Assembly (NCBI GenBank): GCA_039588295.1
Contig: JBDHAB010000018.1
Coordinates: 1-64,000 of the forward strand
Source: Gemmatimonadota bacterium
Lineage (GTDB): Bacteria > Gemmatimonadota > Gemmatimonadetes > Gemmatimonadales > GWC2-71-9
DNA: 64,000 bases
Direction of reading: 5' to 3'
Shown here: in pieces, positions 1 through 64,000 of the stretch
Numbering within the stretch: position 1 is the stretch's first letter
Layout of the letters: each line of letters starts with the position of its first letter
Translations under genes and position numbers: made by a program
The notes under the pieces: generated by a model
What the model saw: only the letters and a program-made list of their open reading frames with translations
Databases searched by the model: none
Told to the model about the DNA's origin: nothing

Positions 1-245
<245 letters not shown>

Positions 246-328
246 CTCTTCCCTCTGTGCGCAACCAATACCTTCCATCCACGTAGCTATCTGATCTCGT
301 CAGGACGCTGGACTCCTGACACCCGTTT

Positions 329-446
329 GGCTGGCGACTAGCGCGGCAGGGCCACACCCGTTCCCATTCCGAACACGGCAGTTAAGCCTGTCAGCGCCGA
401 TGGTACTATGCTCGTGAGGGCATGGGAGAGTAGGCCGTTGCCAGCC
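329..446 (+). rRNA. rrf: 5S rRNA
   Basis: GGCTGGC...GCCAGCC terminal helix; CCCATTCCGAAC, GTTAAG, CGCCGATGGTACT and GGGAGAGTAGG signatures. Confidence 0.97.
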
Positions 447-455
447 TCCCCAAGA

Positions 456-497
456 GAAGCCCGCCTCGGCATCCCCGAGGCGGGCTTCGTGGTTTTC
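456..497 (+). terminator. Terminator hairpin after the rRNA operon
   Basis: Perfect 14-bp stem GAAGCCCGCCTCGG/CCGAGGCGGGCTTC followed by GTGGTTTTC. Confidence 0.75.
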
Positions 498-537
498 TCC
501 CCGGAAACGCACGTCGACGCCGAAGGACCGCACGGTC

Positions 538-566
538 TTGAACAAACGATTAACCTGGTCTATTTT
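538..566 (+). promoter_or_regulatory. Sigma70-type promoter for the MarR gene
   Basis: TTGAAC-17 bp-TATTTT in an AT-rich patch. Confidence 0.55.
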
Positions 567-667
567 CACTGACGTTAACTGGGAGATCGGGACGCCTGCG
601 CCTGGTCGCGTGGGTCTCCTCCCGTCCCGGCGGATCGGGTGGCGGCAGCTCGCGGGGGTGGCACGTT

Positions 668-1267
668 GTGACGAAACGGCACTCGGGACACCTCGTCCAA
701 GATTTCCTGGGAAGCGCGCAAATTTTCACTTCAGCGATCAACGATCTGCTGGAGGGACAGCTCCGCGCGGTTTCCGAGGAACCGCTCACGTTCTCCCAAC
801 TCAAGCTCCTCAAGATGGTCTCGCTCACCGAAGGCTACACGGTGAGCGATGTCGCCAATTTCCTGGGGGTCAGCAACGCGGCAGCCAGTCGTGCCGTCGA
901 TCGACTGGTGCGTCGCGGGCTCGTCGATCGCACCGAGTCGGAGGCCGATCGGCGCGCGGTGCGCATCTCGCAGACCAACGAGGGCCGTGACCTCGTCGCG
1001 CGCTACGACTCGGCGGCGAACCAGGTGCTCGCGCAGTTGTTCGGTGAGTTCTCGAGCGAAGAGCTCAATGTGGCCGCAGGCCTGTTGGACCATCTCTCCG
1101 TCAGCATTGTCGATCAGGATGCGCAGCGGGAGGCGGTGTGCTTCCGCTGCGGTATCCACTTCCGTGAGCGATGTCTGCTACGCCAGGTCGCCCAACGGAA
1201 TTGTCACTTCCACGTCCGGCCGGCCGATAACGGCGGCGCCCAGCCGACGACTCGACAAGGACGCTGA
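668..1267 (+). CDS. MarR family transcriptional regulator with C-terminal Cys/His cluster
   Basis: LTFSQLKLL...VSDVANFLGVSNAAASRAVDRLVRRGLV...DRR wHTH; tail CxxC-x7-C-x9-CHFH. Confidence 0.9.
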   Translation: MTKRHSGHLVQDFLGSAQIFTSAINDLLEGQLRAVSEEPLTFSQLKLLKMVSLTEGYTVSDVANFLGVSNAAASRAVDRLVRRGLVDRTESEADRRAVRISQTNEGRDLVARYDSAANQVLAQLFGEFSSEELNVAAGLLDHLSVSIVDQDAQREAVCFRCGIHFRERCLLRQVAQRNCHFHVRPADNGGAQPTTRQGR

Positions 1268-1359
1268 CGCGATGCCCGTCGTCTTGCTGCGCCGCGAGGG
1301 ATCCGCCTGACCCAAGCACACCCGCTCCTCGGACGTGCGCTGTTGTAGTTTCCCCTTCG

Positions 1360-2247
1360 ATGCGGGCTGAACCCTTGACTCGATGCGGCACCGTCGTACT
1401 CGCCGGTGAGCCCAACGCCGGGAAATCGACGCTGCTCAACGCGCTCGTCGGGGCCAGGCTGGCCATCGTCAGCGCAAAGGCGCAGTCCACCCGCCAATGC
1501 GTCGTGGGTGTCCTGACGAGCGGGGACGTCCAGCTCGCCCTGATCGATCCACCTGGGCTCCTGGAGCCGCAATACCTGCTGCAAGAAACGATGGTGTCGG
1601 AAGCCGTTGGGGCGGTGCGACGGGCAGATGCCGTCCTCCACCTCCACCGACTCGAGCTCGGTCGCGCACCCCCCCTCGCGTCTCTGCTTCCCGAAGGCAT
1701 CCTCCGCGACCAGCCCATCGCCACCGTCTATACGGCCGCAGATCGAGTCCCAGCTGAGGACTGGCCGGAGCCCGCACCGTCGACGTTCCTGGTGAGCGCG
1801 ACGCGTGGAGACGGCCTCGCGGACCTCGTCACGTGGTGCCGTGCACAGGTCCCACCCGGACCATTCCGGTACGATCCGGACGACCTCGGCACCCAGCCGG
1901 TCCGGTTCTTCGCCGGCGAGTTCGTCCGGGAGGCGGCGTTCGAGTTGCTGCACGAGGAGCTCCCGTATTCGCTCGCTGCCCATGTCGATGAGTTTCGGGA
2001 GTCTTCGGACCCGGTATATATTCGAGTGACGTTGTACGTGGAGCGCGAGTCTCAGAAGGGGATGGTCATCGGAGCCAATGGGCGCACGATCAAGAGCCTG
2101 GGGGCGCTCGCTCGACAGCACATTGAAGCGCTCCTCGGTGCGCGTGTCTATCTTGACCTGTGGGTCAAGGTGCTGCCCCGATGGCGGACGTCACCGCACC
2201 TACTCCGTGAGCTTGGTTTTCGCCCACCTGCTACGAGGAAGCAATGA
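1360..2247 (+). CDS. era: GTPase Era
   Basis: [32 protein letters not shown] domain, VYLDLWVKV. Confidence 0.95.
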
Positions 2248-2414
2248 GCCTGTCGCCTGACCTGCTCGAGATTCTGGTTTGTCCCAAGTGTAAGGGAGAG
2301 CTGGAGCACCGCACGGAGCCCGCCGAGCAGCTCGTGTGTCACACCTGTCGACTCATCTATGCCGTCGAGGACGACATTCCCATCATGCTCATCGATGAGG
2401 CCACACCGTTCTAG
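2244..2414 (+). CDS. Trm112/YcaR family small zinc-binding protein (56 aa, not in the ORF track)
   Basis: Own translation: [20 protein letters not shown]...[31 protein letters not shown] overlap with era. Confidence 0.9.
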
Positions 2415-3378
2415 CGTAGCGGCCCTCGTCGCCCTCCTGGCCTTCTCGTCGGTCACCGTCGGGCAGGAGGTCGCCGATCCGGAGGAGGGCGGTGCCACGT
2501 TCCTCCTCCTGCCGGTCGGCGCACGGGCGGCGGCCCTGGGCCAAGCGGCCATCGCCGACGGCGGCAGCGGCGAGGCCGCGTTCTGGAATCCGGCTGGCCT
2601 CGCACTCGTCTCCGGCTCCGAGGTTGCGCTGCACTACGCGTCCACGTTCGCGTCCGACAATACGGTGCTGGCCGGATACCTTAGCACCCGCCGGCTTGGC
2701 GTCTTCGGCCTGGCAGCGTACCTCGTGGACTTTGGCAGTCAGGAGGTTCTGCCTGGTCCCGGGGTTCCGACCGGTCGGATCTCCGTCAAGAACATCGAGT
2801 TGCTCGCGTCGTATGCGACACAGGTCGCGACCGACTTCTCCGTCGGCGTGAACTATAAGCTCATTCAGTTCCGGCAGGATTGCTCGGGCGATTGTGGAGG
2901 GACCCGCTCGATCGCCGGGACGACACATGGGGTCGATATCGGGATGCAGTACGCGGTCGCGGGGAACGACAACCTGCGCATCGGGGTTGCGGTGCGCCAC
3001 GCGGGCTTCAAGCTGCAGCTCGAGAACCGCGACCAAGCCGATCCTTTGCCTACCCGGGTGCAGTTCGGTGTCGTCTACCGATTCCTCCTGCCGCGATCCC
3101 AGGGTGCCACCGAGGGACTCGATGCACGGGTGCTGTTCGATCTCCAGGACGCGTGGGGCGAGTACGACAACCCCGACGCCCGCCTCGGACTCGAGCTAGG
3201 GTACGGTGACGTGGTTCGCATCCGTAGCGGGTACGCTTTTCTCCACTCTGAGAGTTCCGGGCCCTCCGTGGGCCTCGGCCTTCGCTTCGGACGGCTGTCG
3301 TTCGACTTCGCACGCGTGTTCTTCGATTCGTCCAGCTTCGACGAGCCGGTCCACATCAGCCTGAGGGCGACCCTGTAG
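2395..3378 (+). CDS. PorV/PorQ (UPF0164, FadL-like) outer-membrane beta-barrel
   Basis: Signal peptide, [14 protein letters not shown] and AFWNPAGLA motifs, alternating beta-strands; start at ATG 2395 inferred. Confidence 0.75.
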
Positions 3379-3379
3379 C

Positions 3380-4225
3380 GTGCGCCGGATGGTGACCGGC
3401 CTCGCCGCGCTCGCGCTGGCCATCCAGTCCGCGCCGGCGTCGGGACAGCACCCTCCTCCACTCCTGCGACCGCACGCGATGACACCGGCCGCAGACAATC
3501 AGGAGTCCTCCGGCCCGGGGGTTCCCACGTGGCTCCGCCCCGTGGCGTCGGCCGTCGCCCCGGGATCGGGGCAGCTGTTGGCAGGCCAGGATCGAGGCGC
3601 GGCGTACATTGCGGTGGAAGCGCTATTGGCCATCCGGTTCCTCTTGTTCCACGCCGAGGGCGGTCGGGAAGGGCGGCGCTACCGCGACCTCGCGTTCACG
3701 GTGGCGCGGGGACCGTTCAATCCCACCGTCCGGGACACGGCGTTCGAGTACTTCGAGCAGCTGGAGAAGTTCATCGAGAGCGGCCCCTTCGACACCGACC
3801 CCGGGACGGCCTTTGCTCCGCCGATCGACGAGGCCAGCTACAACGGGAGTATCTGGGCGTTGGCCCGTCGGACGTTCTTCCCCAACCCCGATTCGCTTCC
3901 GGACCCGGACTCGGAGGAATTTCAGCGAGCGCTCGCCTTCTATCGGACGCGGGCCGTTGGCCCCAACTTTCAGTGGTCCTGGCGCAACGCGGGGCTGGAA
4001 CAGGATTTGTTCCGCAGCACGATTCGGCAGAGCGATGAGGCGTTCCGGGACGCCACCCAGCAGTTGGGCCTCATCCTTGCTAATCACCTGCTCAGCGCCG
4101 TGGACGCGTTCGTGTCCGGGCGGCTGTCGGGCGGCCAGCGCAGGGTGGCGATCGGCTCACTGCTCTGGCGCGATCCACAGGGGCCCGGCATCGGGTGGGC
4201 AGCTCTGCTCCGAGTCGGCTTCTGA
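3380..4225 (+). CDS. Hypothetical exported/outer-membrane protein
   Basis: Signal peptide, SAVAPGSGQ motif (DUF5683-like), C-terminal LRVGF. Confidence 0.65.
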   Translation: MRRMVTGLAALALAIQSAPASGQHPPPLLRPHAMTPAADNQESSGPGVPTWLRPVASAVAPGSGQLLAGQDRGAAYIAVEALLAIRFLLFHAEGGREGRRYRDLAFTVARGPFNPTVRDTAFEYFEQLEKFIESGPFDTDPGTAFAPPIDEASYNGSIWALARRTFFPNPDSLPDPDSEEFQRALAFYRTRAVGPNFQWSWRNAGLEQDLFRSTIRQSDEAFRDATQQLGLILANHLLSAVDAFVSGRLSGGQRRVAIGSLLWRDPQGPGIGWAALLRVGF

Positions 4226-4231
4226 CTTCAT

Positions 4232-4260
4232 TTGACTTCGCAGGTGACAACCTCTAAGTT
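4232..4260 (+). promoter_or_regulatory. Sigma70-type promoter for the GGDEF gene
   Basis: TTGACT-17 bp-TAAGTT. Confidence 0.55.
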
Positions 4261-4283
4261 GCCGTGATTTTGTCAATTAGGAG

Positions 4284-5246
4284 ATGAGGGGAGGGCAGGT
4301 GCGGACGCGATCGACCGTCATATACTTCTCGCGCGATGAGCGTCCAGTACCCGATCTCATCGCGGCCTGGGTCGATCAGCTACCGTTTCGGCTCGTCGCG
4401 TTAGCGGAGCAAGGCGCGGTCGAGACGGCAGCGCTCAGGAACCCACCAGCGCTGATCATCGTCGATGCGGACAGCTCGGGGACGGACAGCGTCGTGCTCT
4501 GCCGCGCGCTGAAGGGGGATCCGTACACTGCCGTCGCGCCGATCGCCGTCGTTTCGGGCCGACACGGAACGGACCAGGTGCGGGCATGGTTCGAGGCAGG
4601 TGCCGACGAAGTATTGACCCCGATCGTCGCCCCCCAGGAGCAGCGAAGCCGCCTCGAGGTCCTCCTTGCCCGTAACGAGCGTAGCGTGGCGGTGCATCCG
4701 TCGACCCGATTGCCCGGCACCACGGAGATCGAACGAGCCATCCGGCACAGGCTCGAAGCCAGTGCAGTGTTTGCCGTGTGCTACGCCGACTTGGATCATT
4801 TCAAGGAATTCAACGATCGCTACAGCTACTATGACGGCGATCGCGTTATCTTCATCTTGTCGAGGGTCCTGCGGGATGTCGTCAAGGGGATGTGTCCACG
4901 CGATGGCTTCGTGGGACACATCGGTGGTGATGACTTCATCATGATTCTGCCGCTGAACATGGTGCAGGAAGTATGTGGGGAAGTGCTCGCGGTCTTCGAT
5001 GCGCTGATTCCGTACCAGTACAACGCACAGGATCGCAGAGCGGGCTATTTTTTCGGAAAGGACCGACGCGGTCATCTTCATCGCGTTCCGCTCATGACGC
5101 TGTCAATCGGGATCGTGACCAACGAGCGGCGTCGGTTCACGCACCCGGCAGAAGTCAGCGAGCTCGCAACTGAGATGAAGAGTTATGCCAAGACGCTGCC
5201 TGGCTCGGTGTTCGTTGTGGATCGGCGCCGAGATGCCGGACAGTGA
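4284..5246 (+). CDS. Atypical receiver domain plus GGDEF diguanylate cyclase
   Basis: DLDHFKEFND, GHIGGDDF, TLSIG; N-terminal REC-like domain (IIVDAD, GADE). Confidence 0.88.
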   Translation: MRGGQVRTRSTVIYFSRDERPVPDLIAAWVDQLPFRLVALAEQGAVETAALRNPPALIIVDADSSGTDSVVLCRALKGDPYTAVAPIAVVSGRHGTDQVRAWFEAGADEVLTPIVAPQEQRSRLEVLLARNERSVAVHPSTRLPGTTEIERAIRHRLEASAVFAVCYADLDHFKEFNDRYSYYDGDRVIFILSRVLRDVVKGMCPRDGFVGHIGGDDFIMILPLNMVQEVCGEVLAVFDALIPYQYNAQDRRAGYFFGKDRRGHLHRVPLMTLSIGIVTNERRRFTHPAEVSELATEMKSYAKTLPGSVFVVDRRRDAGQ

Positions 5247-5264
5247 TCGGTGGGAGAAGGCACC

Positions 5265-6167
5265 ATGAACGTTCGCTGCGACGCCTGTAACACCGTGTAC
5301 CGCATCGACCCCGCCAAGGTGCCTGATGGCGGGGTCCGCGCTCGCTGTTCCGTGTGTTCGGCGGTGATCGACGTGAGTAAGACTGGCGCGGTACGGCGCG
5401 CCCCGGCGGGGACCCTGCCGGCGACCGTCGCCCCGGTTCGGGCGACCCCTGAACCGGAGCGTGTCCGCCCCACACCACCTCGGCCCGTAGCCCCCGAACC
5501 CGCCCCGGAACCGGTGACCACCACGGCACCACGCCCCGTGGTGACGCCTGAAGCGGCGCAAGCCGCCGCCCGGAGGGCAGCTCCGAGGCCGCGCGTCACT
5601 CGACCGATCTCCGGGGCGCCAGCGACCCGCCCACCGCCGCCGGCCCCCATCGCCGAGCCGGCGCCGCCGAGGGCACCGCTCAGTATCGCGCCGAGCCCGT
5701 TTGTGCCGACCGAAGAGCCACCCGAGCGTCCGAGCGCCCCGGTCTTCCGGCCGGCGGCGGGGCGACCGATGGCGGCACCGCCGGTACCGCCCGCAGAACC
5801 CGTGGCTGAGCCTGCGGCGGAGGCCACCACTCCTCCGCTCGAACTGCCACTGCGCGAGCCGCCCCAAGCGCAACCCGTCGTTCCCGAGCCACCGGTAAAG
5901 GCTCACGTCAATCCATTTCTCGCGCGCGACCCTCGGCAGAAGGCGCGACGGCTCGCCCGCGCCCTTGTGTCCGACATCATCGTGTATCAGCCGGAGAAGC
6001 GGCAGCAGGCGCTGGTGGATGGGACGCTCAAGACCGCATTCGAGGACGAGATCAAGAAGAGCTGGGAGGAGTACGTCGAGCAGGTGGGCCATGACATTGC
6101 GGACTCCACACCCTACTTCACTGAGGCATTAAACGAGATTCTGGCCGGAGGCCAGCAGGTCTTCTGA
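5265..6167 (+). CDS. Zinc-ribbon (MJ0042-type) protein with Pro/Ala-rich linker and helical C-terminal domain
   Basis: MNVRCDACNTVYRID...RARCSVC; long Pro-rich linker; KARRLARALVSDIIVY domain. Confidence 0.8.
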   Translation: MNVRCDACNTVYRIDPAKVPDGGVRARCSVCSAVIDVSKTGAVRRAPAGTLPATVAPVRATPEPERVRPTPPRPVAPEPAPEPVTTTAPRPVVTPEAAQAAARRAAPRPRVTRPISGAPATRPPPPAPIAEPAPPRAPLSIAPSPFVPTEEPPERPSAPVFRPAAGRPMAAPPVPPAEPVAEPAAEATTPPLELPLREPPQAQPVVPEPPVKAHVNPFLARDPRQKARRLARALVSDIIVYQPEKRQQALVDGTLKTAFEDEIKKSWEEYVEQVGHDIADSTPYFTEALNEILAGGQQVF

Positions 6168-6295
6168 GTCGAGCGCGGACGCGGTCGTGGTCCGACCGGC
6201 CGAACACGCTTATACTTATGGGGTTCCAGAGCCGTCGCCTCCGGATGGAGGGGGCGGCTCAACGTATGCGGCCGTGAACCAGTAGGGGAGTGTGC

Positions 6296-7403
6296 ATGCT
6301 CAACGACGCCGTCGAACAGCTGTCCGAGCTCGAACGTCGCCTGGCCGAACTCAGGGGATATCTTTGACCTGGAGCAGAAAGCCGGCCGACTGACCACCCT
6401 CGAGGCCTCGATGGCCGCACCCGGGTTCTGGAACGATCCAGACCGGGCGCAGGCCGACGTCGAGGAACTCCGTCAACTCAAGCGCTGGACCGAACCGTTC
6501 GGTGACCTGACCCGTCGGGTGCAGGACGCGTTGGAACTGGGCGGACTCCTTGCTCAGGAGCCCGACTCGGACTTGGAGCGGGATCTCGTCGAGGAAGTCG
6601 AACAGCTCCAAACCGGGGTGGAGCAATTGGAGCTGCAGGGGATGCTCCAGGGTCCAGACGATCGGCGCGATGCGCTGCTCACCATCCATCCCGGCGCCGG
6701 CGGCACGGAGTCACAGGATTGGGCCGAGATGCTCATGCGCATGTACACCCGCTGGGCGGAGCGCCGGGGCTACGCCGTCCAGGTGCTCGACCTCTTGGCG
6801 GGGGAGGAGGCCGGGGTCAAGTCGGTGGCGATGGAGATCCGCGGCGACTACGCCTACGGCTATCTCAAGGCTGAGAAGGGTGTGCACCGTTTGGTCCGCA
6901 TCTCGCCGTTCGACCAGCAATCGCGCCGCCATACTTCGTTCGCATCGGTTTTCGTCTACCCGGTCGTGGACGATACCGTGGAGATCGATCTTCGGGACGA
7001 GGACGTGGAGATGGAGGTGTTTCGCGCGTCAGGGGCCGGTGGCCAACACGTCAACAAGACGTCGTCGGCGGTACGTCTCCGTCACCTCCCGACCGGGATC
7101 GCCGTGTCTTGCCAGCAAGAGCGCAGCCAGCACAAGAACCGCGCCACGGCCTTGAAGATGCTCAAGGCGGCGTTGTACCAGCGTGCCATCGAAGAACGCG
7201 CGAAGAAGCGTGCCGAAGTCGAGGCGACCAAGACGGACATCAGCTGGGGCAACCAGATTCGGTCGTATGTGTTCCAGCCATACACGATGGTGAACGACCA
7301 CCGAACGGAATTGAAAGTGGGTGACGTGCAGTCCGTGATGGACGGGAAGCTCGATCTCTTCATCCAGACGTACCTCAAGAAATTCGGGAGCCGCGCAGCG
7401 TGA
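6296..7403 (+). CDS. prfB: Peptide chain release factor 2 with programmed +1 frameshift (join 6296-6364, 6366-7403)
   Basis: AGGGGA-TAT-CTT-TGA-C slippery site; SPF and GGQ motifs; the +1 frame joins the 6411 ORF. Confidence 0.97.
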
Positions 7404-8887
7404 GCACCCCCGAGCGATCGTTTGTGGAGCAGGTGAGACGCGAGAAGCTCGAGGCGCTCCGGGAGCTCGACGTCGCGCCCTACGCCTATGGCTACGCTCG
7501 CAGCCACACCACGGCCCAGGCCGCCGACGCGTTTCGCGAGAACACCAAGGTGTCCGTCCGGGTGGCCGGGCGGGTTGTCGGCCGGCGGGGCCACGGCAAG
7601 ACCACGTTCCTGCACGTCAGCGACCAGGCGGGTCGGGTGCAGGTCTACTTCCGTCGCGACGACCTCGGCGAGGAGTCGTATCGGCTGGTTCGCCTACTCG
7701 ATCTTGGCGATGTGATCGGAGCGGCGGGGTACATGTTCCGCACCAAGACCGGAGAGGTCACGGTCCATGCCACCGATCTCACGCTCCTGGCCAAGGCGCT
7801 CCGGCCGCCGCCCATCGGCAAGGAGGACGCCGAGGGCGCCCAGCATGGCGTGCTGAGCGATACCGAGCAACGCTACCGGCAGCGGTACGCCGACCTCATG
7901 GCGCACCCTGAGACTCGAGCGGTGTTCGAGTTGCGAGCCGACGCGATCCGCTATCTCCGGCGCTTCCTCGATGAGCGGGGCTACCTCGAGGTGGAAACCC
8001 CCGTGTTGCAGCCCGTCTATGGGGGCGCGCTCGCTCGGCCGTTCACCACCTATCACAACGCCTTGGACACGATGTTCTACCTGCGTATCGCAACCGAGCT
8101 CTATCTCAAGCGCTGTATCGTCGGTGGTATCGAGCGGGTGTACGAGATCGGCAAGGACTTTCGCAACGAGGGCATCGACCGGCTGCACAACCCTGAATTC
8201 ACGATGCTCGAGTTCTATCAGGCCTTCGCCGATTACGAAGAGGTCATGGACCTGGTGGAGGTCATGGTCCACGGGCTCGTGACGGAGCTCGCCGGCAGCG
8301 CCACCATTGAGCGTTTCGGTACCTCGTTCGACTTCACACCGCCGTGGCCGCGCGAGCGATACCTGGCGCTGGTCGAACGGCATGCAGGGATCACGCTGCA
8401 GACGACGGACGACGACGGGCTGCGCGATCTGCTGCGGCGACGCGATGTTCCGGACATCGATCCATTGCCACGAGGCCGCCTGATCGACGAGGTGTTCAAG
8501 GAGTGCGTCGAGCCGCATCTCGTGCAGCCGACGTTCGTGGTGGACTATCCGCTGGAGTTGTCCCCGCTGGCGAAGCCGAAGCGCGGTGACCCGACCCTCG
8601 CCGAGCGGTTCGAGCTTTACGCGCACGGGCGCGAGCTCGCAAATGCCTTCAGCGAGCTGAACGACCCGGACGACCAGCGCGCGCGCTTCGAGGCGCAACG
8701 CGCGGCCTTGGCGGCGGGTGATCTCGAGGCTCACATGGTCGACGATGATTATGTACGGGCGCTCGAGTACGGCATGCCGCCGACCGGCGGTTGCGGCCTC
8801 GGCGTCGACCGTTTGGTCATGCTTCTCGCCGAGGTTTCCTCCATTCGGGATGTGATCCTCTTTCCCACGTTGAGGCCCGAGGAATGA
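7400..8887 (+). CDS. lysS: Lysine--tRNA ligase, class II
   Basis: RYRQRYADL, FRNEG..HNPEFTMLE, YGMPPTGG. Confidence 0.97.
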   Translation: MSTPERSFVEQVRREKLEALRELDVAPYAYGYARSHTTAQAADAFRENTKVSVRVAGRVVGRRGHGKTTFLHVSDQAGRVQVYFRRDDLGEESYRLVRLLDLGDVIGAAGYMFRTKTGEVTVHATDLTLLAKALRPPPIGKEDAEGAQHGVLSDTEQRYRQRYADLMAHPETRAVFELRADAIRYLRRFLDERGYLEVETPVLQPVYGGALARPFTTYHNALDTMFYLRIATELYLKRCIVGGIERVYEIGKDFRNEGIDRLHNPEFTMLEFYQAFADYEEVMDLVEVMVHGLVTELAGSATIERFGTSFDFTPPWPRERYLALVERHAGITLQTTDDDGLRDLLRRRDVPDIDPLPRGRLIDEVFKECVEPHLVQPTFVVDYPLELSPLAKPKRGDPTLAERFELYAHGRELANAFSELNDPDDQRARFEAQRAALAAGDLEAHMVDDDYVRALEYGMPPTGGCGLGVDRLVMLLAEVSSIRDVILFPTLRPEE

Positions 8888-10134
8888 GCCGTCTCGATCT
8901 TCGCATCGCGGGGCGCTACATGCGGAGTCGCCGTTCGTCACGGCTATTCTCGCTCATCACGCTGATCGCCACTGGCGGCGTGGCGGTCGGTGTTATGGCG
9001 CTGATCGTCGTGGTCGGCGTGATGAACGGTCTGCAAACGGAACTGCGAGACAAGATCCTCGTCGCCAGCCCGCACTTGCGGGTACTCACGTTCGGCCGCG
9101 GTCTGCGAATGGAGGATTGGAAGGCGGTGCGAGACACTGTGCTCGGCAACCCTGCGGTTGTAGCGGTCGCACCGTTTGTCCTCACCCAGGGTCTGCTGTC
9201 CGCCGGTGCCGATTACTCCGAGGGCGTGTACGTCATCGGCGTGGATCCCGACACCGGCAGCCGTGCTGTGACGGCGCTGGCCGAGCATTTCCTCACCGGC
9301 GACCTCGGCTTTCGGACTGAGCAGAGCGACGTCGACGGCGGCATCGTGCTCGGGCGCCGCGTGGCGGAGCGTGTGTTGGCCTACCCGGGCGACAATCTCA
9401 CGATGATCTCGCCCGCAGGGAGCAGGTTCAATTCCGCGATCGGTGCCTTCGTGCCTAGGTGGTGGACGTTCGAGGTCACGGGACACTTCGAGACGGGCAT
9501 GTACGAGTATGACAACGGCTACGTGGTGCTGCCGCTGCCACTTGCCCAACAGTTTGCCGGTCTCGACACCGCGGTCTCCGGCCTGGAGGTGCGGCTCACC
9601 GACCCGTGGCAGGCTCCTCGGGTTGGCCGCGAGCTCGAAGAGCGGCTGGGCTATCCGTTCCGCACGCTCGACTGGCAGAGCCAGAACGCCTCGCTGTTCT
9701 CAGCACTCCAACTCGAGAAACTCGCGATGGGAACCATTCTCTTGCTCATCGTGATCGTCGCCGCCTTCAACATCGTGAGCACGTTGACAATGCTCGTGCG
9801 AGACAAGACGCGCGAAATCGGCATCCTGCGTGCCATGGGGCTGCCTGCCAAGGTAGTCCGCCGCGTATTCGTCTTCCAGGGCGCGCTGATTGGCGTGGTC
9901 GGGACTGGTGTCGGTACCGTGCTTGGGCTCGTGGTCGGGCGCTTGGTGGATCGTGGACGGATCATCGACCTCAACCCGTCGGTATATTTCATCGATCACC
10001 TGCCAGTGCAGGTGGACCCGGTGGATCTGGTGATCATCGTGGTTGCCAGTATGACGGTCGCGACCGTCGCAACCCTCTACCCTGCGTGGCAGGCGGCGAT
10101 GCTCCATCCCGTTGATGCCATTCGCTACGAATGA
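8884..10134 (+). CDS. lolE: Lipoprotein-releasing ABC permease LolC/E
   Basis: GVMALIVVVGVMNG, AAFNIVSTL, REIGILRAMG, ATLYPAWQA; ATGA overlap with lysS. Confidence 0.88.
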   Translation: MSRLDLRIAGRYMRSRRSSRLFSLITLIATGGVAVGVMALIVVVGVMNGLQTELRDKILVASPHLRVLTFGRGLRMEDWKAVRDTVLGNPAVVAVAPFVLTQGLLSAGADYSEGVYVIGVDPDTGSRAVTALAEHFLTGDLGFRTEQSDVDGGIVLGRRVAERVLAYPGDNLTMISPAGSRFNSAIGAFVPRWWTFEVTGHFETGMYEYDNGYVVLPLPLAQQFAGLDTAVSGLEVRLTDPWQAPRVGRELEERLGYPFRTLDWQSQNASLFSALQLEKLAMGTILLLIVIVAAFNIVSTLTMLVRDKTREIGILRAMGLPAKVVRRVFVFQGALIGVVGTGVGTVLGLVVGRLVDRGRIIDLNPSVYFIDHLPVQVDPVDLVIIVVASMTVATVATLYPAWQAAMLHPVDAIRYE

Positions 10135-10832
10135 GCGCGATTCTCGAGGCTCGCAACGTCCGCAAGGTTTACCGCGGCGGTGACAACACGCCCGTCACAG
10201 TATTGACAGGCGTGGATCTCACGCTCCGGCGAGGCGAGGCGGTGGCCATTCTCGGGGCGAGCGGGGCCGGCAAGAGCACCTTGTTGCACCTCCTCGGAGC
10301 GCTCGACGTGCCTACCGGAGGGGACATACAGCTCGACGGCGTGCCATACGCGTCCCTCACCAGTGAGGCACGGGACGAGCTCCGGAATCGGAAAGTCGGA
10401 TTCGTGTTCCAGTTTCATCACCTGCTTCGCGAGTTCACAGCGCTCGAGAACGTCATGATGCCGCTGCTTATCGCGGGTAGGGAGGAGGCATCCGCCCGCA
10501 GTCGGGCGGAGGAACTCCTGGCGGGAGTCGACTTGGCAGGCCGTATGTCACATCGCCCAGCGGCGCTCTCCGGAGGCGAGCAGCAGCGCTGCGCGGTTGC
10601 CAGAGCCATGGTCCACGACCCGATGGTGCTCCTGGCGGATGAACCGAGCGGCAACCTGGACGATTTCCACAGCGAACAGCTCAACGAGCTGCTGTTCGGT
10701 TTAGTGCGGAGCCTCGAGACCGCGCTGGTCGTGGTCACGCACAATCGCGCAGTCGCCGATCGGGCTGACCGTGTGATGGTGCTGCACAACGGCGTGCTGC
10801 AAGGCGTGAGCACTCGAGAGGCGATCCCGTAA
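10131..10832 (+). CDS. lolD: Lipoprotein-releasing ABC ATPase
   Basis: GASGAGKS, GFVFQFHHLL, LSGGEQQR, LADEPSGNLD. Confidence 0.9.
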   Translation: MSAILEARNVRKVYRGGDNTPVTVLTGVDLTLRRGEAVAILGASGAGKSTLLHLLGALDVPTGGDIQLDGVPYASLTSEARDELRNRKVGFVFQFHHLLREFTALENVMMPLLIAGREEASARSRAEELLAGVDLAGRMSHRPAALSGGEQQRCAVARAMVHDPMVLLADEPSGNLDDFHSEQLNELLFGLVRSLETALVVVTHNRAVADRADRVMVLHNGVLQGVSTREAIP

Positions 10833-11329
10833 TGCAATGTGATAACTGCGGCGAACGGCCGGCGGCCATCCATCTCACGCAGATCGTCGACAACTCCGTC
10901 ACGACCGCCCATCTGTGCGAGCAATGCGCCGCGGAGAAGGGCGTCCAAACGGGGGCGACGATTGCCAAGTTCCCTCTGTCGGGATTCCTGGCCTCGGTCG
11001 GGCAGGGGGCGGCGGCGGTGCTGCCCGAAGCCGCCGACGCCGGCGCATGCGGATCCTGCGGTGCCACGCTCCAGGATTTCCGGGAGACCGGGAGGCTGGG
11101 GTGTGCGCACTGCTATGCGACCTTCGAGACGCACCTCAGGGAGCTGTTGCGACGGATTCATGGCGCAACGCATCACACTGGGAAACTGTATCTCGAGACG
11201 GCACCGACCACCGCGAGCGACACCCCACGCCTCCTGACGGAGCTGCGCGATCGCCTCCGCCGGGCCGTCGAGGCCGAGAATTTCGAGCTCGCAGCGGAAC
11301 TGCGCGATAGGATTCGAGGGTTGGAATGA
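10832..11329 (+). CDS. mcsA: McsA protein-arginine kinase activator (CxxC motifs plus UVR domain)
   Basis: CDNC, CEQC, CGSC, GRLGCAHCY, ENFELAAELRD. Confidence 0.93.
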   Translation: MQCDNCGERPAAIHLTQIVDNSVTTAHLCEQCAAEKGVQTGATIAKFPLSGFLASVGQGAAAVLPEAADAGACGSCGATLQDFRETGRLGCAHCYATFETHLRELLRRIHGATHHTGKLYLETAPTTASDTPRLLTELRDRLRRAVEAENFELAAELRDRIRGLE

Positions 11330-12435
11330 CCCTGGATTTCAGCTTGCTCCCCGATGGGGGCATGTCCTGGCTCGATGCGAGTGGGCCGCACAGTGACGTG
11401 GTGCTGTCGACGAGAATCCGGCTCGCGCGCAATCTTCAAGGCAAGGCGTTCACCGGCAGGGCGCAGCCCGACGATCTCGAATCCGCGCGCGATCAGCTCG
11501 TCGCGGCCGGTCGCGACACCACGGCCCTCAAGGACGGCGCGGTGTTCCATGTTGACGGCATGGAACGCCTCGATCGACTGCTGCTTCACGAGCGACACAT
11601 GATCTCGCGCGAGCTCGCGGGGCTCGAGCGAGCGCAGCCGGTTCGCCACGGGGCGGCGCTGCTGACGTGTGGCGATCTCGGGCTCATGATCAATGAGGAA
11701 GACCACGTGCGCCTCCAGGTGCTGCGCTCCGGGTTCGCCCTCTCGCAGGCCTACACCGACATCGAGCAGCTTGACACGGAGCTCGGCACGCGAATTCCCG
11801 TCGCGTTCCATCCGGAGTTCGGTTACCTTACCGCCTGTCCGACAAATGCGGGGACGGGGCTGCGGGCGTCGGTGCTGATCCACCTCCCGGGTCTCGTGCT
11901 CACGAAGGAAATCGGTCGAGTCCTCCAGGGACTCGCCCAGGTGGGCCTGACTTTCCGGGGGCTCTACGGCGAGGGCAGCGAAGTCGTGGGGAACTTCTTC
12001 CAGCTTTCCAATCAGACGACCCTCGGCAAATCGGAGGGGGACCTGCTCGAGCACCTCGGCACCATGGTCCGGCAGGTAGTGGAGTATGAAGAACAGGCCA
12101 GAGCCGTTCTCCAGCGCGAAGCGCCCGCGGTGATTGCTGACAAGGTCTGGCGGGCCTACGGCCTCCTGCGGTACGCCAGGAGCCTCTCCTTCGAGGAGAC
12201 CATGAACCTGCTGAGCGGCGTGCGGCTGGGTGTCGGGCTGAACCTGATCCACGACGTAAGTGTATACACGTTGAACAAGCTGCTGATTTTCACGCAGCCC
12301 GCGCACCTGGCAGAACGCGAAGGGAGCGCGCTCTCCGATCCGGAGCTTCCGGTGAGCCGCGCGAACCACGTGCGCCGCGTGTTGGAATCTGACGCCGCCC
12401 GCGGCGTATCGGGTGGGGACGGCGGACCCAGCTAG
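11326..12435 (+). CDS. mcsB: Protein-arginine kinase
   Basis: STRIRLARN, MINEEDH, GYLTACPTNAGTGLRAS, QLSNQTTLG. Confidence 0.95.
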   Translation: MTLDFSLLPDGGMSWLDASGPHSDVVLSTRIRLARNLQGKAFTGRAQPDDLESARDQLVAAGRDTTALKDGAVFHVDGMERLDRLLLHERHMISRELAGLERAQPVRHGAALLTCGDLGLMINEEDHVRLQVLRSGFALSQAYTDIEQLDTELGTRIPVAFHPEFGYLTACPTNAGTGLRASVLIHLPGLVLTKEIGRVLQGLAQVGLTFRGLYGEGSEVVGNFFQLSNQTTLGKSEGDLLEHLGTMVRQVVEYEEQARAVLQREAPAVIADKVWRAYGLLRYARSLSFEETMNLLSGVRLGVGLNLIHDVSVYTLNKLLIFTQPAHLAEREGSALSDPELPVSRANHVRRVLESDAARGVSGGDGGPS

Positions 12436-12475
12436 TGGGCCGCCTGACGATGTTGACCTACAGTGTGACGGACAG

Positions 12476-14947
12476 ATGAACGGATACAACTTCACAGATC
12501 GGGTGCGGAAGGTACTACAGATGGCGCGTGAGGAGGCGGCACGCCTGCATCATGAGTACGTCGGCACCGAGCACATTCTGCTGGGTCTCATCCGTGAAGG
12601 CGAGGGGGTCGCGGCCGCGGTGTTGACCAACTTGAACGTCGACCTCGACGAGATTCAGCAGAAGATCGAGGAAACGGTCAAGAAGGGGAAGGCACCGGCC
12701 CCCGAGGGCCCGGACCTGCCGTACACCTCGCGAGCGAAGAAAGTGCTCGAACTCGCGATGAGCGAGGCTCGGGAGCTCAACCATTCTTACGTGGGCACCG
12801 AACACCTGCTGCTCGGGCTGCTCCGCGAAGAAAAGGGGATTGCGGCCCAGGTGCTCGGGGACGCCGGGGTCAACTTGGAGCAGGCACGCGCGGAGACGTT
12901 GCGTCTGCTCGGCTCCGACATGCCGGCGACCACGAAGGGAACACCGGTCGCTGGGAGTCCCCGCACCGAAAAGAAATCCAAGACCCCTGCGCTCGATCAC
13001 TTCTGTCGCGATTTGACCGCCCTCGCGGGCGACGGACAACTCGACCCCACGATCGGCCGCACGCAGGAGATCGAGCGGGTCATCGAAGTGCTCTCGCGCC
13101 GCAAGAAGAACAACCCGGTCCTGATCGGTGAAGCCGGTGTCGGGAAGACGGCGATCGTGGAGGGACTCGCGCAGTTGATCGCCACCGGCGGCTGCCCCGA
13201 GTCGCTGAAGACACACCGCGTGCTGGCGCTCGACATGGCAGCGGTCATCGCCGGCACCAAGTACCGCGGCCAGTTCGAGGAACGGCTCAAGGCCGTGATG
13301 AACGAGATCGCGCAGAACCGGAGCGTGATCCTGTTCATCGACGAGCTACATACGCTCGTCGGGGCCGGCGCCGCGGAGGGCGCGATCGACGCCTCCAACA
13401 TGCTCAAGCCGGCGCTTGCCAGGGGGGAGCTGCAGTGCGTCGGCGCCTCCACCCTCAACGAGTATCGCAAGTACATCGAGAAGGACGGAGCGCTCGAGCG
13501 CCGGTTCCAGACTGTCATCGTCGATCCCCCCACCGTGGACGAGACGATCGACATTCTCAAGGGGTTGCGACAGCGCTACGAAGACCATCACCGCGTCGTG
13601 ATTCCGGATCAGTCGCTGCAGATGTCTGCGCGGCTCTCCGAGCGCTACATCACGGACCGGTTCCTTCCCGACAAGGCGATCGATGTCATCGACGAGGCAG
13701 CGGCCCGCGCGCGACTTGCCGCGCAAGTGCCGCCGCCGGAGGTCGCGGAGCTCAAGGAACGTCTCGAGGCCATCAATCGCGACAAGGAAGAGGCCGTCCG
13801 CGATCAGAACTTCGAGCGCGCCGCGTCACTTCGCGATCAGGAGCGGGAGCTACAGGCCGATATTCGCAAACGGCAAGAAGAATGGGAGAAGGAACGGCAA
13901 GCTCATCGCCCCACGATCGGTGAGGAGGAGATCTCGTTCATCGTGTCGCGATGGACCGGCATCCCGGTCACACGGCTGCAGGAGGCGGAGACGCAACGAC
14001 TCCTCCGCATGGAAGGGGAGATACACAAGTCCGTCGTGGGCCAGAACCAGGCGATCGACGCCATCTCGCGGGCGATCCGGCGCTCGCGGGCCGGGCTCAA
14101 GGATCCGCGCCGGCCGATCGGGACCTTCGTCTTCTGCGGGCCCACCGGGGTCGGCAAGACGGAGTTGGCGCGGGCGCTAGCACGATTCCTGTTTGCCGAC
14201 GATCAGGCGCTGATTCGCGTCGATATGTCGGAGTACATGGAGAAGTTCAGTGTGAGCCGGCTGATCGGCGCCCCGCCGGGCTACGTAGGCTACGAAGACT
14301 CCGGTGCGCTCACCAAGTCCGTCAGGCGGAAGCCCTACTCGGTCGTGTTGCTGGATGAGATCGAAAAGGCACATCCCGACGTCTTCAACATCCTGCTCCA
14401 GGTGCTCGACGAGGGCCATCTGACCGACAATTACGGACGGAAGATCGACTTCAAGAACACGGTCGTGATCATGACGTCGAACATTGGCGGCCGCGACATC
14501 TCGAAGGGCAAGTCCATGGGCTTCGATCAGCCCGACGACCAGAGTTCCTTCGAACGTATGGAGCAGAAAGTGCGCGAAGAGGTGAACCGGGTGTTCAATC
14601 CCGAGTTCCTGAACCGCCTCGACGACGTCATCGTGTTCCACGCGTTGAACCGAGACCACATCGGTCAGATCGTGGGCATCCTCTTTGACCAGGTGCAGGA
14701 GCGAATCGCCCCGGAGGGGTACACGATTTCGCGAACCGAGGCCGCGACGACCTTCCTGGTGGACCACGGCTACGACGAATCGTTCGGGGCCCGTCCACTG
14801 AAGCGGGCCATCCAGCGTTACGTCGAAGACCCGCTCTCCGACAAGATCTTGCTCGGGGAGTTCGGCCCGGGTGACGAGATCGAAATCGACGTCGATCCGG
14901 ATGGAGACAAGCTCGTGTTCCGCGCACTCTCGGGTTCAAAGGCCTAA
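12476..14947 (+). CDS. clpC: ATP-dependent Clp protease ATP-binding subunit ClpC
   Basis: Two Clp-N repeats, [11 protein letters not shown] middle domain, [11 protein letters not shown] ClpP-binding loop; start MNGYNFT. Confidence 0.95.
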
Positions 14948-14949
14948 GC

Positions 14950-17337
14950 ATGCGGCGTCTGCTGCTGTTCGCCGCACTGAGCACTTTGCTGGCTCCCGGG
15001 CTTGGGGCCCAGGAGGCCCCGGCGCAGGCGATCGCGGTCGACAGCGTCGCGATTGAAGGCGTCCGTCGGGTCACGCCCGAGACGGTCGTCAACGCCGCTG
15101 CCATCCCGCTTGGCGAGCCGATCGGGTTCCGCAACCTCCAGCGCGCCATGAACGCCGTGTTCGCCCTGGGGCAGTTCGACGATATCCGGTTCGAGCAAGG
15201 GCGGTTCGGCGGGAGAGAGATCCTCCGCATCGTGGTGGTGGAACGGCCACTCCTCACGGGCTGGGCGGTACAGGGCGTCGAGAACCTGTCCCAACGCAAG
15301 GTCCGCGGGAAGGTCAGCCTGCTGTCGGGCCGACCCCTGGATCGCGCCATGGCAGCCAGATCGCGAGCCGCCATCGATTCGCTGTACCAGGAAGACGGCT
15401 ATTACCTGACCGAGGTGTTCATCCATGAGCTCCCCCAGCCGGATGGCACAGTCCAGCTCGTGTTCGAGGTCGACGAGGGGCGGCGGGTGAAAATCAGTCA
15501 GGTCGCGATCGACGAGAACGAGCACTTCACCGACGCTGAGATCGTCGGCGCCATGCGCAGCAAGCCTGAGGGATTCTGGTGGTTCCGGCGCGGCGATTTC
15601 AACGATGACGAGCTGCAGCTCGACATCCGCGACCGGATTCCGCGGTTCTACGCCTCACGCGGCTTCATCGACTTTCAGGTCGCCGACGATTCACTCCTCG
15701 TGGATGAGGAATCGGGCAAGGGTACACTCCTCCTCACCGTGCGCGAAGGTGAGCGGTACGACGTCGGAACCTTCGAGATCGTCGGCAATCGCTTCTTCCC
15801 CTCGGGTCAGCTGGAGCGCTATTACCCCTTCGCTACTCGAACGACCGGCTTTCTCGGATTGGGGGGAACCAGCCAGGAGATCCAGGTCTTCAATCAGGAG
15901 AAGTGGGACGACGCGACCCAGCAGATTCGCACCCTCTACGCGAACAGCGGATACATCTACGCGCAGATTGCCGGGACGACCTCGCGACGACGAACGGAGG
16001 ATGGACGCAACGTCGTCGATCTGCGGTGGCAGATCGTCGAGCGGCAACCGGCAGTCGTGAACAAGGTCGTCATTCGCGGGAACGACGTCACGCACGAGGA
16101 CGTGATCCGGCGGGCCATCGTCGTGATACCGGGCGACGTGATGCGACAGGACGCGCTGATCAAATCGTACCAGAGCATCTCCAACCTCGGGTTCTTCGAG
16201 CAGCCACTCCCGGTTCCGACGACCGAGCAGGCCAATCAGCAAGGTGATGTAGACGTCGTGTTCACGGTGCAGGAGCGACACACCGGCAACATCAACTTCG
16301 GAGCCTCGGTTGGGCAGGGGACCGGCCTCGGCGGCTTCATCGGACTCGACGAGCCCAACCTGTTCGGGCGCGCCAAGCGGGTCTCCCTGCAGTGGCAGTT
16401 CGGCCGCAACATCAACAACTTCAACATCTCCTACACGGATCCGGCGCTCAAGGGAAGCCTCATCTCCGGAACGGTCTCACTGCACAACTCCCGGCTGCGG
16501 TACACGGTCGCCGATCTTGGCCGCATCACGTCCCGTGGCGGCAGCATCCAAATCGGGCTTCCGTTCAGGGGCTCGCGCTACACCCGCTTGTTTGCTTCGT
16601 ATTCACTGGAGCAGAGCGACTTCGACTCCCCGACGCTGACATCCCGGTTCCTGTGTGATAACTGCGTGTTGTCGAGCGCGTCTCTCTCGCTCGCGCGCGA
16701 TACCCGCATCGATCTCCCGTTCCCGACCGGTGGAGCCCTGCATCGGCTGACCGTGGCGCAAGGCGGCGGCCCCCTCGGCGGCAGCGGGAATTTCCGACGG
16801 GCGACGTTCGAGGGCCGATGGTACACGCCCCTCACCTCACTGGGGTCGGACGACCCGTTGAGCAGCCCAATGAAGATCCTGCTCGGGCTCGGCGCGAACG
16901 CAGGATTCGTCTGGGGGGACGTGGGGCCGCACTTCCGACAGCTGTTTTCGATGGGCGGAACGCAGTTCGGCATTCCGCTTCGCGGGTACGAGGAGTTCTC
17001 GATCACACCGGGCGGATTCGATCCGCTGTCGAGTGGTCAGCAGGCTAGCACCGTCGACGCGTTCGGTGCGTCGTACCTGGCGCTCACCGCAGAAGTCGGA
17101 CTGAGGGTGAGTCAGGCCATTTACCTCAGTACGTTTATGGATGCCGGAAACGTGTGGGACTCTCCGGGGCACTTCAATCCGACACGACTGTTCCGCGGCG
17201 CCGGTGTTGGCGTGAGTCTCGTCACACCGCTCGGCCCGATTGGACTCGACTACGCCTATGGGTTCGATCGACTCGATCTCCTGGGCGATCCGGACCCAGG
17301 GTGGAAGTTCCATTTCAAGATTGGCAATTTCTTCTAG
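14950..17337 (+). CDS. bamA: Outer membrane protein assembly factor BamA
   Basis: Signal peptide, POTRA repeats, NLFG, LRGY, TPLGPIGLDY, C-terminal Phe. Confidence 0.95.
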   Translation: MRRLLLFAALSTLLAPGLGAQEAPAQAIAVDSVAIEGVRRVTPETVVNAAAIPLGEPIGFRNLQRAMNAVFALGQFDDIRFEQGRFGGREILRIVVVERPLLTGWAVQGVENLSQRKVRGKVSLLSGRPLDRAMAARSRAAIDSLYQEDGYYLTEVFIHELPQPDGTVQLVFEVDEGRRVKISQVAIDENEHFTDAEIVGAMRSKPEGFWWFRRGDFNDDELQLDIRDRIPRFYASRGFIDFQVADDSLLVDEESGKGTLLLTVREGERYDVGTFEIVGNRFFPSGQLERYYPFATRTTGFLGLGGTSQEIQVFNQEKWDDATQQIRTLYANSGYIYAQIAGTTSRRRTEDGRNVVDLRWQIVERQPAVVNKVVIRGNDVTHEDVIRRAIVVIPGDVMRQDALIKSYQSISNLGFFEQPLPVPTTEQANQQGDVDVVFTVQERHTGNINFGASVGQGTGLGGFIGLDEPNLFGRAKRVSLQWQFGRNINNFNISYTDPALKGSLISGTVSLHNSRLRYTVADLGRITSRGGSIQIGLPFRGSRYTRLFASYSLEQSDFDSPTLTSRFLCDNCVLSSASLSLARDTRIDLPFPTGGALHRLTVAQGGGPLGGSGNFRRATFEGRWYTPLTSLGSDDPLSSPMKILLGLGANAGFVWGDVGPHFRQLFSMGGTQFGIPLRGYEEFSITPGGFDPLSSGQQASTVDAFGASYLALTAEVGLRVSQAIYLSTFMDAGNVWDSPGHFNPTRLFRGAGVGVSLVTPLGPIGLDYAYGFDRLDLLGDPDPGWKFHFKIGNFF

Positions 17338-17361
17338 CTCAACTCCAGCAGGATTGTGACT

Positions 17362-17919
17362 ATGTCCGTTGATCGTAAGAAGGCTCGCGTTGCACTGGTG
17401 GCGCTTGGAGTGATTTTGGTCGTGGGCGTGGCGGCGATTCCAGCACCACAGCCGCAGAACACCGTTCGCTATGCCTATGTGAGCTCCGAGCTCATTCTTC
17501 GGCAGACCCCCGGGTTTGCACAGGCAGAGTCGACGCTCACCGCCGAGATCGCCAGCTATCGTGGAGAGGTTCAGAGACTGCAGCAAGTCCTGGACTCGGC
17601 CATCACTGCATTCAATCAGCAGTCCATCGTGCTGACACCGACCGCGCGGTCGGAGAAGACAGACGAGCTGCGCTCGCTGCAGCAGCAGCTGGAGAATCGG
17701 ACCACGGAGCTGCAGACCCGCGCCCAGGAGCGGCAGCGCGAGCTCGTGAGCCCGCTCGAGGATCGGATTCAACGGGTCATCGATGGCCTGCGGGCTGAGC
17801 GAAATCTCTCGCTGATTTTTGACGTCTCAGCGCCCGGGAACAACATCGTCTCCGCCGACCCGGTGCTGGACCTGACGGGGACGGTCGTGCGCCGGCTCCA
17901 AGGCGCCTCCGGGCCGTAG
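17362..17919 (+). CDS. skp: OmpH/Skp periplasmic chaperone
   Basis: YAYVS, coiled coil, LSLIFD...DLTGTV; located after bamA. Confidence 0.88.
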   Translation: MSVDRKKARVALVALGVILVVGVAAIPAPQPQNTVRYAYVSSELILRQTPGFAQAESTLTAEIASYRGEVQRLQQVLDSAITAFNQQSIVLTPTARSEKTDELRSLQQQLENRTTELQTRAQERQRELVSPLEDRIQRVIDGLRAERNLSLIFDVSAPGNNIVSADPVLDLTGTVVRRLQGASGP

Positions 17920-17926
17920 CGGCGGA

Positions 17927-18961
17927 GTGCGCTTTCGCGCCGCGGTAACGGCCGGCCAGGTCGCGGACCTGGTCGGCGGTGAACTCGTTGGGCGAAGGGA
18001 TCTCAGACTCGCCGGGGTGGCCCCGCTCGATCGGGCCGGCCCCGGCGATCTCTCGTTATACAGCTCCCGGCGATACCTGGGAGCGTTGCGCCGCACGGAG
18101 GCCGGTGCAGTGCTGGTGACCCCGGACCTGCAACGGGACGCCGACACCGGCCGTACCCTGCTGATCGTCGCGGACGCGGGTGCGGCGCTCTCAACACTGA
18201 GCGAGTCCCTGGTCCCGCCTCCGCCAACTCGGTGGGGAATTCACCCAACCGCGTGCCTCGGATCGGGGTGTCGCTGGACGGGACGGATCTCCATCGGTGC
18301 GCGCGCGAGATTGGGAGGCAATGTCCTGCTCGGCACCGACTGCTGGATCGGACCGCACGCCATCGTGGAAGACGGAGCGTCCCTCGGGGACGCGTGCCGC
18401 ATCGAGGCCGGCGCCCTCGTGCATCGCGGGACGCGTCTGGGAGATCGCGTGGTGGTCCGCACCGGAGCGCGGGTTGGCGGCGCCGGGTTCGGATTCACCC
18501 GGACACCCAACGGGCCCCGACGGCTCGCGCAGCTTGGAAACTGTATCATCGAGCATGACGTCGAGATCGGAGCCAACGCGACCGTGGACCGCGGCGGGTT
18601 GGGAGATACGATCGTGGGGGCCGGAACGAAGATCGACAATCTGGTGCAGATCGCCCACAATGTGCGTGTTGGCGCACGTTGCATCATCATGGCTCAGGTC
18701 GGGATTGCCGGCAGCACCACGGTGGAGGACGACGTCATGCTGGCCGGCCAGGCCGGACTTGCCGACCACCTCACGGTGGGACGTGGCGCCAGGGTCGCGG
18801 CCCAGGGCGGTGTCATCGGCGACGTCGCACCCGGCGCAACCGTCTCGGGGTACCCGGCACGCGACCATCGAACCGTTCTCCGACAGGTCGCCGCGGTACG
18901 CAAGCTCGTACCGCTCGTCCCCTCCCTCGAAAGGATGCTCGAGACTCATGAGCGAACGTAG
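17927..18961 (+). CDS. lpxD: UDP-3-O-acylglucosamine N-acyltransferase
   Basis: Hexapeptide repeats, GFGF, VEIGANATVDRG, TKIDNLVQIAHNV. Confidence 0.95.
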   Translation: MRFRAAVTAGQVADLVGGELVGRRDLRLAGVAPLDRAGPGDLSLYSSRRYLGALRRTEAGAVLVTPDLQRDADTGRTLLIVADAGAALSTLSESLVPPPPTRWGIHPTACLGSGCRWTGRISIGARARLGGNVLLGTDCWIGPHAIVEDGASLGDACRIEAGALVHRGTRLGDRVVVRTGARVGGAGFGFTRTPNGPRRLAQLGNCIIEHDVEIGANATVDRGGLGDTIVGAGTKIDNLVQIAHNVRVGARCIIMAQVGIAGSTTVEDDVMLAGQAGLADHLTVGRGARVAAQGGVIGDVAPGATVSGYPARDHRTVLRQVAAVRKLVPLVPSLERMLETHERT

Positions 18962-20222
18962 ACGCACCGTCGGGCGAGAAGCCTCCGTGCGCGGCACCGG
19001 ACTGCACACGGGAGCCCACGCGACGGTCACGCTGAAACCTGGAACGAGCGGTACCGGCATTGTCTTCCGTCGGACCGACCTCCCGGACCGGCCGGAGATT
19101 CCGGCGCGGCTGAGCGCCCTGGGCCACGCCGACCGCCGAACCTGCCTCGGCACAGGCGAGCATTCGGTGAGCACCGTCGAGCATCTGCTGGCTGCGGCCG
19201 CGGCGCACGGGATCGACGATCTCTTGATCGAGGTCGACGGCCCCGAAGTGCCGATCGGCGACGGCAGCGCCGCGTCGTTCGTTCGCGCCCTCGAGGAGGC
19301 CGGAACAAGCGAGCTGGACGGGACACCGGCACAGATCGCCGTCACGAGCCCGATCGTCGTGCGGGATGGGGACGCGAGGTACCACGTCGCGCCGAGCGAC
19401 GAGCTGCGGCTCACGGTCACCATCGAGTGGGATCACCCCCTCATTGGGCGTCAGAGCGGCTGCTACGATGTGACGCGCGCGCAGTTCCTCTCGGAACTTG
19501 CCAATGCTCGGACGTTCGGGTTCCGCAGCGAAGAGCGCACGCTGCGCGACCAGGGCCTCATTCAAGGAGCGTCGCCAGACAACACGATCATTCTTTCGGA
19601 CGAGAAGGCGGAAGTTGACCTGCGATGGCCCGATGAGTTCGTACGGCACAAGGCGGTCGACGTACTGGGCGATCTCGCATTGCTCGGCGGGCGGCTCTCA
19701 GCCGAGGTCGTGGCGTTCCGGCCGAGTCACGCCGGGAACGTGGCCGTTGCACGCGCGATCGAACGCACCACCACACGGAACGCGCCTCCCGTGATGGGCA
19801 TCCAGGAGATCCTCGGCGTGCTTCCCCATCGCTACCCCTTCCTCCTCGTGGACCGGATCCTCGAGATCGAGACGGGCAAGCGGATCATCGGACTCAAGAA
19901 CGTCACGATGAACGAGCCATTCTTCCCCGGTCACTTCCCGGACCACCCGGTCATGCCCGGCGTACTCATCGTCGAGGCGATGGCGCAAACGGGCGGCATG
20001 CTGTTGTTGGGACAGGTGGACGACCCGGAGGGCAAGGTCGTGTACTTCATGTCCATCGACGGCGTCAAGTTCCGCAAACCTGTCATCCCCGGCGACCAGC
20101 TTCGGTTCGAACTGGAGATGCTCAAGTTTCGGGGCAAGACATGTCGCATGCGTGGAGTCGCCTACGTTGATGGACAACCTGTGGCGGAAGCAGAAATGAT
20201 GGCCGCAATCGTCGATCGATGA
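18948..20222 (+). CDS. lpxC/fabZ: Bifunctional LpxC deacetylase / FabZ dehydratase
   Basis: [50 protein letters not shown]. Confidence 0.95.
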
Positions 20223-20995
20223 CCGTTACTATCCACCCAACCGCGCTGGTCGATCCCGATGCCGAGTTCGGGACAGGGGTGGGCGTTGGGCCGTACGCCG
20301 TCATTGGGCCGCGAGTCTCCGTCGGGGAGGCGACGACCATCGGGCCGCACGCCGTGCTCGAGCAGAACGTCCGGCTGGGGAATCACTGCACGGTCGGAGC
20401 GGGAAGCATTCTCGGAGCGGCACCGCAGGACCGCAAGTTTGCGGGTGAGCCGACCTGGGTCGAGGTCGGTGACGAAACGGTGCTGCGCGAATACGTCACC
20501 CTCCATCGCGGGACCACGGAGCGCGGGGTGACCAGCGTGGGGCGGCGCTGCTTCCTGATGACCTACGTCCACGTGGCCCATGACTGCGTCCTCGAAGACG
20601 ACGTTACCCTCGCGAACATGGTACAGCTCGCCGGGCATGTGCACATCGAAGCGCACGCGACCGTCGGTGGTCTGAGCCCCATCCACCAGTTCGTGCGTAT
20701 CGGGACCTACGCGTTCATCGGCGGCGGATCCCGGGTGCCGCAGGATGTGCCGCCGTTTACCAGGGCGGCCGGGAACCCATTACGCCTGTACGGCGTGAAC
20801 ACCGTGGGGCTCACGCGAGCGGGCTTCTCGAAGGACGCACGCCTGGCACTGAAGCACGCCTATCGACTGCTGTTCAACTCGGACCTGACCACGTCGGATG
20901 CAATTGCCGTTCTGTTGAGCGAGGGCGAACCGCTTCCGGAGGTCCGACAGCTGGTCGACTTTCTGTCGCGCTCCGAGCGCGGGGTCCTCGTATGA
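20219..20995 (+). CDS. lpxA: UDP-N-acetylglucosamine acyltransferase
   Basis: IHPTALVD, PQD, REYVTLHRGT, HVAHDC, HQFVRIG, QDVPPF. Confidence 0.96.
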   Translation: MTVTIHPTALVDPDAEFGTGVGVGPYAVIGPRVSVGEATTIGPHAVLEQNVRLGNHCTVGAGSILGAAPQDRKFAGEPTWVEVGDETVLREYVTLHRGTTERGVTSVGRRCFLMTYVHVAHDCVLEDDVTLANMVQLAGHVHIEAHATVGGLSPIHQFVRIGTYAFIGGGSRVPQDVPPFTRAAGNPLRLYGVNTVGLTRAGFSKDARLALKHAYRLLFNSDLTTSDAIAVLLSEGEPLPEVRQLVDFLSRSERGVLV

Positions 20996-22098
20996 CGCGG
21001 TTTTTCGTGTCCGCAGGCGAAGCCTCGGGAGACGCCTACGCGGCCGATGTGATCCGATCCCTGCGCCAATCGGGATGTGATGCCGAGATCGAGGGTATCG
21101 GTGGCGCGGCGATGGCGGCGGCCGGTGCGCGTCTCTTGGCACGGTCCGAATCGCTGTCCGTGGTAGGACTCGCGGAGGCGGTGACCGAGTTACCGTCGCA
21201 TCTCCGCCTGCTCAGGCAAGTGGCGCGGCACTTTGCGGCGGGGCGTTATGACCTTGCGCTCCTCGTGGATTATCCGGGATTCCACCTCAGGGTCGCGGCA
21301 CGTGCCACGGCCCATGGAGTCCCGGTCGTGTACTACGTTGCGCCGCAGGTGTGGGCGTGGGGCGGCTGGCGGATCCGGGCTCTTCGGGCACGCGTGAGTC
21401 ATCTCGCCGTTGTCCTTCCGTTCGAGTCACGGTTCTTTCAGGAGCATCGGATACCGGCGACGTTCGTTGGGCATCCCGTCCTGGACCGCCCACCCAGCCC
21501 GTCTCGCGACGAAGCCCGACGAGAGCTCGGTCTCCCTCGCGGCGCTACGGTGCTCGGACTGTTTCCTGGAAGCCGGCCGGCAGAACTTCACCGGCTGTGG
21601 CCGACCTTCCGCGACACGGCGCGCGGACTCAGACGAACGATCCCCGGACTCGAGGTTGTGGTGGCTCGGGCACCGGCGACGACCGGCGAGCTCGGGACGG
21701 AGCTTGGCTTTCGCCACGCGGAGGCGCGCACCGTGTTCGCGTGCGCGGACGCCGGTCTCTGCAAGTCGGGAACGGTGACGTTGGAGGGAGCATTGACCGA
21801 CATGCCGATGGTCATCGCGTACCGCGTGCACCCCATCACGTTTGCGTTCGCCCGACGCCTGGTCCGCGTGCCGCAGGTGGGACTGGTGAACCTGCTGGCA
21901 GGGTCCGACGCCGTACCCGAGTTCCTGCAGCGGGCAGCGGTGCCGGCAGAGCTGGAACGTGCGCTGCTGCCCCTGCTGCACCGCGGCGGTCCAGCCGCCG
22001 CACGCCAGCGCCATCACTTCGCCTCCATCCGTCAGGCGCTGGGAACACCGGGCGCGGCGCGGCGGGTGGCTGGCTTGGCCCTGCGGTACGCCGCGTGA
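20992..22098 (+). CDS. lpxB: Lipid-A-disaccharide synthase
   Basis: AGEASGD, DYPGF, YYVAPQVWAW, LPFE, FVGHP, PGSR, SGTVTLE. Confidence 0.95.
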   Translation: MTRFFVSAGEASGDAYAADVIRSLRQSGCDAEIEGIGGAAMAAAGARLLARSESLSVVGLAEAVTELPSHLRLLRQVARHFAAGRYDLALLVDYPGFHLRVAARATAHGVPVVYYVAPQVWAWGGWRIRALRARVSHLAVVLPFESRFFQEHRIPATFVGHPVLDRPPSPSRDEARRELGLPRGATVLGLFPGSRPAELHRLWPTFRDTARGLRRTIPGLEVVVARAPATTGELGTELGFRHAEARTVFACADAGLCKSGTVTLEGALTDMPMVIAYRVHPITFAFARRLVRVPQVGLVNLLAGSDAVPEFLQRAAVPAELERALLPLLHRGGPAAARQRHHFASIRQALGTPGAARRVAGLALRYAA

Positions 22099-22703
22099 CC
22101 GCCAGACTCCTCACCAGGGGGCTCCGGCTCCTGGGCACACTTCTCACACGCTCGTGGAGACTCGAGGTGATTGGGGAGCAGCACCTCCAACGGGTACGGC
22201 GCAGCGGAACGTCGGTCATCTTCACTGTGTGGCATGAGCAGCTCCTGGCGCCCCTCTGGCATCGTCGAGACGAGGACATCACCCTCCTGGTGAGCGGCCA
22301 TCAGGATGGCCGCCTGCTGGCCCGCACGGCGAAGCGCTGGGGATACCGGGTCGTGCACGGGTCGAGCACACGAGGCGGGACCCGTGGACTCCGCGGCCTC
22401 ATCCGGACCCTGCAGGCTGGCGCGGACGTGGCCGTCACGCCGGACGGTCCGCGCGGGCCGGCCAGGGTCGCCAAGCCGGGTGTGCTCGCCGCCGCCCGGC
22501 ACAGCGGAGCATCGATCGTCCCCGTCGCCGCCCATGCCTCGGCTGCGTGGCGGGCACGGTCCTGGGACGGCTTCGTGATTCCCGCGCCGTTCGCGCGCGT
22601 CCGCATTGCGTACGGGCCGCCGATTGGGGCTGCCACTTGCGGACATGAGCGTGAGCTTCTCGAGCGCGGACTGCGCCAGGCCGAGAGCGCCGCCCGATGG
22701 TAG
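22095..22703 (+). CDS. DUF374 acyltransferase (LpxJ-like)
   Basis: WH, LVSGHQDG, GSSTRGG, TPDGPRGP, WDGFVIPAPF; GTG start overlaps the lpxB stop. Confidence 0.85.
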   Translation: MTARLLTRGLRLLGTLLTRSWRLEVIGEQHLQRVRRSGTSVIFTVWHEQLLAPLWHRRDEDITLLVSGHQDGRLLARTAKRWGYRVVHGSSTRGGTRGLRGLIRTLQAGADVAVTPDGPRGPARVAKPGVLAAARHSGASIVPVAAHASAAWRARSWDGFVIPAPFARVRIAYGPPIGAATCGHERELLERGLRQAESAARW

Positions 22704-23734
22704 AGGTAACGCGCTGGATCTGGGCCGATCGGTCGCTGTGGGCCCGCGTATTCCGATTCGCGCTGCTTCCGCCCTCCCTCGTGTACCGCTGGGTCATGGC
22801 GACGCGGGCTCGCGCGTACCGGGCACGGCTTCTTCCGTCCGCCATACCCTTGGTCCCCACGATCTCCATTGGCAACCTGACTGTGGGCGGGTCCGGGAAG
22901 ACGCCCCTTGCCTCGTGGGTCGCCGAGTTCTACGCGGCCAGAGGGCTGCGCCCGGGCATCGTGTTGCGTGGCTATGGCGAGGACGAGGGAGATGTACACC
23001 GAGAACGCGTGCCGGAGGCGATCGTAGTCGAGCATCCAGACCGGGCGGTCGGCGCGGGAAAGGCCGTCAGCCGTGGGGCGCAAGTCATCGTTTTGGATGA
23101 TGCGTTCCAGCGACTGGACATCGGGCGCGACCTCGATGTGGCGGTCGTGAGCGCCGAATCGAGTCGGGCCGCGCGCTGGACCCTCCCCGCAGGTCCGTGG
23201 CGAGAGGGCTGGGCGGCGCTTCGGCGGGCGGACCTCGTGGTCGTCACCCGCAAGCGTGCGGACCGTGCCACCGCTCTGGCGGTGGCGCACCGCATTCACG
23301 AGACGGCTCCGGCGGCCCGGCTCGCCATGGCGCGCCTTGGCATCGTGGGCTTCCACAGCCTCATCAGCGAGCAGCGATTCCCGGCGGAGGTGCTGTCGGG
23401 CGGGAGGGTCTTGGCGAGTGCGGGCATTGCCGACCCCGATGCTTTCGCCGACCAGTGCGAGCAGCTTGGTGCCCAGGTCCGACTGGTCCGCTTCTCCGAC
23501 CATCATCGGTACGCGGACAGCGACGTGCGCCGGCTGCTGCACGCCGCAAGCCAGGTTGATTACGTTGTAGTCACACAAAAAGACGCCGTGAAGCTCCGCC
23601 ACCGATGGCCAGCCACGGCACCGGAGCCTCTCGTAGCGCAACTCGGCGTGTTTTGGGAGCGAGGCCGCGCGGCGGTGGAAACAGCACTCAACGCAGCGGT
23701 CAGCGATGTTGCGGAGCTCCTCAACTCGGAATAG
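22697..23734 (+). CDS. lpxK: Tetraacyldisaccharide 4'-kinase
   Basis: [46 protein letters not shown]. Confidence 0.95.
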
Positions 23735-23768
23735 GCGGCATCGCGGACCACATCCTCTCGATACGACA

Positions 23769-25091
23769 ATGAGCGAAGGCACAGCCATCCCATCCCAGGC
23801 CCGTACCGCGGTCGACATCCTCGGTCCCGACAAGGATCCACACCTGGATGAAGACAACCCGTTTGAGGCGATGATGGCTCGGTTCGATCACGCCGCTGAG
23901 CTCCTCGACCTCGATCCCGGGATCTACCGAGTCCTGCGCGTGCCCGACAAACAGTTCATCACTGCCATTCCCATTCACCGCGACAACGGTGACCTGGAGG
24001 TCTTCATCGGCTATCGGGTCATCCATAACACCGCGCGGGGCCCGGGTAAGGGGGGGATTCGGTTCGATAGCCGGGTGTCGCTCGACGAGGTCAAGGCGCT
24101 CGCGGCGTGGATGACGTGGAAGTGCGCGGTCGTGAACATCCCGTTCGGGGGGGCGAAGGGAGGCGTCGTCTGCGACCCCACGACGCTGTCCATCAAGGAA
24201 CTCGAGCGCATCACCCGGCGCTACACGGCCGCGCTCCTAGACGTCTTCGGTCCCGAATCGGATATCCCGGCGCCCGACGTCAACACGAATGAGCGGGTGA
24301 TGGCCTGGATCATGGACACGTTCTCGATGCACCAGCGTCATCCGGTCACCGCCGTCGTGACAGGAAAGCCGGTGGAGATGGGAGGATCGCACGGTCGCCG
24401 AGAGGCCACGGGTCGGGGGTGTATGATTGCCACTCGCGAAGCCTTGAAGCATCTCGGTCTCCCGCTTCGCGGCACCAAGATGGCGGTCCAGGGATTTGGC
24501 AACGTGGGTTCCGTCGCCGCGCAATTGCTCGAGCGCGAGGGTCTGACCGTCGTCGCCGCAAGCGACGTCTCCGGAGCCATCTACAACCCGAACGGGATCC
24601 ACGTGGATGACGCGATCCACTGGGTGCGGGAGCATCGTCACCTCAGCGGATACCCTCACGCCGAATCCATCCCACCGGAGCAGCTGTTCAGCATGGACGT
24701 GGACGTGTTGCTCCCCGCCGCGGTAGAGAACGCCATCACGCGGAAGAACGCCCACGAGGTTCAGGCCACGGTGATTTGCGAGGGGGCGAACGGTCCGACC
24801 ACGGCCGGTGCCGATCGCATTCTCGAAGACCAGGGCGTGTTCGTCGTCCCGGACATCTTGGCCAACGCGGGCGGCGTCACCGTGAGCTACTTCGAGTGGG
24901 TGCAAGACCGCATGGGATACTTCTGGGACGAGACAATGGTGAACGAGCGTCTGGAGTCGGTTATCACCCGATCGTTCCTGGACGTTGCGTCCGTGGCGGA
25001 ACGTCACGGGGTCAACATGCGAATAGCCGCCTACATGCTTGCCATCGAACGGGTCGCCGCCGTCCACCGCTTACGCGGTCTCTATGCCTAA
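23769..25091 (+). CDS. gdhA: Glu/Leu/Phe/Val dehydrogenase (glutamate dehydrogenase)
   Basis: [46 protein letters not shown]. Confidence 0.93.
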
Positions 25092-25567
25092 TGCGAGTCC
25101 GCCTTGTTGCCGTGGGGCGGGTGCGGGACGCCGTGCTGCGCGAGGCGTGCGAGCACTACCTCGCGCGCGTTCGGCAACATCTCCCGCTCGAAGTCACGGA
25201 GGTACGAGAAGCCGGACGCACTGACCGTGACGCGGCGAACGGTCGCCGCGCGGAGGCGGAGGCACTGCTGCGTTCCGCAGGTCGTGGCACACGATTGGTG
25301 GCGCTGAGCCGGGAAGGTGTGGCGGAGAGCAGTGAACGGTTCGCACGCAGGCTCGAGGGTTGGCAACTCGACGCGCGCAACGTGGCGCTCTTGCTCGGCG
25401 GAGCGCACGGCCTCGATCGGCAGCTCCTGGAGCGGTCCGACGAAGTCCTCAGCCTCTCGACCCTGACGCTGCCACACGAGCTCGCCCGGCTGGTGCTGCT
25501 GGAGCAGCTCTACCGCGCGGGCACGATTCTCCGTCGCGAGCCCTACCACAAGGGCGAGGGGTCATGA
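25091..25567 (+). CDS. rlmH: 23S rRNA (pseudouridine-1915-N3)-methyltransferase
   Basis: [44 protein letters not shown]. Confidence 0.95.
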   Translation: MRVRLVAVGRVRDAVLREACEHYLARVRQHLPLEVTEVREAGRTDRDAANGRRAEAEALLRSAGRGTRLVALSREGVAESSERFARRLEGWQLDARNVALLLGGAHGLDRQLLERSDEVLSLSTLTLPHELARLVLLEQLYRAGTILRREPYHKGEGS

Positions 25568-26289
25568 CCGAGTGGTTCGAGCAGTGGTTTGGCGAGGAAT
25601 ACCTCCAGCTCTACCCGCACCGGGACGATGCGGAGGCTGTCCAGATGGCCGCACTGGTGGCGCAGCAGGTGCCGCTCGCCGGGCGTCACATGTTGGATCT
25701 GGCTTGTGGGCCCGGGCGGCACGCGAGGCACTTCCGGCAGCACGGCGCCCGTGTGGTCGGCTATGATCTCTCGATGCCGCTCTTGAGCAGGGCGAAGCAT
25801 CGCTCGGTCGAGGGGCCATTGAGCCTCGTGCGCGGAGACATGCGGCGACTACCGTTCAGTGACGCGGCCTTCGACGTGGTCGTCAACCTCTTCACCAGCT
25901 TCGGGTACTTCACCGATGATCAGCAACACCGGGAGGTGCTTCGGGAAGCGGCGCGGGTGCTGCGAGCCAGCGGCATGTTCGTGCTCGACTACCTGAACCC
26001 CACCAGCGTGACGCAAGGGCTGGTTGCCCACGAGGAACGACAAGTCGGAGAGCAGCGGGTGGCAATCGAGCGTCGCATCTCCGAAGATCAGCGCTTTGTG
26101 ATCAAGGAGATTCACTTGGTGGATGACGGGCGGAGTTTCGTTGAGCGGGTCCGACTGTTCTCGGCGGTGGACCTCGAGGCAATGCTGTGCGAGGTCGATC
26201 TCACCGTGCTGGCACGGTACGGTGACTATAGCGGTCGCCCGATGGCGCCGCTTGCGCCGCGAACCATTCTCTTCGCCGAACGACCGTGA
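25564..26289 (+). CDS. Class I SAM-dependent methyltransferase (possible bacillithiol N-methyltransferase)
   Basis: WFEQWFGEEYLQLYPHRD, LDLACGPGRH, GDMR, NLFTSFGYF; overlaps the bshC start. Confidence 0.88.
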   Translation: MTEWFEQWFGEEYLQLYPHRDDAEAVQMAALVAQQVPLAGRHMLDLACGPGRHARHFRQHGARVVGYDLSMPLLSRAKHRSVEGPLSLVRGDMRRLPFSDAAFDVVVNLFTSFGYFTDDQQHREVLREAARVLRASGMFVLDYLNPTSVTQGLVAHEERQVGEQRVAIERRISEDQRFVIKEIHLVDDGRSFVERVRLFSAVDLEAMLCEVDLTVLARYGDYSGRPMAPLAPRTILFAERP

Positions 26290-27815
26290 ATCTCTCCATC
26301 GAGACGACCCCGATCGCCGACCGTCCCTCGATCGACTGGGAGCGGCTCGCCGAACGTCGGTCCGTTGCCGTTGATGCCGGACTGCGGGAAGCTTTCGTGG
26401 CGCCCGGGGCCGCTGCGGAGAACCTGGGGCGACTGGTGTCCGGGGATGCCCTCTGCATCACCACGGGACAGCAGCCGGGGCTGTTGACCGGCCCCTTGTT
26501 CACCGTATACAAGGCGCTGACCGCCATTGCGCTCGCGCGATCGCTTGGGACCCGCCTGACCCGGCACGTCGTGCCGGTATTCTGGGTGGCGGGCGACGAC
26601 CACGACTTTGCCGAGGCAAACCATCTGCATCTCGTGACGGCGGGCAACGACGTCGTGCAGGTTACGCTGCGGCAACGCGATCCGTCGTCTCCTCTTGTTC
26701 CGCTCTACAAGGAACCGCTCGGTGACGCCATCGATGCCGTCACCGACGCGCTCACGCAGCACACGCCGGATACCGAGTTTCGGGCTGACATACTCGCGTG
26801 GGTTGCACGGCACTACCATCCAGACGCCAACTTTGCCGATGCCTTCGCCGGCGCGCTCGCCGAGCTCTTGGGCCCCGCAGGACTGATCGTGTTGCGTCCG
26901 ACTCATCCGAATGTGAAACGCGCGATGGCCCCGTGGTTGATGTCGGCCTTGCGGCAGGCAGCCGATCTGGATCAGTCACTCGAGCGGCGCGCCGCGGAGT
27001 TGCGCCAGCGGGGTCGGGCGGTACCGGTACCGGTCGGAGACGGTGCGACGACCGTGATGCTCGAGGGACGCCTCGGTCGTGATCGCCTCATGCAGGATGG
27101 TGACCATTTCGTGACCCGACGGTCTGGAGAGACATGGTCCCTCGCAGAGCTGCAGGAGATCGCCGCGAGCGAGCCGAGTCGGTTGTCACCGAACGTGCTG
27201 CTCAGACCGGTCGTTGAGGCTGCCCTGCTGCCGTCGCTCGCGTATGTGGCGGGACCCGGGGAACTGTCGTACCTCGCGCAATGTGCTCCGATCTACGAGG
27301 CCTTGGCGGTCGAACCGCAGGCCGCGTTTCCGCGCTGGTCGGGACGGGTTGTCGAGCAGCGGATCGCGAAGGTTCTCACGAAGTACGGCGTGGGCGCCGC
27401 CGATCTCCACGCCCAGCCCGGCGCACTCGAGGCGTCGCTGGTACGAGACGACATGCCGGAGGATGCCTCGGACGCGTTGAACACCCTGCGGAGCACGCTG
27501 AAGGCGGAATATGACCGGCTGCAGGATGCTGCGACGCAGGTCGATCCAACGCTGCGCAAGACCGTACAGTCGGCCCGCAACGCTGCGCTCTCCGGGACGG
27601 ACGACATCGAACGACGTCTCATCGCGCACCTCAAGAAGCAGAACGAGATCGTGGTTCAGCAAATCGCCAAGGCGCGGCAGCATCTCTTCCCGACAGGCAA
27701 GCCACAGGAACGGGTGCTGAACATCGTCCCGTATCTCGTCCGTTACGGCGCCGGTGTCGTCGATCACTTGCTCGAGACAGTGCAGGCGTCCCTGGCATCC
27801 CGCGCAGACGGATAG
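26286..27815 (+). CDS. bshC: Bacillithiol biosynthesis cysteine-adding enzyme
   Basis: TTGQQPGLLTGPLFTVYKA, PVFWVAGDDHD, SPNVLLRP, YVAGPGELSY, PQERVLN. Confidence 0.93.
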   Translation: MNLSIETTPIADRPSIDWERLAERRSVAVDAGLREAFVAPGAAAENLGRLVSGDALCITTGQQPGLLTGPLFTVYKALTAIALARSLGTRLTRHVVPVFWVAGDDHDFAEANHLHLVTAGNDVVQVTLRQRDPSSPLVPLYKEPLGDAIDAVTDALTQHTPDTEFRADILAWVARHYHPDANFADAFAGALAELLGPAGLIVLRPTHPNVKRAMAPWLMSALRQAADLDQSLERRAAELRQRGRAVPVPVGDGATTVMLEGRLGRDRLMQDGDHFVTRRSGETWSLAELQEIAASEPSRLSPNVLLRPVVEAALLPSLAYVAGPGELSYLAQCAPIYEALAVEPQAAFPRWSGRVVEQRIAKVLTKYGVGAADLHAQPGALEASLVRDDMPEDASDALNTLRSTLKAEYDRLQDAATQVDPTLRKTVQSARNAALSGTDDIERRLIAHLKKQNEIVVQQIAKARQHLFPTGKPQERVLNIVPYLVRYGAGVVDHLLETVQASLASRADG

Positions 27816-27824
27816 CCGCCGGCT

Positions 27825-28130
27825 ATGCTCTGGGTCTTGGCGTTCGCGGTCCTGTTTCTCGCACTCCTCATACCGACCCTAGCGGTTCTGCTCGACGCGC
27901 CGGCGCTGCGGCGGCGCAAGGGCGGAGGAAGCGGCTCCGTCCCGATCGAGCAACCGGGACTCCATGTCGTTGAGGAACTCACCCGGCGCCTCCTCTTGCT
28001 GGAGGATGATCTCGACGAGCTGCGACGGACCGTCCAAGCCCTGCAGGACGACGTCGACGTCCTGCAGGGACAGCTCGATGCGACCGCGACGCCGGATGCG
28101 GGACGTCCGCCCGCGCCGCCCAGCAACTAG
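27825..28130 (+). CDS. Small single-pass membrane protein with coiled coil
   Basis: N-terminal TM helix and heptad-rich C-terminus; fills the bshC-murJ gap. Confidence 0.65.
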   Translation: MLWVLAFAVLFLALLIPTLAVLLDAPALRRRKGGGSGSVPIEQPGLHVVEELTRRLLLLEDDLDELRRTVQALQDDVDVLQGQLDATATPDAGRPPAPPSN

Positions 28131-28132
28131 GC

Positions 28133-29653
28133 ATGGCGCACACCGAGGGTCGTCTGGCCGCCCGCGTCGGCGCGGGGATTCTGCTCACTCGAATCCTCGG
28201 GTTCGTGCGGGAGCGGGTCTTCGCGCACTACTTCGGTGACGGCCCGGCCGCCGACGCGTTTCGCGCGGCGCTCCGCATTCCGAACGTCATCCGCAACCTG
28301 CTCGGCGAGGGGACACTCTCGGCGTCGTTCATTCCCGTCTACGCGGGCATGATCGAGCGTGGCGACACTGACGGCGCCCGTCGGCTCGCCGGGGTGATCG
28401 TCTCGCTGCTGATCCTGCTGACCGCCGGTGCGGCACTCCTCGGCATTCTCCTGGCGCCGATCATCACGGGCTTTGTCGCTCCAGGGTTTTCGGGGTCCAC
28501 GCGCGATCTCACCATCAGGCTCGTCGAGATCATGTTCCCCATGTTCGGGGTCCTCATCATTTCCGCGTGGTGTCTCGGCGTGCTCAACACCCACCGCCGG
28601 TTCTTCCTTTCCTACGCGGCGCCGGCGGTGTGGAACATCGTGCAAATCGCGACCTTGATCGTGTTGGGTGGGGCGCTGCTCGACGTTCGTCTGGTGGTCG
28701 CGCTCGCGTGGGGGGCGTTGTTCGGAAGCGTGCTCCAGGTGGCAATCCAACTTCCGACCACCGTACGGCTGATCGAGCGAGTGCATTGGAGCCTGCGACT
28801 CGACACGCCCGGTGTGCGCCACGTCATGCGCGCCTGGGTTCCGGTGGTGTTCGGCGCAGGGGCGTACCAGGTCTCCAGCATCATCGACACCCAGCTTGCG
28901 TCGCTGCTGGACCCGGGTTCGGTGGCGATCTTGGGTTACGCTCAGCTCGTTGCGATCCTCCCGGTGTCGCTGTTCGGCGTGAGCGTGGCGGCAGTGGCGC
29001 TCCCGGAGCTGAGCCGTGACGTGGCCGACGACGACGACGCGGTGCTTCGCGCCAGGGTGGCGACCGGCCTCCGTCGCATCGCGTTCTTCGTACTGCCTTC
29101 GGCCGTCGCGTTTGCCGCACTCGGACCGGAGATCCTCGGTGCCCTGTTCCAGACGGGCGCGTTCGGTGCAACGCAGACGGCGATCGCAGCGGGCGTGCTG
29201 GCCGCATACGCGATCGGAGTGCCGGCACAAGCATCGCTCAAACTCCTCGCCTCCGGGCACTATGCGTTTCGGGACACCCGGACGCCCGTGAGCATCGCCG
29301 TGCTCTCTGTGATCGTCTCCGCGGGCACGGCCTACGGCTTGATGCAGTACTTCGGCCCGGCCGGAATCGCCCTCGGCGCGGCGACCGGCGCCTATGTCAA
29401 CATGCTGCTCAACTACGGTGCGTTGTCTCGCAAGGTGACAGGCCTGCTGGGACCCTCCGAACTCCGAGCGATCATGACCTGTATCGTCGCCGTCGTGCCC
29501 GCGGCGCTCCTGGGCCTCTGGCTCGCCAGCCTCCTGCAACAATCTCTGTGGGTCGCCGCCCTCGGATCCCTTGCGGGGTTTGGATTAGCTTACGGTGGGG
29601 TGACGGCGGCCTTGGGACATCCCGACGCGCGACAGCTGTTGCGGCGGCGCTAG
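28133..29653 (+). CDS. murJ: Lipid II flippase
   Basis: RILGFVRE, DAFRAALRIPN..RNLLGEGTLSASFIP, DTRTP; multiple TM helices. Confidence 0.95.
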   Translation: MAHTEGRLAARVGAGILLTRILGFVRERVFAHYFGDGPAADAFRAALRIPNVIRNLLGEGTLSASFIPVYAGMIERGDTDGARRLAGVIVSLLILLTAGAALLGILLAPIITGFVAPGFSGSTRDLTIRLVEIMFPMFGVLIISAWCLGVLNTHRRFFLSYAAPAVWNIVQIATLIVLGGALLDVRLVVALAWGALFGSVLQVAIQLPTTVRLIERVHWSLRLDTPGVRHVMRAWVPVVFGAGAYQVSSIIDTQLASLLDPGSVAILGYAQLVAILPVSLFGVSVAAVALPELSRDVADDDDAVLRARVATGLRRIAFFVLPSAVAFAALGPEILGALFQTGAFGATQTAIAAGVLAAYAIGVPAQASLKLLASGHYAFRDTRTPVSIAVLSVIVSAGTAYGLMQYFGPAGIALGAATGAYVNMLLNYGALSRKVTGLLGPSELRAIMTCIVAVVPAALLGLWLASLLQQSLWVAALGSLAGFGLAYGGVTAALGHPDARQLLRRR

Positions 29654-29732
29654 AAGGCGGACCCCGCGGCGTCCCGTCGGACGGCGAAGCCGAACGCCGA
29701 AGGTCTCGCGAAACGCAGCATTTTGAGAGTGT

Positions 29733-31571
29733 ATGGTCGACCTCCCGCCTGACATCGAGCGTAAGCTCGCCGCCTTGCCGGACGAGCCCGGCGTCTATCT
29801 GTGGAAGGATGCCGGTGGGGCCGTGTTGTACATCGGTAAGGCCAAGCGGCTCAAGCAGCGAGTCCGGAACTACTTCACGAGCGATCACTCGCACAGCCCC
29901 AAGAACAGGATGCTGCTGCGCCTGATTCACGACCTCGACACAATCGTGGTGCCGTCTGAGTCGCAGGCGCTCCTGCTCGAGAACAACCTCATCAAGGAGT
30001 ATCGGCCCCGCTTCAACGTTCAACTTCGTGACGACAAGAGCTACCCGCGTATCGCCGTAACGCTCGACGAGCCGTTTCCTCGAGTGCTGGTCGTGCGCCG
30101 TCTCAACATCAAAGCTGCCCGGTTCTTCGGTCCCTATACGGACGTGGGGGTGTTGCGCCGAACGCTGCGGATCATCCGGCGGCTCTTCACGGTTCGCTCG
30201 TGTCATTACGACCTGCCAACCGAGGCGCCCGATCGACCATGTCTCGACTACCACATCCGTCGCTGCTTAGCGCCATGCGTCGACCTCCAGAGCAGGAAGG
30301 AGTATCGACGCATGATCGACGACGTGGTTGCGTTTCTCGAGGGAAAGACGGTGGTGGTACGGGCCCGGCTGCGGGAGCGGATGGAGGAAGCGGCCACACG
30401 CCTCGACTTCGAGCGCGCCGCAGAGATTCGAAACGCGCTGCAGTGGTTGGAGCAGCTCGAACAGCCACAGAGCGTGGAGGTCGTCGGAGGGCGCGATGCC
30501 GACGTGCTCGGATTCGCCCGGGACGGCGATGACGCCATCGGTGTCGTGGTGCGGGTACGAACGGGCAAGATGGTTGCGCGCGAGCAGCGGTTCTTCCAGA
30601 ATCTGGCGGAAACATCGGACGCCGAGATTCTCAGCCGCTTTGTCGTCCAACACTACCTGGTCTCCGAAACACGCGCGCGGCGGGTGGTACTGCCGTTCGT
30701 CCCCGCCGACTTCGAGGCCCTGGCGCAGCTCGCGCCCGACGCGGACTGGTTGATTCCCAAGCGCGGGGTGAACCAACGCCTGGTCGCGCTCGCCGATCAG
30801 AACGCACGACACCTGCTCGAGAGCTTCAAGCTCGAGTCGTTCGAAACCGAGGAGCGCGTCCAGGATCCCGTCTACGCGCTGGGCCGCGACCTTGGCCTCA
30901 CCATCGTGCCGCGGAGCTTCGTCTGCATTGATGTGTCCACGAACCAGGGACGCGACACCGTTGGATCGCTCGTGTGGTTCGAAAGCGGCCGGCCCAAGAA
31001 GAGTGAGTATCGGCGTTATCGGATTCGTGGTCTCGCCGAGTCGGAGGAATCAGGCGCCGAGGCTCCGCGACAGGACGACTATGCCGCGGTCCACGAGGTC
31101 GTGACGCGTTTTGTCCGACGCCGATCTGAGGAGAACAAGCCCCTCCCCGATCTACTCGTGATCGACGGCGGCAAGGGGCAGCTCCATGCGGCTGTGACAG
31201 CCCTGGAAGAGCTGGGCGTTGCCGAGCTGCCGACCGCGAGTCTCGCCAAACGGGAGGAAGAGGTGTTTCTTCCGGGCCGGAAGCAGAGCCTCAGGCTCCC
31301 GGCACGCGCCCCCTCGCTCAGGCTCCTGCAAAGAGCCCGGGACGAGGCGCACCGGTTCGCCGTCACCTACAGTCGTAAGCGGCGCACCCAACGTACCGTC
31401 ACGTCGGAGCTGCTGAACATTCCCGGCGTAGGAGACAAGCGCCGACGCCAGTTGCTCGAGCAGTTTGGCAGCCTCGCCGGCGTGCGGCTCGCGACACCCG
31501 AAGAGATCGCGGCCCTGCCGGGCTTTTCCCTCAAACTCGCCGATCGAATTCTCGAGAGCGTCAAACCATGA
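29733..31571 (+). CDS. uvrC: Excinuclease ABC subunit C
   Basis: PGVY..LYIGKAK GIY-YIG, DDKSYP, Cys cluster, PDLLVIDGGKGQ, DEAHRFA, HhH. Confidence 0.96.
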   Translation: MVDLPPDIERKLAALPDEPGVYLWKDAGGAVLYIGKAKRLKQRVRNYFTSDHSHSPKNRMLLRLIHDLDTIVVPSESQALLLENNLIKEYRPRFNVQLRDDKSYPRIAVTLDEPFPRVLVVRRLNIKAARFFGPYTDVGVLRRTLRIIRRLFTVRSCHYDLPTEAPDRPCLDYHIRRCLAPCVDLQSRKEYRRMIDDVVAFLEGKTVVVRARLRERMEEAATRLDFERAAEIRNALQWLEQLEQPQSVEVVGGRDADVLGFARDGDDAIGVVVRVRTGKMVAREQRFFQNLAETSDAEILSRFVVQHYLVSETRARRVVLPFVPADFEALAQLAPDADWLIPKRGVNQRLVALADQNARHLLESFKLESFETEERVQDPVYALGRDLGLTIVPRSFVCIDVSTNQGRDTVGSLVWFESGRPKKSEYRRYRIRGLAESEESGAEAPRQDDYAAVHEVVTRFVRRRSEENKPLPDLLVIDGGKGQLHAAVTALEELGVAELPTASLAKREEEVFLPGRKQSLRLPARAPSLRLLQRARDEAHRFAVTYSRKRRTQRTVTSELLNIPGVGDKRRRQLLEQFGSLAGVRLATPEEIAALPGFSLKLADRILESVKP

Positions 31572-32719
31572 CACCTCAGTGGTCGCTGCACTGCTCGGCC
31601 TGTGCCACAACCGCTACCGCGGACGGGTTGCCCACGGTATGCCCGGATTGCGGTGCACCGTGGCTCGTTCGATACCAGACCCAGCCCGAGCCCGAGATCA
31701 AGCACCGGCTGGCGGACCGGCCGTGGACCATGTGGCGCTACCGCGAGTGGCTCCCGCTCACCGACGCGGATGAACCGGTCACGCTTGGAGAAGGCGGGAC
31801 GCCGCTCGTCCCGGTGCCTCGTCTCGCGCAGGCAGCGGGCGTACGAGCGCTCTGGATCAAGGACGAAGCCACCAACCCTACGGCCTCGTTCAAAGCGCGC
31901 GGCCTGTCTGCGGCCGTCACGCGGGCCCGTGCCGGCGGTGCACGGGCGTTGACCGCGCCCACCGCCGGCAATGCGGGGGTTGCACTCAGTGCCTACGGGC
32001 AGCGCGCGGGACTCCCCGTCCACGTGTTCGCTCCTAAAACCACACCACCCCGAATCCTCCAGCAGATTGAGATGTTCGGTGCGGACCTGCGTCTCGTGGA
32101 CGGGCACATTGGGGACTGCGGCAAGGCGGCACGCGCATACGCCGCGGAGCACGATGCGTTCGATGTTTCGACGCTGCGAGAACCGTACCGGATCGAGGGC
32201 AAGAAGACATTGGGACTCGAGGTCGCCGAGCAGCTCAACTGGACCCTTCCGGACGCCGTGGTCTACCCCACTGGGGGTGGGACGGGCCTGATCGGGATGT
32301 GGATCGCGTTCACGGACCTCCTGCGCGCCGGATGGGTGCAGGGCAGGGTCCCTCGGCTCTACAGTGTGCAATCGTCGGGCTGCGCCCCGGTCGTCCGCGC
32401 TTTCGAGGCCGGGAGCACCCAGACCGAACCGTGGGATGACCCATGGACCATCGCATCCGGCCTCCGCGTTCCCGCTCCCCTGGGCGGTCCCCTCATCCTT
32501 CGAGGCATCAACGAGACGGGAGGCGCCGCCGTCGCTGTGACGGACGAGGTGCTCAGTGCGGCCGAGCGGCGGATCGCGGCTACCGAGGGAATTGACGCAT
32601 GTCCCGAAGGCGGGGCGACCCTGGCAGCGTTGGAACACCTGCGTGCGACCGGTGAGGTGCAGGCCGACGAAGCGGTGGTGTTGTTCAACACTGGGGCGGG
32701 GTGGCTATACCGGACGTAG
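31568..32719 (+). CDS. thrC: Threonine synthase
   Basis: MWRYREWLP, TLGEGGTP, NPTASFKARG, YRIEGKKT, YPTGGGTG. Confidence 0.85.
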   Translation: MTPQWSLHCSACATTATADGLPTVCPDCGAPWLVRYQTQPEPEIKHRLADRPWTMWRYREWLPLTDADEPVTLGEGGTPLVPVPRLAQAAGVRALWIKDEATNPTASFKARGLSAAVTRARAGGARALTAPTAGNAGVALSAYGQRAGLPVHVFAPKTTPPRILQQIEMFGADLRLVDGHIGDCGKAARAYAAEHDAFDVSTLREPYRIEGKKTLGLEVAEQLNWTLPDAVVYPTGGGTGLIGMWIAFTDLLRAGWVQGRVPRLYSVQSSGCAPVVRAFEAGSTQTEPWDDPWTIASGLRVPAPLGGPLILRGINETGGAAVAVTDEVLSAAERRIAATEGIDACPEGGATLAALEHLRATGEVQADEAVVLFNTGAGWLYRT

Positions 32720-32752
32720 TGGTTGATAATTACAGGTTTGAGCCACGCTACG

Positions 32753-33964
32753 ATGCGAATCGCGATCCTCGATCCCGCCGCCGGAATCAGCGGTGACATG
32801 ACACTCGGCGCCCTGGTAGATGCGGGGCTCGAGGAATCGTGGCTCACAGGCCTACCGGCGAGAGTCGGGTTTCCCGAAGTCACCGTCGTGATCGACCGCG
32901 TGGACCGGGCCTCCGTCTCTGCCACGAAAGTAGATTTCGCGATCCCCCAATCGCGCGTGTCCGGTCACGGTCGAACGGTCGGGGATCTCATCGAGCTCGT
33001 GCGCGGGGCCGACGTCTCGGATTCCGTGAAGCACACGGCGGTTCGAGCCTTCGGGTTGCTTGGCGAGGCGGAAGGGCAGGTACACGGTGTGGCTCCGAAC
33101 AAGGTGCACCTCCACGAAGTCGGCGCCGTTGATGCCGTCCTCGATATCGTCGGAGCGGTCGAGGGCTTTGAGCGGCTCGGCGTGGACGCCGTGTACAATC
33201 TCCCCGTGGCACTGGGGACGGGTTGGGTGGAGGCGGCACACGGCCATCTACCAGTGCCGGCACCGGCGACGGCCCGGTTGTTGGAAGGTATGGACGTCAC
33301 AATCGGAGCTCCCGTGGAGGGAGAGGCAACCACACCGACCGGTGCCGTGCTGCTGCGCGTGCTGTCGCGGGGATCACCGCCGTCGCGCTGGCGCATGGTC
33401 GCGAGTGCGTGGGGTGCCGGGACACGCAACCCGGCGAGCTACCCGGGAGCACTCCGACTCATGCTCGCAGAGTCGGCGCATGAGGCGGGGGTCGTCGAAG
33501 TCGTCGCCACCGACATGGACGACATGCAGCCGGAGTACGTCGAGCCGTTGCGGACCGCGCTGCTCGACGCCGGCGCCGTGGACTGCCAAGCCTGGCCGAC
33601 GCACGGCAAGAAGGGGCGCGTGAGCATCCGTGTGGAGGCGCTCGTTCCGGCCGCAGCCGTCGAGCGCGTCATCACGGCGCTGTTTGTGCACGGCACGACT
33701 GGTGGAATTCGGCGCTGGCCGGCGACTCGGGCAACCCTTGCACGCAGCGAGCTGAAAGTGGAGCTTGAAGGCGCTTCCCGGGTACGAGTAAAGGCGTGGA
33801 AAACACCCACTGGAGTGCGTTTCAAAGCAGAGTATGACGACGTTGTAGCGGCGGCCGAACGCCTGGGACTCCCGGCACTCACGGTCGCGCGTGAGGCTGA
33901 GCAGCGCGCGGAGGCGATGCTGCGAGACAGTGGAACAGAGGTCGGGTATTCAATCGGTGAGTAA
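32753..33964 (+). CDS. larC: LarC family nickel insertase (nickel-pincer cofactor)
   Basis: GISGDMTLGALVD, AEGQVHG..VHLHEVGAVD, HGHLPVPAPAT, TPTG, KKGR, EYDD. Confidence 0.9.
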   Translation: MRIAILDPAAGISGDMTLGALVDAGLEESWLTGLPARVGFPEVTVVIDRVDRASVSATKVDFAIPQSRVSGHGRTVGDLIELVRGADVSDSVKHTAVRAFGLLGEAEGQVHGVAPNKVHLHEVGAVDAVLDIVGAVEGFERLGVDAVYNLPVALGTGWVEAAHGHLPVPAPATARLLEGMDVTIGAPVEGEATTPTGAVLLRVLSRGSPPSRWRMVASAWGAGTRNPASYPGALRLMLAESAHEAGVVEVVATDMDDMQPEYVEPLRTALLDAGAVDCQAWPTHGKKGRVSIRVEALVPAAAVERVITALFVHGTTGGIRRWPATRATLARSELKVELEGASRVRVKAWKTPTGVRFKAEYDDVVAAAERLGLPALTVAREAEQRAEAMLRDSGTEVGYSIGE

Positions 33965-33976
33965 AGGAGCGACGGA

Positions 33977-35374
33977 ATGAAGAACCTGGTGGCAGCGGCT
34001 GCGATCGCTGCGGCACTGACCGTTCCAGCATCGGAAGCGGTGGGGCAGGGTGGGTACCGCGAGCCGAATTGCGACATCAAGAAGGGCCACTTCCTCGTCA
34101 ACAGCGCGGTGGTCTACATCAAAGGAGCGAGCGAAGAGGGCGATCCCGTGAAGCGACAATCGATGTTGAATAACGCGGAGCGGAACCTGCATGACGCGCT
34201 CGATCGCGGGCAGGAGGAGAACCCGGGCGTGTGGTACTTCCTGGGACGATACTACGTGATGACGCGAGATCTCATCGGCGCCGATTCCGCGTTCGATCGG
34301 GCGGCAGAGCTCGAGCCGCGATGTGCGGAGGACATCCTGTACTATCGGCAGGTCCTGTGGGTACCGACGATCAATCAGGCAATCGACTCGATGCGCACCG
34401 GAAGGCTCGAGGGGGCGAAGTCGATCCTGAGCCAAGCCAACCGCATCTACCCGGATGACAGTCGGGCCGCGTTCTACCTTGCCCGGATCTTCGGCAACGA
34501 GGGCGAGTTGGACAGCGCCGTCCACTACTTCAAGGCGGTGGTGGAATCGGGGGATGCCGACTCGAGCCGGGCGCAGGATTACGAGACGTCCGTGTTCAAC
34601 CTCGGCTTGATCTATGGGATGATGCAGCAATGGGACTCTTCGGCAACGTGGTATGCGCGCTACCGCGACCAGATCGACGCGAATGACCCCCAGGCACTGA
34701 TGGGACTGGCTCAAGCGCTCTCGGAAGCCGGCGAAGCCGAGCGGGCCCTGGTCCTCTACGACAGCGTGATGATGCTCGCCGAGCAGATGGATCCCCTGGA
34801 CCTGTTTCGTACTGGTGAGATCCTGTTTCGCGCCGAGCGCTTCACCGATGCCGCGGAAGCGTTCGAGCTCGGCCTGAAAGGCAATCCGTTCTTCCGGCCG
34901 GGCCTCTACAACTTGGCCAACGCATACCTCGCGATACACAACGACGTGGCCGAATCGGAACCTGAGAAGGAGGAAGCAGCACTCGCAATGGAAGCGGCGG
35001 CACTGCGCCTCGTTGAAGTCGATCCGCAGAATGTCGAGTCGCTGAACTTGCTCGCTGCATCGTACCAGCTACAGCGGAAGGATGATTCCACACTTGCCGT
35101 TCTCGAGCGCCGCGAGGCATTGACCTTCGAGGTGCAAATCGACCAGCAGCAAACGGTGGAGGGAGGCTATTCGGTTCAGGGACGGCTGGTGAACCCCAAA
35201 GAGGAGGAAGTCGCTGCTCCCGCCGTGATGTTCGAGTTCCTCGACGCGCAGGGTAACGTCATCATGACGAGCTCTGTGCAGCCGATGACACTCGCCGCGA
35301 ATGGCTCGTCTCCGTTCACGCTGAACGGTGTTGGAGAGGAAATCGTCGCCGCCCGCTACACCGTCCAGCAGTAA
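33977..35374 (+). CDS. Exported TPR protein with C-terminal FxLYD-like Ig domain (paralog 1)
   Basis: AAGGAG RBS, signal peptide, TPR helices, FEFLDAQGNV tail. Confidence 0.8.
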   Translation: MKNLVAAAAIAAALTVPASEAVGQGGYREPNCDIKKGHFLVNSAVVYIKGASEEGDPVKRQSMLNNAERNLHDALDRGQEENPGVWYFLGRYYVMTRDLIGADSAFDRAAELEPRCAEDILYYRQVLWVPTINQAIDSMRTGRLEGAKSILSQANRIYPDDSRAAFYLARIFGNEGELDSAVHYFKAVVESGDADSSRAQDYETSVFNLGLIYGMMQQWDSSATWYARYRDQIDANDPQALMGLAQALSEAGEAERALVLYDSVMMLAEQMDPLDLFRTGEILFRAERFTDAAEAFELGLKGNPFFRPGLYNLANAYLAIHNDVAESEPEKEEAALAMEAAALRLVEVDPQNVESLNLLAASYQLQRKDDSTLAVLERREALTFEVQIDQQQTVEGGYSVQGRLVNPKEEEVAAPAVMFEFLDAQGNVIMTSSVQPMTLAANGSSPFTLNGVGEEIVAARYTVQQ

Positions 35375-35394
35375 CAAGCGGCATTCGTCAACGC

Positions 35395-35425
35395 CAAGCC
35401 CTTGCGCCGTTCGCGCAGGGGCTTG
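35395..35425. terminator. Hairpin between convergent genes
   Basis: CAAGCCCTTGCGC/GCGCAGGGGCTTG 13-bp stem with one G-U pair. Confidence 0.55.
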
Positions 35426-35462
35426 TGCGTGCCCGTCAGCTGAATTCCCTCGCCGCGTTCTG

Positions 35463-35711
35463 CTACCGTCCGATACTCGGCGTTCGGTCCCTGATTTCCG
35501 TGAGGGTGTCGTGTATTCGGAACAGGAGGATCAAGAGTTCGCAATAGATGCGGACGACGAGGGGCCCGATCAATAGGATCATGAGGCCTGCAAAGAAGGA
35601 CTGCCCCATCGCCCCGAATCCCGTGATCACGCAGGCGACTACGCCAACCCAGAAAATGATCTGGATAATCATGGGGGTGATCATCTTCCGAAACGCCAAG
35701 AACTCGTCCAC
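35463..35711 (-). CDS. DUF4282 family small membrane protein
   Basis: FLAFRKMITPMIIQIIFW...RIYCELLILLFRI; GAAGGAGG RBS. Confidence 0.88.
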   Translation of the reverse strand: MDEFLAFRKMITPMIIQIIFWVGVVACVITGFGAMGQSFFAGLMILLIGPLVVRIYCELLILLFRIHDTLTEIRDRTPSIGR

Positions 35712-35947
35712 GGTGCCTCCTTCAGCGATCGAGAGGACCGCCGATTGATGAAACTGATTCCACGGCTTCCTTGAACGTCACCTGCGTGACGGGCCGCGCA
35801 GCATAACGAGGCGCCCAAGCTGCAGACTCGAAACCGGACGCGCAACCACCAGGCTGGCGCGGGGCAGCCAAACACGAGCTCTCGACCGAGACCGCCTCGG
35901 CGGTCTCGACCACGTACGTTGTGATGCACGAGCGTCGGCTAACTGTC

Positions 35948-35976
35948 TTGACGACCACGCTTTGCAGGGCGAGATT
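35948..35976 (+). promoter_or_regulatory. Probable promoter of tRNA-Gly
   Basis: TTGACG-17 bp-GAGATT 12 bp upstream of the tRNA. Confidence 0.4.
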
Positions 35977-35988
35977 GACATACCTTTT

Positions 35989-36060
<72 letters not shown>

Positions 36061-36172
36061 CTCGTTTCGGTCGCGAGCCACTCGGGCATTTTCCGGGGCC
36101 CGCATGCGCCGATTCGTCGGAAATCCAGCAGTGGAGAACAACCCTCCGCTACCGCTTCTTCCGGGAGCATTC

Positions 36173-36640
36173 GTGACCGAACAGCCGACCTGTGAGCGGT
36201 GCCAAACAGCGCTCGTCGACGGAGCGCGCTACTGCCACGCATGCGGCGTCGAGGTGACCGCCGCGTTCTCCGGCGAGTATCAGCTCTACGATGTTGGGCG
36301 GTTCTTCACGTACGCCGTCGATATGCTCTGCATCGCCGGTATGGACGGCTACTTCAAGCGGGTCAACCCAGCCTTCGAACGCGTGCTCGGATACACGACG
36401 AAAGAACTGCTGTCGATGCCGTTCGTCGAGTTCATCCATCCGTACGATCGCACCGAAACGGTTGCGGAAGTGGGCAAGCTCACGAGCGGAGCGCCAACGC
36501 TGGCGTTCCGGAACCGGTATCGCTGCAAGGACGGGGCGTACAAGCAGCTCCAATGGACCGCGTTCCCGGAGTCCGGTGCGGGGCTCATCTACGCGATCGC
36601 CCGCGTCATCGAGGGAGCAGACGCCGAACCCACGGCGTAG
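36173..36640 (+). CDS. Zinc-ribbon plus single PAS domain protein
   Basis: CERC...YCHACG; DGYFKRVNPAFERVLGY, FIHPYD, NRYRCKDG; GTG start after GGGAG. Confidence 0.8.
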   Translation: MTEQPTCERCQTALVDGARYCHACGVEVTAAFSGEYQLYDVGRFFTYAVDMLCIAGMDGYFKRVNPAFERVLGYTTKELLSMPFVEFIHPYDRTETVAEVGKLTSGAPTLAFRNRYRCKDGAYKQLQWTAFPESGAGLIYAIARVIEGADAEPTA

Positions 36641-36754
36641 GGCTCCCCAGTCGCCACACCGCCGCGCCACCCCGGCTGGGTTTGCCGAGGCGAGATCGAG
36701 GCATTATCTCTCACCAATCGGGGAACAGTGGAACGCCCGCAAGGGAGAACCGTC

Positions 36755-38380
36755 ATGTGCACGCACCGGATGCTCCTCGCGTCAGTACTCGCTACTCTTG
36801 GACTCGCCGCAACAACCCCCCCGCTCCACGCGCAGGAAGAGTGGGTTACCCCTGAAGATCCGTGCAAGATCAAGGCTGGACACCACCTCGTGAACGGCGC
36901 CATGCAGCATCTGAAACTCGCGGTGGAGGCACGGGATGAGGACCAACGCGAAGATCGATTGCGGCGCGCCCACGAAGTGCTCACACGCGCAATCGTGGAA
37001 AACCGCCAATCGGACAACCCCGGCGCGTGGTACTACCTCGGCCGCTACTTCATGTACAAGCGAGATCCGATCGGAGCGGACTCAGCCTTCCGCAACGCGC
37101 TCGAGCTGGCCCCGGAGTGCGCAGATGATATTCGGTCATACGTGGGGCGCCTTCAGCCAGACGTCCGCTCGGCGGCGCTGCGCAACTGGCAGGAGGGCCG
37201 CCTCGACTCCGCTACAATGCTGTTTCACCTCGCACGGTCGCTCGGACCGGACGACGCCGAAGTGCCGTTCTTCATGGCAATGATGTACACGGCCGAGAAG
37301 CAGTTCGACTCCGCGTCGAAATACGTCGGCGTCGGAGTGGAGCTGGCCGGGGGCGATCCGGCGCTCGAGCAACGGCAGCGTCAGGCGATGCTCGACCTCG
37401 TCCGGGGGCGCGAGGCTGAAGCCTTCGAGGAGCCCGCGGTGGGGCAGTTGATGCAGTCACGCGTGCGAAGGGATTCCCTCGGCAAGGCGATCCGGGAAGA
37501 CTCCGTACGGCTGGCCAAGCTCAATGCCGAGTGGGCGGGGAAGCGGCTCAGACCGAACGTGCGACAGGCCGTCCAGCGCGACTCGACGATGCTGGCGGAT
37601 CGGATCGCGGCCGCACGTGCCGCGCTACCGGCAGCACTCGAGGCGGCTGAGCGGGACAGCGCGGCAGCCACCGCGGCCTTTGCCCCGACGCTCCAGTCGT
37701 ATGAGGGCTTCTTGGAGCAGTACCCCGGCGACGGCGAGACCGCGCTGCGCCTCCTCCGACGATACTCCATGATGGGGCACACGACGTCCATGGACCGCAT
37801 GATCGATCGGCTGGCCGGCCTCGAGGATGTCGACGTCCCCTCCCTGACACAGGCAGGGGCGAGCATCTTCAATGACGGCTTCCCCCAACAAGCAGCCAAG
37901 CTGCTCGGTGTCTCCGCCGACCGGAACCCGCACTTCCAGAGCACACACGCCGCACGCGCACGCGTCTATTACGCGTTGGGAGACGCGGAGCAGCTCACCG
38001 ACGTCGCAAGACGGCTGATCGCGATCGACCCACTCAATCCGCAGAGCGTGCGCATGATGGCGGCGGCGTGGGATCTGGCGGGCAACACCGACTCCGTACG
38101 GAAGTACGTTGCCCTCGCGGACTCCGGAATCGGATGGGGCGTCACGGTCACCCAATTCGCTCCAACGGCCTCAGGAGCACTGGTTAACGGCTCGGTCGCG
38201 AATATGACTCCGCGTCAACTTGGTCCCACAACGCTCCAATTCGAATTCCTCGACGATCAGGGCAACGTACTGGCCACGGTTCCGGCCGATATCCCGGCAC
38301 TGGAGCCTCGGCGTCGCCACGCGCTGTCGGTGCGGACCGACGTCGGGGGCGTGGCCGCCTGGCGGTATCGTCGACCGTAG
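36755..38380 (+). CDS. Exported TPR protein with C-terminal FxLYD-like Ig domain (paralog 2)
   Basis: Signal peptide, TPR helices, FEFLDDQGNV tail; visibly homologous to 33977-35374. Confidence 0.8.
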   Translation: MCTHRMLLASVLATLGLAATTPPLHAQEEWVTPEDPCKIKAGHHLVNGAMQHLKLAVEARDEDQREDRLRRAHEVLTRAIVENRQSDNPGAWYYLGRYFMYKRDPIGADSAFRNALELAPECADDIRSYVGRLQPDVRSAALRNWQEGRLDSATMLFHLARSLGPDDAEVPFFMAMMYTAEKQFDSASKYVGVGVELAGGDPALEQRQRQAMLDLVRGREAEAFEEPAVGQLMQSRVRRDSLGKAIREDSVRLAKLNAEWAGKRLRPNVRQAVQRDSTMLADRIAAARAALPAALEAAERDSAAATAAFAPTLQSYEGFLEQYPGDGETALRLLRRYSMMGHTTSMDRMIDRLAGLEDVDVPSLTQAGASIFNDGFPQQAAKLLGVSADRNPHFQSTHAARARVYYALGDAEQLTDVARRLIAIDPLNPQSVRMMAAAWDLAGNTDSVRKYVALADSGIGWGVTVTQFAPTASGALVNGSVANMTPRQLGPTTLQFEFLDDQGNVLATVPADIPALEPRRRHALSVRTDVGGVAAWRYRRP

Positions 38381-38402
38381 CAGCCCACAGGACCGAACCC
38401 GT

Positions 38403-38433
38403 GCGGCGCGCCGCTGAGCGCGCCGCTTTTTTT
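38403..38433 (+). terminator. Rho-independent terminator
   Basis: GCGGCGCGC/GCGCGCCGC stem followed by T7. Confidence 0.85.
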
Positions 38434-38525
38434 CACGCTCCGCTCGCCGGCGATCCCCGTGTCGCCGATTATCTTTCTTCGTCCGTCGACCGGGCGGACA
38501 TGAGGAGATAACCGGTTCCCAGCCG

Positions 38526-39803
38526 ATGATCCGCGTTCAATCCGTCGCCTCAGGCTCGCTCGCTGCACACCTCGGCATCACGTCAGGGTTCGAGCTGCAC
38601 ACCATCGACGGACGCGAGCTGGAGGACTTTCTGGATTGGGAATTCCTCAGCGCCGACGAACACGTGCGCCTGCGCGGGAGCTCATCCGATGGCGAAGTCA
38701 TTGAGTTCGATGTGGAGCGGCCCGAGAACGTGCCATGGGGAATCGAGCTCGAACCACCCAGAATCCGCCGCTGTGCCAATCGCTGCGACTTCTGTTTTGT
38801 TGATGGGCTGCCTTCGGGACTTCGCGATACCCTGTACATTCGCGACGATGACTATCGGTTGTCGTTCCGGTACGGCAATTTCGCGACGCTCACCAACCTG
38901 AAGTCGAAGGATGTGAACCGGATCCTGGAGTATCGGCTGTCGCCACTGTATGTGTCCGTCCACGCGACCGATCCCGTCCTCCGACGCAGGCTGCTCCGCA
39001 ACCCGCGCGCGCCCGAGATCGTGCCGCAGCTGGCAGGGCTCGCGGCCGGGGGCATCCGGTTTCACACGCAGATCGTACTGCAGCCCGGAGTCAACGACGG
39101 CGCCGTGCTCGAGCGCAGCCTCGAGGATCTCTACGCGCTGGGACCTCCCGTCCTTTCAGTATCGGTCGTGCCAGTGGGTCTTACCGAGTACAGCAAGTAC
39201 GAGTTGGTGCGCGAACCGTACGCGGAAGAGTGCCGTGCCGCCCTGGATCTGGTCGAGCGCTTCGCCACGCGCGCACGGGCTGCGCGGGGATACCACTGGA
39301 TCTATGGCTCGGACGATCTCTATCTCGGCGCAGGCGTGCCGCTACCTCCGGCCCAGCGCTACGACGGTTTCGAGCAAGCGGAGAATGGGGTGGGCAGTGT
39401 ACGGTTTCTGCAGGAACGGATCCGAGAAGCCCACGCGGGCCACCGCACACTGGCGGGCCGGCGGATCGGTGTCGTCACTGGAACGGCGATGGGTCGGGTC
39501 ATGCCGGACGTCCTGCGCACGCTGCAGCACGCCGTAGGCGGGCAGTTCGAACTCGTGATCGTCGAGAACGATCTCTTCGGACCGACGGTCACGTCCGCCG
39601 GGCTGTTACCGGGAAGATCCATCCAACGCGCGCTGGAGCATCGTGAGGCGCTCGATCTGGTGCTCCTTCCAGCCGAGGCGGTCAACGATCGCGGGCTGTT
39701 TCTCGATGACCTGACGGTCGACACCGTGGCACAGTCTGCACCGGCACCGCTTCACCTCTCCTTCGATTTCGCCGACGTGCTCATCGAGGGGGGTCTGCGG
39801 TGA
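38526..39803 (+). CDS. DUF512 PDZ-like / radical SAM-type protein
   Basis: N-terminal PDZ-like segment, CANRCDFC, YIRDDDYRLSFRYGNFATLTN, SPLYVSVH, ENGVG. Confidence 0.9.
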   Translation: MIRVQSVASGSLAAHLGITSGFELHTIDGRELEDFLDWEFLSADEHVRLRGSSSDGEVIEFDVERPENVPWGIELEPPRIRRCANRCDFCFVDGLPSGLRDTLYIRDDDYRLSFRYGNFATLTNLKSKDVNRILEYRLSPLYVSVHATDPVLRRRLLRNPRAPEIVPQLAGLAAGGIRFHTQIVLQPGVNDGAVLERSLEDLYALGPPVLSVSVVPVGLTEYSKYELVREPYAEECRAALDLVERFATRARAARGYHWIYGSDDLYLGAGVPLPPAQRYDGFEQAENGVGSVRFLQERIREAHAGHRTLAGRRIGVVTGTAMGRVMPDVLRTLQHAVGGQFELVIVENDLFGPTVTSAGLLPGRSIQRALEHREALDLVLLPAEAVNDRGLFLDDLTVDTVAQSAPAPLHLSFDFADVLIEGGLR

Positions 39804-41122
39804 GGGGCGCGACCGTAGCGATCGTGGGGCGCCCCAACGTCGGCAAGTCGACGCTGTTCAATCGCATCGTTGGGGGACGCGTAGCCATCGTCGATGACCG
39901 CCCCGGGGTGACCCGCGATCGCAATTTCGCAACCACCGACTGGGCCGGGCGGCACTTCTGGCTGGTCGACACCGGCGGCTGGAGTACCGGGACCGAGGAC
40001 GTGCTGCACAGCGGCATCCGCCGGCAGATCCAGGCGGCCATCGATCAATCGGACGTGATCGTGCTCGTCGTGGATACGGCAGTCGGCGTGCATCCGGGAG
40101 ATCTCGACGTGGCAGCCCTGTTGCGCCCCTGCGCTGCGCGCGTTGTCGTCGCGGCAAATAAGGCGGACGACCTTCCAGACGACACGTCCCATCATGCGTT
40201 TCACGAACTCGGGCTGGGAGACCCACTGCCGGTGTCCGCCGCCATCGGGAAGGGGAGCGGCGATCTGATGGACCGCATTGTGGCCCTGTTGCCCCCGGAA
40301 CAGGACGACACGCCACCCGGCGCCATTCAGGTCGCGGTGATCGGCCGTCCCAATGTCGGGAAGTCCAGCCTCGTGAACCGCCTGCTGGGTGAGGAGCGGG
40401 CGCTGGTCGCTCCGGAGTCCGGCACCACACGAGATGCGGTGGACTCCCCCTTGCGGTACCGCGGAACTACGCTCAACTTCATTGATACAGCGGGGTTACG
40501 GAAGCGATCGAAAGTAGAGGATGAGATCGAGTTCTACTCGACACTACGGACCGAGCGAGCCATTGAACGCGCGGACGTCTGTGTGGTCGTGGTGGACGCT
40601 ACGGAGGGGGTAAGCGTCCAGGACCTGAAGATCGCACAGATGGCATGGCAGCGGGGACGTGGACTGATCGTTGCCGTCACCAAGTGGGATTTGGTGCATG
40701 ACAAGGAAACCACTACTGCGACCCGGGGTGAACGATCGGTTACCGAAGGTGTTCCGTTCCTCAGAGCGGTTCCGTTCCTGTACGTGTCGGCTCGAACGGG
40801 CCAGCGTGCCCGAAAAGTGCTCGACACGATTCTGCAGGTGGCCGCTGAGCGCGAGCGTCGCGTGTCCACCGCCGAAGTGAATCGCGTGTTGCGGGACCTG
40901 GTGCAACGCACGCAGCCGCCGCAAGAAGCCGGAAGGGAGGTCAAACTGCTCTACGCGTCCCAGATTGGGATCACCCCACCGACGATCGCGGTCGTATCCA
41001 ACCGACCCGAGTCGATTCCAGTTTCGTACCAGCGGTACCTGGAGCACGGGTTCCGTGAGGCGTGGGGCTTCGTCGGCTCACCGCTGGTGATCAAGCTCAG
41101 ACTGAAGCGGCCCGGCCGATGA
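39800..41122 (+). CDS. der: Ribosome biogenesis GTPase Der (EngA)
   Basis: Two G domains (GRPNVGKS twice, GVTRD, GTTRD, DTAG) and KH-like C-terminus. Confidence 0.97.
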   Translation: MRGATVAIVGRPNVGKSTLFNRIVGGRVAIVDDRPGVTRDRNFATTDWAGRHFWLVDTGGWSTGTEDVLHSGIRRQIQAAIDQSDVIVLVVDTAVGVHPGDLDVAALLRPCAARVVVAANKADDLPDDTSHHAFHELGLGDPLPVSAAIGKGSGDLMDRIVALLPPEQDDTPPGAIQVAVIGRPNVGKSSLVNRLLGEERALVAPESGTTRDAVDSPLRYRGTTLNFIDTAGLRKRSKVEDEIEFYSTLRTERAIERADVCVVVVDATEGVSVQDLKIAQMAWQRGRGLIVAVTKWDLVHDKETTTATRGERSVTEGVPFLRAVPFLYVSARTGQRARKVLDTILQVAAERERRVSTAEVNRVLRDLVQRTQPPQEAGREVKLLYASQIGITPPTIAVVSNRPESIPVSYQRYLEHGFREAWGFVGSPLVIKLRLKRPGR

Positions 41123-41762
41123 GCCTGGCGCTTTGGCTCGTGCTAGCATACCTGGTAGGGTCCATCCCGACCAGCTACCTGGCGGGTCGGGTGGCCGGTC
41201 TCGACCTCCGGCACCACGGGAGTAAGAATCTCGGTGCCACGAACGTGTACCGGGTGCTAGGGTGGAGATACGCGGTACCGGTCGGGGTGGTAGACGTCGC
41301 CAAGGGCGCGGTGCGGTGGTAGACGTCGCCAAGGGCGCGGTGCCAGTCGCGCTCGCAGCCTCCGGGGCCGCCAGCCGTTGGTGGATACCGCTCCTGATCG
41401 GCTGCGCCGCCGTGCTCGGACACGTGTTCTCGATGTTTCTCCGCTTTCGCGGCGGGAAGGGAGTGGCCACCGCCGCCGGCGTCGTGCTCGCGCTCGCCCC
41501 CGCCGCATTGGGCGTCAGCGCCCTCGTGTGGATTCTCGTGCTGCTGGCAACTGGATTCGTGTCACTGGCCTCGATCCTCGGCGCCGTGACCTTCCCGATC
41601 GCCGTTCACCTTCTGTTGCCGGAGCGTCCGTTCATTCTGTGGGTCGGTGTCGCCCTCGCGGTGTTCATCATCTACACCCACCGAAGCAACATCGGCCGTT
41701 TGCTGTCCGGTACGGAGAACCGCTTCGGTCGCCGCGCCAAGATGGCCGGGAAGGACGCCTAG
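41119..41762 (+). pseudogene. plsY: Glycerol-3-phosphate acyltransferase PlsY, frameshifted as assembled by a 29-bp tandem duplication
   Basis: YLVGSIP, GSKNLGATNVYR, DVAKG in frame 1; GHVFS..FRGGKGVAT and HRSNIGRL in frame 2; removing one copy gives an intact 204-aa ORF. Confidence 0.9.
41286..41343 (+). repeat. Exact 29-bp tandem duplication GGTGGTAGACGTCGCCAAGGGCGCGGTGC x2
   Basis: Copies at 41286-41314 and 41315-41343. Confidence 0.97.
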
Positions 41763-41764
41763 CG

Positions 41765-42766
41765 ATGCAGATCGCTGTGATCGGGGCGGGGAGCTGGGGC
41801 ACGACCCTGGCCGACCTCCTGGCGAGAAACGGTCACGAAGTACGTATCTGGGCGTACGAGCCCGAGGTCGTCGAGACGATCAACCGCGATCACGTCAACC
41901 AGATGTTCCTCGCTGACTCGCGGATCGCCGAGAGCGTCCTGGCGGTGCCCCACTTGGCGGAGGCGGTGCGCGGTGCAGAGCTCGTCGTCAGTGCCGCGCC
42001 GTCCCACGCGGTCCGGGACGTGAGCCAAACCATCGCGGGCGCGCTCGACGGTGACCTCCCGCCGACGGTCGTGAGTGTGAGCAAGGGCCTCGAAACGGAC
42101 AGCCTGAAGATCATGACCGAGGTCCTCGGCGAGACCCTTCCCGGCCCATCCCTGGTCGCGCTCTCCGGACCGAGCTTCGCGCAAGAGGTGTTTGCCCGCC
42201 AACCCACGGCGGTTGTGGCAGCCTCGGATAGCCCGGCCGCGGCCGTCACGGCACAGCGAGCGTTTTCTGCGGCGCACTTCCGGGTCTACACGAGTGAGGA
42301 TCTGGTGGGCGTGCAGCTAGGCGGCGCGCTCAAGAACGTGATTGCCATTGCGGCCGGTCTCTTGCACGGGCTCCGGCTGGGGCACAATGCCCTTGCGGCG
42401 CTCATCACGCGCGGGCTTGCGGAAATGAGCAGGCTGGGTGAGACGCTGGGCGCCAAGCCGCTCACGTTCTCCGGCCTGGCAGGAATGGGCGATCTCATTC
42501 TCACTGCCACCGGGGCGTTGTCACGGAACCGCGCCCTCGGAATCGAGCTCGCGGAAGGACGAACGCTCACCGAGATCTTGGCGGGCCGACGCACTGTCGC
42601 GGAGGGCATCAAGACGGCCCGCGCGGCGGTGGCCCTCGAACAGCGCAGCGGTGTCGAGCTGCCAATTGCGTCTGAAGTGGCCAACATCCTGTTCGAGGGC
42701 AAGAACCCGGAGCACGCGGTGCGGGATTTGATGGAACGCGAACTCAAGGCGGAGCATTGGCGATGA
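41765..42766 (+). CDS. gpsA: NAD(P)H-dependent glycerol-3-phosphate dehydrogenase
   Basis: GAGSWGT, SKGLE, LSGPSFA, GGALKNVIAIAAG, GLAGMGDL, SRN. Confidence 0.95.
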   Translation: MQIAVIGAGSWGTTLADLLARNGHEVRIWAYEPEVVETINRDHVNQMFLADSRIAESVLAVPHLAEAVRGAELVVSAAPSHAVRDVSQTIAGALDGDLPPTVVSVSKGLETDSLKIMTEVLGETLPGPSLVALSGPSFAQEVFARQPTAVVAASDSPAAAVTAQRAFSAAHFRVYTSEDLVGVQLGGALKNVIAIAAGLLHGLRLGHNALAALITRGLAEMSRLGETLGAKPLTFSGLAGMGDLILTATGALSRNRALGIELAEGRTLTEILAGRRTVAEGIKTARAAVALEQRSGVELPIASEVANILFEGKNPEHAVRDLMERELKAEHWR

Positions 42767-43143
42767 CGGCTTCGCAACCTGTACAGGAGTTCTTCTCGAT
42801 CGGCGATGTCTGTCAGCTGACCGACCTCAAGCCGCACGTTCTGCGGTACTGGGAAAGTCAGTTCCGGTTCCTCAATCCGGCGAAGAATCGATCGGGAAAT
42901 CGCGTCTACCAGCGACGCGAAATCGAGCTGATCATGCTCGTCAAGCACCTGCTCTACACGGAGAAGTACACCATCGAGGGTGCGCGCCGACGAATCGAGC
43001 AGTACCGGAGGACCGGCTCCCTCAAGACGGAAGCGCGCTTCGCGCTCCAGCAGGAGACGATCGAGAGCCTCCGGGCGGAACTCCGGACCATCCTCGACCT
43101 GCTCGAGGGTAGAGCCACGACCGTTGAACATCCTTCTCAGTAA
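42763..43143 (+). CDS. MerR family transcriptional regulator
   Basis: FSIGDVC..LKPHVLRYWESQF, GNRVY, YTIEGAR. Confidence 0.9.
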   Translation: MTASQPVQEFFSIGDVCQLTDLKPHVLRYWESQFRFLNPAKNRSGNRVYQRREIELIMLVKHLLYTEKYTIEGARRRIEQYRRTGSLKTEARFALQQETIESLRAELRTILDLLEGRATTVEHPSQ

Positions 43144-43876
43144 CGACGACGGCGTTCTCGCACGGGGGTTGGAGGTGCTCGCCGACGTGTGCCGAATGGT
43201 GGGCAGTGTCACCGTCGTCGCGCCCGACCGGGAGCAGAGCGGGGCCAGTCATTCACTGACGCTCGGCCGGCCGCTGCGTTCCACTCGGCGGCCGGACGGT
43301 TCCATCCAAGTGGATGGAACGCCCACCGACTGTGTCCTTCTGGCGTTGGGCGCGCTGCTCGACCGGAGGCCCGATTTCGTCGTCTCCGGCATCAACCACG
43401 GCCCGAACATGGGAGAAGACGTGCTGTATTCGGGTACGGTCGCGGCCGCCATGGAGGCCCTCTCGTTCGGTATCCCGGGAATCGCTGTCTCGCTGGCAGG
43501 CGACCAAGTGGACCTCCTCGACAGCCATCGGCCCTGGCTCGAGCGCCTCATCAAGGACATCGTGCTCGTGGACGGCTTCCCGAAGGAGACGCTCCTGAAC
43601 GTCAATCTGCCACCGATTCCCGGCGACCGCATCGGCGGCATTCGGGTTACCACGCTCGGGAGGCGGGTCTATTCCGATTCGCTGCTGCAGACCAAGGACC
43701 CGTGGGGGCGAACCGGGTACTGGATCGGCGGCGGGCAAATCTCCTGGTCGGGTCGGGAGGATTCGGATTTCCGGGCCATCCAGGACGGCTTCATCTCCGT
43801 AACACCGCTGCACCTCGACCTCACCAACTACGATTTGCTCGAAGACGTCCGCGGGTGGCAGCTCGGAGCGTCGTGA
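43124..43876 (+). CDS. surE: 5'/3'-nucleotidase SurE
   Basis: ILLSNDDG, QSGASHSLT, GTPTDCV, SGINHGPNMG, YSGTVAAAME; TTG start. Confidence 0.95.
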   Translation: MNILLSNDDGVLARGLEVLADVCRMVGSVTVVAPDREQSGASHSLTLGRPLRSTRRPDGSIQVDGTPTDCVLLALGALLDRRPDFVVSGINHGPNMGEDVLYSGTVAAAMEALSFGIPGIAVSLAGDQVDLLDSHRPWLERLIKDIVLVDGFPKETLLNVNLPPIPGDRIGGIRVTTLGRRVYSDSLLQTKDPWGRTGYWIGGGQISWSGREDSDFRAIQDGFISVTPLHLDLTNYDLLEDVRGWQLGAS

Positions 43877-44526
43877 CGGACTCCTACGGCGGCTACCGAG
43901 CGCGGCTCGTCGAGGCACTCCGCGAGCAGGGGATTCGCGACATGGCGGTCCTCCGAGCCTTCGGGGAGACGCCACGCCACCTGTTCGTGCCAGAGGCGCT
44001 GCGTCGCCGAGCCTACGACGACGCCGCGCTGCCCATCGGCCACGGCCAGACGATCTCCCAGCCGAGCACGCAGGCCCAGTACCTGGGCGCCCTGGACCTG
44101 CAGGGCCGCGAGCGCGTGCTCGAGGTGGGCACCGGATCCGGTTACCAAGCGGCACTCCTGTCACACCTGGTGCCGCGGGTGGTGTCGGTAGAGTGCGTCC
44201 GCGAGCTGGCGGAGCAGGCGATGGCTGCCTTGGCTGCCGCGGGCGTGCAGAACGTGCTCGTGATCGCCGGTGACGGCTCCCTGGGCTGGCGACCCGAGGC
44301 ACCCTACGATGCTGTGCTTGTCTCGGCAGCAAGCCCCGCTGTGCCCGAACCGTTGCTTCACCAGCTCGCTGAAGGGGGGAAGCTGGTGGTGCCGATTCAG
44401 CGTGGGAGCACCCAGGAACTCGTGCGCGTCGTGAGGCGCGGCGATACCTTCGCCCACGACCACCTGGGCGAGGCGCACTTCGTCCCGCTTCGGGGGAGAC
44501 ACGGATTTCCGCAGGGCGAGGCGTAG
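43873..44526 (+). CDS. pcm: Protein-L-isoaspartate O-methyltransferase
   Basis: PRHLFV, AYDDAALPIGHGQTISQP, VLEVGTGSGYQ, GDGSLGW..APYD, FVPL. Confidence 0.95.
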   Translation: MTDSYGGYRARLVEALREQGIRDMAVLRAFGETPRHLFVPEALRRRAYDDAALPIGHGQTISQPSTQAQYLGALDLQGRERVLEVGTGSGYQAALLSHLVPRVVSVECVRELAEQAMAALAAAGVQNVLVIAGDGSLGWRPEAPYDAVLVSAASPAVPEPLLHQLAEGGKLVVPIQRGSTQELVRVVRRGDTFAHDHLGEAHFVPLRGRHGFPQGEA

Positions 44527-44529
44527 GTC

Positions 44530-45198
44530 GTGCTCGAATCAGTCGTCACCTGGCTCACTGAGACGATCCTCCGTCTGGGATACCCCGGAATCATGCTGCT
44601 CATGGCGCTGGAGTCGTCGTTCTTCCCATTTCCCAGCGAGGTGGTGCTGCCGCCGGCGGGTTACCTGGCCGCGCAGGGACGCATGAACGCCTTCGTCGCC
44701 CTGGGTGCCGGGCTGCTTGGAAGTCTGATTGGCGCACTCTTCAACTACTACCTGGCGGTCGCCCTAGGGCGACCGCTGCTTCATCGGTACCACCGCTTTC
44801 TCCTGATCCGTGAAAGCTCGCTCGACCGGGCAGAGGGGTTCTTCCGCCGACACGGCGAGGTCAGCACGTTTGTCGGCAGACTGATTCCGGTCATCCGGCA
44901 GCTGATCTCCTTACCCGCGGGCCTCGCTCGAATGCGTCTCGAGCGGTTTGCCGTCTACACCGCGCTGGGCGCGGGCATCTGGTGCGCCATCCTCACCTTC
45001 ATTGGGTGGTATGTGGGTCGCCATGCCGGGGTCGTAACCGGCATCGATGCCGTGATCTCGAGCCCGGACATCAGACGATACACTTCGCGCGCGGCTCTCG
45101 TGCTCATTCCCGTCATCGCCCTGGTGCTCGGCGTCTATGTCTTCATACACCGACGGCGCCGAGTCCGGTCGGATGCCGAAGGAGGGGCTCACACGTGA
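44530..45198 (+). CDS. DedA family membrane protein
   Basis: ESSFFPFPSEVVLPPAG, FVGRLIPVIRQLISLPAG. Confidence 0.9.
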   Translation: MLESVVTWLTETILRLGYPGIMLLMALESSFFPFPSEVVLPPAGYLAAQGRMNAFVALGAGLLGSLIGALFNYYLAVALGRPLLHRYHRFLLIRESSLDRAEGFFRRHGEVSTFVGRLIPVIRQLISLPAGLARMRLERFAVYTALGAGIWCAILTFIGWYVGRHAGVVTGIDAVISSPDIRRYTSRAALVLIPVIALVLGVYVFIHRRRRVRSDAEGGAHT

Positions 45199-45479
45199 AC
45201 GCCGCACCGGTTGCTTGGCGGTGGGTGGTCTCCGGCAGGGTGCAGGGCGTTGGGTTTCGCTGGTTCGTCCTTCGGCGCGCACAGGAGTTGGATTTGGTGG
45301 GCTGGGTCAGCAACCTGCCAGATGGGCGGGTCGAGGTTGCGGCCCAAGGGACGCGGACGGCAATTGAGGCACTGGAGGCCGCCATCACGCGCGGCCCGAG
45401 AATAGCCCGTGTGGACCATGTGGAAAAACACGAGATTCCACACGAGATGGCGGATTATAAGTCATTTCATGTAAGATAG
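45195..45479 (+). CDS. acyP: Acylphosphatase
   Basis: VSGRVQGVGFR, GWVSNLPDGRVE, GP..ARV. Confidence 0.92.
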   Translation: MNAAPVAWRWVVSGRVQGVGFRWFVLRRAQELDLVGWVSNLPDGRVEVAAQGTRTAIEALEAAITRGPRIARVDHVEKHEIPHEMADYKSFHVR

Positions 45480-45679
45480 TTATAGGTTATGGATGAAGCC
45501 GTGCGCGGCTTGAGCTTGAAGCTGAGATGGCTGCTGGACCCGTCGAAACCGCGCTGCGACTGCACAGCCCGACTGGTTCCGATGTGGCAGCCGTCGCCGG
45601 GTGCCACTTGCGCGCATTTCGGTGGACCGTGCAGGCGGTTGGATCGGCACGGAGACTCCGTTAGTTTATCGAGCCTGTT

Positions 45680-45753
45680 GCCCCTGTAGCTCAGTTGGAT
45701 AGAGCAGCGGTTTCCTAAACCGTTGGCCGGGTGTTCGAGTCACCCCAGGGGCA
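45680..45753 (+). tRNA. tRNA-Arg(CCT), CCA not directly encoded
   Basis: GCCCCTG/CAGGGGC acceptor, AGCTCAGTTGGATAGAGC D arm, TTCCTAA loop, GTTCGAGTC. Confidence 0.95.
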
Positions 45754-45853
45754 TCACCAAACGGCCACTCGAGCGGGCGCCCGCGATTCGCGCCGCCCGA
45801 TGACACATCTGTGAGTCGGTGGACTCCAACAAACGCAATCGCGTAGAGGACCC

Positions 45854-46519
45854 GTGGCAACAGAACGTCAGACAGCTTCCCGAGATCCCGGTCAGCAGTT
45901 CATCGAGTTGGTGGCCAAACATCGCCGCAGGCTCATCGGGGGTGCGGTGGCAGTGATCGCCCTCGGGGCGGGGGTCTGGTTCGTCCGGGAATATCAGCAA
46001 CGCCGAGAGAACGCTGCCCGGCAGACCCTGGACCAGGCGCGTTTCGCGACGCAGACGGGCAATCTCGCCCTCGCGGCCAGTGACCTTTCCCGCCTCATCG
46101 CCAGCTACGGGGGAACCAGCGCGGCTGACGAGGCCGTGGTGATTCTCGCGCAAGTTCGTCTGTTGGAGAACCAGGCCGCGCTCGCGACCCAGGAACTCCG
46201 CCAGGCCATCGACCAGGGCCTGGACGACCAGTTCCTGGCACCCGCCTATGGCCTTCTGGGAACGGCACTGGAGAACCTCGGGAATCAAACCGATGCCGGA
46301 GAGGCCTACGAGAATGCGGCCGACGCGTCTTGGTACGGCTTCCTCGCCGCTCAGTACCTGAGCGACGCCGGACGGGCCTTTGCGAATGGCGGGGATACCG
46401 CCCGCGCCATCGCGGCGTACGAGCGCATAATGCGCGATCACGAGACCGCTCCGACCGCTCTCGAGGCACGCGTCAGGCTCGCCGAACTCCGAGCTGCAGG
46501 CCCCAGCGGGACCCTTTAG
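45854..46519 (+). CDS. YfgM-like membrane-anchored TPR protein
   Basis: Single TM helix followed by TPR helices, YGGTSAA motif; GAGG RBS. Confidence 0.75.
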   Translation: MATERQTASRDPGQQFIELVAKHRRRLIGGAVAVIALGAGVWFVREYQQRRENAARQTLDQARFATQTGNLALAASDLSRLIASYGGTSAADEAVVILAQVRLLENQAALATQELRQAIDQGLDDQFLAPAYGLLGTALENLGNQTDAGEAYENAADASWYGFLAAQYLSDAGRAFANGGDTARAIAAYERIMRDHETAPTALEARVRLAELRAAGPSGTL

Positions 46520-46589
46520 CCAACGGGCTTGACCCTAGTGCGACACGGTGTTTTCGCTGCCGTCCGCCATTGCCTCTGCGTGCGGCTAC

Positions 46590-46617
46590 AATGCGTATAA
46601 GATATGTTATGTTAAGT
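46590..46617. other. XerC/XerD dif site (replication terminus)
   Basis: AATGCGTATAA-GATATG-TTATGTTAAGT fits the 11-6-11 dif pattern (E. coli GGTGCGCATAA-TGTATA-TTATGTTAAAT); gene orientation flips here. Confidence 0.92.
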
Positions 46618-46784
46618 AAATGCCAACGTGTCTGTGGAAAACGGTCGCGCGCTGATGGTTGATAGTTCCCTAACGCGTTATCCAAGGGTTGGTTAGACTG
46701 GTTGCGACCCGAGTGGGCCCAAGCCCCGGTGACTGGGTGACAGCCAACAGTCGCGCCCGCTCGAACCCCAAGTGCCGCGATGGC

Positions 46785-47636
46785 TCACGTGAGATCTACG
46801 TGGCAGTCCGTGGCACCGCTCAGAATCGCGCGAAACACCATTCGCGCTTGGCCAGCCAGGCGCGGGCGCGCCAGGCGGCCATCTGGCGATTGAGCGGCGG
46901 ACACGGTGAGGACACTGCCTGAGGCCGTCCGCAAGTCGATGGGGGTCGCGACTCCCTGCACGGCCACGAGCGTGGCGGCGCAGGCCACGGCACCGGTCCC
47001 GCAGGCCAGCGTTTCCGCCTCGACACCGCGCTCGTAGGTCCGCATGCTCCATTCCCCATGTCCGTTCGCGAGGAAGTTCACATTCGCCCCGTCCGGACCG
47101 ATCTCCGCATGGCCCCGCAGTTCCCTCCCCCGCTCCACCAGGGAAACCCGACTGACGTCGTCGACCACGACCACGAGGTGAGGTACGCCGACGGTCGCCA
47201 ACCGCATGGCCTGCTCTCCCTCGGCAAGGTCGATTGCGGGAGCCGTAAGCTCCGACGGTGAGGACAGCTCGATCTCGGCGCGCTCCTCGGGCCGGGGAAA
47301 ACAGCGGCCGCGCACCCGACCGGCGTCGGTCTCCAGCAGGACCGTGGACGGATCCGCCATGTCGAGCCACGCGGCCAGCCGGGTGGCACACAGGGCGGCG
47401 TTGCCGCACATCTCCGCACGGCCTCCGTCACGATTGAAGAAGTGAAATCGGACCGCGTTCGGCTCAGAACCCGGCTGCAGAATCACCAATCCGTCCGCCC
47501 CAACACCCGTTCCTCGTGCACACACGGCCCGGATGCGCTCGGCGTCCCAGTCCTCCAGCGACTCGCTCCGCCCGGCGAGAAACACGAAGTCGTTGCCCGA
47601 CCCCGTCATCTTGTAGATCACTTGACCATCGAACAT
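46785..47636 (-). CDS. dapF: Diaminopimelate epimerase
   Basis: KMTGSGNDF, GVGADG, EMCGNAALC, GVPH, NVNF, RTYERGVEAETLACGTG. Confidence 0.95.
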   Translation of the reverse strand: MFDGQVIYKMTGSGNDFVFLAGRSESLEDWDAERIRAVCARGTGVGADGLVILQPGSEPNAVRFHFFNRDGGRAEMCGNAALCATRLAAWLDMADPSTVLLETDAGRVRGRCFPRPEERAEIELSSPSELTAPAIDLAEGEQAMRLATVGVPHLVVVVDDVSRVSLVERGRELRGHAEIGPDGANVNFLANGHGEWSMRTYERGVEAETLACGTGAVACAATLVAVQGVATPIDLRTASGSVLTVSAAQSPDGRLARPRLAGQARMVFRAILSGATDCHVDLT

Positions 47637-47664
47637 CTTGCTGCCCCCCACCGCCATCGAGCGC

Positions 47665-48390
47665 CTAGAGGCGCCTGAAGATCGCCTGGAGCCGCAGCCG
47701 CCAGACCATCCAAACGGCTTCCCGGATGATTGCGCCAGACATTTTGCTCTCTCCCTCGGTGCGATCCACGAATACGATCGGTATTTCCTTGATGCGAAAG
47801 CCTTTGCGGGCGGCCCGCAAGCTCATTTCGATCTGGAAGGCATAGCCATTGGAGTGAACGGCCTCCAGGTCAATCGCCTCGAGAACTCGGCGTCGATAGC
47901 ATTTGAACCCGCCGGTAGAGTCGCAGACCTTGAGCCCCGTAATCACCCGGGCGTAGATATTGGCACAGTAACTCAGCAACAGCCGCGGCATGGGCCAGTT
48001 CACGACCGTCACACGCCCGTCCAGATAACGCGACCCCAGCACCAGGTCCGCATCGGCCGCGGCCTGCAGGAACTCTGGGAGATGCTTGGGGTCGTGCGAG
48101 AAATCCGCGTCCATTTCAAAGACGAATTCGTAGTCGCGGTCCAGCGCCCAGCGAAATCCCGCCCGGTACGCGGTGCCAAGACCCAACTTCCCCTCTCGAT
48201 GCAGCACATGAACGCGTGGCTCCCCGGCGGCGACCTCGTCGGCCAGCCGCCCGGTACCGTCCGGCGAGTTGTCGTCCACGATGAGGACCTCGATACGCTC
48301 GTCCTGCTCGAGTACCAGCGGCAGGATCTGCTGGAGGTTCCTCGCCTCGTTGTAGGTCGGGATGATGACCAGTGCCTTATCGTCAGGCAC
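47665..48390 (-). CDS. Polyprenol monophosphomannose synthase-like GT2 (DPM1/Ppm1 type)
   Basis: IIPTYNE, VDDNSPDGTG, KLGLGTAY, EMDADFSHDP, GSRY, SNGYAFQIEM. Confidence 0.9.
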   Translation of the reverse strand: MPDDKALVIIPTYNEARNLQQILPLVLEQDERIEVLIVDDNSPDGTGRLADEVAAGEPRVHVLHREGKLGLGTAYRAGFRWALDRDYEFVFEMDADFSHDPKHLPEFLQAAADADLVLGSRYLDGRVTVVNWPMPRLLLSYCANIYARVITGLKVCDSTGGFKCYRRRVLEAIDLEAVHSNGYAFQIEMSLRAARKGFRIKEIPIVFVDRTEGESKMSGAIIREAVWMVWRLRLQAIFRRL

Positions 48391-50770
48391 GTCGGCTCCG
48401 GGTCAGCGGTGGTCCAATGAGGACGGCCACAAGGACGATGAGGGACAGCCAAGTGATGAAACGTCCCCGCGTATAGGCCGAGCTTCGGAAGTCGAGCGTG
48501 ACCTGTTCCGCACCTGCGGAGACCGGAACGGTGATGATCGACACGTTGCCTCGCACTACCTGGGCTTCCACACCATCCACGGTTGCAGACCAGTCCGGGT
48601 ACCAGTTCTCACCGACCACCAGATACCCGTCCTCGGGAGCCTCGGGAGAGATGCGGAGGCGCATCGCACCCGGCTCCCAAGCCTCGACCACCACGTCAAC
48701 ATCGAACGGCTCGGGCATCGCGCTCACTGGCACCGGCTCGTGGCTCGACTCGGGATCGATCAGCACGAGACGGTCCGGGTCGAGATCGGACCGCGGGTTC
48801 GCCAGCGCCGGGATGGCTTCGGCGTCGGAGAGCTTCAGCGCGGCCGGCACGAGGCGGGCCCACCGCACGCCGTCACTCCGCTCGTACAAGTCGGCTGAAC
48901 GGCCCGACCCAATCGCCACATCACGCAGCACCCGGTCGAAGCCGGGGATCCCCTGCTCGACCACGAGCCCCGCGGGAACCACAACGAACCGCACGGCATA
49001 GAGATCCCACAGGTTGCGGCTGCCGACATTCCTCCACTCGTTCTTCCCGCCGAGCAACTCGTCGAATCGGTGCAACTCGTTGCCATGGTATCCGAGCACC
49101 TGCGGCACGCCGTGCGCCATGAGGGTGTTGCCGGGGTAGACCTCGGCCCTGGGGATCTGAAGCACACGGTACGGCCCGGCCGTCGAACGGAGATGCTCGA
49201 TGATCGCGTCATCACTGAGCAGTTCCTGCTCGATCGGAGTGAACGTCCAGAACGGCTTGGCGTTGAGCCAGAGGTCGGCTCCGATGACGAGGGGCGTCAC
49301 CACCGCGAAGGCGAGCACCGGGATGATCTCTCGTTTCAACGCCGCCGCGAGGGCCGCCAGCACGACGAGCGCAACACCGCTGAGGACAGCCCCCAATCGT
49401 ATCGCGCCCTGCGCGGCGTCGGCAGCGGCGACTGGGCGTCCCCCAGCCCCCTGAACATCGAGTGCCAGGAACCGCGCGAACCCGCCGACGGCACCCAACG
49501 CTGCGAGCAGCACCACGACCCCACCCGCCGCGAACCAAACACCAACATGGCGCTTCCCTTCGCCCCGCTCCAAACGCTGCACGCCGAACCCCGCGAACGC
49601 GGACACGGCGAAGGCCACCACGAACAGCGCCATGCCTGGCGCTCGCACCTTCTTCATGAATGGCATGACCTCGTACCATGCCCGGTAAAAGGGGGTCGCG
49701 GCACCCTGTGCGATGAGTAGGAACAGAAGCCCGATCGCAGACAGCCACACGACAAGACGGCGCCTCCTGGGATCGGCCAGGCCAAGAACCGACAGCGCCA
49801 CGACGGGAAGCCCCAGGTACTCCGAGTGAAGCTTGATTGGATTGCTCGCCCAATACGTCCCGTCCTGCGACGTGCCAAGGAAGCCGGCCAGGAACAGCTC
49901 CGGGATGTGCGACCAGGGAATGGCGTAGGACGTCGCTTCCTCGAAACCCCGATAGGTCTCCGCCCGCGGCGAGTAAGGGAGATACTCGTAGAACGGCAGG
50001 ACCTGAATCATGCCGATGCCGAAGCCCAACAAGACCGCCGCCAGCGCGGCACCGAGCTGCCCCACAGCCACCCTTCGGGTCGGCGCGCTCTCATCTCCGA
50101 ATGCGAGGTAGAGTGCGAAGATGCCGGCGGCAACCAGCAAGTAGTAGAGCATCTGCGGATGCGGGCTCAGCACGCCGAGTCCGACGGTCAACGCGAGGAG
50201 CGCATGGCCTGCAAGCCGCTGTCGCCTGAACGCCAGGACGAGCGCGATGCATGCCAGCGGCAGCAGTGCCGTCACAAACAGCTTCCCGTCGTGGCCCGGC
50301 TGCACGTACGAGCCGATGACGCCGGACAGTTGGTACGCGAGGGCCCCCGTGACTGATCCTGCCCAGGAGCACTTGAGCAGCCGAAGCAGGAGATACAGGA
50401 AGAGGCCGGCAAGGGCGTAGTGCACGATGAACCCGAGGTTCATCGCGAGCCCGACTGGCAGCACGAGGCGCAGCCACGCGGTGGGATAGAAGATGTCGCC
50501 ATGCATGGCGCCGGCAAACGGGAGGCCGCCAAAGATCTCGGGATTCCACAGGGGAAAGTGTCCGAGCGTCCGCCACTGATCGACGGCCCATTGCCGGACC
50601 GCGAACCCGCTCGAGTACTGATCGCTCCAGGGGCCGGCGAGAAACTCTCCGGTCCACATGGGAAGCGAGAGCAAGGCGATCCACACGCTCAACAGACCGA
50701 CGGCACTGAGCGTTGGCCACCGTGGCTCGAACGACGACTCCGTGAGCCGCTCACGTCCGTTCTCAGACAC
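48383..50770 (-). CDS. YfhO family integral-membrane glycosyltransferase (GT-C fold)
   Basis: DQ loop, PLWNPEIFGGLPF, FYP, GHDGK, many TM helices, C-terminal ENWYPDWSATVDG; GTG start inferred. Confidence 0.85.
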   Translation of the reverse strand: MSENGRERLTESSFEPRWPTLSAVGLLSVWIALLSLPMWTGEFLAGPWSDQYSSGFAVRQWAVDQWRTLGHFPLWNPEIFGGLPFAGAMHGDIFYPTAWLRLVLPVGLAMNLGFIVHYALAGLFLYLLLRLLKCSWAGSVTGALAYQLSGVIGSYVQPGHDGKLFVTALLPLACIALVLAFRRQRLAGHALLALTVGLGVLSPHPQMLYYLLVAAGIFALYLAFGDESAPTRRVAVGQLGAALAAVLLGFGIGMIQVLPFYEYLPYSPRAETYRGFEEATSYAIPWSHIPELFLAGFLGTSQDGTYWASNPIKLHSEYLGLPVVALSVLGLADPRRRRLVVWLSAIGLLFLLIAQGAATPFYRAWYEVMPFMKKVRAPGMALFVVAFAVSAFAGFGVQRLERGEGKRHVGVWFAAGGVVVLLAALGAVGGFARFLALDVQGAGGRPVAAADAAQGAIRLGAVLSGVALVVLAALAAALKREIIPVLAFAVVTPLVIGADLWLNAKPFWTFTPIEQELLSDDAIIEHLRSTAGPYRVLQIPRAEVYPGNTLMAHGVPQVLGYHGNELHRFDELLGGKNEWRNVGSRNLWDLYAVRFVVVPAGLVVEQGIPGFDRVLRDVAIGSGRSADLYERSDGVRWARLVPAALKLSDAEAIPALANPRSDLDPDRLVLIDPESSHEPVPVSAMPEPFDVDVVVEAWEPGAMRLRISPEAPEDGYLVVGENWYPDWSATVDGVEAQVVRGNVSIITVPVSAGAEQVTLDFRSSAYTRGRFITWLSLIVLVAVLIGPPLTRSRRA

Positions 50771-51689
50771 CGGTCGTCTCCTTCGCCCCAGCCCGACTCG
50801 CGACGGCAAGGGCCGCGACTCCGACCTCCATGACCGTCAGGAACAAGCGGGACGCCACGCTCAGGACCACGGCTCCGCCCGCTCCCACAATCGGGGTCAG
50901 CACCGTGGCCAGCACCGCCTCCCGCACTCCCAGGCCGCCCGGAGCGAACAGCGCGAGCAGGCCGAGAACGTATCCCGCCGCGAACGTCGCAATGGCCGTC
51001 GACATCGCCAGCGACGTACCGGCGAGGACACCCCTCGAGACGAGCCAGAAGGAGACGCCGTGCGTGACCCAGCTGGCAAGCGTCGCTCCCCCAGCGAGGA
51101 GCGCGGTCCCGAGCGGCAACCCGCGCGCCTCGGCACCACCCCCGAGAAGGCGCATCAATCGGGCACCCGCGGGCTCCCACACCAGGACCCCCACCACGCC
51201 CGCCGTGAGGAGCGCAGCGGCCACGGTGGCCCACAACGTGCTTTCCCGCGGCAGCCCGGACGCCATGACGGCCGCTCCCGTACCCACGGCGAGTGCTTGC
51301 ATCGCGAGTCCCGACGCGGTCGCGGTCCCGGCACGCACTCCGGCGCGCCGCGCGAGAGCCACGAGGCCAGCCACCGTCCAGATCTTCCCCGGAATGTACC
51401 GTCCGAGGTTCGACACCGTCCAAATGTACCCCGCGTCGCGATAGGACAGACGCTCACCCCACCCAAGGATGACCCGCCGCCACGCTTCGATGAGGAAACC
51501 GTAGGTGACGAGCGTCGTGAGCGCCGCCAACGCGATCGGACCGGGGCGGATCGTCACGTCAGCGTTCAGCGCGCGAAACTCCTCCCAATGTGTGAGGAGC
51601 GCTCGCCCAACGAAGGCGAACAACACGATGGCCAGCCCGGCCTGGAGAGCCCAGACGACTCCGCGACGCAACGTCGACCGATCGTTCAT
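50763..51689 (-). CDS. Lysylphosphatidylglycerol-synthase TM domain (flippase-like) protein
   Basis: SNLGRYIPGKIW, APGGLGVRE, multiple TM helices. Confidence 0.82.
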   Translation of the reverse strand: MNDRSTLRRGVVWALQAGLAIVLFAFVGRALLTHWEEFRALNADVTIRPGPIALAALTTLVTYGFLIEAWRRVILGWGERLSYRDAGYIWTVSNLGRYIPGKIWTVAGLVALARRAGVRAGTATASGLAMQALAVGTGAAVMASGLPRESTLWATVAAALLTAGVVGVLVWEPAGARLMRLLGGGAEARGLPLGTALLAGGATLASWVTHGVSFWLVSRGVLAGTSLAMSTAIATFAAGYVLGLLALFAPGGLGVREAVLATVLTPIVGAGGAVVLSVASRLFLTVMEVGVAALAVASRAGAKETTGV

Positions 51690-52870
51690 CCGTCCGAGTC
51701 CCCTGCCCTCTGGTCAACGACCCTTCCGTAAATCTCGGCATACCGTTGCGCGACCGCCCTCGGTGCGAAGCGCTCGAGCGCGTGACGCCGCCCGCTCCGC
51801 CCGAGCCCCGCACCGCGATCCGGGAGACCGAGCACCGCATCGAGTGCCATGGCGAGCGCAGCGTGATCACCCGGTTGCACCAAGTGACCGGTCTCCCCTT
51901 CGACGACGACATCCGGTAGCCCCCCGGACGCAAACGCCACCACCGGCGTTTCGCACAGCTGCGCTTCGATCGCCACGAGGCTCAATCCTTCGTCCACCGA
52001 AGGCATCGCAAGGACGGTCGCGCGCCGGTACAGCTTCGCCAGTTGATCCTGGGGGAGCAACGGATGCCAGCGCACTCTTTCGGCGATACCCAGGTCCCGG
52101 GCGAGTTGACGAGCGGGCTCCTCGCTGCTGCCCACCCCGACCACCACATCGAGCGTGCAGGGGTGGCGCATCACCGCCAGGGCTCGCAACAGATGGTGGA
52201 TGCCCTTCTGAGCATTGAGCTTCCCCACGAACAGCGTCCGATTGTCCGATGCGCGGTCATCGGGTGGGTCGAACAGCGCGGGAACGATCGGCATTGGCGC
52301 AACGACCGGCCGCACGTCCGGCACCGCTGCCGTCGTCTCTCGAGCCAACCAAGTCGAAACCGCGGTGACGACCGATGATCTACGCATCACGTGCCGGAAC
52401 ACCTTCCGTGCAAGCCCGTGCCCTGCGACCACCCGGATGTCTGACCCGTGGAGAGTGGTGACCAGCGGCACGCTCCGCACGCTCCTGAGAACGGTACCGA
52501 CCACCCCGCCCGGGAACCACCAGTGCGCGTGCACCACCGAGGGCCGAAGCCGCCGGGAGACTCTCCCTGCCCGTACGACCTCGGCAGTGAAGAGGCTCGC
52601 AATCGCAAGCCGAGCCTTCCAAGAGCTCTGTACCTGTTGCGCCATCGTGCCGTCGTAGGCCAACGTCTCGAACCGACGAGGCGCATAGCGGAACCGCTCC
52701 ACGGGGATACCCTCGAACTCGTCTTGCGGGCGCAGACCCTCACCGGCCGGCGCAATGACCGTGGACTCGATTCCCTCATCGCGCAACGCGACGGCCAAAC
52801 GAAGCACGAACGAGCCGACAGGATCTCCCTCGTAGCGGGGGAATGAATGCGCGAGGACGAGGACTCTCAC
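51686..52870 (-). CDS. Glycosyltransferase family 4
   Basis: SFPR, HAHW, TLHGSD, FVGKL..QKG, EGLSLVAIEA, GGLPDVV. Confidence 0.9.
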   Translation of the reverse strand: MRVLVLAHSFPRYEGDPVGSFVLRLAVALRDEGIESTVIAPAGEGLRPQDEFEGIPVERFRYAPRRFETLAYDGTMAQQVQSSWKARLAIASLFTAEVVRAGRVSRRLRPSVVHAHWWFPGGVVGTVLRSVRSVPLVTTLHGSDIRVVAGHGLARKVFRHVMRRSSVVTAVSTWLARETTAAVPDVRPVVAPMPIVPALFDPPDDRASDNRTLFVGKLNAQKGIHHLLRALAVMRHPCTLDVVVGVGSSEEPARQLARDLGIAERVRWHPLLPQDQLAKLYRRATVLAMPSVDEGLSLVAIEAQLCETPVVAFASGGLPDVVVEGETGHLVQPGDHAALAMALDAVLGLPDRGAGLGRSGRRHALERFAPRAVAQRYAEIYGRVVDQRAGDSDG

Positions 52871-54333
52871 GACGGCCTCCTCTCCTCGCTCGGCTCGACC
52901 GTCTGGACGACTCGACCTTCAGCATCTTCGATCTGGACGGGGTGCGCTGGCCGCTCCTCAACCCGGACATCCAGCCGGCCGTCTGTCCGCAGCCCCGCAG
53001 CGCGAAGCGAACGGCGACTTCGGCGCCATGCCGTCAGGACCGTCAGCGTTGAGACGAAGGGATCCTCCGCAAGGAGCGCATCGAGAAGCACATCATACGC
53101 GGCTGGCGCTCCCGGAAAACCCAGGGCGGGCGCCATATTGGGGTGCCACACACCGACCCAGGCTCCCTCGACACTCCGACATGCCTCTGCGAGCGTTCGC
53201 CCATCATTGACCCAGGCGGTTGGATCCTCGATCCCCTGGTACTTGCTCTGCGCCCGGTCCATCCACATGAGCGGGACCTCGTCCAGATCAGTCGTCTGTT
53301 CCGCCGCTACGTCCCACCCTGGTACCACGTCCGCAACACCAAGCCGAAACCCGTTTCGGTCGGGAAACCCATAGGTCGCATCGTACGCGAAGCCCGCATC
53401 GGCGATTCCTCGTTGCGTGCGTCCGGGGTTCATACGCACGTAATGCTGTCGAACCCCAGAAACCGGCTTTCCGACAATGTGCTCGAGCCGCGCACGCTGC
53501 TCGACGAACCGCTCGGGACGCTCGAGGGTCTCGAAGCTGCCATGCAACCCGATCTCGTGGCCGCCGTGGGCAACGTCTGTCACGATGGCCGAGGCTCTTC
53601 GCCCCTCCGGCCGATAGGTCAGGTCACCGGCACGCATCGTGGCCACGGTTGGTGAGCCGCACAGCACGAACCATGTTGAAGCGATGCCGCGGTCCGCCTC
53701 GCCCGCGAGGAGGTTCCTTGCCGCGCGTCCAACCGGATCTCGGCCGACGGCCGCCACTGCGGCCCCGAGGACGCGAGCCGCGAGCCCGAGTCGACCCCTG
53801 CGCGCCAGCTCCTGCAGGCGCAGTACGGTAAACACCCCCCAATGGTCTACCACGTCCAGGTCGTGCGTGACGGCGGCGGCCCAGCGCTTGCCGTTTGGCC
53901 ACGGCGCCGCGAGGCGCACGGGCCGGCGACCTGCCGCTGCCAGTACTGTCTTTCGGAGGGTCGCCCCCGCAATCGAGATGACAGGATCCCGCTCGAGCCC
54001 CGCTTCGACGAGCGGGTTTGCCAACGACGGTACGCGTCCGTGGCGGTCTCGGTCCGTTGACCGCTGCTCCACGGCCGCACCCGCCACATCCACCACCGTC
54101 GCCAGTGCACCGCGAGGGACACGCACGACACCGTCGCCAGGTTCCAAGAACCAGTCGTGGGCAACACAGGCACGCAGGTGTCCGGCCCGCTCGTCTCCGT
54201 CCACGACGGTGAGTCGCACGGCGTCCTCGAGCACATCATCCGCGGGAATGAGACGGGCGAGATCGGTCAGCAGAAGCAGCGCGAACCACTCCGCTTCGCT
54301 GAGGCGATCATCGCGCGACGGGAGGCGGAGCAA
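52867..54333 (-). CDS. Polysaccharide deacetylase-like (NodB/CE4 superfamily) protein
   Basis: THDLD, EIGLHGS, RQHY, YDATYG, GFRLG, WH motifs. Confidence 0.8.
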   Translation of the reverse strand: MLRLPSRDDRLSEAEWFALLLLTDLARLIPADDVLEDAVRLTVVDGDERAGHLRACVAHDWFLEPGDGVVRVPRGALATVVDVAGAAVEQRSTDRDRHGRVPSLANPLVEAGLERDPVISIAGATLRKTVLAAAGRRPVRLAAPWPNGKRWAAAVTHDLDVVDHWGVFTVLRLQELARRGRLGLAARVLGAAVAAVGRDPVGRAARNLLAGEADRGIASTWFVLCGSPTVATMRAGDLTYRPEGRRASAIVTDVAHGGHEIGLHGSFETLERPERFVEQRARLEHIVGKPVSGVRQHYVRMNPGRTQRGIADAGFAYDATYGFPDRNGFRLGVADVVPGWDVAAEQTTDLDEVPLMWMDRAQSKYQGIEDPTAWVNDGRTLAEACRSVEGAWVGVWHPNMAPALGFPGAPAAYDVLLDALLAEDPFVSTLTVLTAWRRSRRSLRAAGLRTDGRLDVRVEERPAHPVQIEDAEGRVVQTVEPSEERRPS

Positions 54334-54572
54334 CTACGGTTCCGGGGGCGAGACGGTCACGGCCTGAGGTGGAGAGCGCACTATCAAAAGTCTCGCGTTG
54401 CCCTGAAAGAATCAATCCCACGTGCAGGGGTGACACTCGAGTGTCCTGCTCCCCGCTCGCGAGTGGAGCGACGTATATTTCCGACGCAAACCGCGGACTG
54501 CCGGAAAGGATGGGTTGGCGTACCGGCTGACGGCAGCCCGTCTTCCTTCACCACCCGTCACACACAACGACC

Positions 54573-55628
54573 GTGTCCAAGTCACTGCTTCCGAAGGACC
54601 GCATCCCTTGGCGTCACATCGCGCTCTTCGGCTGGCTCCCGAGCCCGCTCAAGGTCCTGGCCTACCGGCTGTTTCTCGGGTACCGCATTGGCCGCGGGGT
54701 CCGGTTCAGTTTCGGCGGCGTCGTGGTCGGCAAGGAAGTGCAATTGGGCGACCACGTGGAGATCGGCTTCCTCGCAGTCGTCCGCGGCCGGCGAGTCTCG
54801 ATTGGCCGACACTCGAGTGTTGGCACCTTCAGCTACGTCTCGTGTGAGGTGATCGAGATCGGAGAGGACGCCAAGATCCGGGAGCAGGTTTTCGTGGGAG
54901 GGCCTCAGCTTCCCGAGTCCAAGTTCACGCTCGGGGATCGCACTATCGTGCTCCAGATGGCGTTCATCAACCCAACCAAGCCCGTGACGATCGGCGACGA
55001 CACCGGGATTGGCGGCCACTGCTTGATCTTCACCCACGGTGCGTGGCTGAATCAGTTGGATGGATATCCGGTTACCTACCAGTCCGTCACGCTCGGCAAG
55101 AGCGTGTGGCTGCCGTGGCGGGTGTTCCTGATGCCCGGCACGACGATCGGCGATGGCTCGGTGATCGGGGCCAACTCGCTGGTCTCGGGCGAGATTCCTC
55201 CGTACAGCCTCGCGGTCGGGAGCCCGGCCAAGGTCATCAAGAGCGCACCGGACTTCCCTCGACGACTTACGGACGAAGACCGGGCGCGGTACGTGGCGAA
55301 GATGGTGGCGGAGTTCGAGCGTTTGGTGGAGCACGGTGGATACCACGTCGCGGAGGCGGATGGATTCCGCCTCTACGAGCGTGGCGGCACCCGGTGGCGC
55401 CTCGCATGGCGACGAACCGGCACCGAACCCTCGGGACAACCCGCGCGCGGAGACACCGTCCTCTCCGAGGTTCCACTCTCTGACGCGGAGACCGAACGGT
55501 ATCGACGAGACGGCGTCTACTGGCTCGACCTGGCGGGCCGCTCGCGAAGCCGAGCAGGGTCTCCTTTGACGGAGGAACTGGTCGCATTCCTCGGGCGCTT
55601 CGGGATCCGCTTACCGCGGGACGGGTGA
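54573..55628 (+). CDS. Hexapeptide-repeat sugar O-acyltransferase with extra C-terminal domain
   Basis: Left-handed beta-helix repeats, IFTHG, VTLGKSVW, IGANSLV, GSPAKVIK. Confidence 0.8.
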   Translation: MSKSLLPKDRIPWRHIALFGWLPSPLKVLAYRLFLGYRIGRGVRFSFGGVVVGKEVQLGDHVEIGFLAVVRGRRVSIGRHSSVGTFSYVSCEVIEIGEDAKIREQVFVGGPQLPESKFTLGDRTIVLQMAFINPTKPVTIGDDTGIGGHCLIFTHGAWLNQLDGYPVTYQSVTLGKSVWLPWRVFLMPGTTIGDGSVIGANSLVSGEIPPYSLAVGSPAKVIKSAPDFPRRLTDEDRARYVAKMVAEFERLVEHGGYHVAEADGFRLYERGGTRWRLAWRRTGTEPSGQPARGDTVLSEVPLSDAETERYRRDGVYWLDLAGRSRSRAGSPLTEELVAFLGRFGIRLPRDG

Positions 55629-55669
55629 GCGAGGGGCGCGGCGCCCACCTTCCTGATACGCTGAGCGGC

Positions 55670-57154
55670 CTACCAGGCCAACACGTCCACCCATCCGGCC
55701 TCGTTGGCCACCACGACCGTCTTGCCGTCGCTGCTGAAGTCGATCCGGCGCGGACTGCCACCGGTGTCGATCACACCGAGCGTTGCGCGGCTGGTCCGAT
55801 CCACGACCACCACGGCCCCGCGGGACGGCACGCCTGCGACGAGGTGCAAACCGTCTGGCGACAGCGCGATGTCGAAGACCCCGTGATCGAGGGAAACCGA
55901 TTCCGTGACCGTTCCCGACGCCACGCTCAGGATCGCGATGCGCGACCCGCTCTCGTCGGCTACGTAAAGCTCGGCCCCATCGGCGGCGATAGCGAGTCCT
56001 TGCGGCGCGCCACCAACAACAAGCGTGCGGAGCACCGTCAGCGAGCTGGTGGAAACCTCATGCACCGTTCCACTAAACGCCGCCGATACGTAGGCCAGGG
56101 GTTGAGACGGATGGAACACGACGTCGTTCGGGGCCCAGCCCACGGGTATTCGCTCTACCACCGTCATGGTTCCCACGTCGATGACCGCTACGTCGTCCGC
56201 GTTGGTGGTCACAAACAGTCGCAGGTCACCAGGCTCCACACTGACGGTGAACGGATCTGCTGAGACAGGTACGGTCGCCGTCTGGGTCGCCGTCGCGACG
56301 TCGATGAAGCCGACATTCTGGCTGTGCTGATTCGTCACGTAGGCCTTGGTACCGATCGAGTTGAACGCGACTCCCGTCGCGGTGAAGCCTACCGTCGGTC
56401 CATCGGCGAACGCGTACGAAGGGAGTTGCGTCGTACCCAATGCCGTCACATCGAGTCTGGCGACGTACACGAGATCGGATAGCGAAACTGCCACGCCGAA
56501 CGGTCGGGCGCTCAACGACGGACTCGCAACGATGGCGTTAACCGCCACCACCGCAGCCGCGGAAAGCGCCTCGTAGCGCGCAACGATTCGTGTAGATCCG
56601 TGGATCCCGACAGCTGTGATGACGCCGAGCGACGACACGTTCACCAACAACGAGTCCTCGCTCTCAAAGGTGATGGGAATGCCCGGCACGGAATCCCCAT
56701 TGAGATCGACCGCTACTGCGACGAGTTGGGTACTCTCCCCGCGGCGCAACACGACCGACGCCGGAGACAACTGGATGGTCTGCGGTGGTGGCTGGACGAC
56801 GACGGGAATGGCGCGCTGTGGACCGTCCGGCACCCGCGCGGTGATCGCTGCCGTGTCGGCGCGCGTGGCCTCAGCGGTTACCACACCTCCGGGCGTGACG
56901 GTGGCCACGGTCGTGTCGCTCGTGAAGTACTCGACGGGAGTGCCCGGGAGGTGTCGGCCTTGTTGGTCGAGCACCCGAACGGTGAGCGCCAGAAATTCAC
57001 CCGGCTCGAGCAGGAGGGACTCGGGGAGGACTTCTAATGATGTGGGCCGAGCCGGTGCGAGCCCATCGCTTGAGCACGCAACCCAGCCCACCACCCCTAC
57101 GGCCACCAGTACCTCGAGGAATCGCCGGGCTGGGACCATCTGCCACGTGGCCAT
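55670..57154 (-). CDS. Lipoprotein with two Ig-like (Big_2) domains and YVTN/YncE beta-propeller
   Basis: Lipobox WVAC, TSDTTVATV Ig motif, AYVTN and repeated P.g(v/i)a.s.dg blades. Confidence 0.8.
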   Translation of the reverse strand: MATWQMVPARRFLEVLVAVGVVGWVACSSDGLAPARPTSLEVLPESLLLEPGEFLALTVRVLDQQGRHLPGTPVEYFTSDTTVATVTPGGVVTAEATRADTAAITARVPDGPQRAIPVVVQPPPQTIQLSPASVVLRRGESTQLVAVAVDLNGDSVPGIPITFESEDSLLVNVSSLGVITAVGIHGSTRIVARYEALSAAAVVAVNAIVASPSLSARPFGVAVSLSDLVYVARLDVTALGTTQLPSYAFADGPTVGFTATGVAFNSIGTKAYVTNQHSQNVGFIDVATATQTATVPVSADPFTVSVEPGDLRLFVTTNADDVAVIDVGTMTVVERIPVGWAPNDVVFHPSQPLAYVSAAFSGTVHEVSTSSLTVLRTLVVGGAPQGLAIAADGAELYVADESGSRIAILSVASGTVTESVSLDHGVFDIALSPDGLHLVAGVPSRGAVVVVDRTSRATLGVIDTGGSPRRIDFSSDGKTVVVANEAGWVDVLAW

Positions 57155-57256
57155 TCGCGGCCTCCTCTCCTCCCCCCGCATGCCACCCTGCCCCAGTGTC
57201 CCCAGCTGCGAATGTACGGGCGCAGAAAGAACCCCTGCAAGAACGCTGCGGTCGGC

Positions 57257-58216
57257 CTACTGTTCCCGTCGCAACTCGCCCAGCAGGTCCTCGAGAGTGC
57301 GATTCAGTGCCCGCAATTCCTCGCGTGCTCCGGCGACGATCTCACCGACGAAGCCAAAACCGAAGAGTGCCACGCCGGTGATCACCAGCACCATGACCAG
57401 GTCGAGGAGCGGGCGGAATCCAATGTTATATCCGAACCGCAGGATCAGTGCGACGACACCGACGAGCAGGCCGATCGCGAACAGAATCCCACCGGACAGG
57501 CCGAAGAACAGAAGAGGCTTGCGCCCGAAGCGCAGCTGGAACCAGACGGACATGAGATCGATCACTCCGACCGGGATTCGACCCAGCCCGAACTTGGATT
57601 TGCCTGCCTCACGCGGCATCAGCGTTACCGGGCGTTCGGAAACGCGAAACCCGTCAGCCGCCGCGATCACGACCATGAACCGGTGCCAATCCGGCCGTGC
57701 AGGCACGACACCCATCACTTCTCGTCGATACGCTTTGACGGCGTTCAGATCGCTCACCCGGATGCCAAAGAGCAGCCGACAGAGACGGTTGTAGACCCCG
57801 GACACGAACGCCTTTTGGTACTCGCCCTGCTTCGTACCGGTCACGATGTCCGCCTCGCCCGCCCGAATGGGCTCGACAAGCTGCGGAATGTCGGATGGGA
57901 GAAACTGCAGGTCGGCAGGATAGAACACGAAGATCGAACCACTCGCGAGCTCACCGGCCGTCCGCAATGCGTCGGCGATTCCGCGCCGAGACCGATGCCG
58001 TGCTGCTCGAAGAAATGGATACTGTGCCCGGAGGTCTCGCAACACGGTCGGCGTGTCGTCCTGACTGCCGTCATCCACTACGACCACTTCACACGCGTAG
58101 GGTAGGTCGCGGAGCGTTTCGGCACACTGGCGCACGAATTCGGGGAGACTCTCACTCTCGTCCGCTGCGGGTACGAGGACACTGAGTTCCGCCGTCTCCC
58201 CCGCGGCCCAGGTCAT
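57257..58216 (-). CDS. Glycosyltransferase family 2 with C-terminal TM helices (GtrB/ArnC-like)
   Basis: VVDDGSQDDT, PADLQF, WHRFM, REAGKSKF, two C-terminal TM helices. Confidence 0.87.
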   Translation of the reverse strand: MTWAAGETAELSVLVPAADESESLPEFVRQCAETLRDLPYACEVVVVDDGSQDDTPTVLRDLRAQYPFLRAARHRSRRGIADALRTAGELASGSIFVFYPADLQFLPSDIPQLVEPIRAGEADIVTGTKQGEYQKAFVSGVYNRLCRLLFGIRVSDLNAVKAYRREVMGVVPARPDWHRFMVVIAAADGFRVSERPVTLMPREAGKSKFGLGRIPVGVIDLMSVWFQLRFGRKPLLFFGLSGGILFAIGLLVGVVALILRFGYNIGFRPLLDLVMVLVITGVALFGFGFVGEIVAGAREELRALNRTLEDLLGELRREQ

Positions 58217-59685
58217 ACGCGTTTGCGCATCCGCGCCGGCAAAATGCCGAGCTGCTCTCGATACTTGGCGACCGTACGACGCGCGATTTGGATGCCGCGC
58301 CGCTTCAGGGCGCTCACGATGGCAGCGTCCGTCATCGGTCGCGCGGCATCCTCCTCCGCGACCAGCTTACTGATCTGGGCTTTGACCGCACGCGAGCTCG
58401 CGTCTTCTCCAGTGGTCGTACTCACGCTGCTGGAGAAGAAGAACTTGAGCGGATACACGCCGCGGGGTGTCTGCACGTACTTCCGACTCGTGACACGACT
58501 CACCGTCGACTCGTGGAGGTCCAGCACCTCCGCCACTTCACGCAACGTCAGCGGGCGCAGATACTCGACGCCCTTCTCGAAGAACTCCCGCTGACGGTCT
58601 ACGATGAAATGCATGACCTTGAGCATCGTTTGCCGCCGTTGCTCGATCGCCTGAATCAACCAGCTCGCACTGTTCAGCTTCTGCGTGATGAACTCACGGT
58701 TCTCGCCGACAAAGCGTGACTTGTCCCTCGCGAGGTCGCGGTAGACCTTGCTGATCCGCAGGCGCGGCATGCCACCATCATTGAGCGAGATACGATAATC
58801 CCCATCCGGATTGTCGACCACGAGGTCGGGCACGACGTACTCATCGGCCTTCCCCGCAAAACGCAATCCCGGTTTCGGATCCAGCCGGGCGAGTTCGTCC
58901 GCGGCGTTTTGAACATCCTTCGGCGCGAGGCCGTAGCGTTTGGCGAGTTCCGTCCAGCGGTGCCCGATGAGGTCGTCGAACGCTTCGCTGACGAGTCGGT
59001 AGACGAGTGTCTCCTGCTGACCCTCGTCCTCCAACTGCAGCAACAAACACTCGCGTAGATCGCGGGCCCCGACGCCCGCAGGGTCGAGGCGCTGGATCAC
59101 CGCGAGCATCGCAACCGCCTCTTCGAGGGTGAAGGGCTCGTCGAGCGGTCCGGGCGTCCCGGGCTCCTCGTCCTTGCGCGACGTCGCCGCCGCCCGTGCT
59201 AACTCTTCCTCACGGCGCTCATCCGCGCCGGCGAGAATCTCCTCGAGCGACGCGCGGAGATAGCCGTCTTCCGCCGTATTGCCGATGAACTCTTCGCCCA
59301 GAAACAGCTGCCGCTCCGTGATTGTCAGCAGCTGAAGCTGGCTCCGCAGATGATCGCTGAGGTCTGAGATCTCCACGGCCACGGGTTCGTAGTATTCCTT
59401 ATGTTCATACTCCTGGCGGGCTCCCCCGACCGAGAAACCATCGAGGAGGATGTCCTCCCAGTCTACCTCGTCCTTCTCCTCCGCAGATTCCGTCTCCTTG
59501 CTGTCCGTCACGTCCGAGTCATCACCCTCGGCCAACTCGAGGAACGGATTGATCTCGAATTCCGTTTTGAGGTGCTGCTGGAGATCGAGCAACGGCATGT
59601 ACAGCAAATCCATCGCCTGGTACAGGCGGGGATTCATCCTCAGTTCCTGCTTGAGAATCGGGCTCTGTTGCAGGGACGTCTTCAT
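58213..59685 (-). CDS. rpoN: RNA polymerase sigma-54 factor
   Basis: DPAGVGARDLRECL, HESTVSR, RpoN box ARRTVAKYRE. Confidence 0.97.
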   Translation of the reverse strand: MKTSLQQSPILKQELRMNPRLYQAMDLLYMPLLDLQQHLKTEFEINPFLELAEGDDSDVTDSKETESAEEKDEVDWEDILLDGFSVGGARQEYEHKEYYEPVAVEISDLSDHLRSQLQLLTITERQLFLGEEFIGNTAEDGYLRASLEEILAGADERREEELARAAATSRKDEEPGTPGPLDEPFTLEEAVAMLAVIQRLDPAGVGARDLRECLLLQLEDEGQQETLVYRLVSEAFDDLIGHRWTELAKRYGLAPKDVQNAADELARLDPKPGLRFAGKADEYVVPDLVVDNPDGDYRISLNDGGMPRLRISKVYRDLARDKSRFVGENREFITQKLNSASWLIQAIEQRRQTMLKVMHFIVDRQREFFEKGVEYLRPLTLREVAEVLDLHESTVSRVTSRKYVQTPRGVYPLKFFFSSSVSTTTGEDASSRAVKAQISKLVAEEDAARPMTDAAIVSALKRRGIQIARRTVAKYREQLGILPARMRKRV

Positions 59686-60860
59686 GCCACGGCTCCCAAC
59701 CGTTCGCGCAACCGGCTCGTGAGCGTCGGTCCGAGGTAGAGATCGGCCACCTGTTCGTTGAACACTAGCTCACGCACGGTCCCGGCCACCTCGACCTTAC
59801 CCTCGAACATGATGTATGCTCGATCTACGATGTCCAGGGTCTGCTCGACGTTGTGATCCGTAATCAATACCCCGATACCACGACGTCTGAGCCCCGCGAC
59901 GATCGTCTGAATGTCGCTCACCGCGATGGGATCCACGCCCGTGAACGGCTCATCGAGCAGCAGAAACTTGGGTTCGGTCACGAGCGCGCGTGTAATCTCG
60001 AGCCTGCGGCGCTCACCACCCGACAGCTTGAACGCGCGGGTCTTCCGCAGGTGCGATATCGAGAGGTCATCGAGCAACGACTCGAGACGCGCACGACGCT
60101 GCTTGTCCGGGATTGGGAGCGACTCGAGGATCGCCATCACGTTGTCTTCGACCGTGAGCTTTCGGAAGACCGACGGTTCCTGGGCGAGGTACCCGATACC
60201 CCGGCGGGCACGTTTGTACATCGGAAGCGTCGAGATGTCCTCGTCATCGAGATAGATTCGGCCCAATTCCGGGCGCACGAGGCCAACGATCATGTAGAAG
60301 GTGGTCGTCTTGCCAGCTCCGTTCGGCCCCAGCAATCCCACGATCTCTCCTTCGCGAACCTCAAGATCGACTTCGTTGACCACGCGCCTGCGCCGATACG
60401 TTTTGACGAGCCCCCGGGCACCGAGCGTTCGTTCTCCCAACGGCACCGGCTCACCGACGCTTTCTGTTGCTCGCACGGCCTCCACCGCGAGCTCGATCAG
60501 TTGGCGACGCTGCGCCTCCTTCTCCACAACCAGGCCCGACCACACGTCCGGTGCAAACGCGATGGGGGTCGCGTCCAGCAGCGGATCCGGCACCGGCTGC
60601 ACGATGCTCTCTCCCTCAATCCGCGGCAACACCGACGTCTTGAGGTGACGTCGCACCTCGTCCACCGACAGCGCGCCGCGTTGTCGGGCAGCTTCACCCC
60701 ACTCGATCCGCTGGACCTCGAGATAGTGCTCACGATAGGCCACGGCCAGATCGCCGAAGCTCGCCGCACCATCGTCGCCCGCCGCCTGGAGCAACGCCGC
60801 AACGGCGATCGGGAGCGAGGGATCCTTCCCGGTCAGCGCGATCTGCAGACGCTCAATCAA
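59682..60860 (-). CDS. lptB: LPS export ABC ATPase LptB with ~145-aa N-terminal extension
   Basis: GLLGPNGAGKTTTFY, YLAQEPSVF, LSGGERRRLEI, DEPFTGVDPI, ITDHNV, YLG. Confidence 0.93.
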   Translation of the reverse strand: MIERLQIALTGKDPSLPIAVAALLQAAGDDGAASFGDLAVAYREHYLEVQRIEWGEAARQRGALSVDEVRRHLKTSVLPRIEGESIVQPVPDPLLDATPIAFAPDVWSGLVVEKEAQRRQLIELAVEAVRATESVGEPVPLGERTLGARGLVKTYRRRRVVNEVDLEVREGEIVGLLGPNGAGKTTTFYMIVGLVRPELGRIYLDDEDISTLPMYKRARRGIGYLAQEPSVFRKLTVEDNVMAILESLPIPDKQRRARLESLLDDLSISHLRKTRAFKLSGGERRRLEITRALVTEPKFLLLDEPFTGVDPIAVSDIQTIVAGLRRRGIGVLITDHNVEQTLDIVDRAYIMFEGKVEVAGTVRELVFNEQVADLYLGPTLTSRLRERLGAVA

Positions 60861-62125
60861 GGACGGCGCCTCCCGACTGGCTCCAAGTACACGCCATCGG
60901 CCTGTTCGACAATATTCACCCGATCCAACTCCTCATTCTCGAACCACGCCGTGATGCGCTTTCCCCGAGCATAGTTGATGGCCGGCGGCCCCACCTCGCC
61001 CTCTTGCGCGTAGACATGATAGAGCGCCTGCGCGTTGCCGTGCGCTTGCAGCATCACGAGTACCCGCCTTCCGGTCTCCGAGCTGTCGAACCGTGCCACC
61101 AGCGTATCACCCCCGATCCAATCCGCACCAGCCGACAAGGAATCCGTCGCTGACGTCGCCCTCGTAGCGCCAAACGCGCGCACTTCGGCGAGCAGCTGGT
61201 CCGGCGCATCGATCGCCAATGAATCTCCTTCAATCGTCTGCGATGCCGACACCGCCCGCGCACGCGTGGAATCACCCCACACGGCTCCACCCTGCAGCCG
61301 GTCATGTGCGATGTTGAACTCGATGGTGTCCCCCCGTGCCTCCCACTCAGCGCTGGTCGCTTCCGCCTGCCGCTGCGCTTGTACCCAGTGGAGCTCGCCG
61401 TCGAGCAGGCGAAAGGCAATGCGCTTCCCGCGAATCGTGTATCCCGTGGAATCCCGTCCCGCCGCCTCCGCATTGCCTATCAGCAGGCCCTCACCGACGT
61501 CCATATTCAGGGCGGCACTGTCACCGCGTGCCGCGAAGTCTTCCCGATCGATGGTCACCGCTCCACCGGCCCACGCCAACCCGTCACCTTTCAGACGCAC
61601 GCGATCGCCGTTGATGACATAGGGCTCCTCCTGCGGAGCTTCCCGCCGCCGATATTCCACCATCGGCCGCTCGGTCGCGTACAGCTCCGACGTGTCCCGA
61701 ATCCCAGGCGCAATCCGGTAATAGGTGAGATTGGTGCCGGTCAGCACCGACCCCGTGCTTTCGTCCACCAACCGAACGTTCCCGAGAGCGTTCAGGCGCT
61801 CCACGTTTGGGAAGTACCGCGCCCGGTCCGACTCCAGCCGAGTGGTCGAATCCCGAAACCGCACAACACCCTCGAAGTCCATCCGCCCAAGATCCTGATA
61901 CCACGCTACGCTATCGGCGCGAATGGTCGTGGGTTGCCCGATGCACCGGGCCAACACCCCACCGCTCCAGAACGCGCGAAAGCGCCCGGTTCCCACTCGG
62001 ATCCGCCGGACCGCACCACCTTCAACGAGCTCGGGCCGGCACGAGCCGCCGATCTGTGCCGTGCCTGGCTCGGGGGTCGCAGCCACCACCATTAGCATCA
62101 CAACGCCAGCCACGAGTCGCCGCAC
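60857..62125 (-). CDS. lptA: Large OstA/LptA-like multi-jellyroll periplasmic protein
   Basis: Signal peptide, repeated beta-jellyroll motifs (ADSV, ALGNV), located between lptC and lptB. Confidence 0.75.
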   Translation of the reverse strand: MRRLVAGVVMLMVVAATPEPGTAQIGGSCRPELVEGGAVRRIRVGTGRFRAFWSGGVLARCIGQPTTIRADSVAWYQDLGRMDFEGVVRFRDSTTRLESDRARYFPNVERLNALGNVRLVDESTGSVLTGTNLTYYRIAPGIRDTSELYATERPMVEYRRREAPQEEPYVINGDRVRLKGDGLAWAGGAVTIDREDFAARGDSAALNMDVGEGLLIGNAEAAGRDSTGYTIRGKRIAFRLLDGELHWVQAQRQAEATSAEWEARGDTIEFNIAHDRLQGGAVWGDSTRARAVSASQTIEGDSLAIDAPDQLLAEVRAFGATRATSATDSLSAGADWIGGDTLVARFDSSETGRRVLVMLQAHGNAQALYHVYAQEGEVGPPAINYARGKRITAWFENEELDRVNIVEQADGVYLEPVGRRRP

Positions 62126-62129
62126 GACG

Positions 62130-62666
62130 TCACCGCTCCGGCGCTTCGGAGATGCGGCCGCTGCGCGGCCCGAGTGCCGTCACGACAGCGAAATCCGGGT
62201 CGGCAGTGAAGCCGTCACCCTCGAGATGGCTGTCGGGCGAGTCAAACACAAATGGTTCCGTTCCAGAGATCTGGGCACTCACACGATCATACCGAAGGAT
62301 CGACGTCGTCAGGCGCCGACCGTCGGGCGTCTCGGCAACCACGTCCCCGCGCGCCTCCATGTCCCCGGTTCGCCATTGATACGTACCCTCCAGCGAGCGC
62401 ACCGTCGATGAGAGCCGCCCCTCCGACGAGTAGAACTCGACCTTCACCCCGATCAGGTCCGCACTCTGGGATGTCTGATAGAAGTACACGGTGTCCGAGA
62501 ACAGCTTGATGCGGAGCAAACCATCGATCGTGACGTTGTGCGTGACGCCGAACCCAATCTGGTCTGCCGTATCCGGCGCGCTCACCGTCGCCGCGGGAGG
62601 CCCTCCCCGGCCACATGCCGACACCCCAACGAGGACGCCGAGCACCACGAGGCTATTCGGACGCAC
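62130..62666 (-). CDS. lptC: LPS export protein LptC (lipobox-like VSAC)
   Basis: MEARGDVV, LTTSILRYD, LEGDGF..DPDF; kdsC-lptC-lptA-lptB order; start inferred. Confidence 0.82.
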   Translation of the reverse strand: MRPNSLVVLGVLVGVSACGRGGPPAATVSAPDTADQIGFGVTHNVTIDGLLRIKLFSDTVYFYQTSQSADLIGVKVEFYSSEGRLSSTVRSLEGTYQWRTGDMEARGDVVAETPDGRRLTTSILRYDRVSAQISGTEPFVFDSPDSHLEGDGFTADPDFAVVTALGPRSGRISEAPER

Positions 62667-63225
62667 GCCGCGCCTCGGCGGAAGCCGGTTCACGCTCGCG
62701 CAAGTACTGTTCGACCGCCTGGACCCACTCTCCTCGCGCACCGAGTAGGTCCTCCACGAACTCGCGCACCGCGCCGTGTCCGCCTACCGCCTTGGTCGCA
62801 TAGCGAGCGACGGCGCGAACCTCTGGCACGGCGTTGGACACCGTCGCCGGGAGCGCGACGCGCTTCAACACCGGCAGGTCCGGAAGGTCATCACCGACAA
62901 ACGCCGCCTCGTCCATTCGCAAACCGTACTTGTCCAGAATGGCCTCGAACGGTGACAGCTTGTGGGCGGTATCGTCCTGGATGATCTCGTCGACCCCGAG
63001 CTCGGTGGCATGCAGCGTCGTTGCAGGCGAAACCCGACCACTCACGAGCACGACGCGGATCCCCATTGCCCGGAGCAGCTTGATCGCCACTTTGTCTTGC
63101 ACGTCGAAGCGCTTGAGTTCCACGGGCTGGCCGCTGGCGGATCCGATGTACACGCTGCCGTCGGTGAGCACACCGTCTACGTCAAGACCCACGATCCGGA
63201 TGCGCCTCGCCGTCAGCGGGTCCAC
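62653..63225 (-). CDS. kdsC: KDO 8-phosphate phosphatase
   Basis: LDVDGVLTDG, VSGR, FVGDDLPD, GGHGAVRE; GTG start inferred. Confidence 0.92.
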   Translation of the reverse strand: MDPLTARRIRIVGLDVDGVLTDGSVYIGSASGQPVELKRFDVQDKVAIKLLRAMGIRVVLVSGRVSPATTLHATELGVDEIIQDDTAHKLSPFEAILDKYGLRMDEAAFVGDDLPDLPVLKRVALPATVSNAVPEVRAVARYATKAVGGHGAVREFVEDLLGARGEWVQAVEQYLREREPASAEARRASE

Positions 63226-64000
63226 GTCGCCGCACCCTCTGCATGGGCCGCATGCCACACCGTGACAGCGCGGTCGATCAGTGCTTCCAGGTCGTCCAGC
63301 GGCCAGATCGATGCGGCATCACTCCCCGATTCCGCCGGGCGAGGATGCGTCTCCAGGAAGAACCCGTCCGCACCGGCCGCTGCCGCCGCGCTGAGGAGAT
63401 GGGGCGTCTCCTCTCGACTTCCTCCACTCGTTCCGGCCGCCCCCCGCCCGGGCTGCTGCACGGCGTGCGTTGCGTCGAACAACACGGGGGTGCCGATCGT
63501 CGTTCGCATTCGACGGAAGCTCCGCATGTCGACCACCAGATCACCGTAGCCGAAGAACGTTCCCCGCTCCGTCACCGCGACATGTTCTCCTCCGGCGCCC
63601 TGCACTTTCGCCACGGCACCCGCCATCGCCTCGGGCGTCATCCACTGACCTTTCTTGATGTTCACCGGCTTGCCGACGCGACCCACCGCTTCGAGCAGAT
63701 CCGTCTGCCGACACAGGAACGCAGGGATCTGGAGCGCATCCACCACCGCCGCTGCTTGCTCGACCTGCCACACCTCATGCACGTCCGTCAGCACGGGCAG
63801 TCCCGTTTCGTCTCGCACTCGGCGGAGCGCTGCGAGACCGCGGTCGATGCCGGGTCCCCGCGGAGCGTGCGGCACCGAACGATTGGCTTTGTCAAAGCTC
63901 GCCTTGAAGATGACGCGCAGCCCGAACTTCGACGAGAGATCGGTTAGGCGGGCCGCGATCGCCAGGTTCACCGCATCCCGATCGGCGACGCATGGACCTG
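63213..64000 (-). CDS. kdsA: KDO 8-phosphate synthase (5' end beyond the window)
   Basis: GPCV at the window edge, KASFDKANRS, TDVHE, QIPAFLCRQTDL, NIKKGQ, ERG..FGY, FDATHAVQ. Confidence 0.95.
   Translation of the reverse strand, partial: GPCVADRDAVNLAIAARLTDLSSKFGLRVIFKASFDKANRSVPHAPRGPGIDRGLAALRRVRDETGLPVLTDVHEVWQVEQAAAVVDALQIPAFLCRQTDLLEAVGRVGKPVNIKKGQWMTPEAMAGAVAKVQGAGGEHVAVTERGTFFGYGDLVVDMRSFRRMRTTIGTPVLFDATHAVQQPGRGAAGTSGGSREETPHLLSAAAAAGADGFFLETHPRPAESGSDAASIWPLDDLEALIDRAVTVWHAAHAEGAATWTR

Follow-up and report, generated by a model that had tools for sequence, protein, structure and literature searches.

Sequon-Bearing Exported Proteins and Glycosyltransferase Genes at the Locus

The analyzed window is a stretch of 64,000 nucleotides whose named homologs belong to the Gemmatimonadales/Gemmatimonadota, in agreement with the probable Gemmatimonadota origin given in a preliminary description of the sequence. 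Several exported proteins encoded in the window carry the sequon D-S-[AILVMT] (D-S motif) or its threonine form (D-T motif). BamA (14950..17337, + strand) contains three D-S sequons in the POTRA region (residues 31, 143, and 247) and none in the barrel, and Skp/OmpH (17362..17919, + strand) contains a single one (D78-S-A at 17593-17601) that is conserved within the phylum. Two exported TPR proteins with a weak FxLYD tail (33977..35374 and 36755..38380, both + strand) carry five and eight sequons, respectively. On the - strand, an Ig (Big_2)/beta-propeller lipoprotein of the Ig/YVTN kind (55670..57154) contains two DS and two DT sequons, an LptA/OstA-like protein (60857..62125) seven DS and two DT sequons (DTI and DTL), and an LptC-like lipoprotein (62130..62666) two DT sequons.

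All D-S counts of the preliminary description were reproduced on recount, including the absence of the motif from the 3,369 amino acids of ClpC, UvrC, LysS, BshC, RpoN, and Der (4.3 expected, P = 0.014) and one motif apiece in MarR, SurE, GpsA, LarC, and the GGDEF protein. Three of the six DS-free cytoplasmic proteins do contain D-T motifs (three in Der, two in UvrC, and one in LysS). Overall, the D-S motif was observed 24 times against 4.8 expected in the nine exported proteins of the window, 7 times against 15.3 in the 38 cytoplasmic proteins, and 3 times against 3.9 in the nine membrane proteins.

A cluster of glycosyl genes is located on the - strand. A soluble Dpm1/Ppm1-like GT2 protein (47665..48390) is predicted to be a polyprenol-phosphate hexose (likely mannose) synthase and thus a candidate donor maker; its best PDB match, and the only one at 1e-10, is DPMS (5mlz, E = 9.5e-30), and no NCBIfam equivalog cut-off was reached. 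Overlapping the synthase is a YfhO-type GT-C membrane glycosyltransferase (48383..50770; PF09586 at 39.1 bits against a cut-off of 28.5), a candidate transferase or ligase whose structural model (pLDDT 91) matches the GT-C folds of AftD (best), AglB, ArnT, PglB, and STT3. The cluster further contains a UPF0104/LPG_synthase_TM membrane protein (50763..51689) that may act as a lipid-sugar flippase, a GT4 glycosyltransferase (51686..52870), and a sugar deacetylase-like protein with a weak VimE match (52867..54333). A second, membrane-anchored GT2 protein of the ArnC/AglJ-like kind (57257..58216, - strand) is possibly a second lipid-sugar synthase. The preliminary description had overlooked the candidate machinery at 47665-51689, although it covered this part of the window.

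Genome-Wide Excess of the Motif in Exported Proteins

The D-S motif was counted in 3,913 genes predicted by our own gene caller, with the exported class assigned by a heuristic signal-peptide classifier. The 666 exported proteins contain 642 motifs against 374.8 expected (ratio 1.71, 95% CI 1.58-1.85), compared with 781 against 798.2 (0.98) in the 1,871 cytoplasmic proteins. The enrichment in exported proteins reported by the preliminary description thus persists in the proteome-wide count proposed there, but the roughly 5-fold excess of the window overstates a genome-wide effect of 1.7-1.9, and the near-absence of the motif from cytoplasmic proteins is local to the window and not a genome-wide depletion. 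The contig of the window has the highest exported ratio (4.46) among the 30 contigs listed. The excess rises to 1.92 when a single protein per family is counted (449 families), and the 377 singleton exported proteins contain 319 motifs against 160.9 expected. D-S-hydrophobic ranks first in exported excess among 341 X-Y-hydrophobic patterns, and neither the ES (0.83) and SD (0.92) controls, which had also been proposed, nor NS (0.89) are enriched.

The excess depends on the third position (DSL 2.39, DSV 1.85, DST 1.62, DSI 1.51, and DSA 1.27), with charged residues, Pro, and Gln all below 0.81. The threonine form shows no genome-wide enrichment (408/404.8, 1.01). At least one D-[S/T] motif is present in 414 of the 666 exported proteins. 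A division into native and acquired genes was also considered and is unsupported, because the codon-typicality quartiles (1.70, 2.35, 1.47, and 1.31) follow no monotonic trend.

Membrane Topology of the Motif

Among 24 kinases with a membrane helix, the D-S motif occurs 83 times against 17.5 expected beyond the helix and 10 times against 10.5 on the kinase side, and the excess beyond the helix is seen individually in 20 of them. The 14 helix-free kinases show none (7/7.8). Two-helix sensors contain 17 motifs against 6.3 outside and 11 against 9.0 inside. The motif excess is therefore confined to the outer face of the membrane in the kinases and the two-helix sensors. The D-T motif, too, exceeds expectation outside the membrane helix of the kinases (33/16.3). 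For 328 multi-pass proteins oriented by the positive-inside rule, the two sides gave similar ratios (1.42 in, 1.32 out), probably owing to poor orientation calls.

Conservation of the Sequons in BamA and LptA

The three BamA sequons differ in their distribution among 60 orthologs, which, like the other homologs and genomes compared here, are kin and not independent samples (one sequence, L138, was left out of the set for lack of a match). The D31-S-V column (15040..15048, + strand) is common to 15 orthologs, all within the class Gemmatimonadetes, and the D143-S-L column (15376..15384, + strand) to 16. D247-S248-L249 (15688..15696, + strand) aligns with the proven glycosite Ser280 of Porphyromonas gingivalis BamA, and its D-[S/T]-hydrophobic column is kept in 26 orthologs (14 Ser and 12 Thr) and in 0 of 14 non-FCB sequences. 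This shared site is found in 0 of 17 BamA proteins of the phylum's other class, whose genomes have DUF2723. In the POTRA region the motif is observed 44 times against 7.7 expected in the own family and 12 times against 3.4 in the Bacteroidota, compared with 1 against 8.7 outside the FCB group, and the corresponding barrel counts are 0/5.5, 0/3.4, and 14/8.7. Barrel avoidance is claimed for BamA alone, because no more than 15 proteins genome-wide were picked up by a crude beta-barrel flag (23/15.7). The Skp sequon was considered as a second shared site and rejected, since by eye it lies about 10 residues before the Bacteroides-type site of P. gingivalis Skp.

Each sequon of the LptA-like protein is kept in 73-120 of 117-120 homologs. 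Retention at sequons compared with elsewhere is 0.92 against 0.55 for Ser/Thr and 0.94 against 0.59 for Asp, and Asp-to-Glu replacement is 1% against 12%, which is a sequence pattern only. Where the Asp of a sequon is lost, the Ser/Thr is kept in just 3/24, 0/13, and 11/29 cases. The alignments thus indicate that the Asp and the Ser/Thr of the motif are conserved as a unit. Sites of the form D-x-hydrophobic contain Ser/Thr in 9 of 57 cases in 12 non-FCB LptA-type ORFs, compared with 1,186 of 2,537 among 120 homologs of the LptA-like protein described here.

The Motif and Candidate Genes in Other Genomes

Three non-FCB exported samples gave a pooled D-S ratio of 0.81, and the comparison with non-FCB sequences, another proposal of the preliminary description, reveals no excess in BamA POTRA regions, LptA-type proteins, or exported samples. 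The D-S statistic is nevertheless a noisy marker, because the Bacteroidota positive control Sphingobacterium is flat (16/16.6), one further genome (G218) reaches 1.05, and the pooled Bacteroidota 1.33. Within the phylum, G012 shows 1.24 in exported against 1.34 in cytoplasmic proteins, and the ratio of G059 (1.26) has a confidence interval that includes 1.

Two genes for TMEM260-like DUF2723 proteins, both candidate initiating transferases with the catalytic Asp kept, are located elsewhere in the source genome G000 (C19:73591-76119 and C47:18433-20901). The match to human TMEM260 has an E-value of 4.9e-20 and places D46 on the catalytic D52. Of the 201 genomes of the phylum, 200 contain the family (PF11028), and Bacteroides thetaiotaomicron is the only one of 14 controls to do so; the one genome of the phylum without it, G118, is a 280-contig assembly and was not taken as a control. 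The phyletic range of the Dpm1-like gene is nearly identical. The glycosylating species P. gingivalis carries a DUF2723 gene, PGN_0192, which is on its essential-gene list but absent from the table of essentials common only to P. gingivalis and B. thetaiotaomicron. A DUF2723 tree (17 of 22 rows, five without the anchor motif having been dropped; midpoint root, long branches) places G218 and G229 and shows G226 as divergent. G226 contains DUF2723, YfhO, and the synthase and displays no motif excess (2/3.6; BamA POTRA 0), so this gene set is not sufficient for it.

The Pfam search for YfhO missed the copy of the source genome itself and was too insensitive, and a protein query was used instead. 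Homologs were found in all 17 genomes of the phylum searched, in Zixibacteria, WOR-3, Ignavibacteria, and five of eight Bacteroidota, and in 0 of 14 others; G203, G204, and G225 gave no match to this query. In 13 of 30 YfhO loci, a close homolog of the synthase (at least 61% identity) is found no more than 1.5 kb away. Both DUF2723 genes, by contrast, are unlinked to glycosylation genes. The source genome also has matches to TMTC_DUF1736 (two), PMT_2 (five, one being the YfhO gene itself), and Wzy_C (one). A ManC-like gene at C40:47359 falls below the family cut-off, and rmlC was not found in this 96% complete genome. No wzx was seen among the neighbors of metG (C4:22148-23665), which, as named from sequence, are a membrane-anchored ORF and AccA/DnaE-type genes.

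A Putative General O-Glycosylation System

Bacteroidota-type glycosylation is likely because exported proteins are enriched in the Asp-Ser-hydrophobic motif, and the general system suggested by the preliminary description is supported by the motif statistics, with glycosylation itself being inferred. The D-S-hydrophobic motifs on exported proteins are probably O-glycosylation sites to which a GT-C enzyme adds a glycan from a lipid donor, and this general periplasmic system was likely inherited from an ancestor common with the Bacteroidota. In the proposed mechanism, the Dpm1-like GT2 protein (47665) would attach a hexose (probably mannose, with GDP-mannose as the source) to undecaprenyl phosphate, and the lipid-hexose would cross the inner membrane by means of a flippase, for which the UPF0104 protein (50763) is a possible candidate. 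The hexose would then be moved by a GT-C enzyme to the Ser, or less often the Thr, of D-S/T-[LVTIA] on proteins leaving Sec. Transfer of this first sugar is assigned to the TMEM260-like DUF2723 proteins, and further sugars may be extended or ligated by the YfhO-type GT-C protein (48383).

Given lipid-donor GT-C glycosylation, DUF2723 is slightly favored as the initiating enzyme, YfhO is a less probable choice, and any other enzyme is improbable. The complete scenario can be put forward only tentatively: D-S/T sequon O-glycosylation would be ancestral to the FCB group and active in Gemmatimonadota, Ignavibacteria, Zixibacteria, and WOR-3, with a TMEM260 homolog initiating, the Dpm1-like synthase feeding it, and YfhO acting as outer-glycan ligase. 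The same system might instead be initiated by the YfhO-type GT-C protein, fed by the Dpm1-like synthase and the flippase-like gene, with DUF2723 modifying something else, which is rather unlikely. The overlap with the synthase, the recurrent linkage and phyletic range given above, and the AglB, PglB, and STT3 fold matches argue for YfhO, as does a July 2026 preprint that predicts it as the transferase and cites essentiality. However, the same preprint reports no YfhO in P. gingivalis, a species with 145 O-glycoproteins (that Pfam model being insensitive), the best fold match AftD is a glycan-extending enzyme, the characterized Bacillus YfhO reportedly glycosylates lipoteichoic acid, and the protein query found no match in three genomes. 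The YfhO-synthase gene order and the TMEM260-derived catalytic residue narrow the transferase question to two candidates that are testable in tractable Bacteroidota.

It is improbable that the motif is selected for another periplasmic modification or enzyme, such as a non-sugar adduct or a TMTC-, PMT_2-, or PglL-type transferase. The matches in the source genome and a Ser bias exceeding that of the Bacteroidota would fit, but TMTC_DUF1736 cannot explain a class-wide signal because it is found in 1 of 31 genomes, PMT_2 and Wzy_C are each matched in 9 of 14 controls, Escherichia coli among them, and the shared BamA site connects the motif with a position known to carry a glycan. Least probable is an unmodified motif that reflects a structural preference (helix N-cap, LptA jelly-roll beta-turn, or TPR repeat) of folds that are common in this envelope, or the relic of a lost system: D-x-hydrophobic turns recur across all LptA proteins, a single DS site occurs in each of the LptA-type ORFs of Mesorhizobium and Cocleimonas, the non-FCB BamA L111 has a D-S-T two columns ahead of the shared site, and a hydrophobic residue follows DS (0.47) and DT (0.50) more often than other Ser (0.39) in cytoplasmic proteins as well, but the same folds outside the FCB group lack the excess, which extends across 449 families and differs between the two membrane sides of a single chain, and loss of the Asp brings loss of the Ser/Thr.

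If glycosylation by this route extends to the Gemmatimonadota, D-S/T glycosylation has a deeper origin, and Bam, Lpt, and Ser/Thr kinase sensor domains are glycoproteins in a phylum of major importance in soils and sediments. If the ancestral FCB scenario with TMEM260-type initiation is true, the two-step model gains an enzyme for each of its two vacant positions, and the animal O-mannosylation pathway is tied to a bacterial one.

Comparison with Known Systems

General O-glycosylation in the Bacteroidota is known from B. fragilis, P. gingivalis, T. forsythia, and F. johnsoniae (PMC12871550, PMC8729774). The literature consulted calls it unique to that phylum, suggests Fibrobacterota, and describes the initiator and the ligase as unidentified after more than 15 years; the text of a 2025 review, in which the same motif statistic was run across GTDB, names Fibrobacterota and not Gemmatimonadota. 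The system described here shares the D-(S/T)-(A/I/L/V/M/T) motif with Leu and Val favored, its non-cytoplasmic location, and a third-position preference resembling the L/I/V/T/A/S order of that review. The clients are also alike (BamA, with one homologous site, Skp, LptA/OstA, TPR proteins, and sensor kinases), and DUF2723, YfhO-like, and Dpm1-like genes are present in both. In B. fragilis, Glu is not tolerated in place of the motif Asp. Unlike the Bacteroidota, which prefer Ser only slightly over Thr, the genome studied here shows a genome-wide excess for Ser only. The Bacteroidota have a Man-(Me)Rha-GlcA core glycan and an LFG locus (metG-wzx-glycosyltransferases), the latter not phylum-wide according to the same review. 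Of the genes relevant to such a core, the genome studied here has the ManC-like (below cut-off) and Dpm1-like ones, whereas rmlC was not found, and no metG-wzx locus was seen. The joint operon of YfhO and a lipid-sugar synthase was not seen in five Bacteroidota YfhO loci examined.

Human TMEM260 is an O-mannosyltransferase (PDB 9rql; PMC10214176) that transfers from Dol-P-Man to the IPT domains of plexins, cMET, and RON; activity for a bacterial homolog was not found in the literature searched. The DUF2723 proteins share with it PF11028, the GT-C N-terminal module, the catalytic Asp (D46 = D52), and a second C-terminal match, but they are longer (822-842 amino acids, compared with 707) and present in two copies, and the human enzyme serves a domain and not a D-S motif. 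The gene order at the locus, in which a lipid-sugar synthase, a flippase-like gene, and a YfhO-type GT-C gene adjoin, resembles the CsbB-GtcA-YfhO system of Bacillus. That three-component system reportedly glycosylates lipoteichoic acid, whereas the genes described here belong to a diderm host, combine a soluble Dpm1-like synthase with a UPF0104 protein in place of a GtcA-type flippase, and possibly serve a protein acceptor.

Excess of the D-S Motif in Exported Proteins

The preliminary description proposed that D-S-[AILVMT] (DS) motifs are enriched in exported proteins of a probable member of the Gemmatimonadota, a placement that agrees with homologs named by their source as Gemmatimonadales or Gemmatimonadota. 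The per-protein counts were reproduced exactly, and the exported proteins of the window contain 24 motifs versus 4.8 expected while the cytoplasmic proteins contain 7 versus 15.3. A total of 3,913 genes were called in the 4.5-Mb genome, and proteins of at least 100 aa were classified by heuristic prediction of signal peptides and membrane helices. Exported proteins (n = 666) carry 642 motifs versus 374.8 expected (observed/expected, O/E = 1.71) and cytoplasmic proteins (n = 1,871) carry 781 versus 798.2 (0.98); the enrichment therefore persists genome-wide, but it is weaker than in the window and the cytoplasmic depletion disappears. The membrane class (n = 755) and the N-anchored class (n = 126) show O/E values of 1.45 and 1.65. 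The signal is real and Ser-biased (D-T form, DT, 1.01), and control prefixes with the same third residues display no excess (ES 0.83, SD 0.92, NS 0.89). DS ranks first among 341 two-residue prefixes by exported/cytoplasmic ratio, and the exported excess remains with per-protein expectations (1.73), with one protein per family (1.92), and without the top 60 contributors (368/315.3). Motif density in exported proteins peaks at 4.6 and 3.7 per 1,000 over the first 50 residues of the predicted mature protein and is ~2.3 thereafter.

Membrane Topology

Twenty-four Ser/Thr kinases with a single membrane helix carry 83 DS motifs versus 17.5 expected (DT 33/16.3) on the far side of the helix and 10/10.5 on the kinase side. 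The far-side excess is seen individually in 20 of the 24, and the far sides belong to 10 families, the largest with 11 members. The tails of 14 helix-less Ser/Thr kinases show 7/7.8, and 20 two-helix sensors show 17/6.3 in the loop versus 11/9.0 in the tail. Orienting 328 multi-pass proteins by the positive-inside rule gave no separation between the inner (1.42) and outer (1.32) sides.

Motif Excess in Other Lineages

A pattern scan across phyla yielded 37 named loci, 33 of them taken as genome handles. Comparison samples covered 95–220 kb each, and flat positive controls indicate that such small samples are noisy. Exported DS O/E was 2.64 in Ignavibacteria (L140–L149; cytoplasmic 1.54, DT 2.44), 2.35 in a subsample of the studied genome, 2.15 in genome G002, 1.97 in pooled small Bacteroidota loci, 1.78 in Parabacteroides, 1.36 in Zixibacteria, 1.26 and 1.24 (cytoplasmic 1.34) in G059 and G012 of the same phylum, 1.05 in G218, 0.96 in Sphingobacterium, 0.82 in Terriglobales, 0.80 each in Acetobacteraceae and Mesorhizobium, and 0.55 in G226. 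Pooled Bacteroidota gave 1.33 versus 0.97 for cytoplasmic proteins, and pooled negatives 0.81 versus 0.71. G218 (L051) and G229 (L063) were grouped as Bacteroidales because both have lptB and a DUF2723 that is sister to that of Parabacteroides, and G218 also has BamA; their Gram-positive record titles (Bifidobacteriaceae and Clostridium) look wrong, given lptB and a Bacteroides-like DUF2723. An LptA-type ORF of WOR-3 (L046) has the motif at 9 of 12 D-x-hydrophobic sites. The strong motif loads in WOR-3, Zixibacteria (L125), and Ignavibacteria suggest a trait that extends across more of the FCB group.

Conservation in Envelope Proteins

DS motifs in the POTRA region and barrel of 60 BamA sequences (L001–L030, L110–L139) were counted separately. 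The POTRA excess is present in the own family (n = 13, 44/7.7), five other Gemmatimonadetes (10/3.5), seven Bacteroidota (12/3.4), Ignavibacteria with Zixibacteria and WOR-3 (10/1.8), and family f7 (14/4.6), and is absent from 14 non-FCB or unassigned genomes (1/8.7); families f8 and f9 together show 1/3.2. The barrel shows 0/5.5 in the own family, 0/3.4 in Bacteroidota, 9/4.7 in f7, and 14/8.7 in non-FCB genomes, as if motifs were selected against in the first two groups where a glycan would hinder folding. The column of D247-S248-L249, a POTRA sequon of the window BamA, keeps D-[S/T]-hydrophobic (14 Ser, 12 Thr) in 19 of 19 Gemmatimonadetes, five of seven Bacteroidota, Ignavibacteria, and Zixibacteria, but in none of 17 sequences from the other class of the phylum, the single WOR-3 sequence, or 14 non-FCB sequences. 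The Porphyromonas gingivalis BamA glycopeptide reported in PMC8729774 (Ser280), compared by eye as a peptide, shares 13 of its 17 residues with the Parabacteroides sequence around this column.

Among 120 homologs of the LptA-like protein (60857..62125, minus strand; seven DS and two DT sites), all kin at 47–68% identity, Ser/Thr retention is 0.92 at the nine sites versus 0.55 at 35 other Ser/Thr, and Asp retention is 0.94 versus 0.59 for 19 other Asp; Glu replaces Asp in 1% versus 12%. Some of these positions may also be structural. A second skp gene in f7 (L007–L016) encodes a variable low-complexity insertion full of D-T/D-S motifs, which from its sequence resembles a glycosylated linker.

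Candidate Glycosyltransferases

The span 14950..62125 includes a cluster of genes for a GT4 (51686..52870), a UPF0104 protein (50763..51689), a YfhO-type GT-C (48383..50770), and a Dpm1-like GT2 (47665..48390), all on the minus strand. The YfhO protein matched in 28 of 45 genomes. The Dpm1-like synthase matched in 23 of 36, among them two Bdellovibrionota and all eight Bacteroidota tested; the two genes adjoin in 13 of 30 loci. Neither a wzx gene 3' of metG (neighbors inspected) nor rmlC was found in the genome. The island at C4:164771–188200 combines a GT2 and a flippase-like gene with several membrane transferases of TMTC/PMT-like type; none of the other 30 genomes tested gave a TMTC_DUF1736 match. 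Several gene names outside the Pfam matches are presumptive.

DUF2723 (PF11028, TMEM260-like) is present in two copies, each among housekeeping genes as read from sequence. Within the phylum, 200 of the 201 genomes searched have it (the row for G155 is unpublished); among 14 control genomes only Bacteroides thetaiotaomicron does. Matches occur in 17 of 33 genome handles: strong in eight of nine Bacteroidota, Ignavibacteria, Zixibacteria, two Gemmatimonadaceae, and G226, shorter in WOR-3 and one cyanobacterial bin, and faint in two Bdellovibrionota. The copy on contig C19 (first 712 of 842 aa) aligns with human TMEM260 (E = 4.9e-20), placing D46 opposite D52, a residue that PMC10214176 reports as required for activity. 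No motif excess is seen in the unassigned genome G226 (L059, L082, L117, L257, L266), whose DUF2723 is divergent and which also has a Dpm1-like gene and two that are YfhO-like; it is possibly a natural control. Together with f8 and f9 it indicates that genomes with these genes need not show an excess.

From the observed motif excess, its topology and conservation, and the presence and fold of the genes, we infer that the Dpm1-like GT2 would make a lipid-linked hexose that would be flipped across the membrane, moved by a GT-C onto the D-S/T motif, and extended after transfer. Both GT-C families, DUF2723 and YfhO, follow the FCB group in the genomes compared. Its operon link to the synthase favors YfhO as the initiating transferase, a role put forward in a preprint (bioRxiv 10.64898/2026.07.27.740950). 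DUF2723 is put first on two grounds: its sole characterized relative transfers mannose to protein as an O-mannosyltransferase, and P. gingivalis, a glycosylating species, has its DUF2723 gene on an essential list (PMC3547785) and reportedly lacks YfhO according to the same preprint, whose Table S1 on YfhO range bears on this.

Other Features of the Window

LpxC and FabZ are apparently fused in a 411-aa ORF (18987–20222, plus strand); such a fusion occurs in Bacteroidota. A PorV/UPF0164-like outer-membrane barrel (2395–3378, plus strand), related to a type IX secretion component, lacks the D-S/T motif. The 392-aa LptB ORF (59682–60860, minus strand) has an N-terminal extension of ~140 residues ahead of the ATPase domain. 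A release-factor-2-like ORF (6411–7403, plus strand) appears to begin without the usual N-terminus; programmed frameshifting is a trait of release factor 2 and is possible upstream.

Comparison with Known Systems

The two-step model of PMC12871550 requires an initiating transferase and a ligase, neither identified in its available text. That text describes the motif ratio across GTDB as "mainly" Bacteroidota, names Fibrobacterota, and mentions neither Gemmatimonadota nor TMEM260; its Fig. 2A may already show a Gemmatimonadota branch. A literature search covering few subscription journals found no report of such glycosylation in Gemmatimonadota or of a bacterial TMEM260 role. A further phylum, the Gemmatimonadota, likely has an O-glycosylation system of the Bacteroidota type, with DUF2723 placed ahead of YfhO as the candidate for its initiating transferase.
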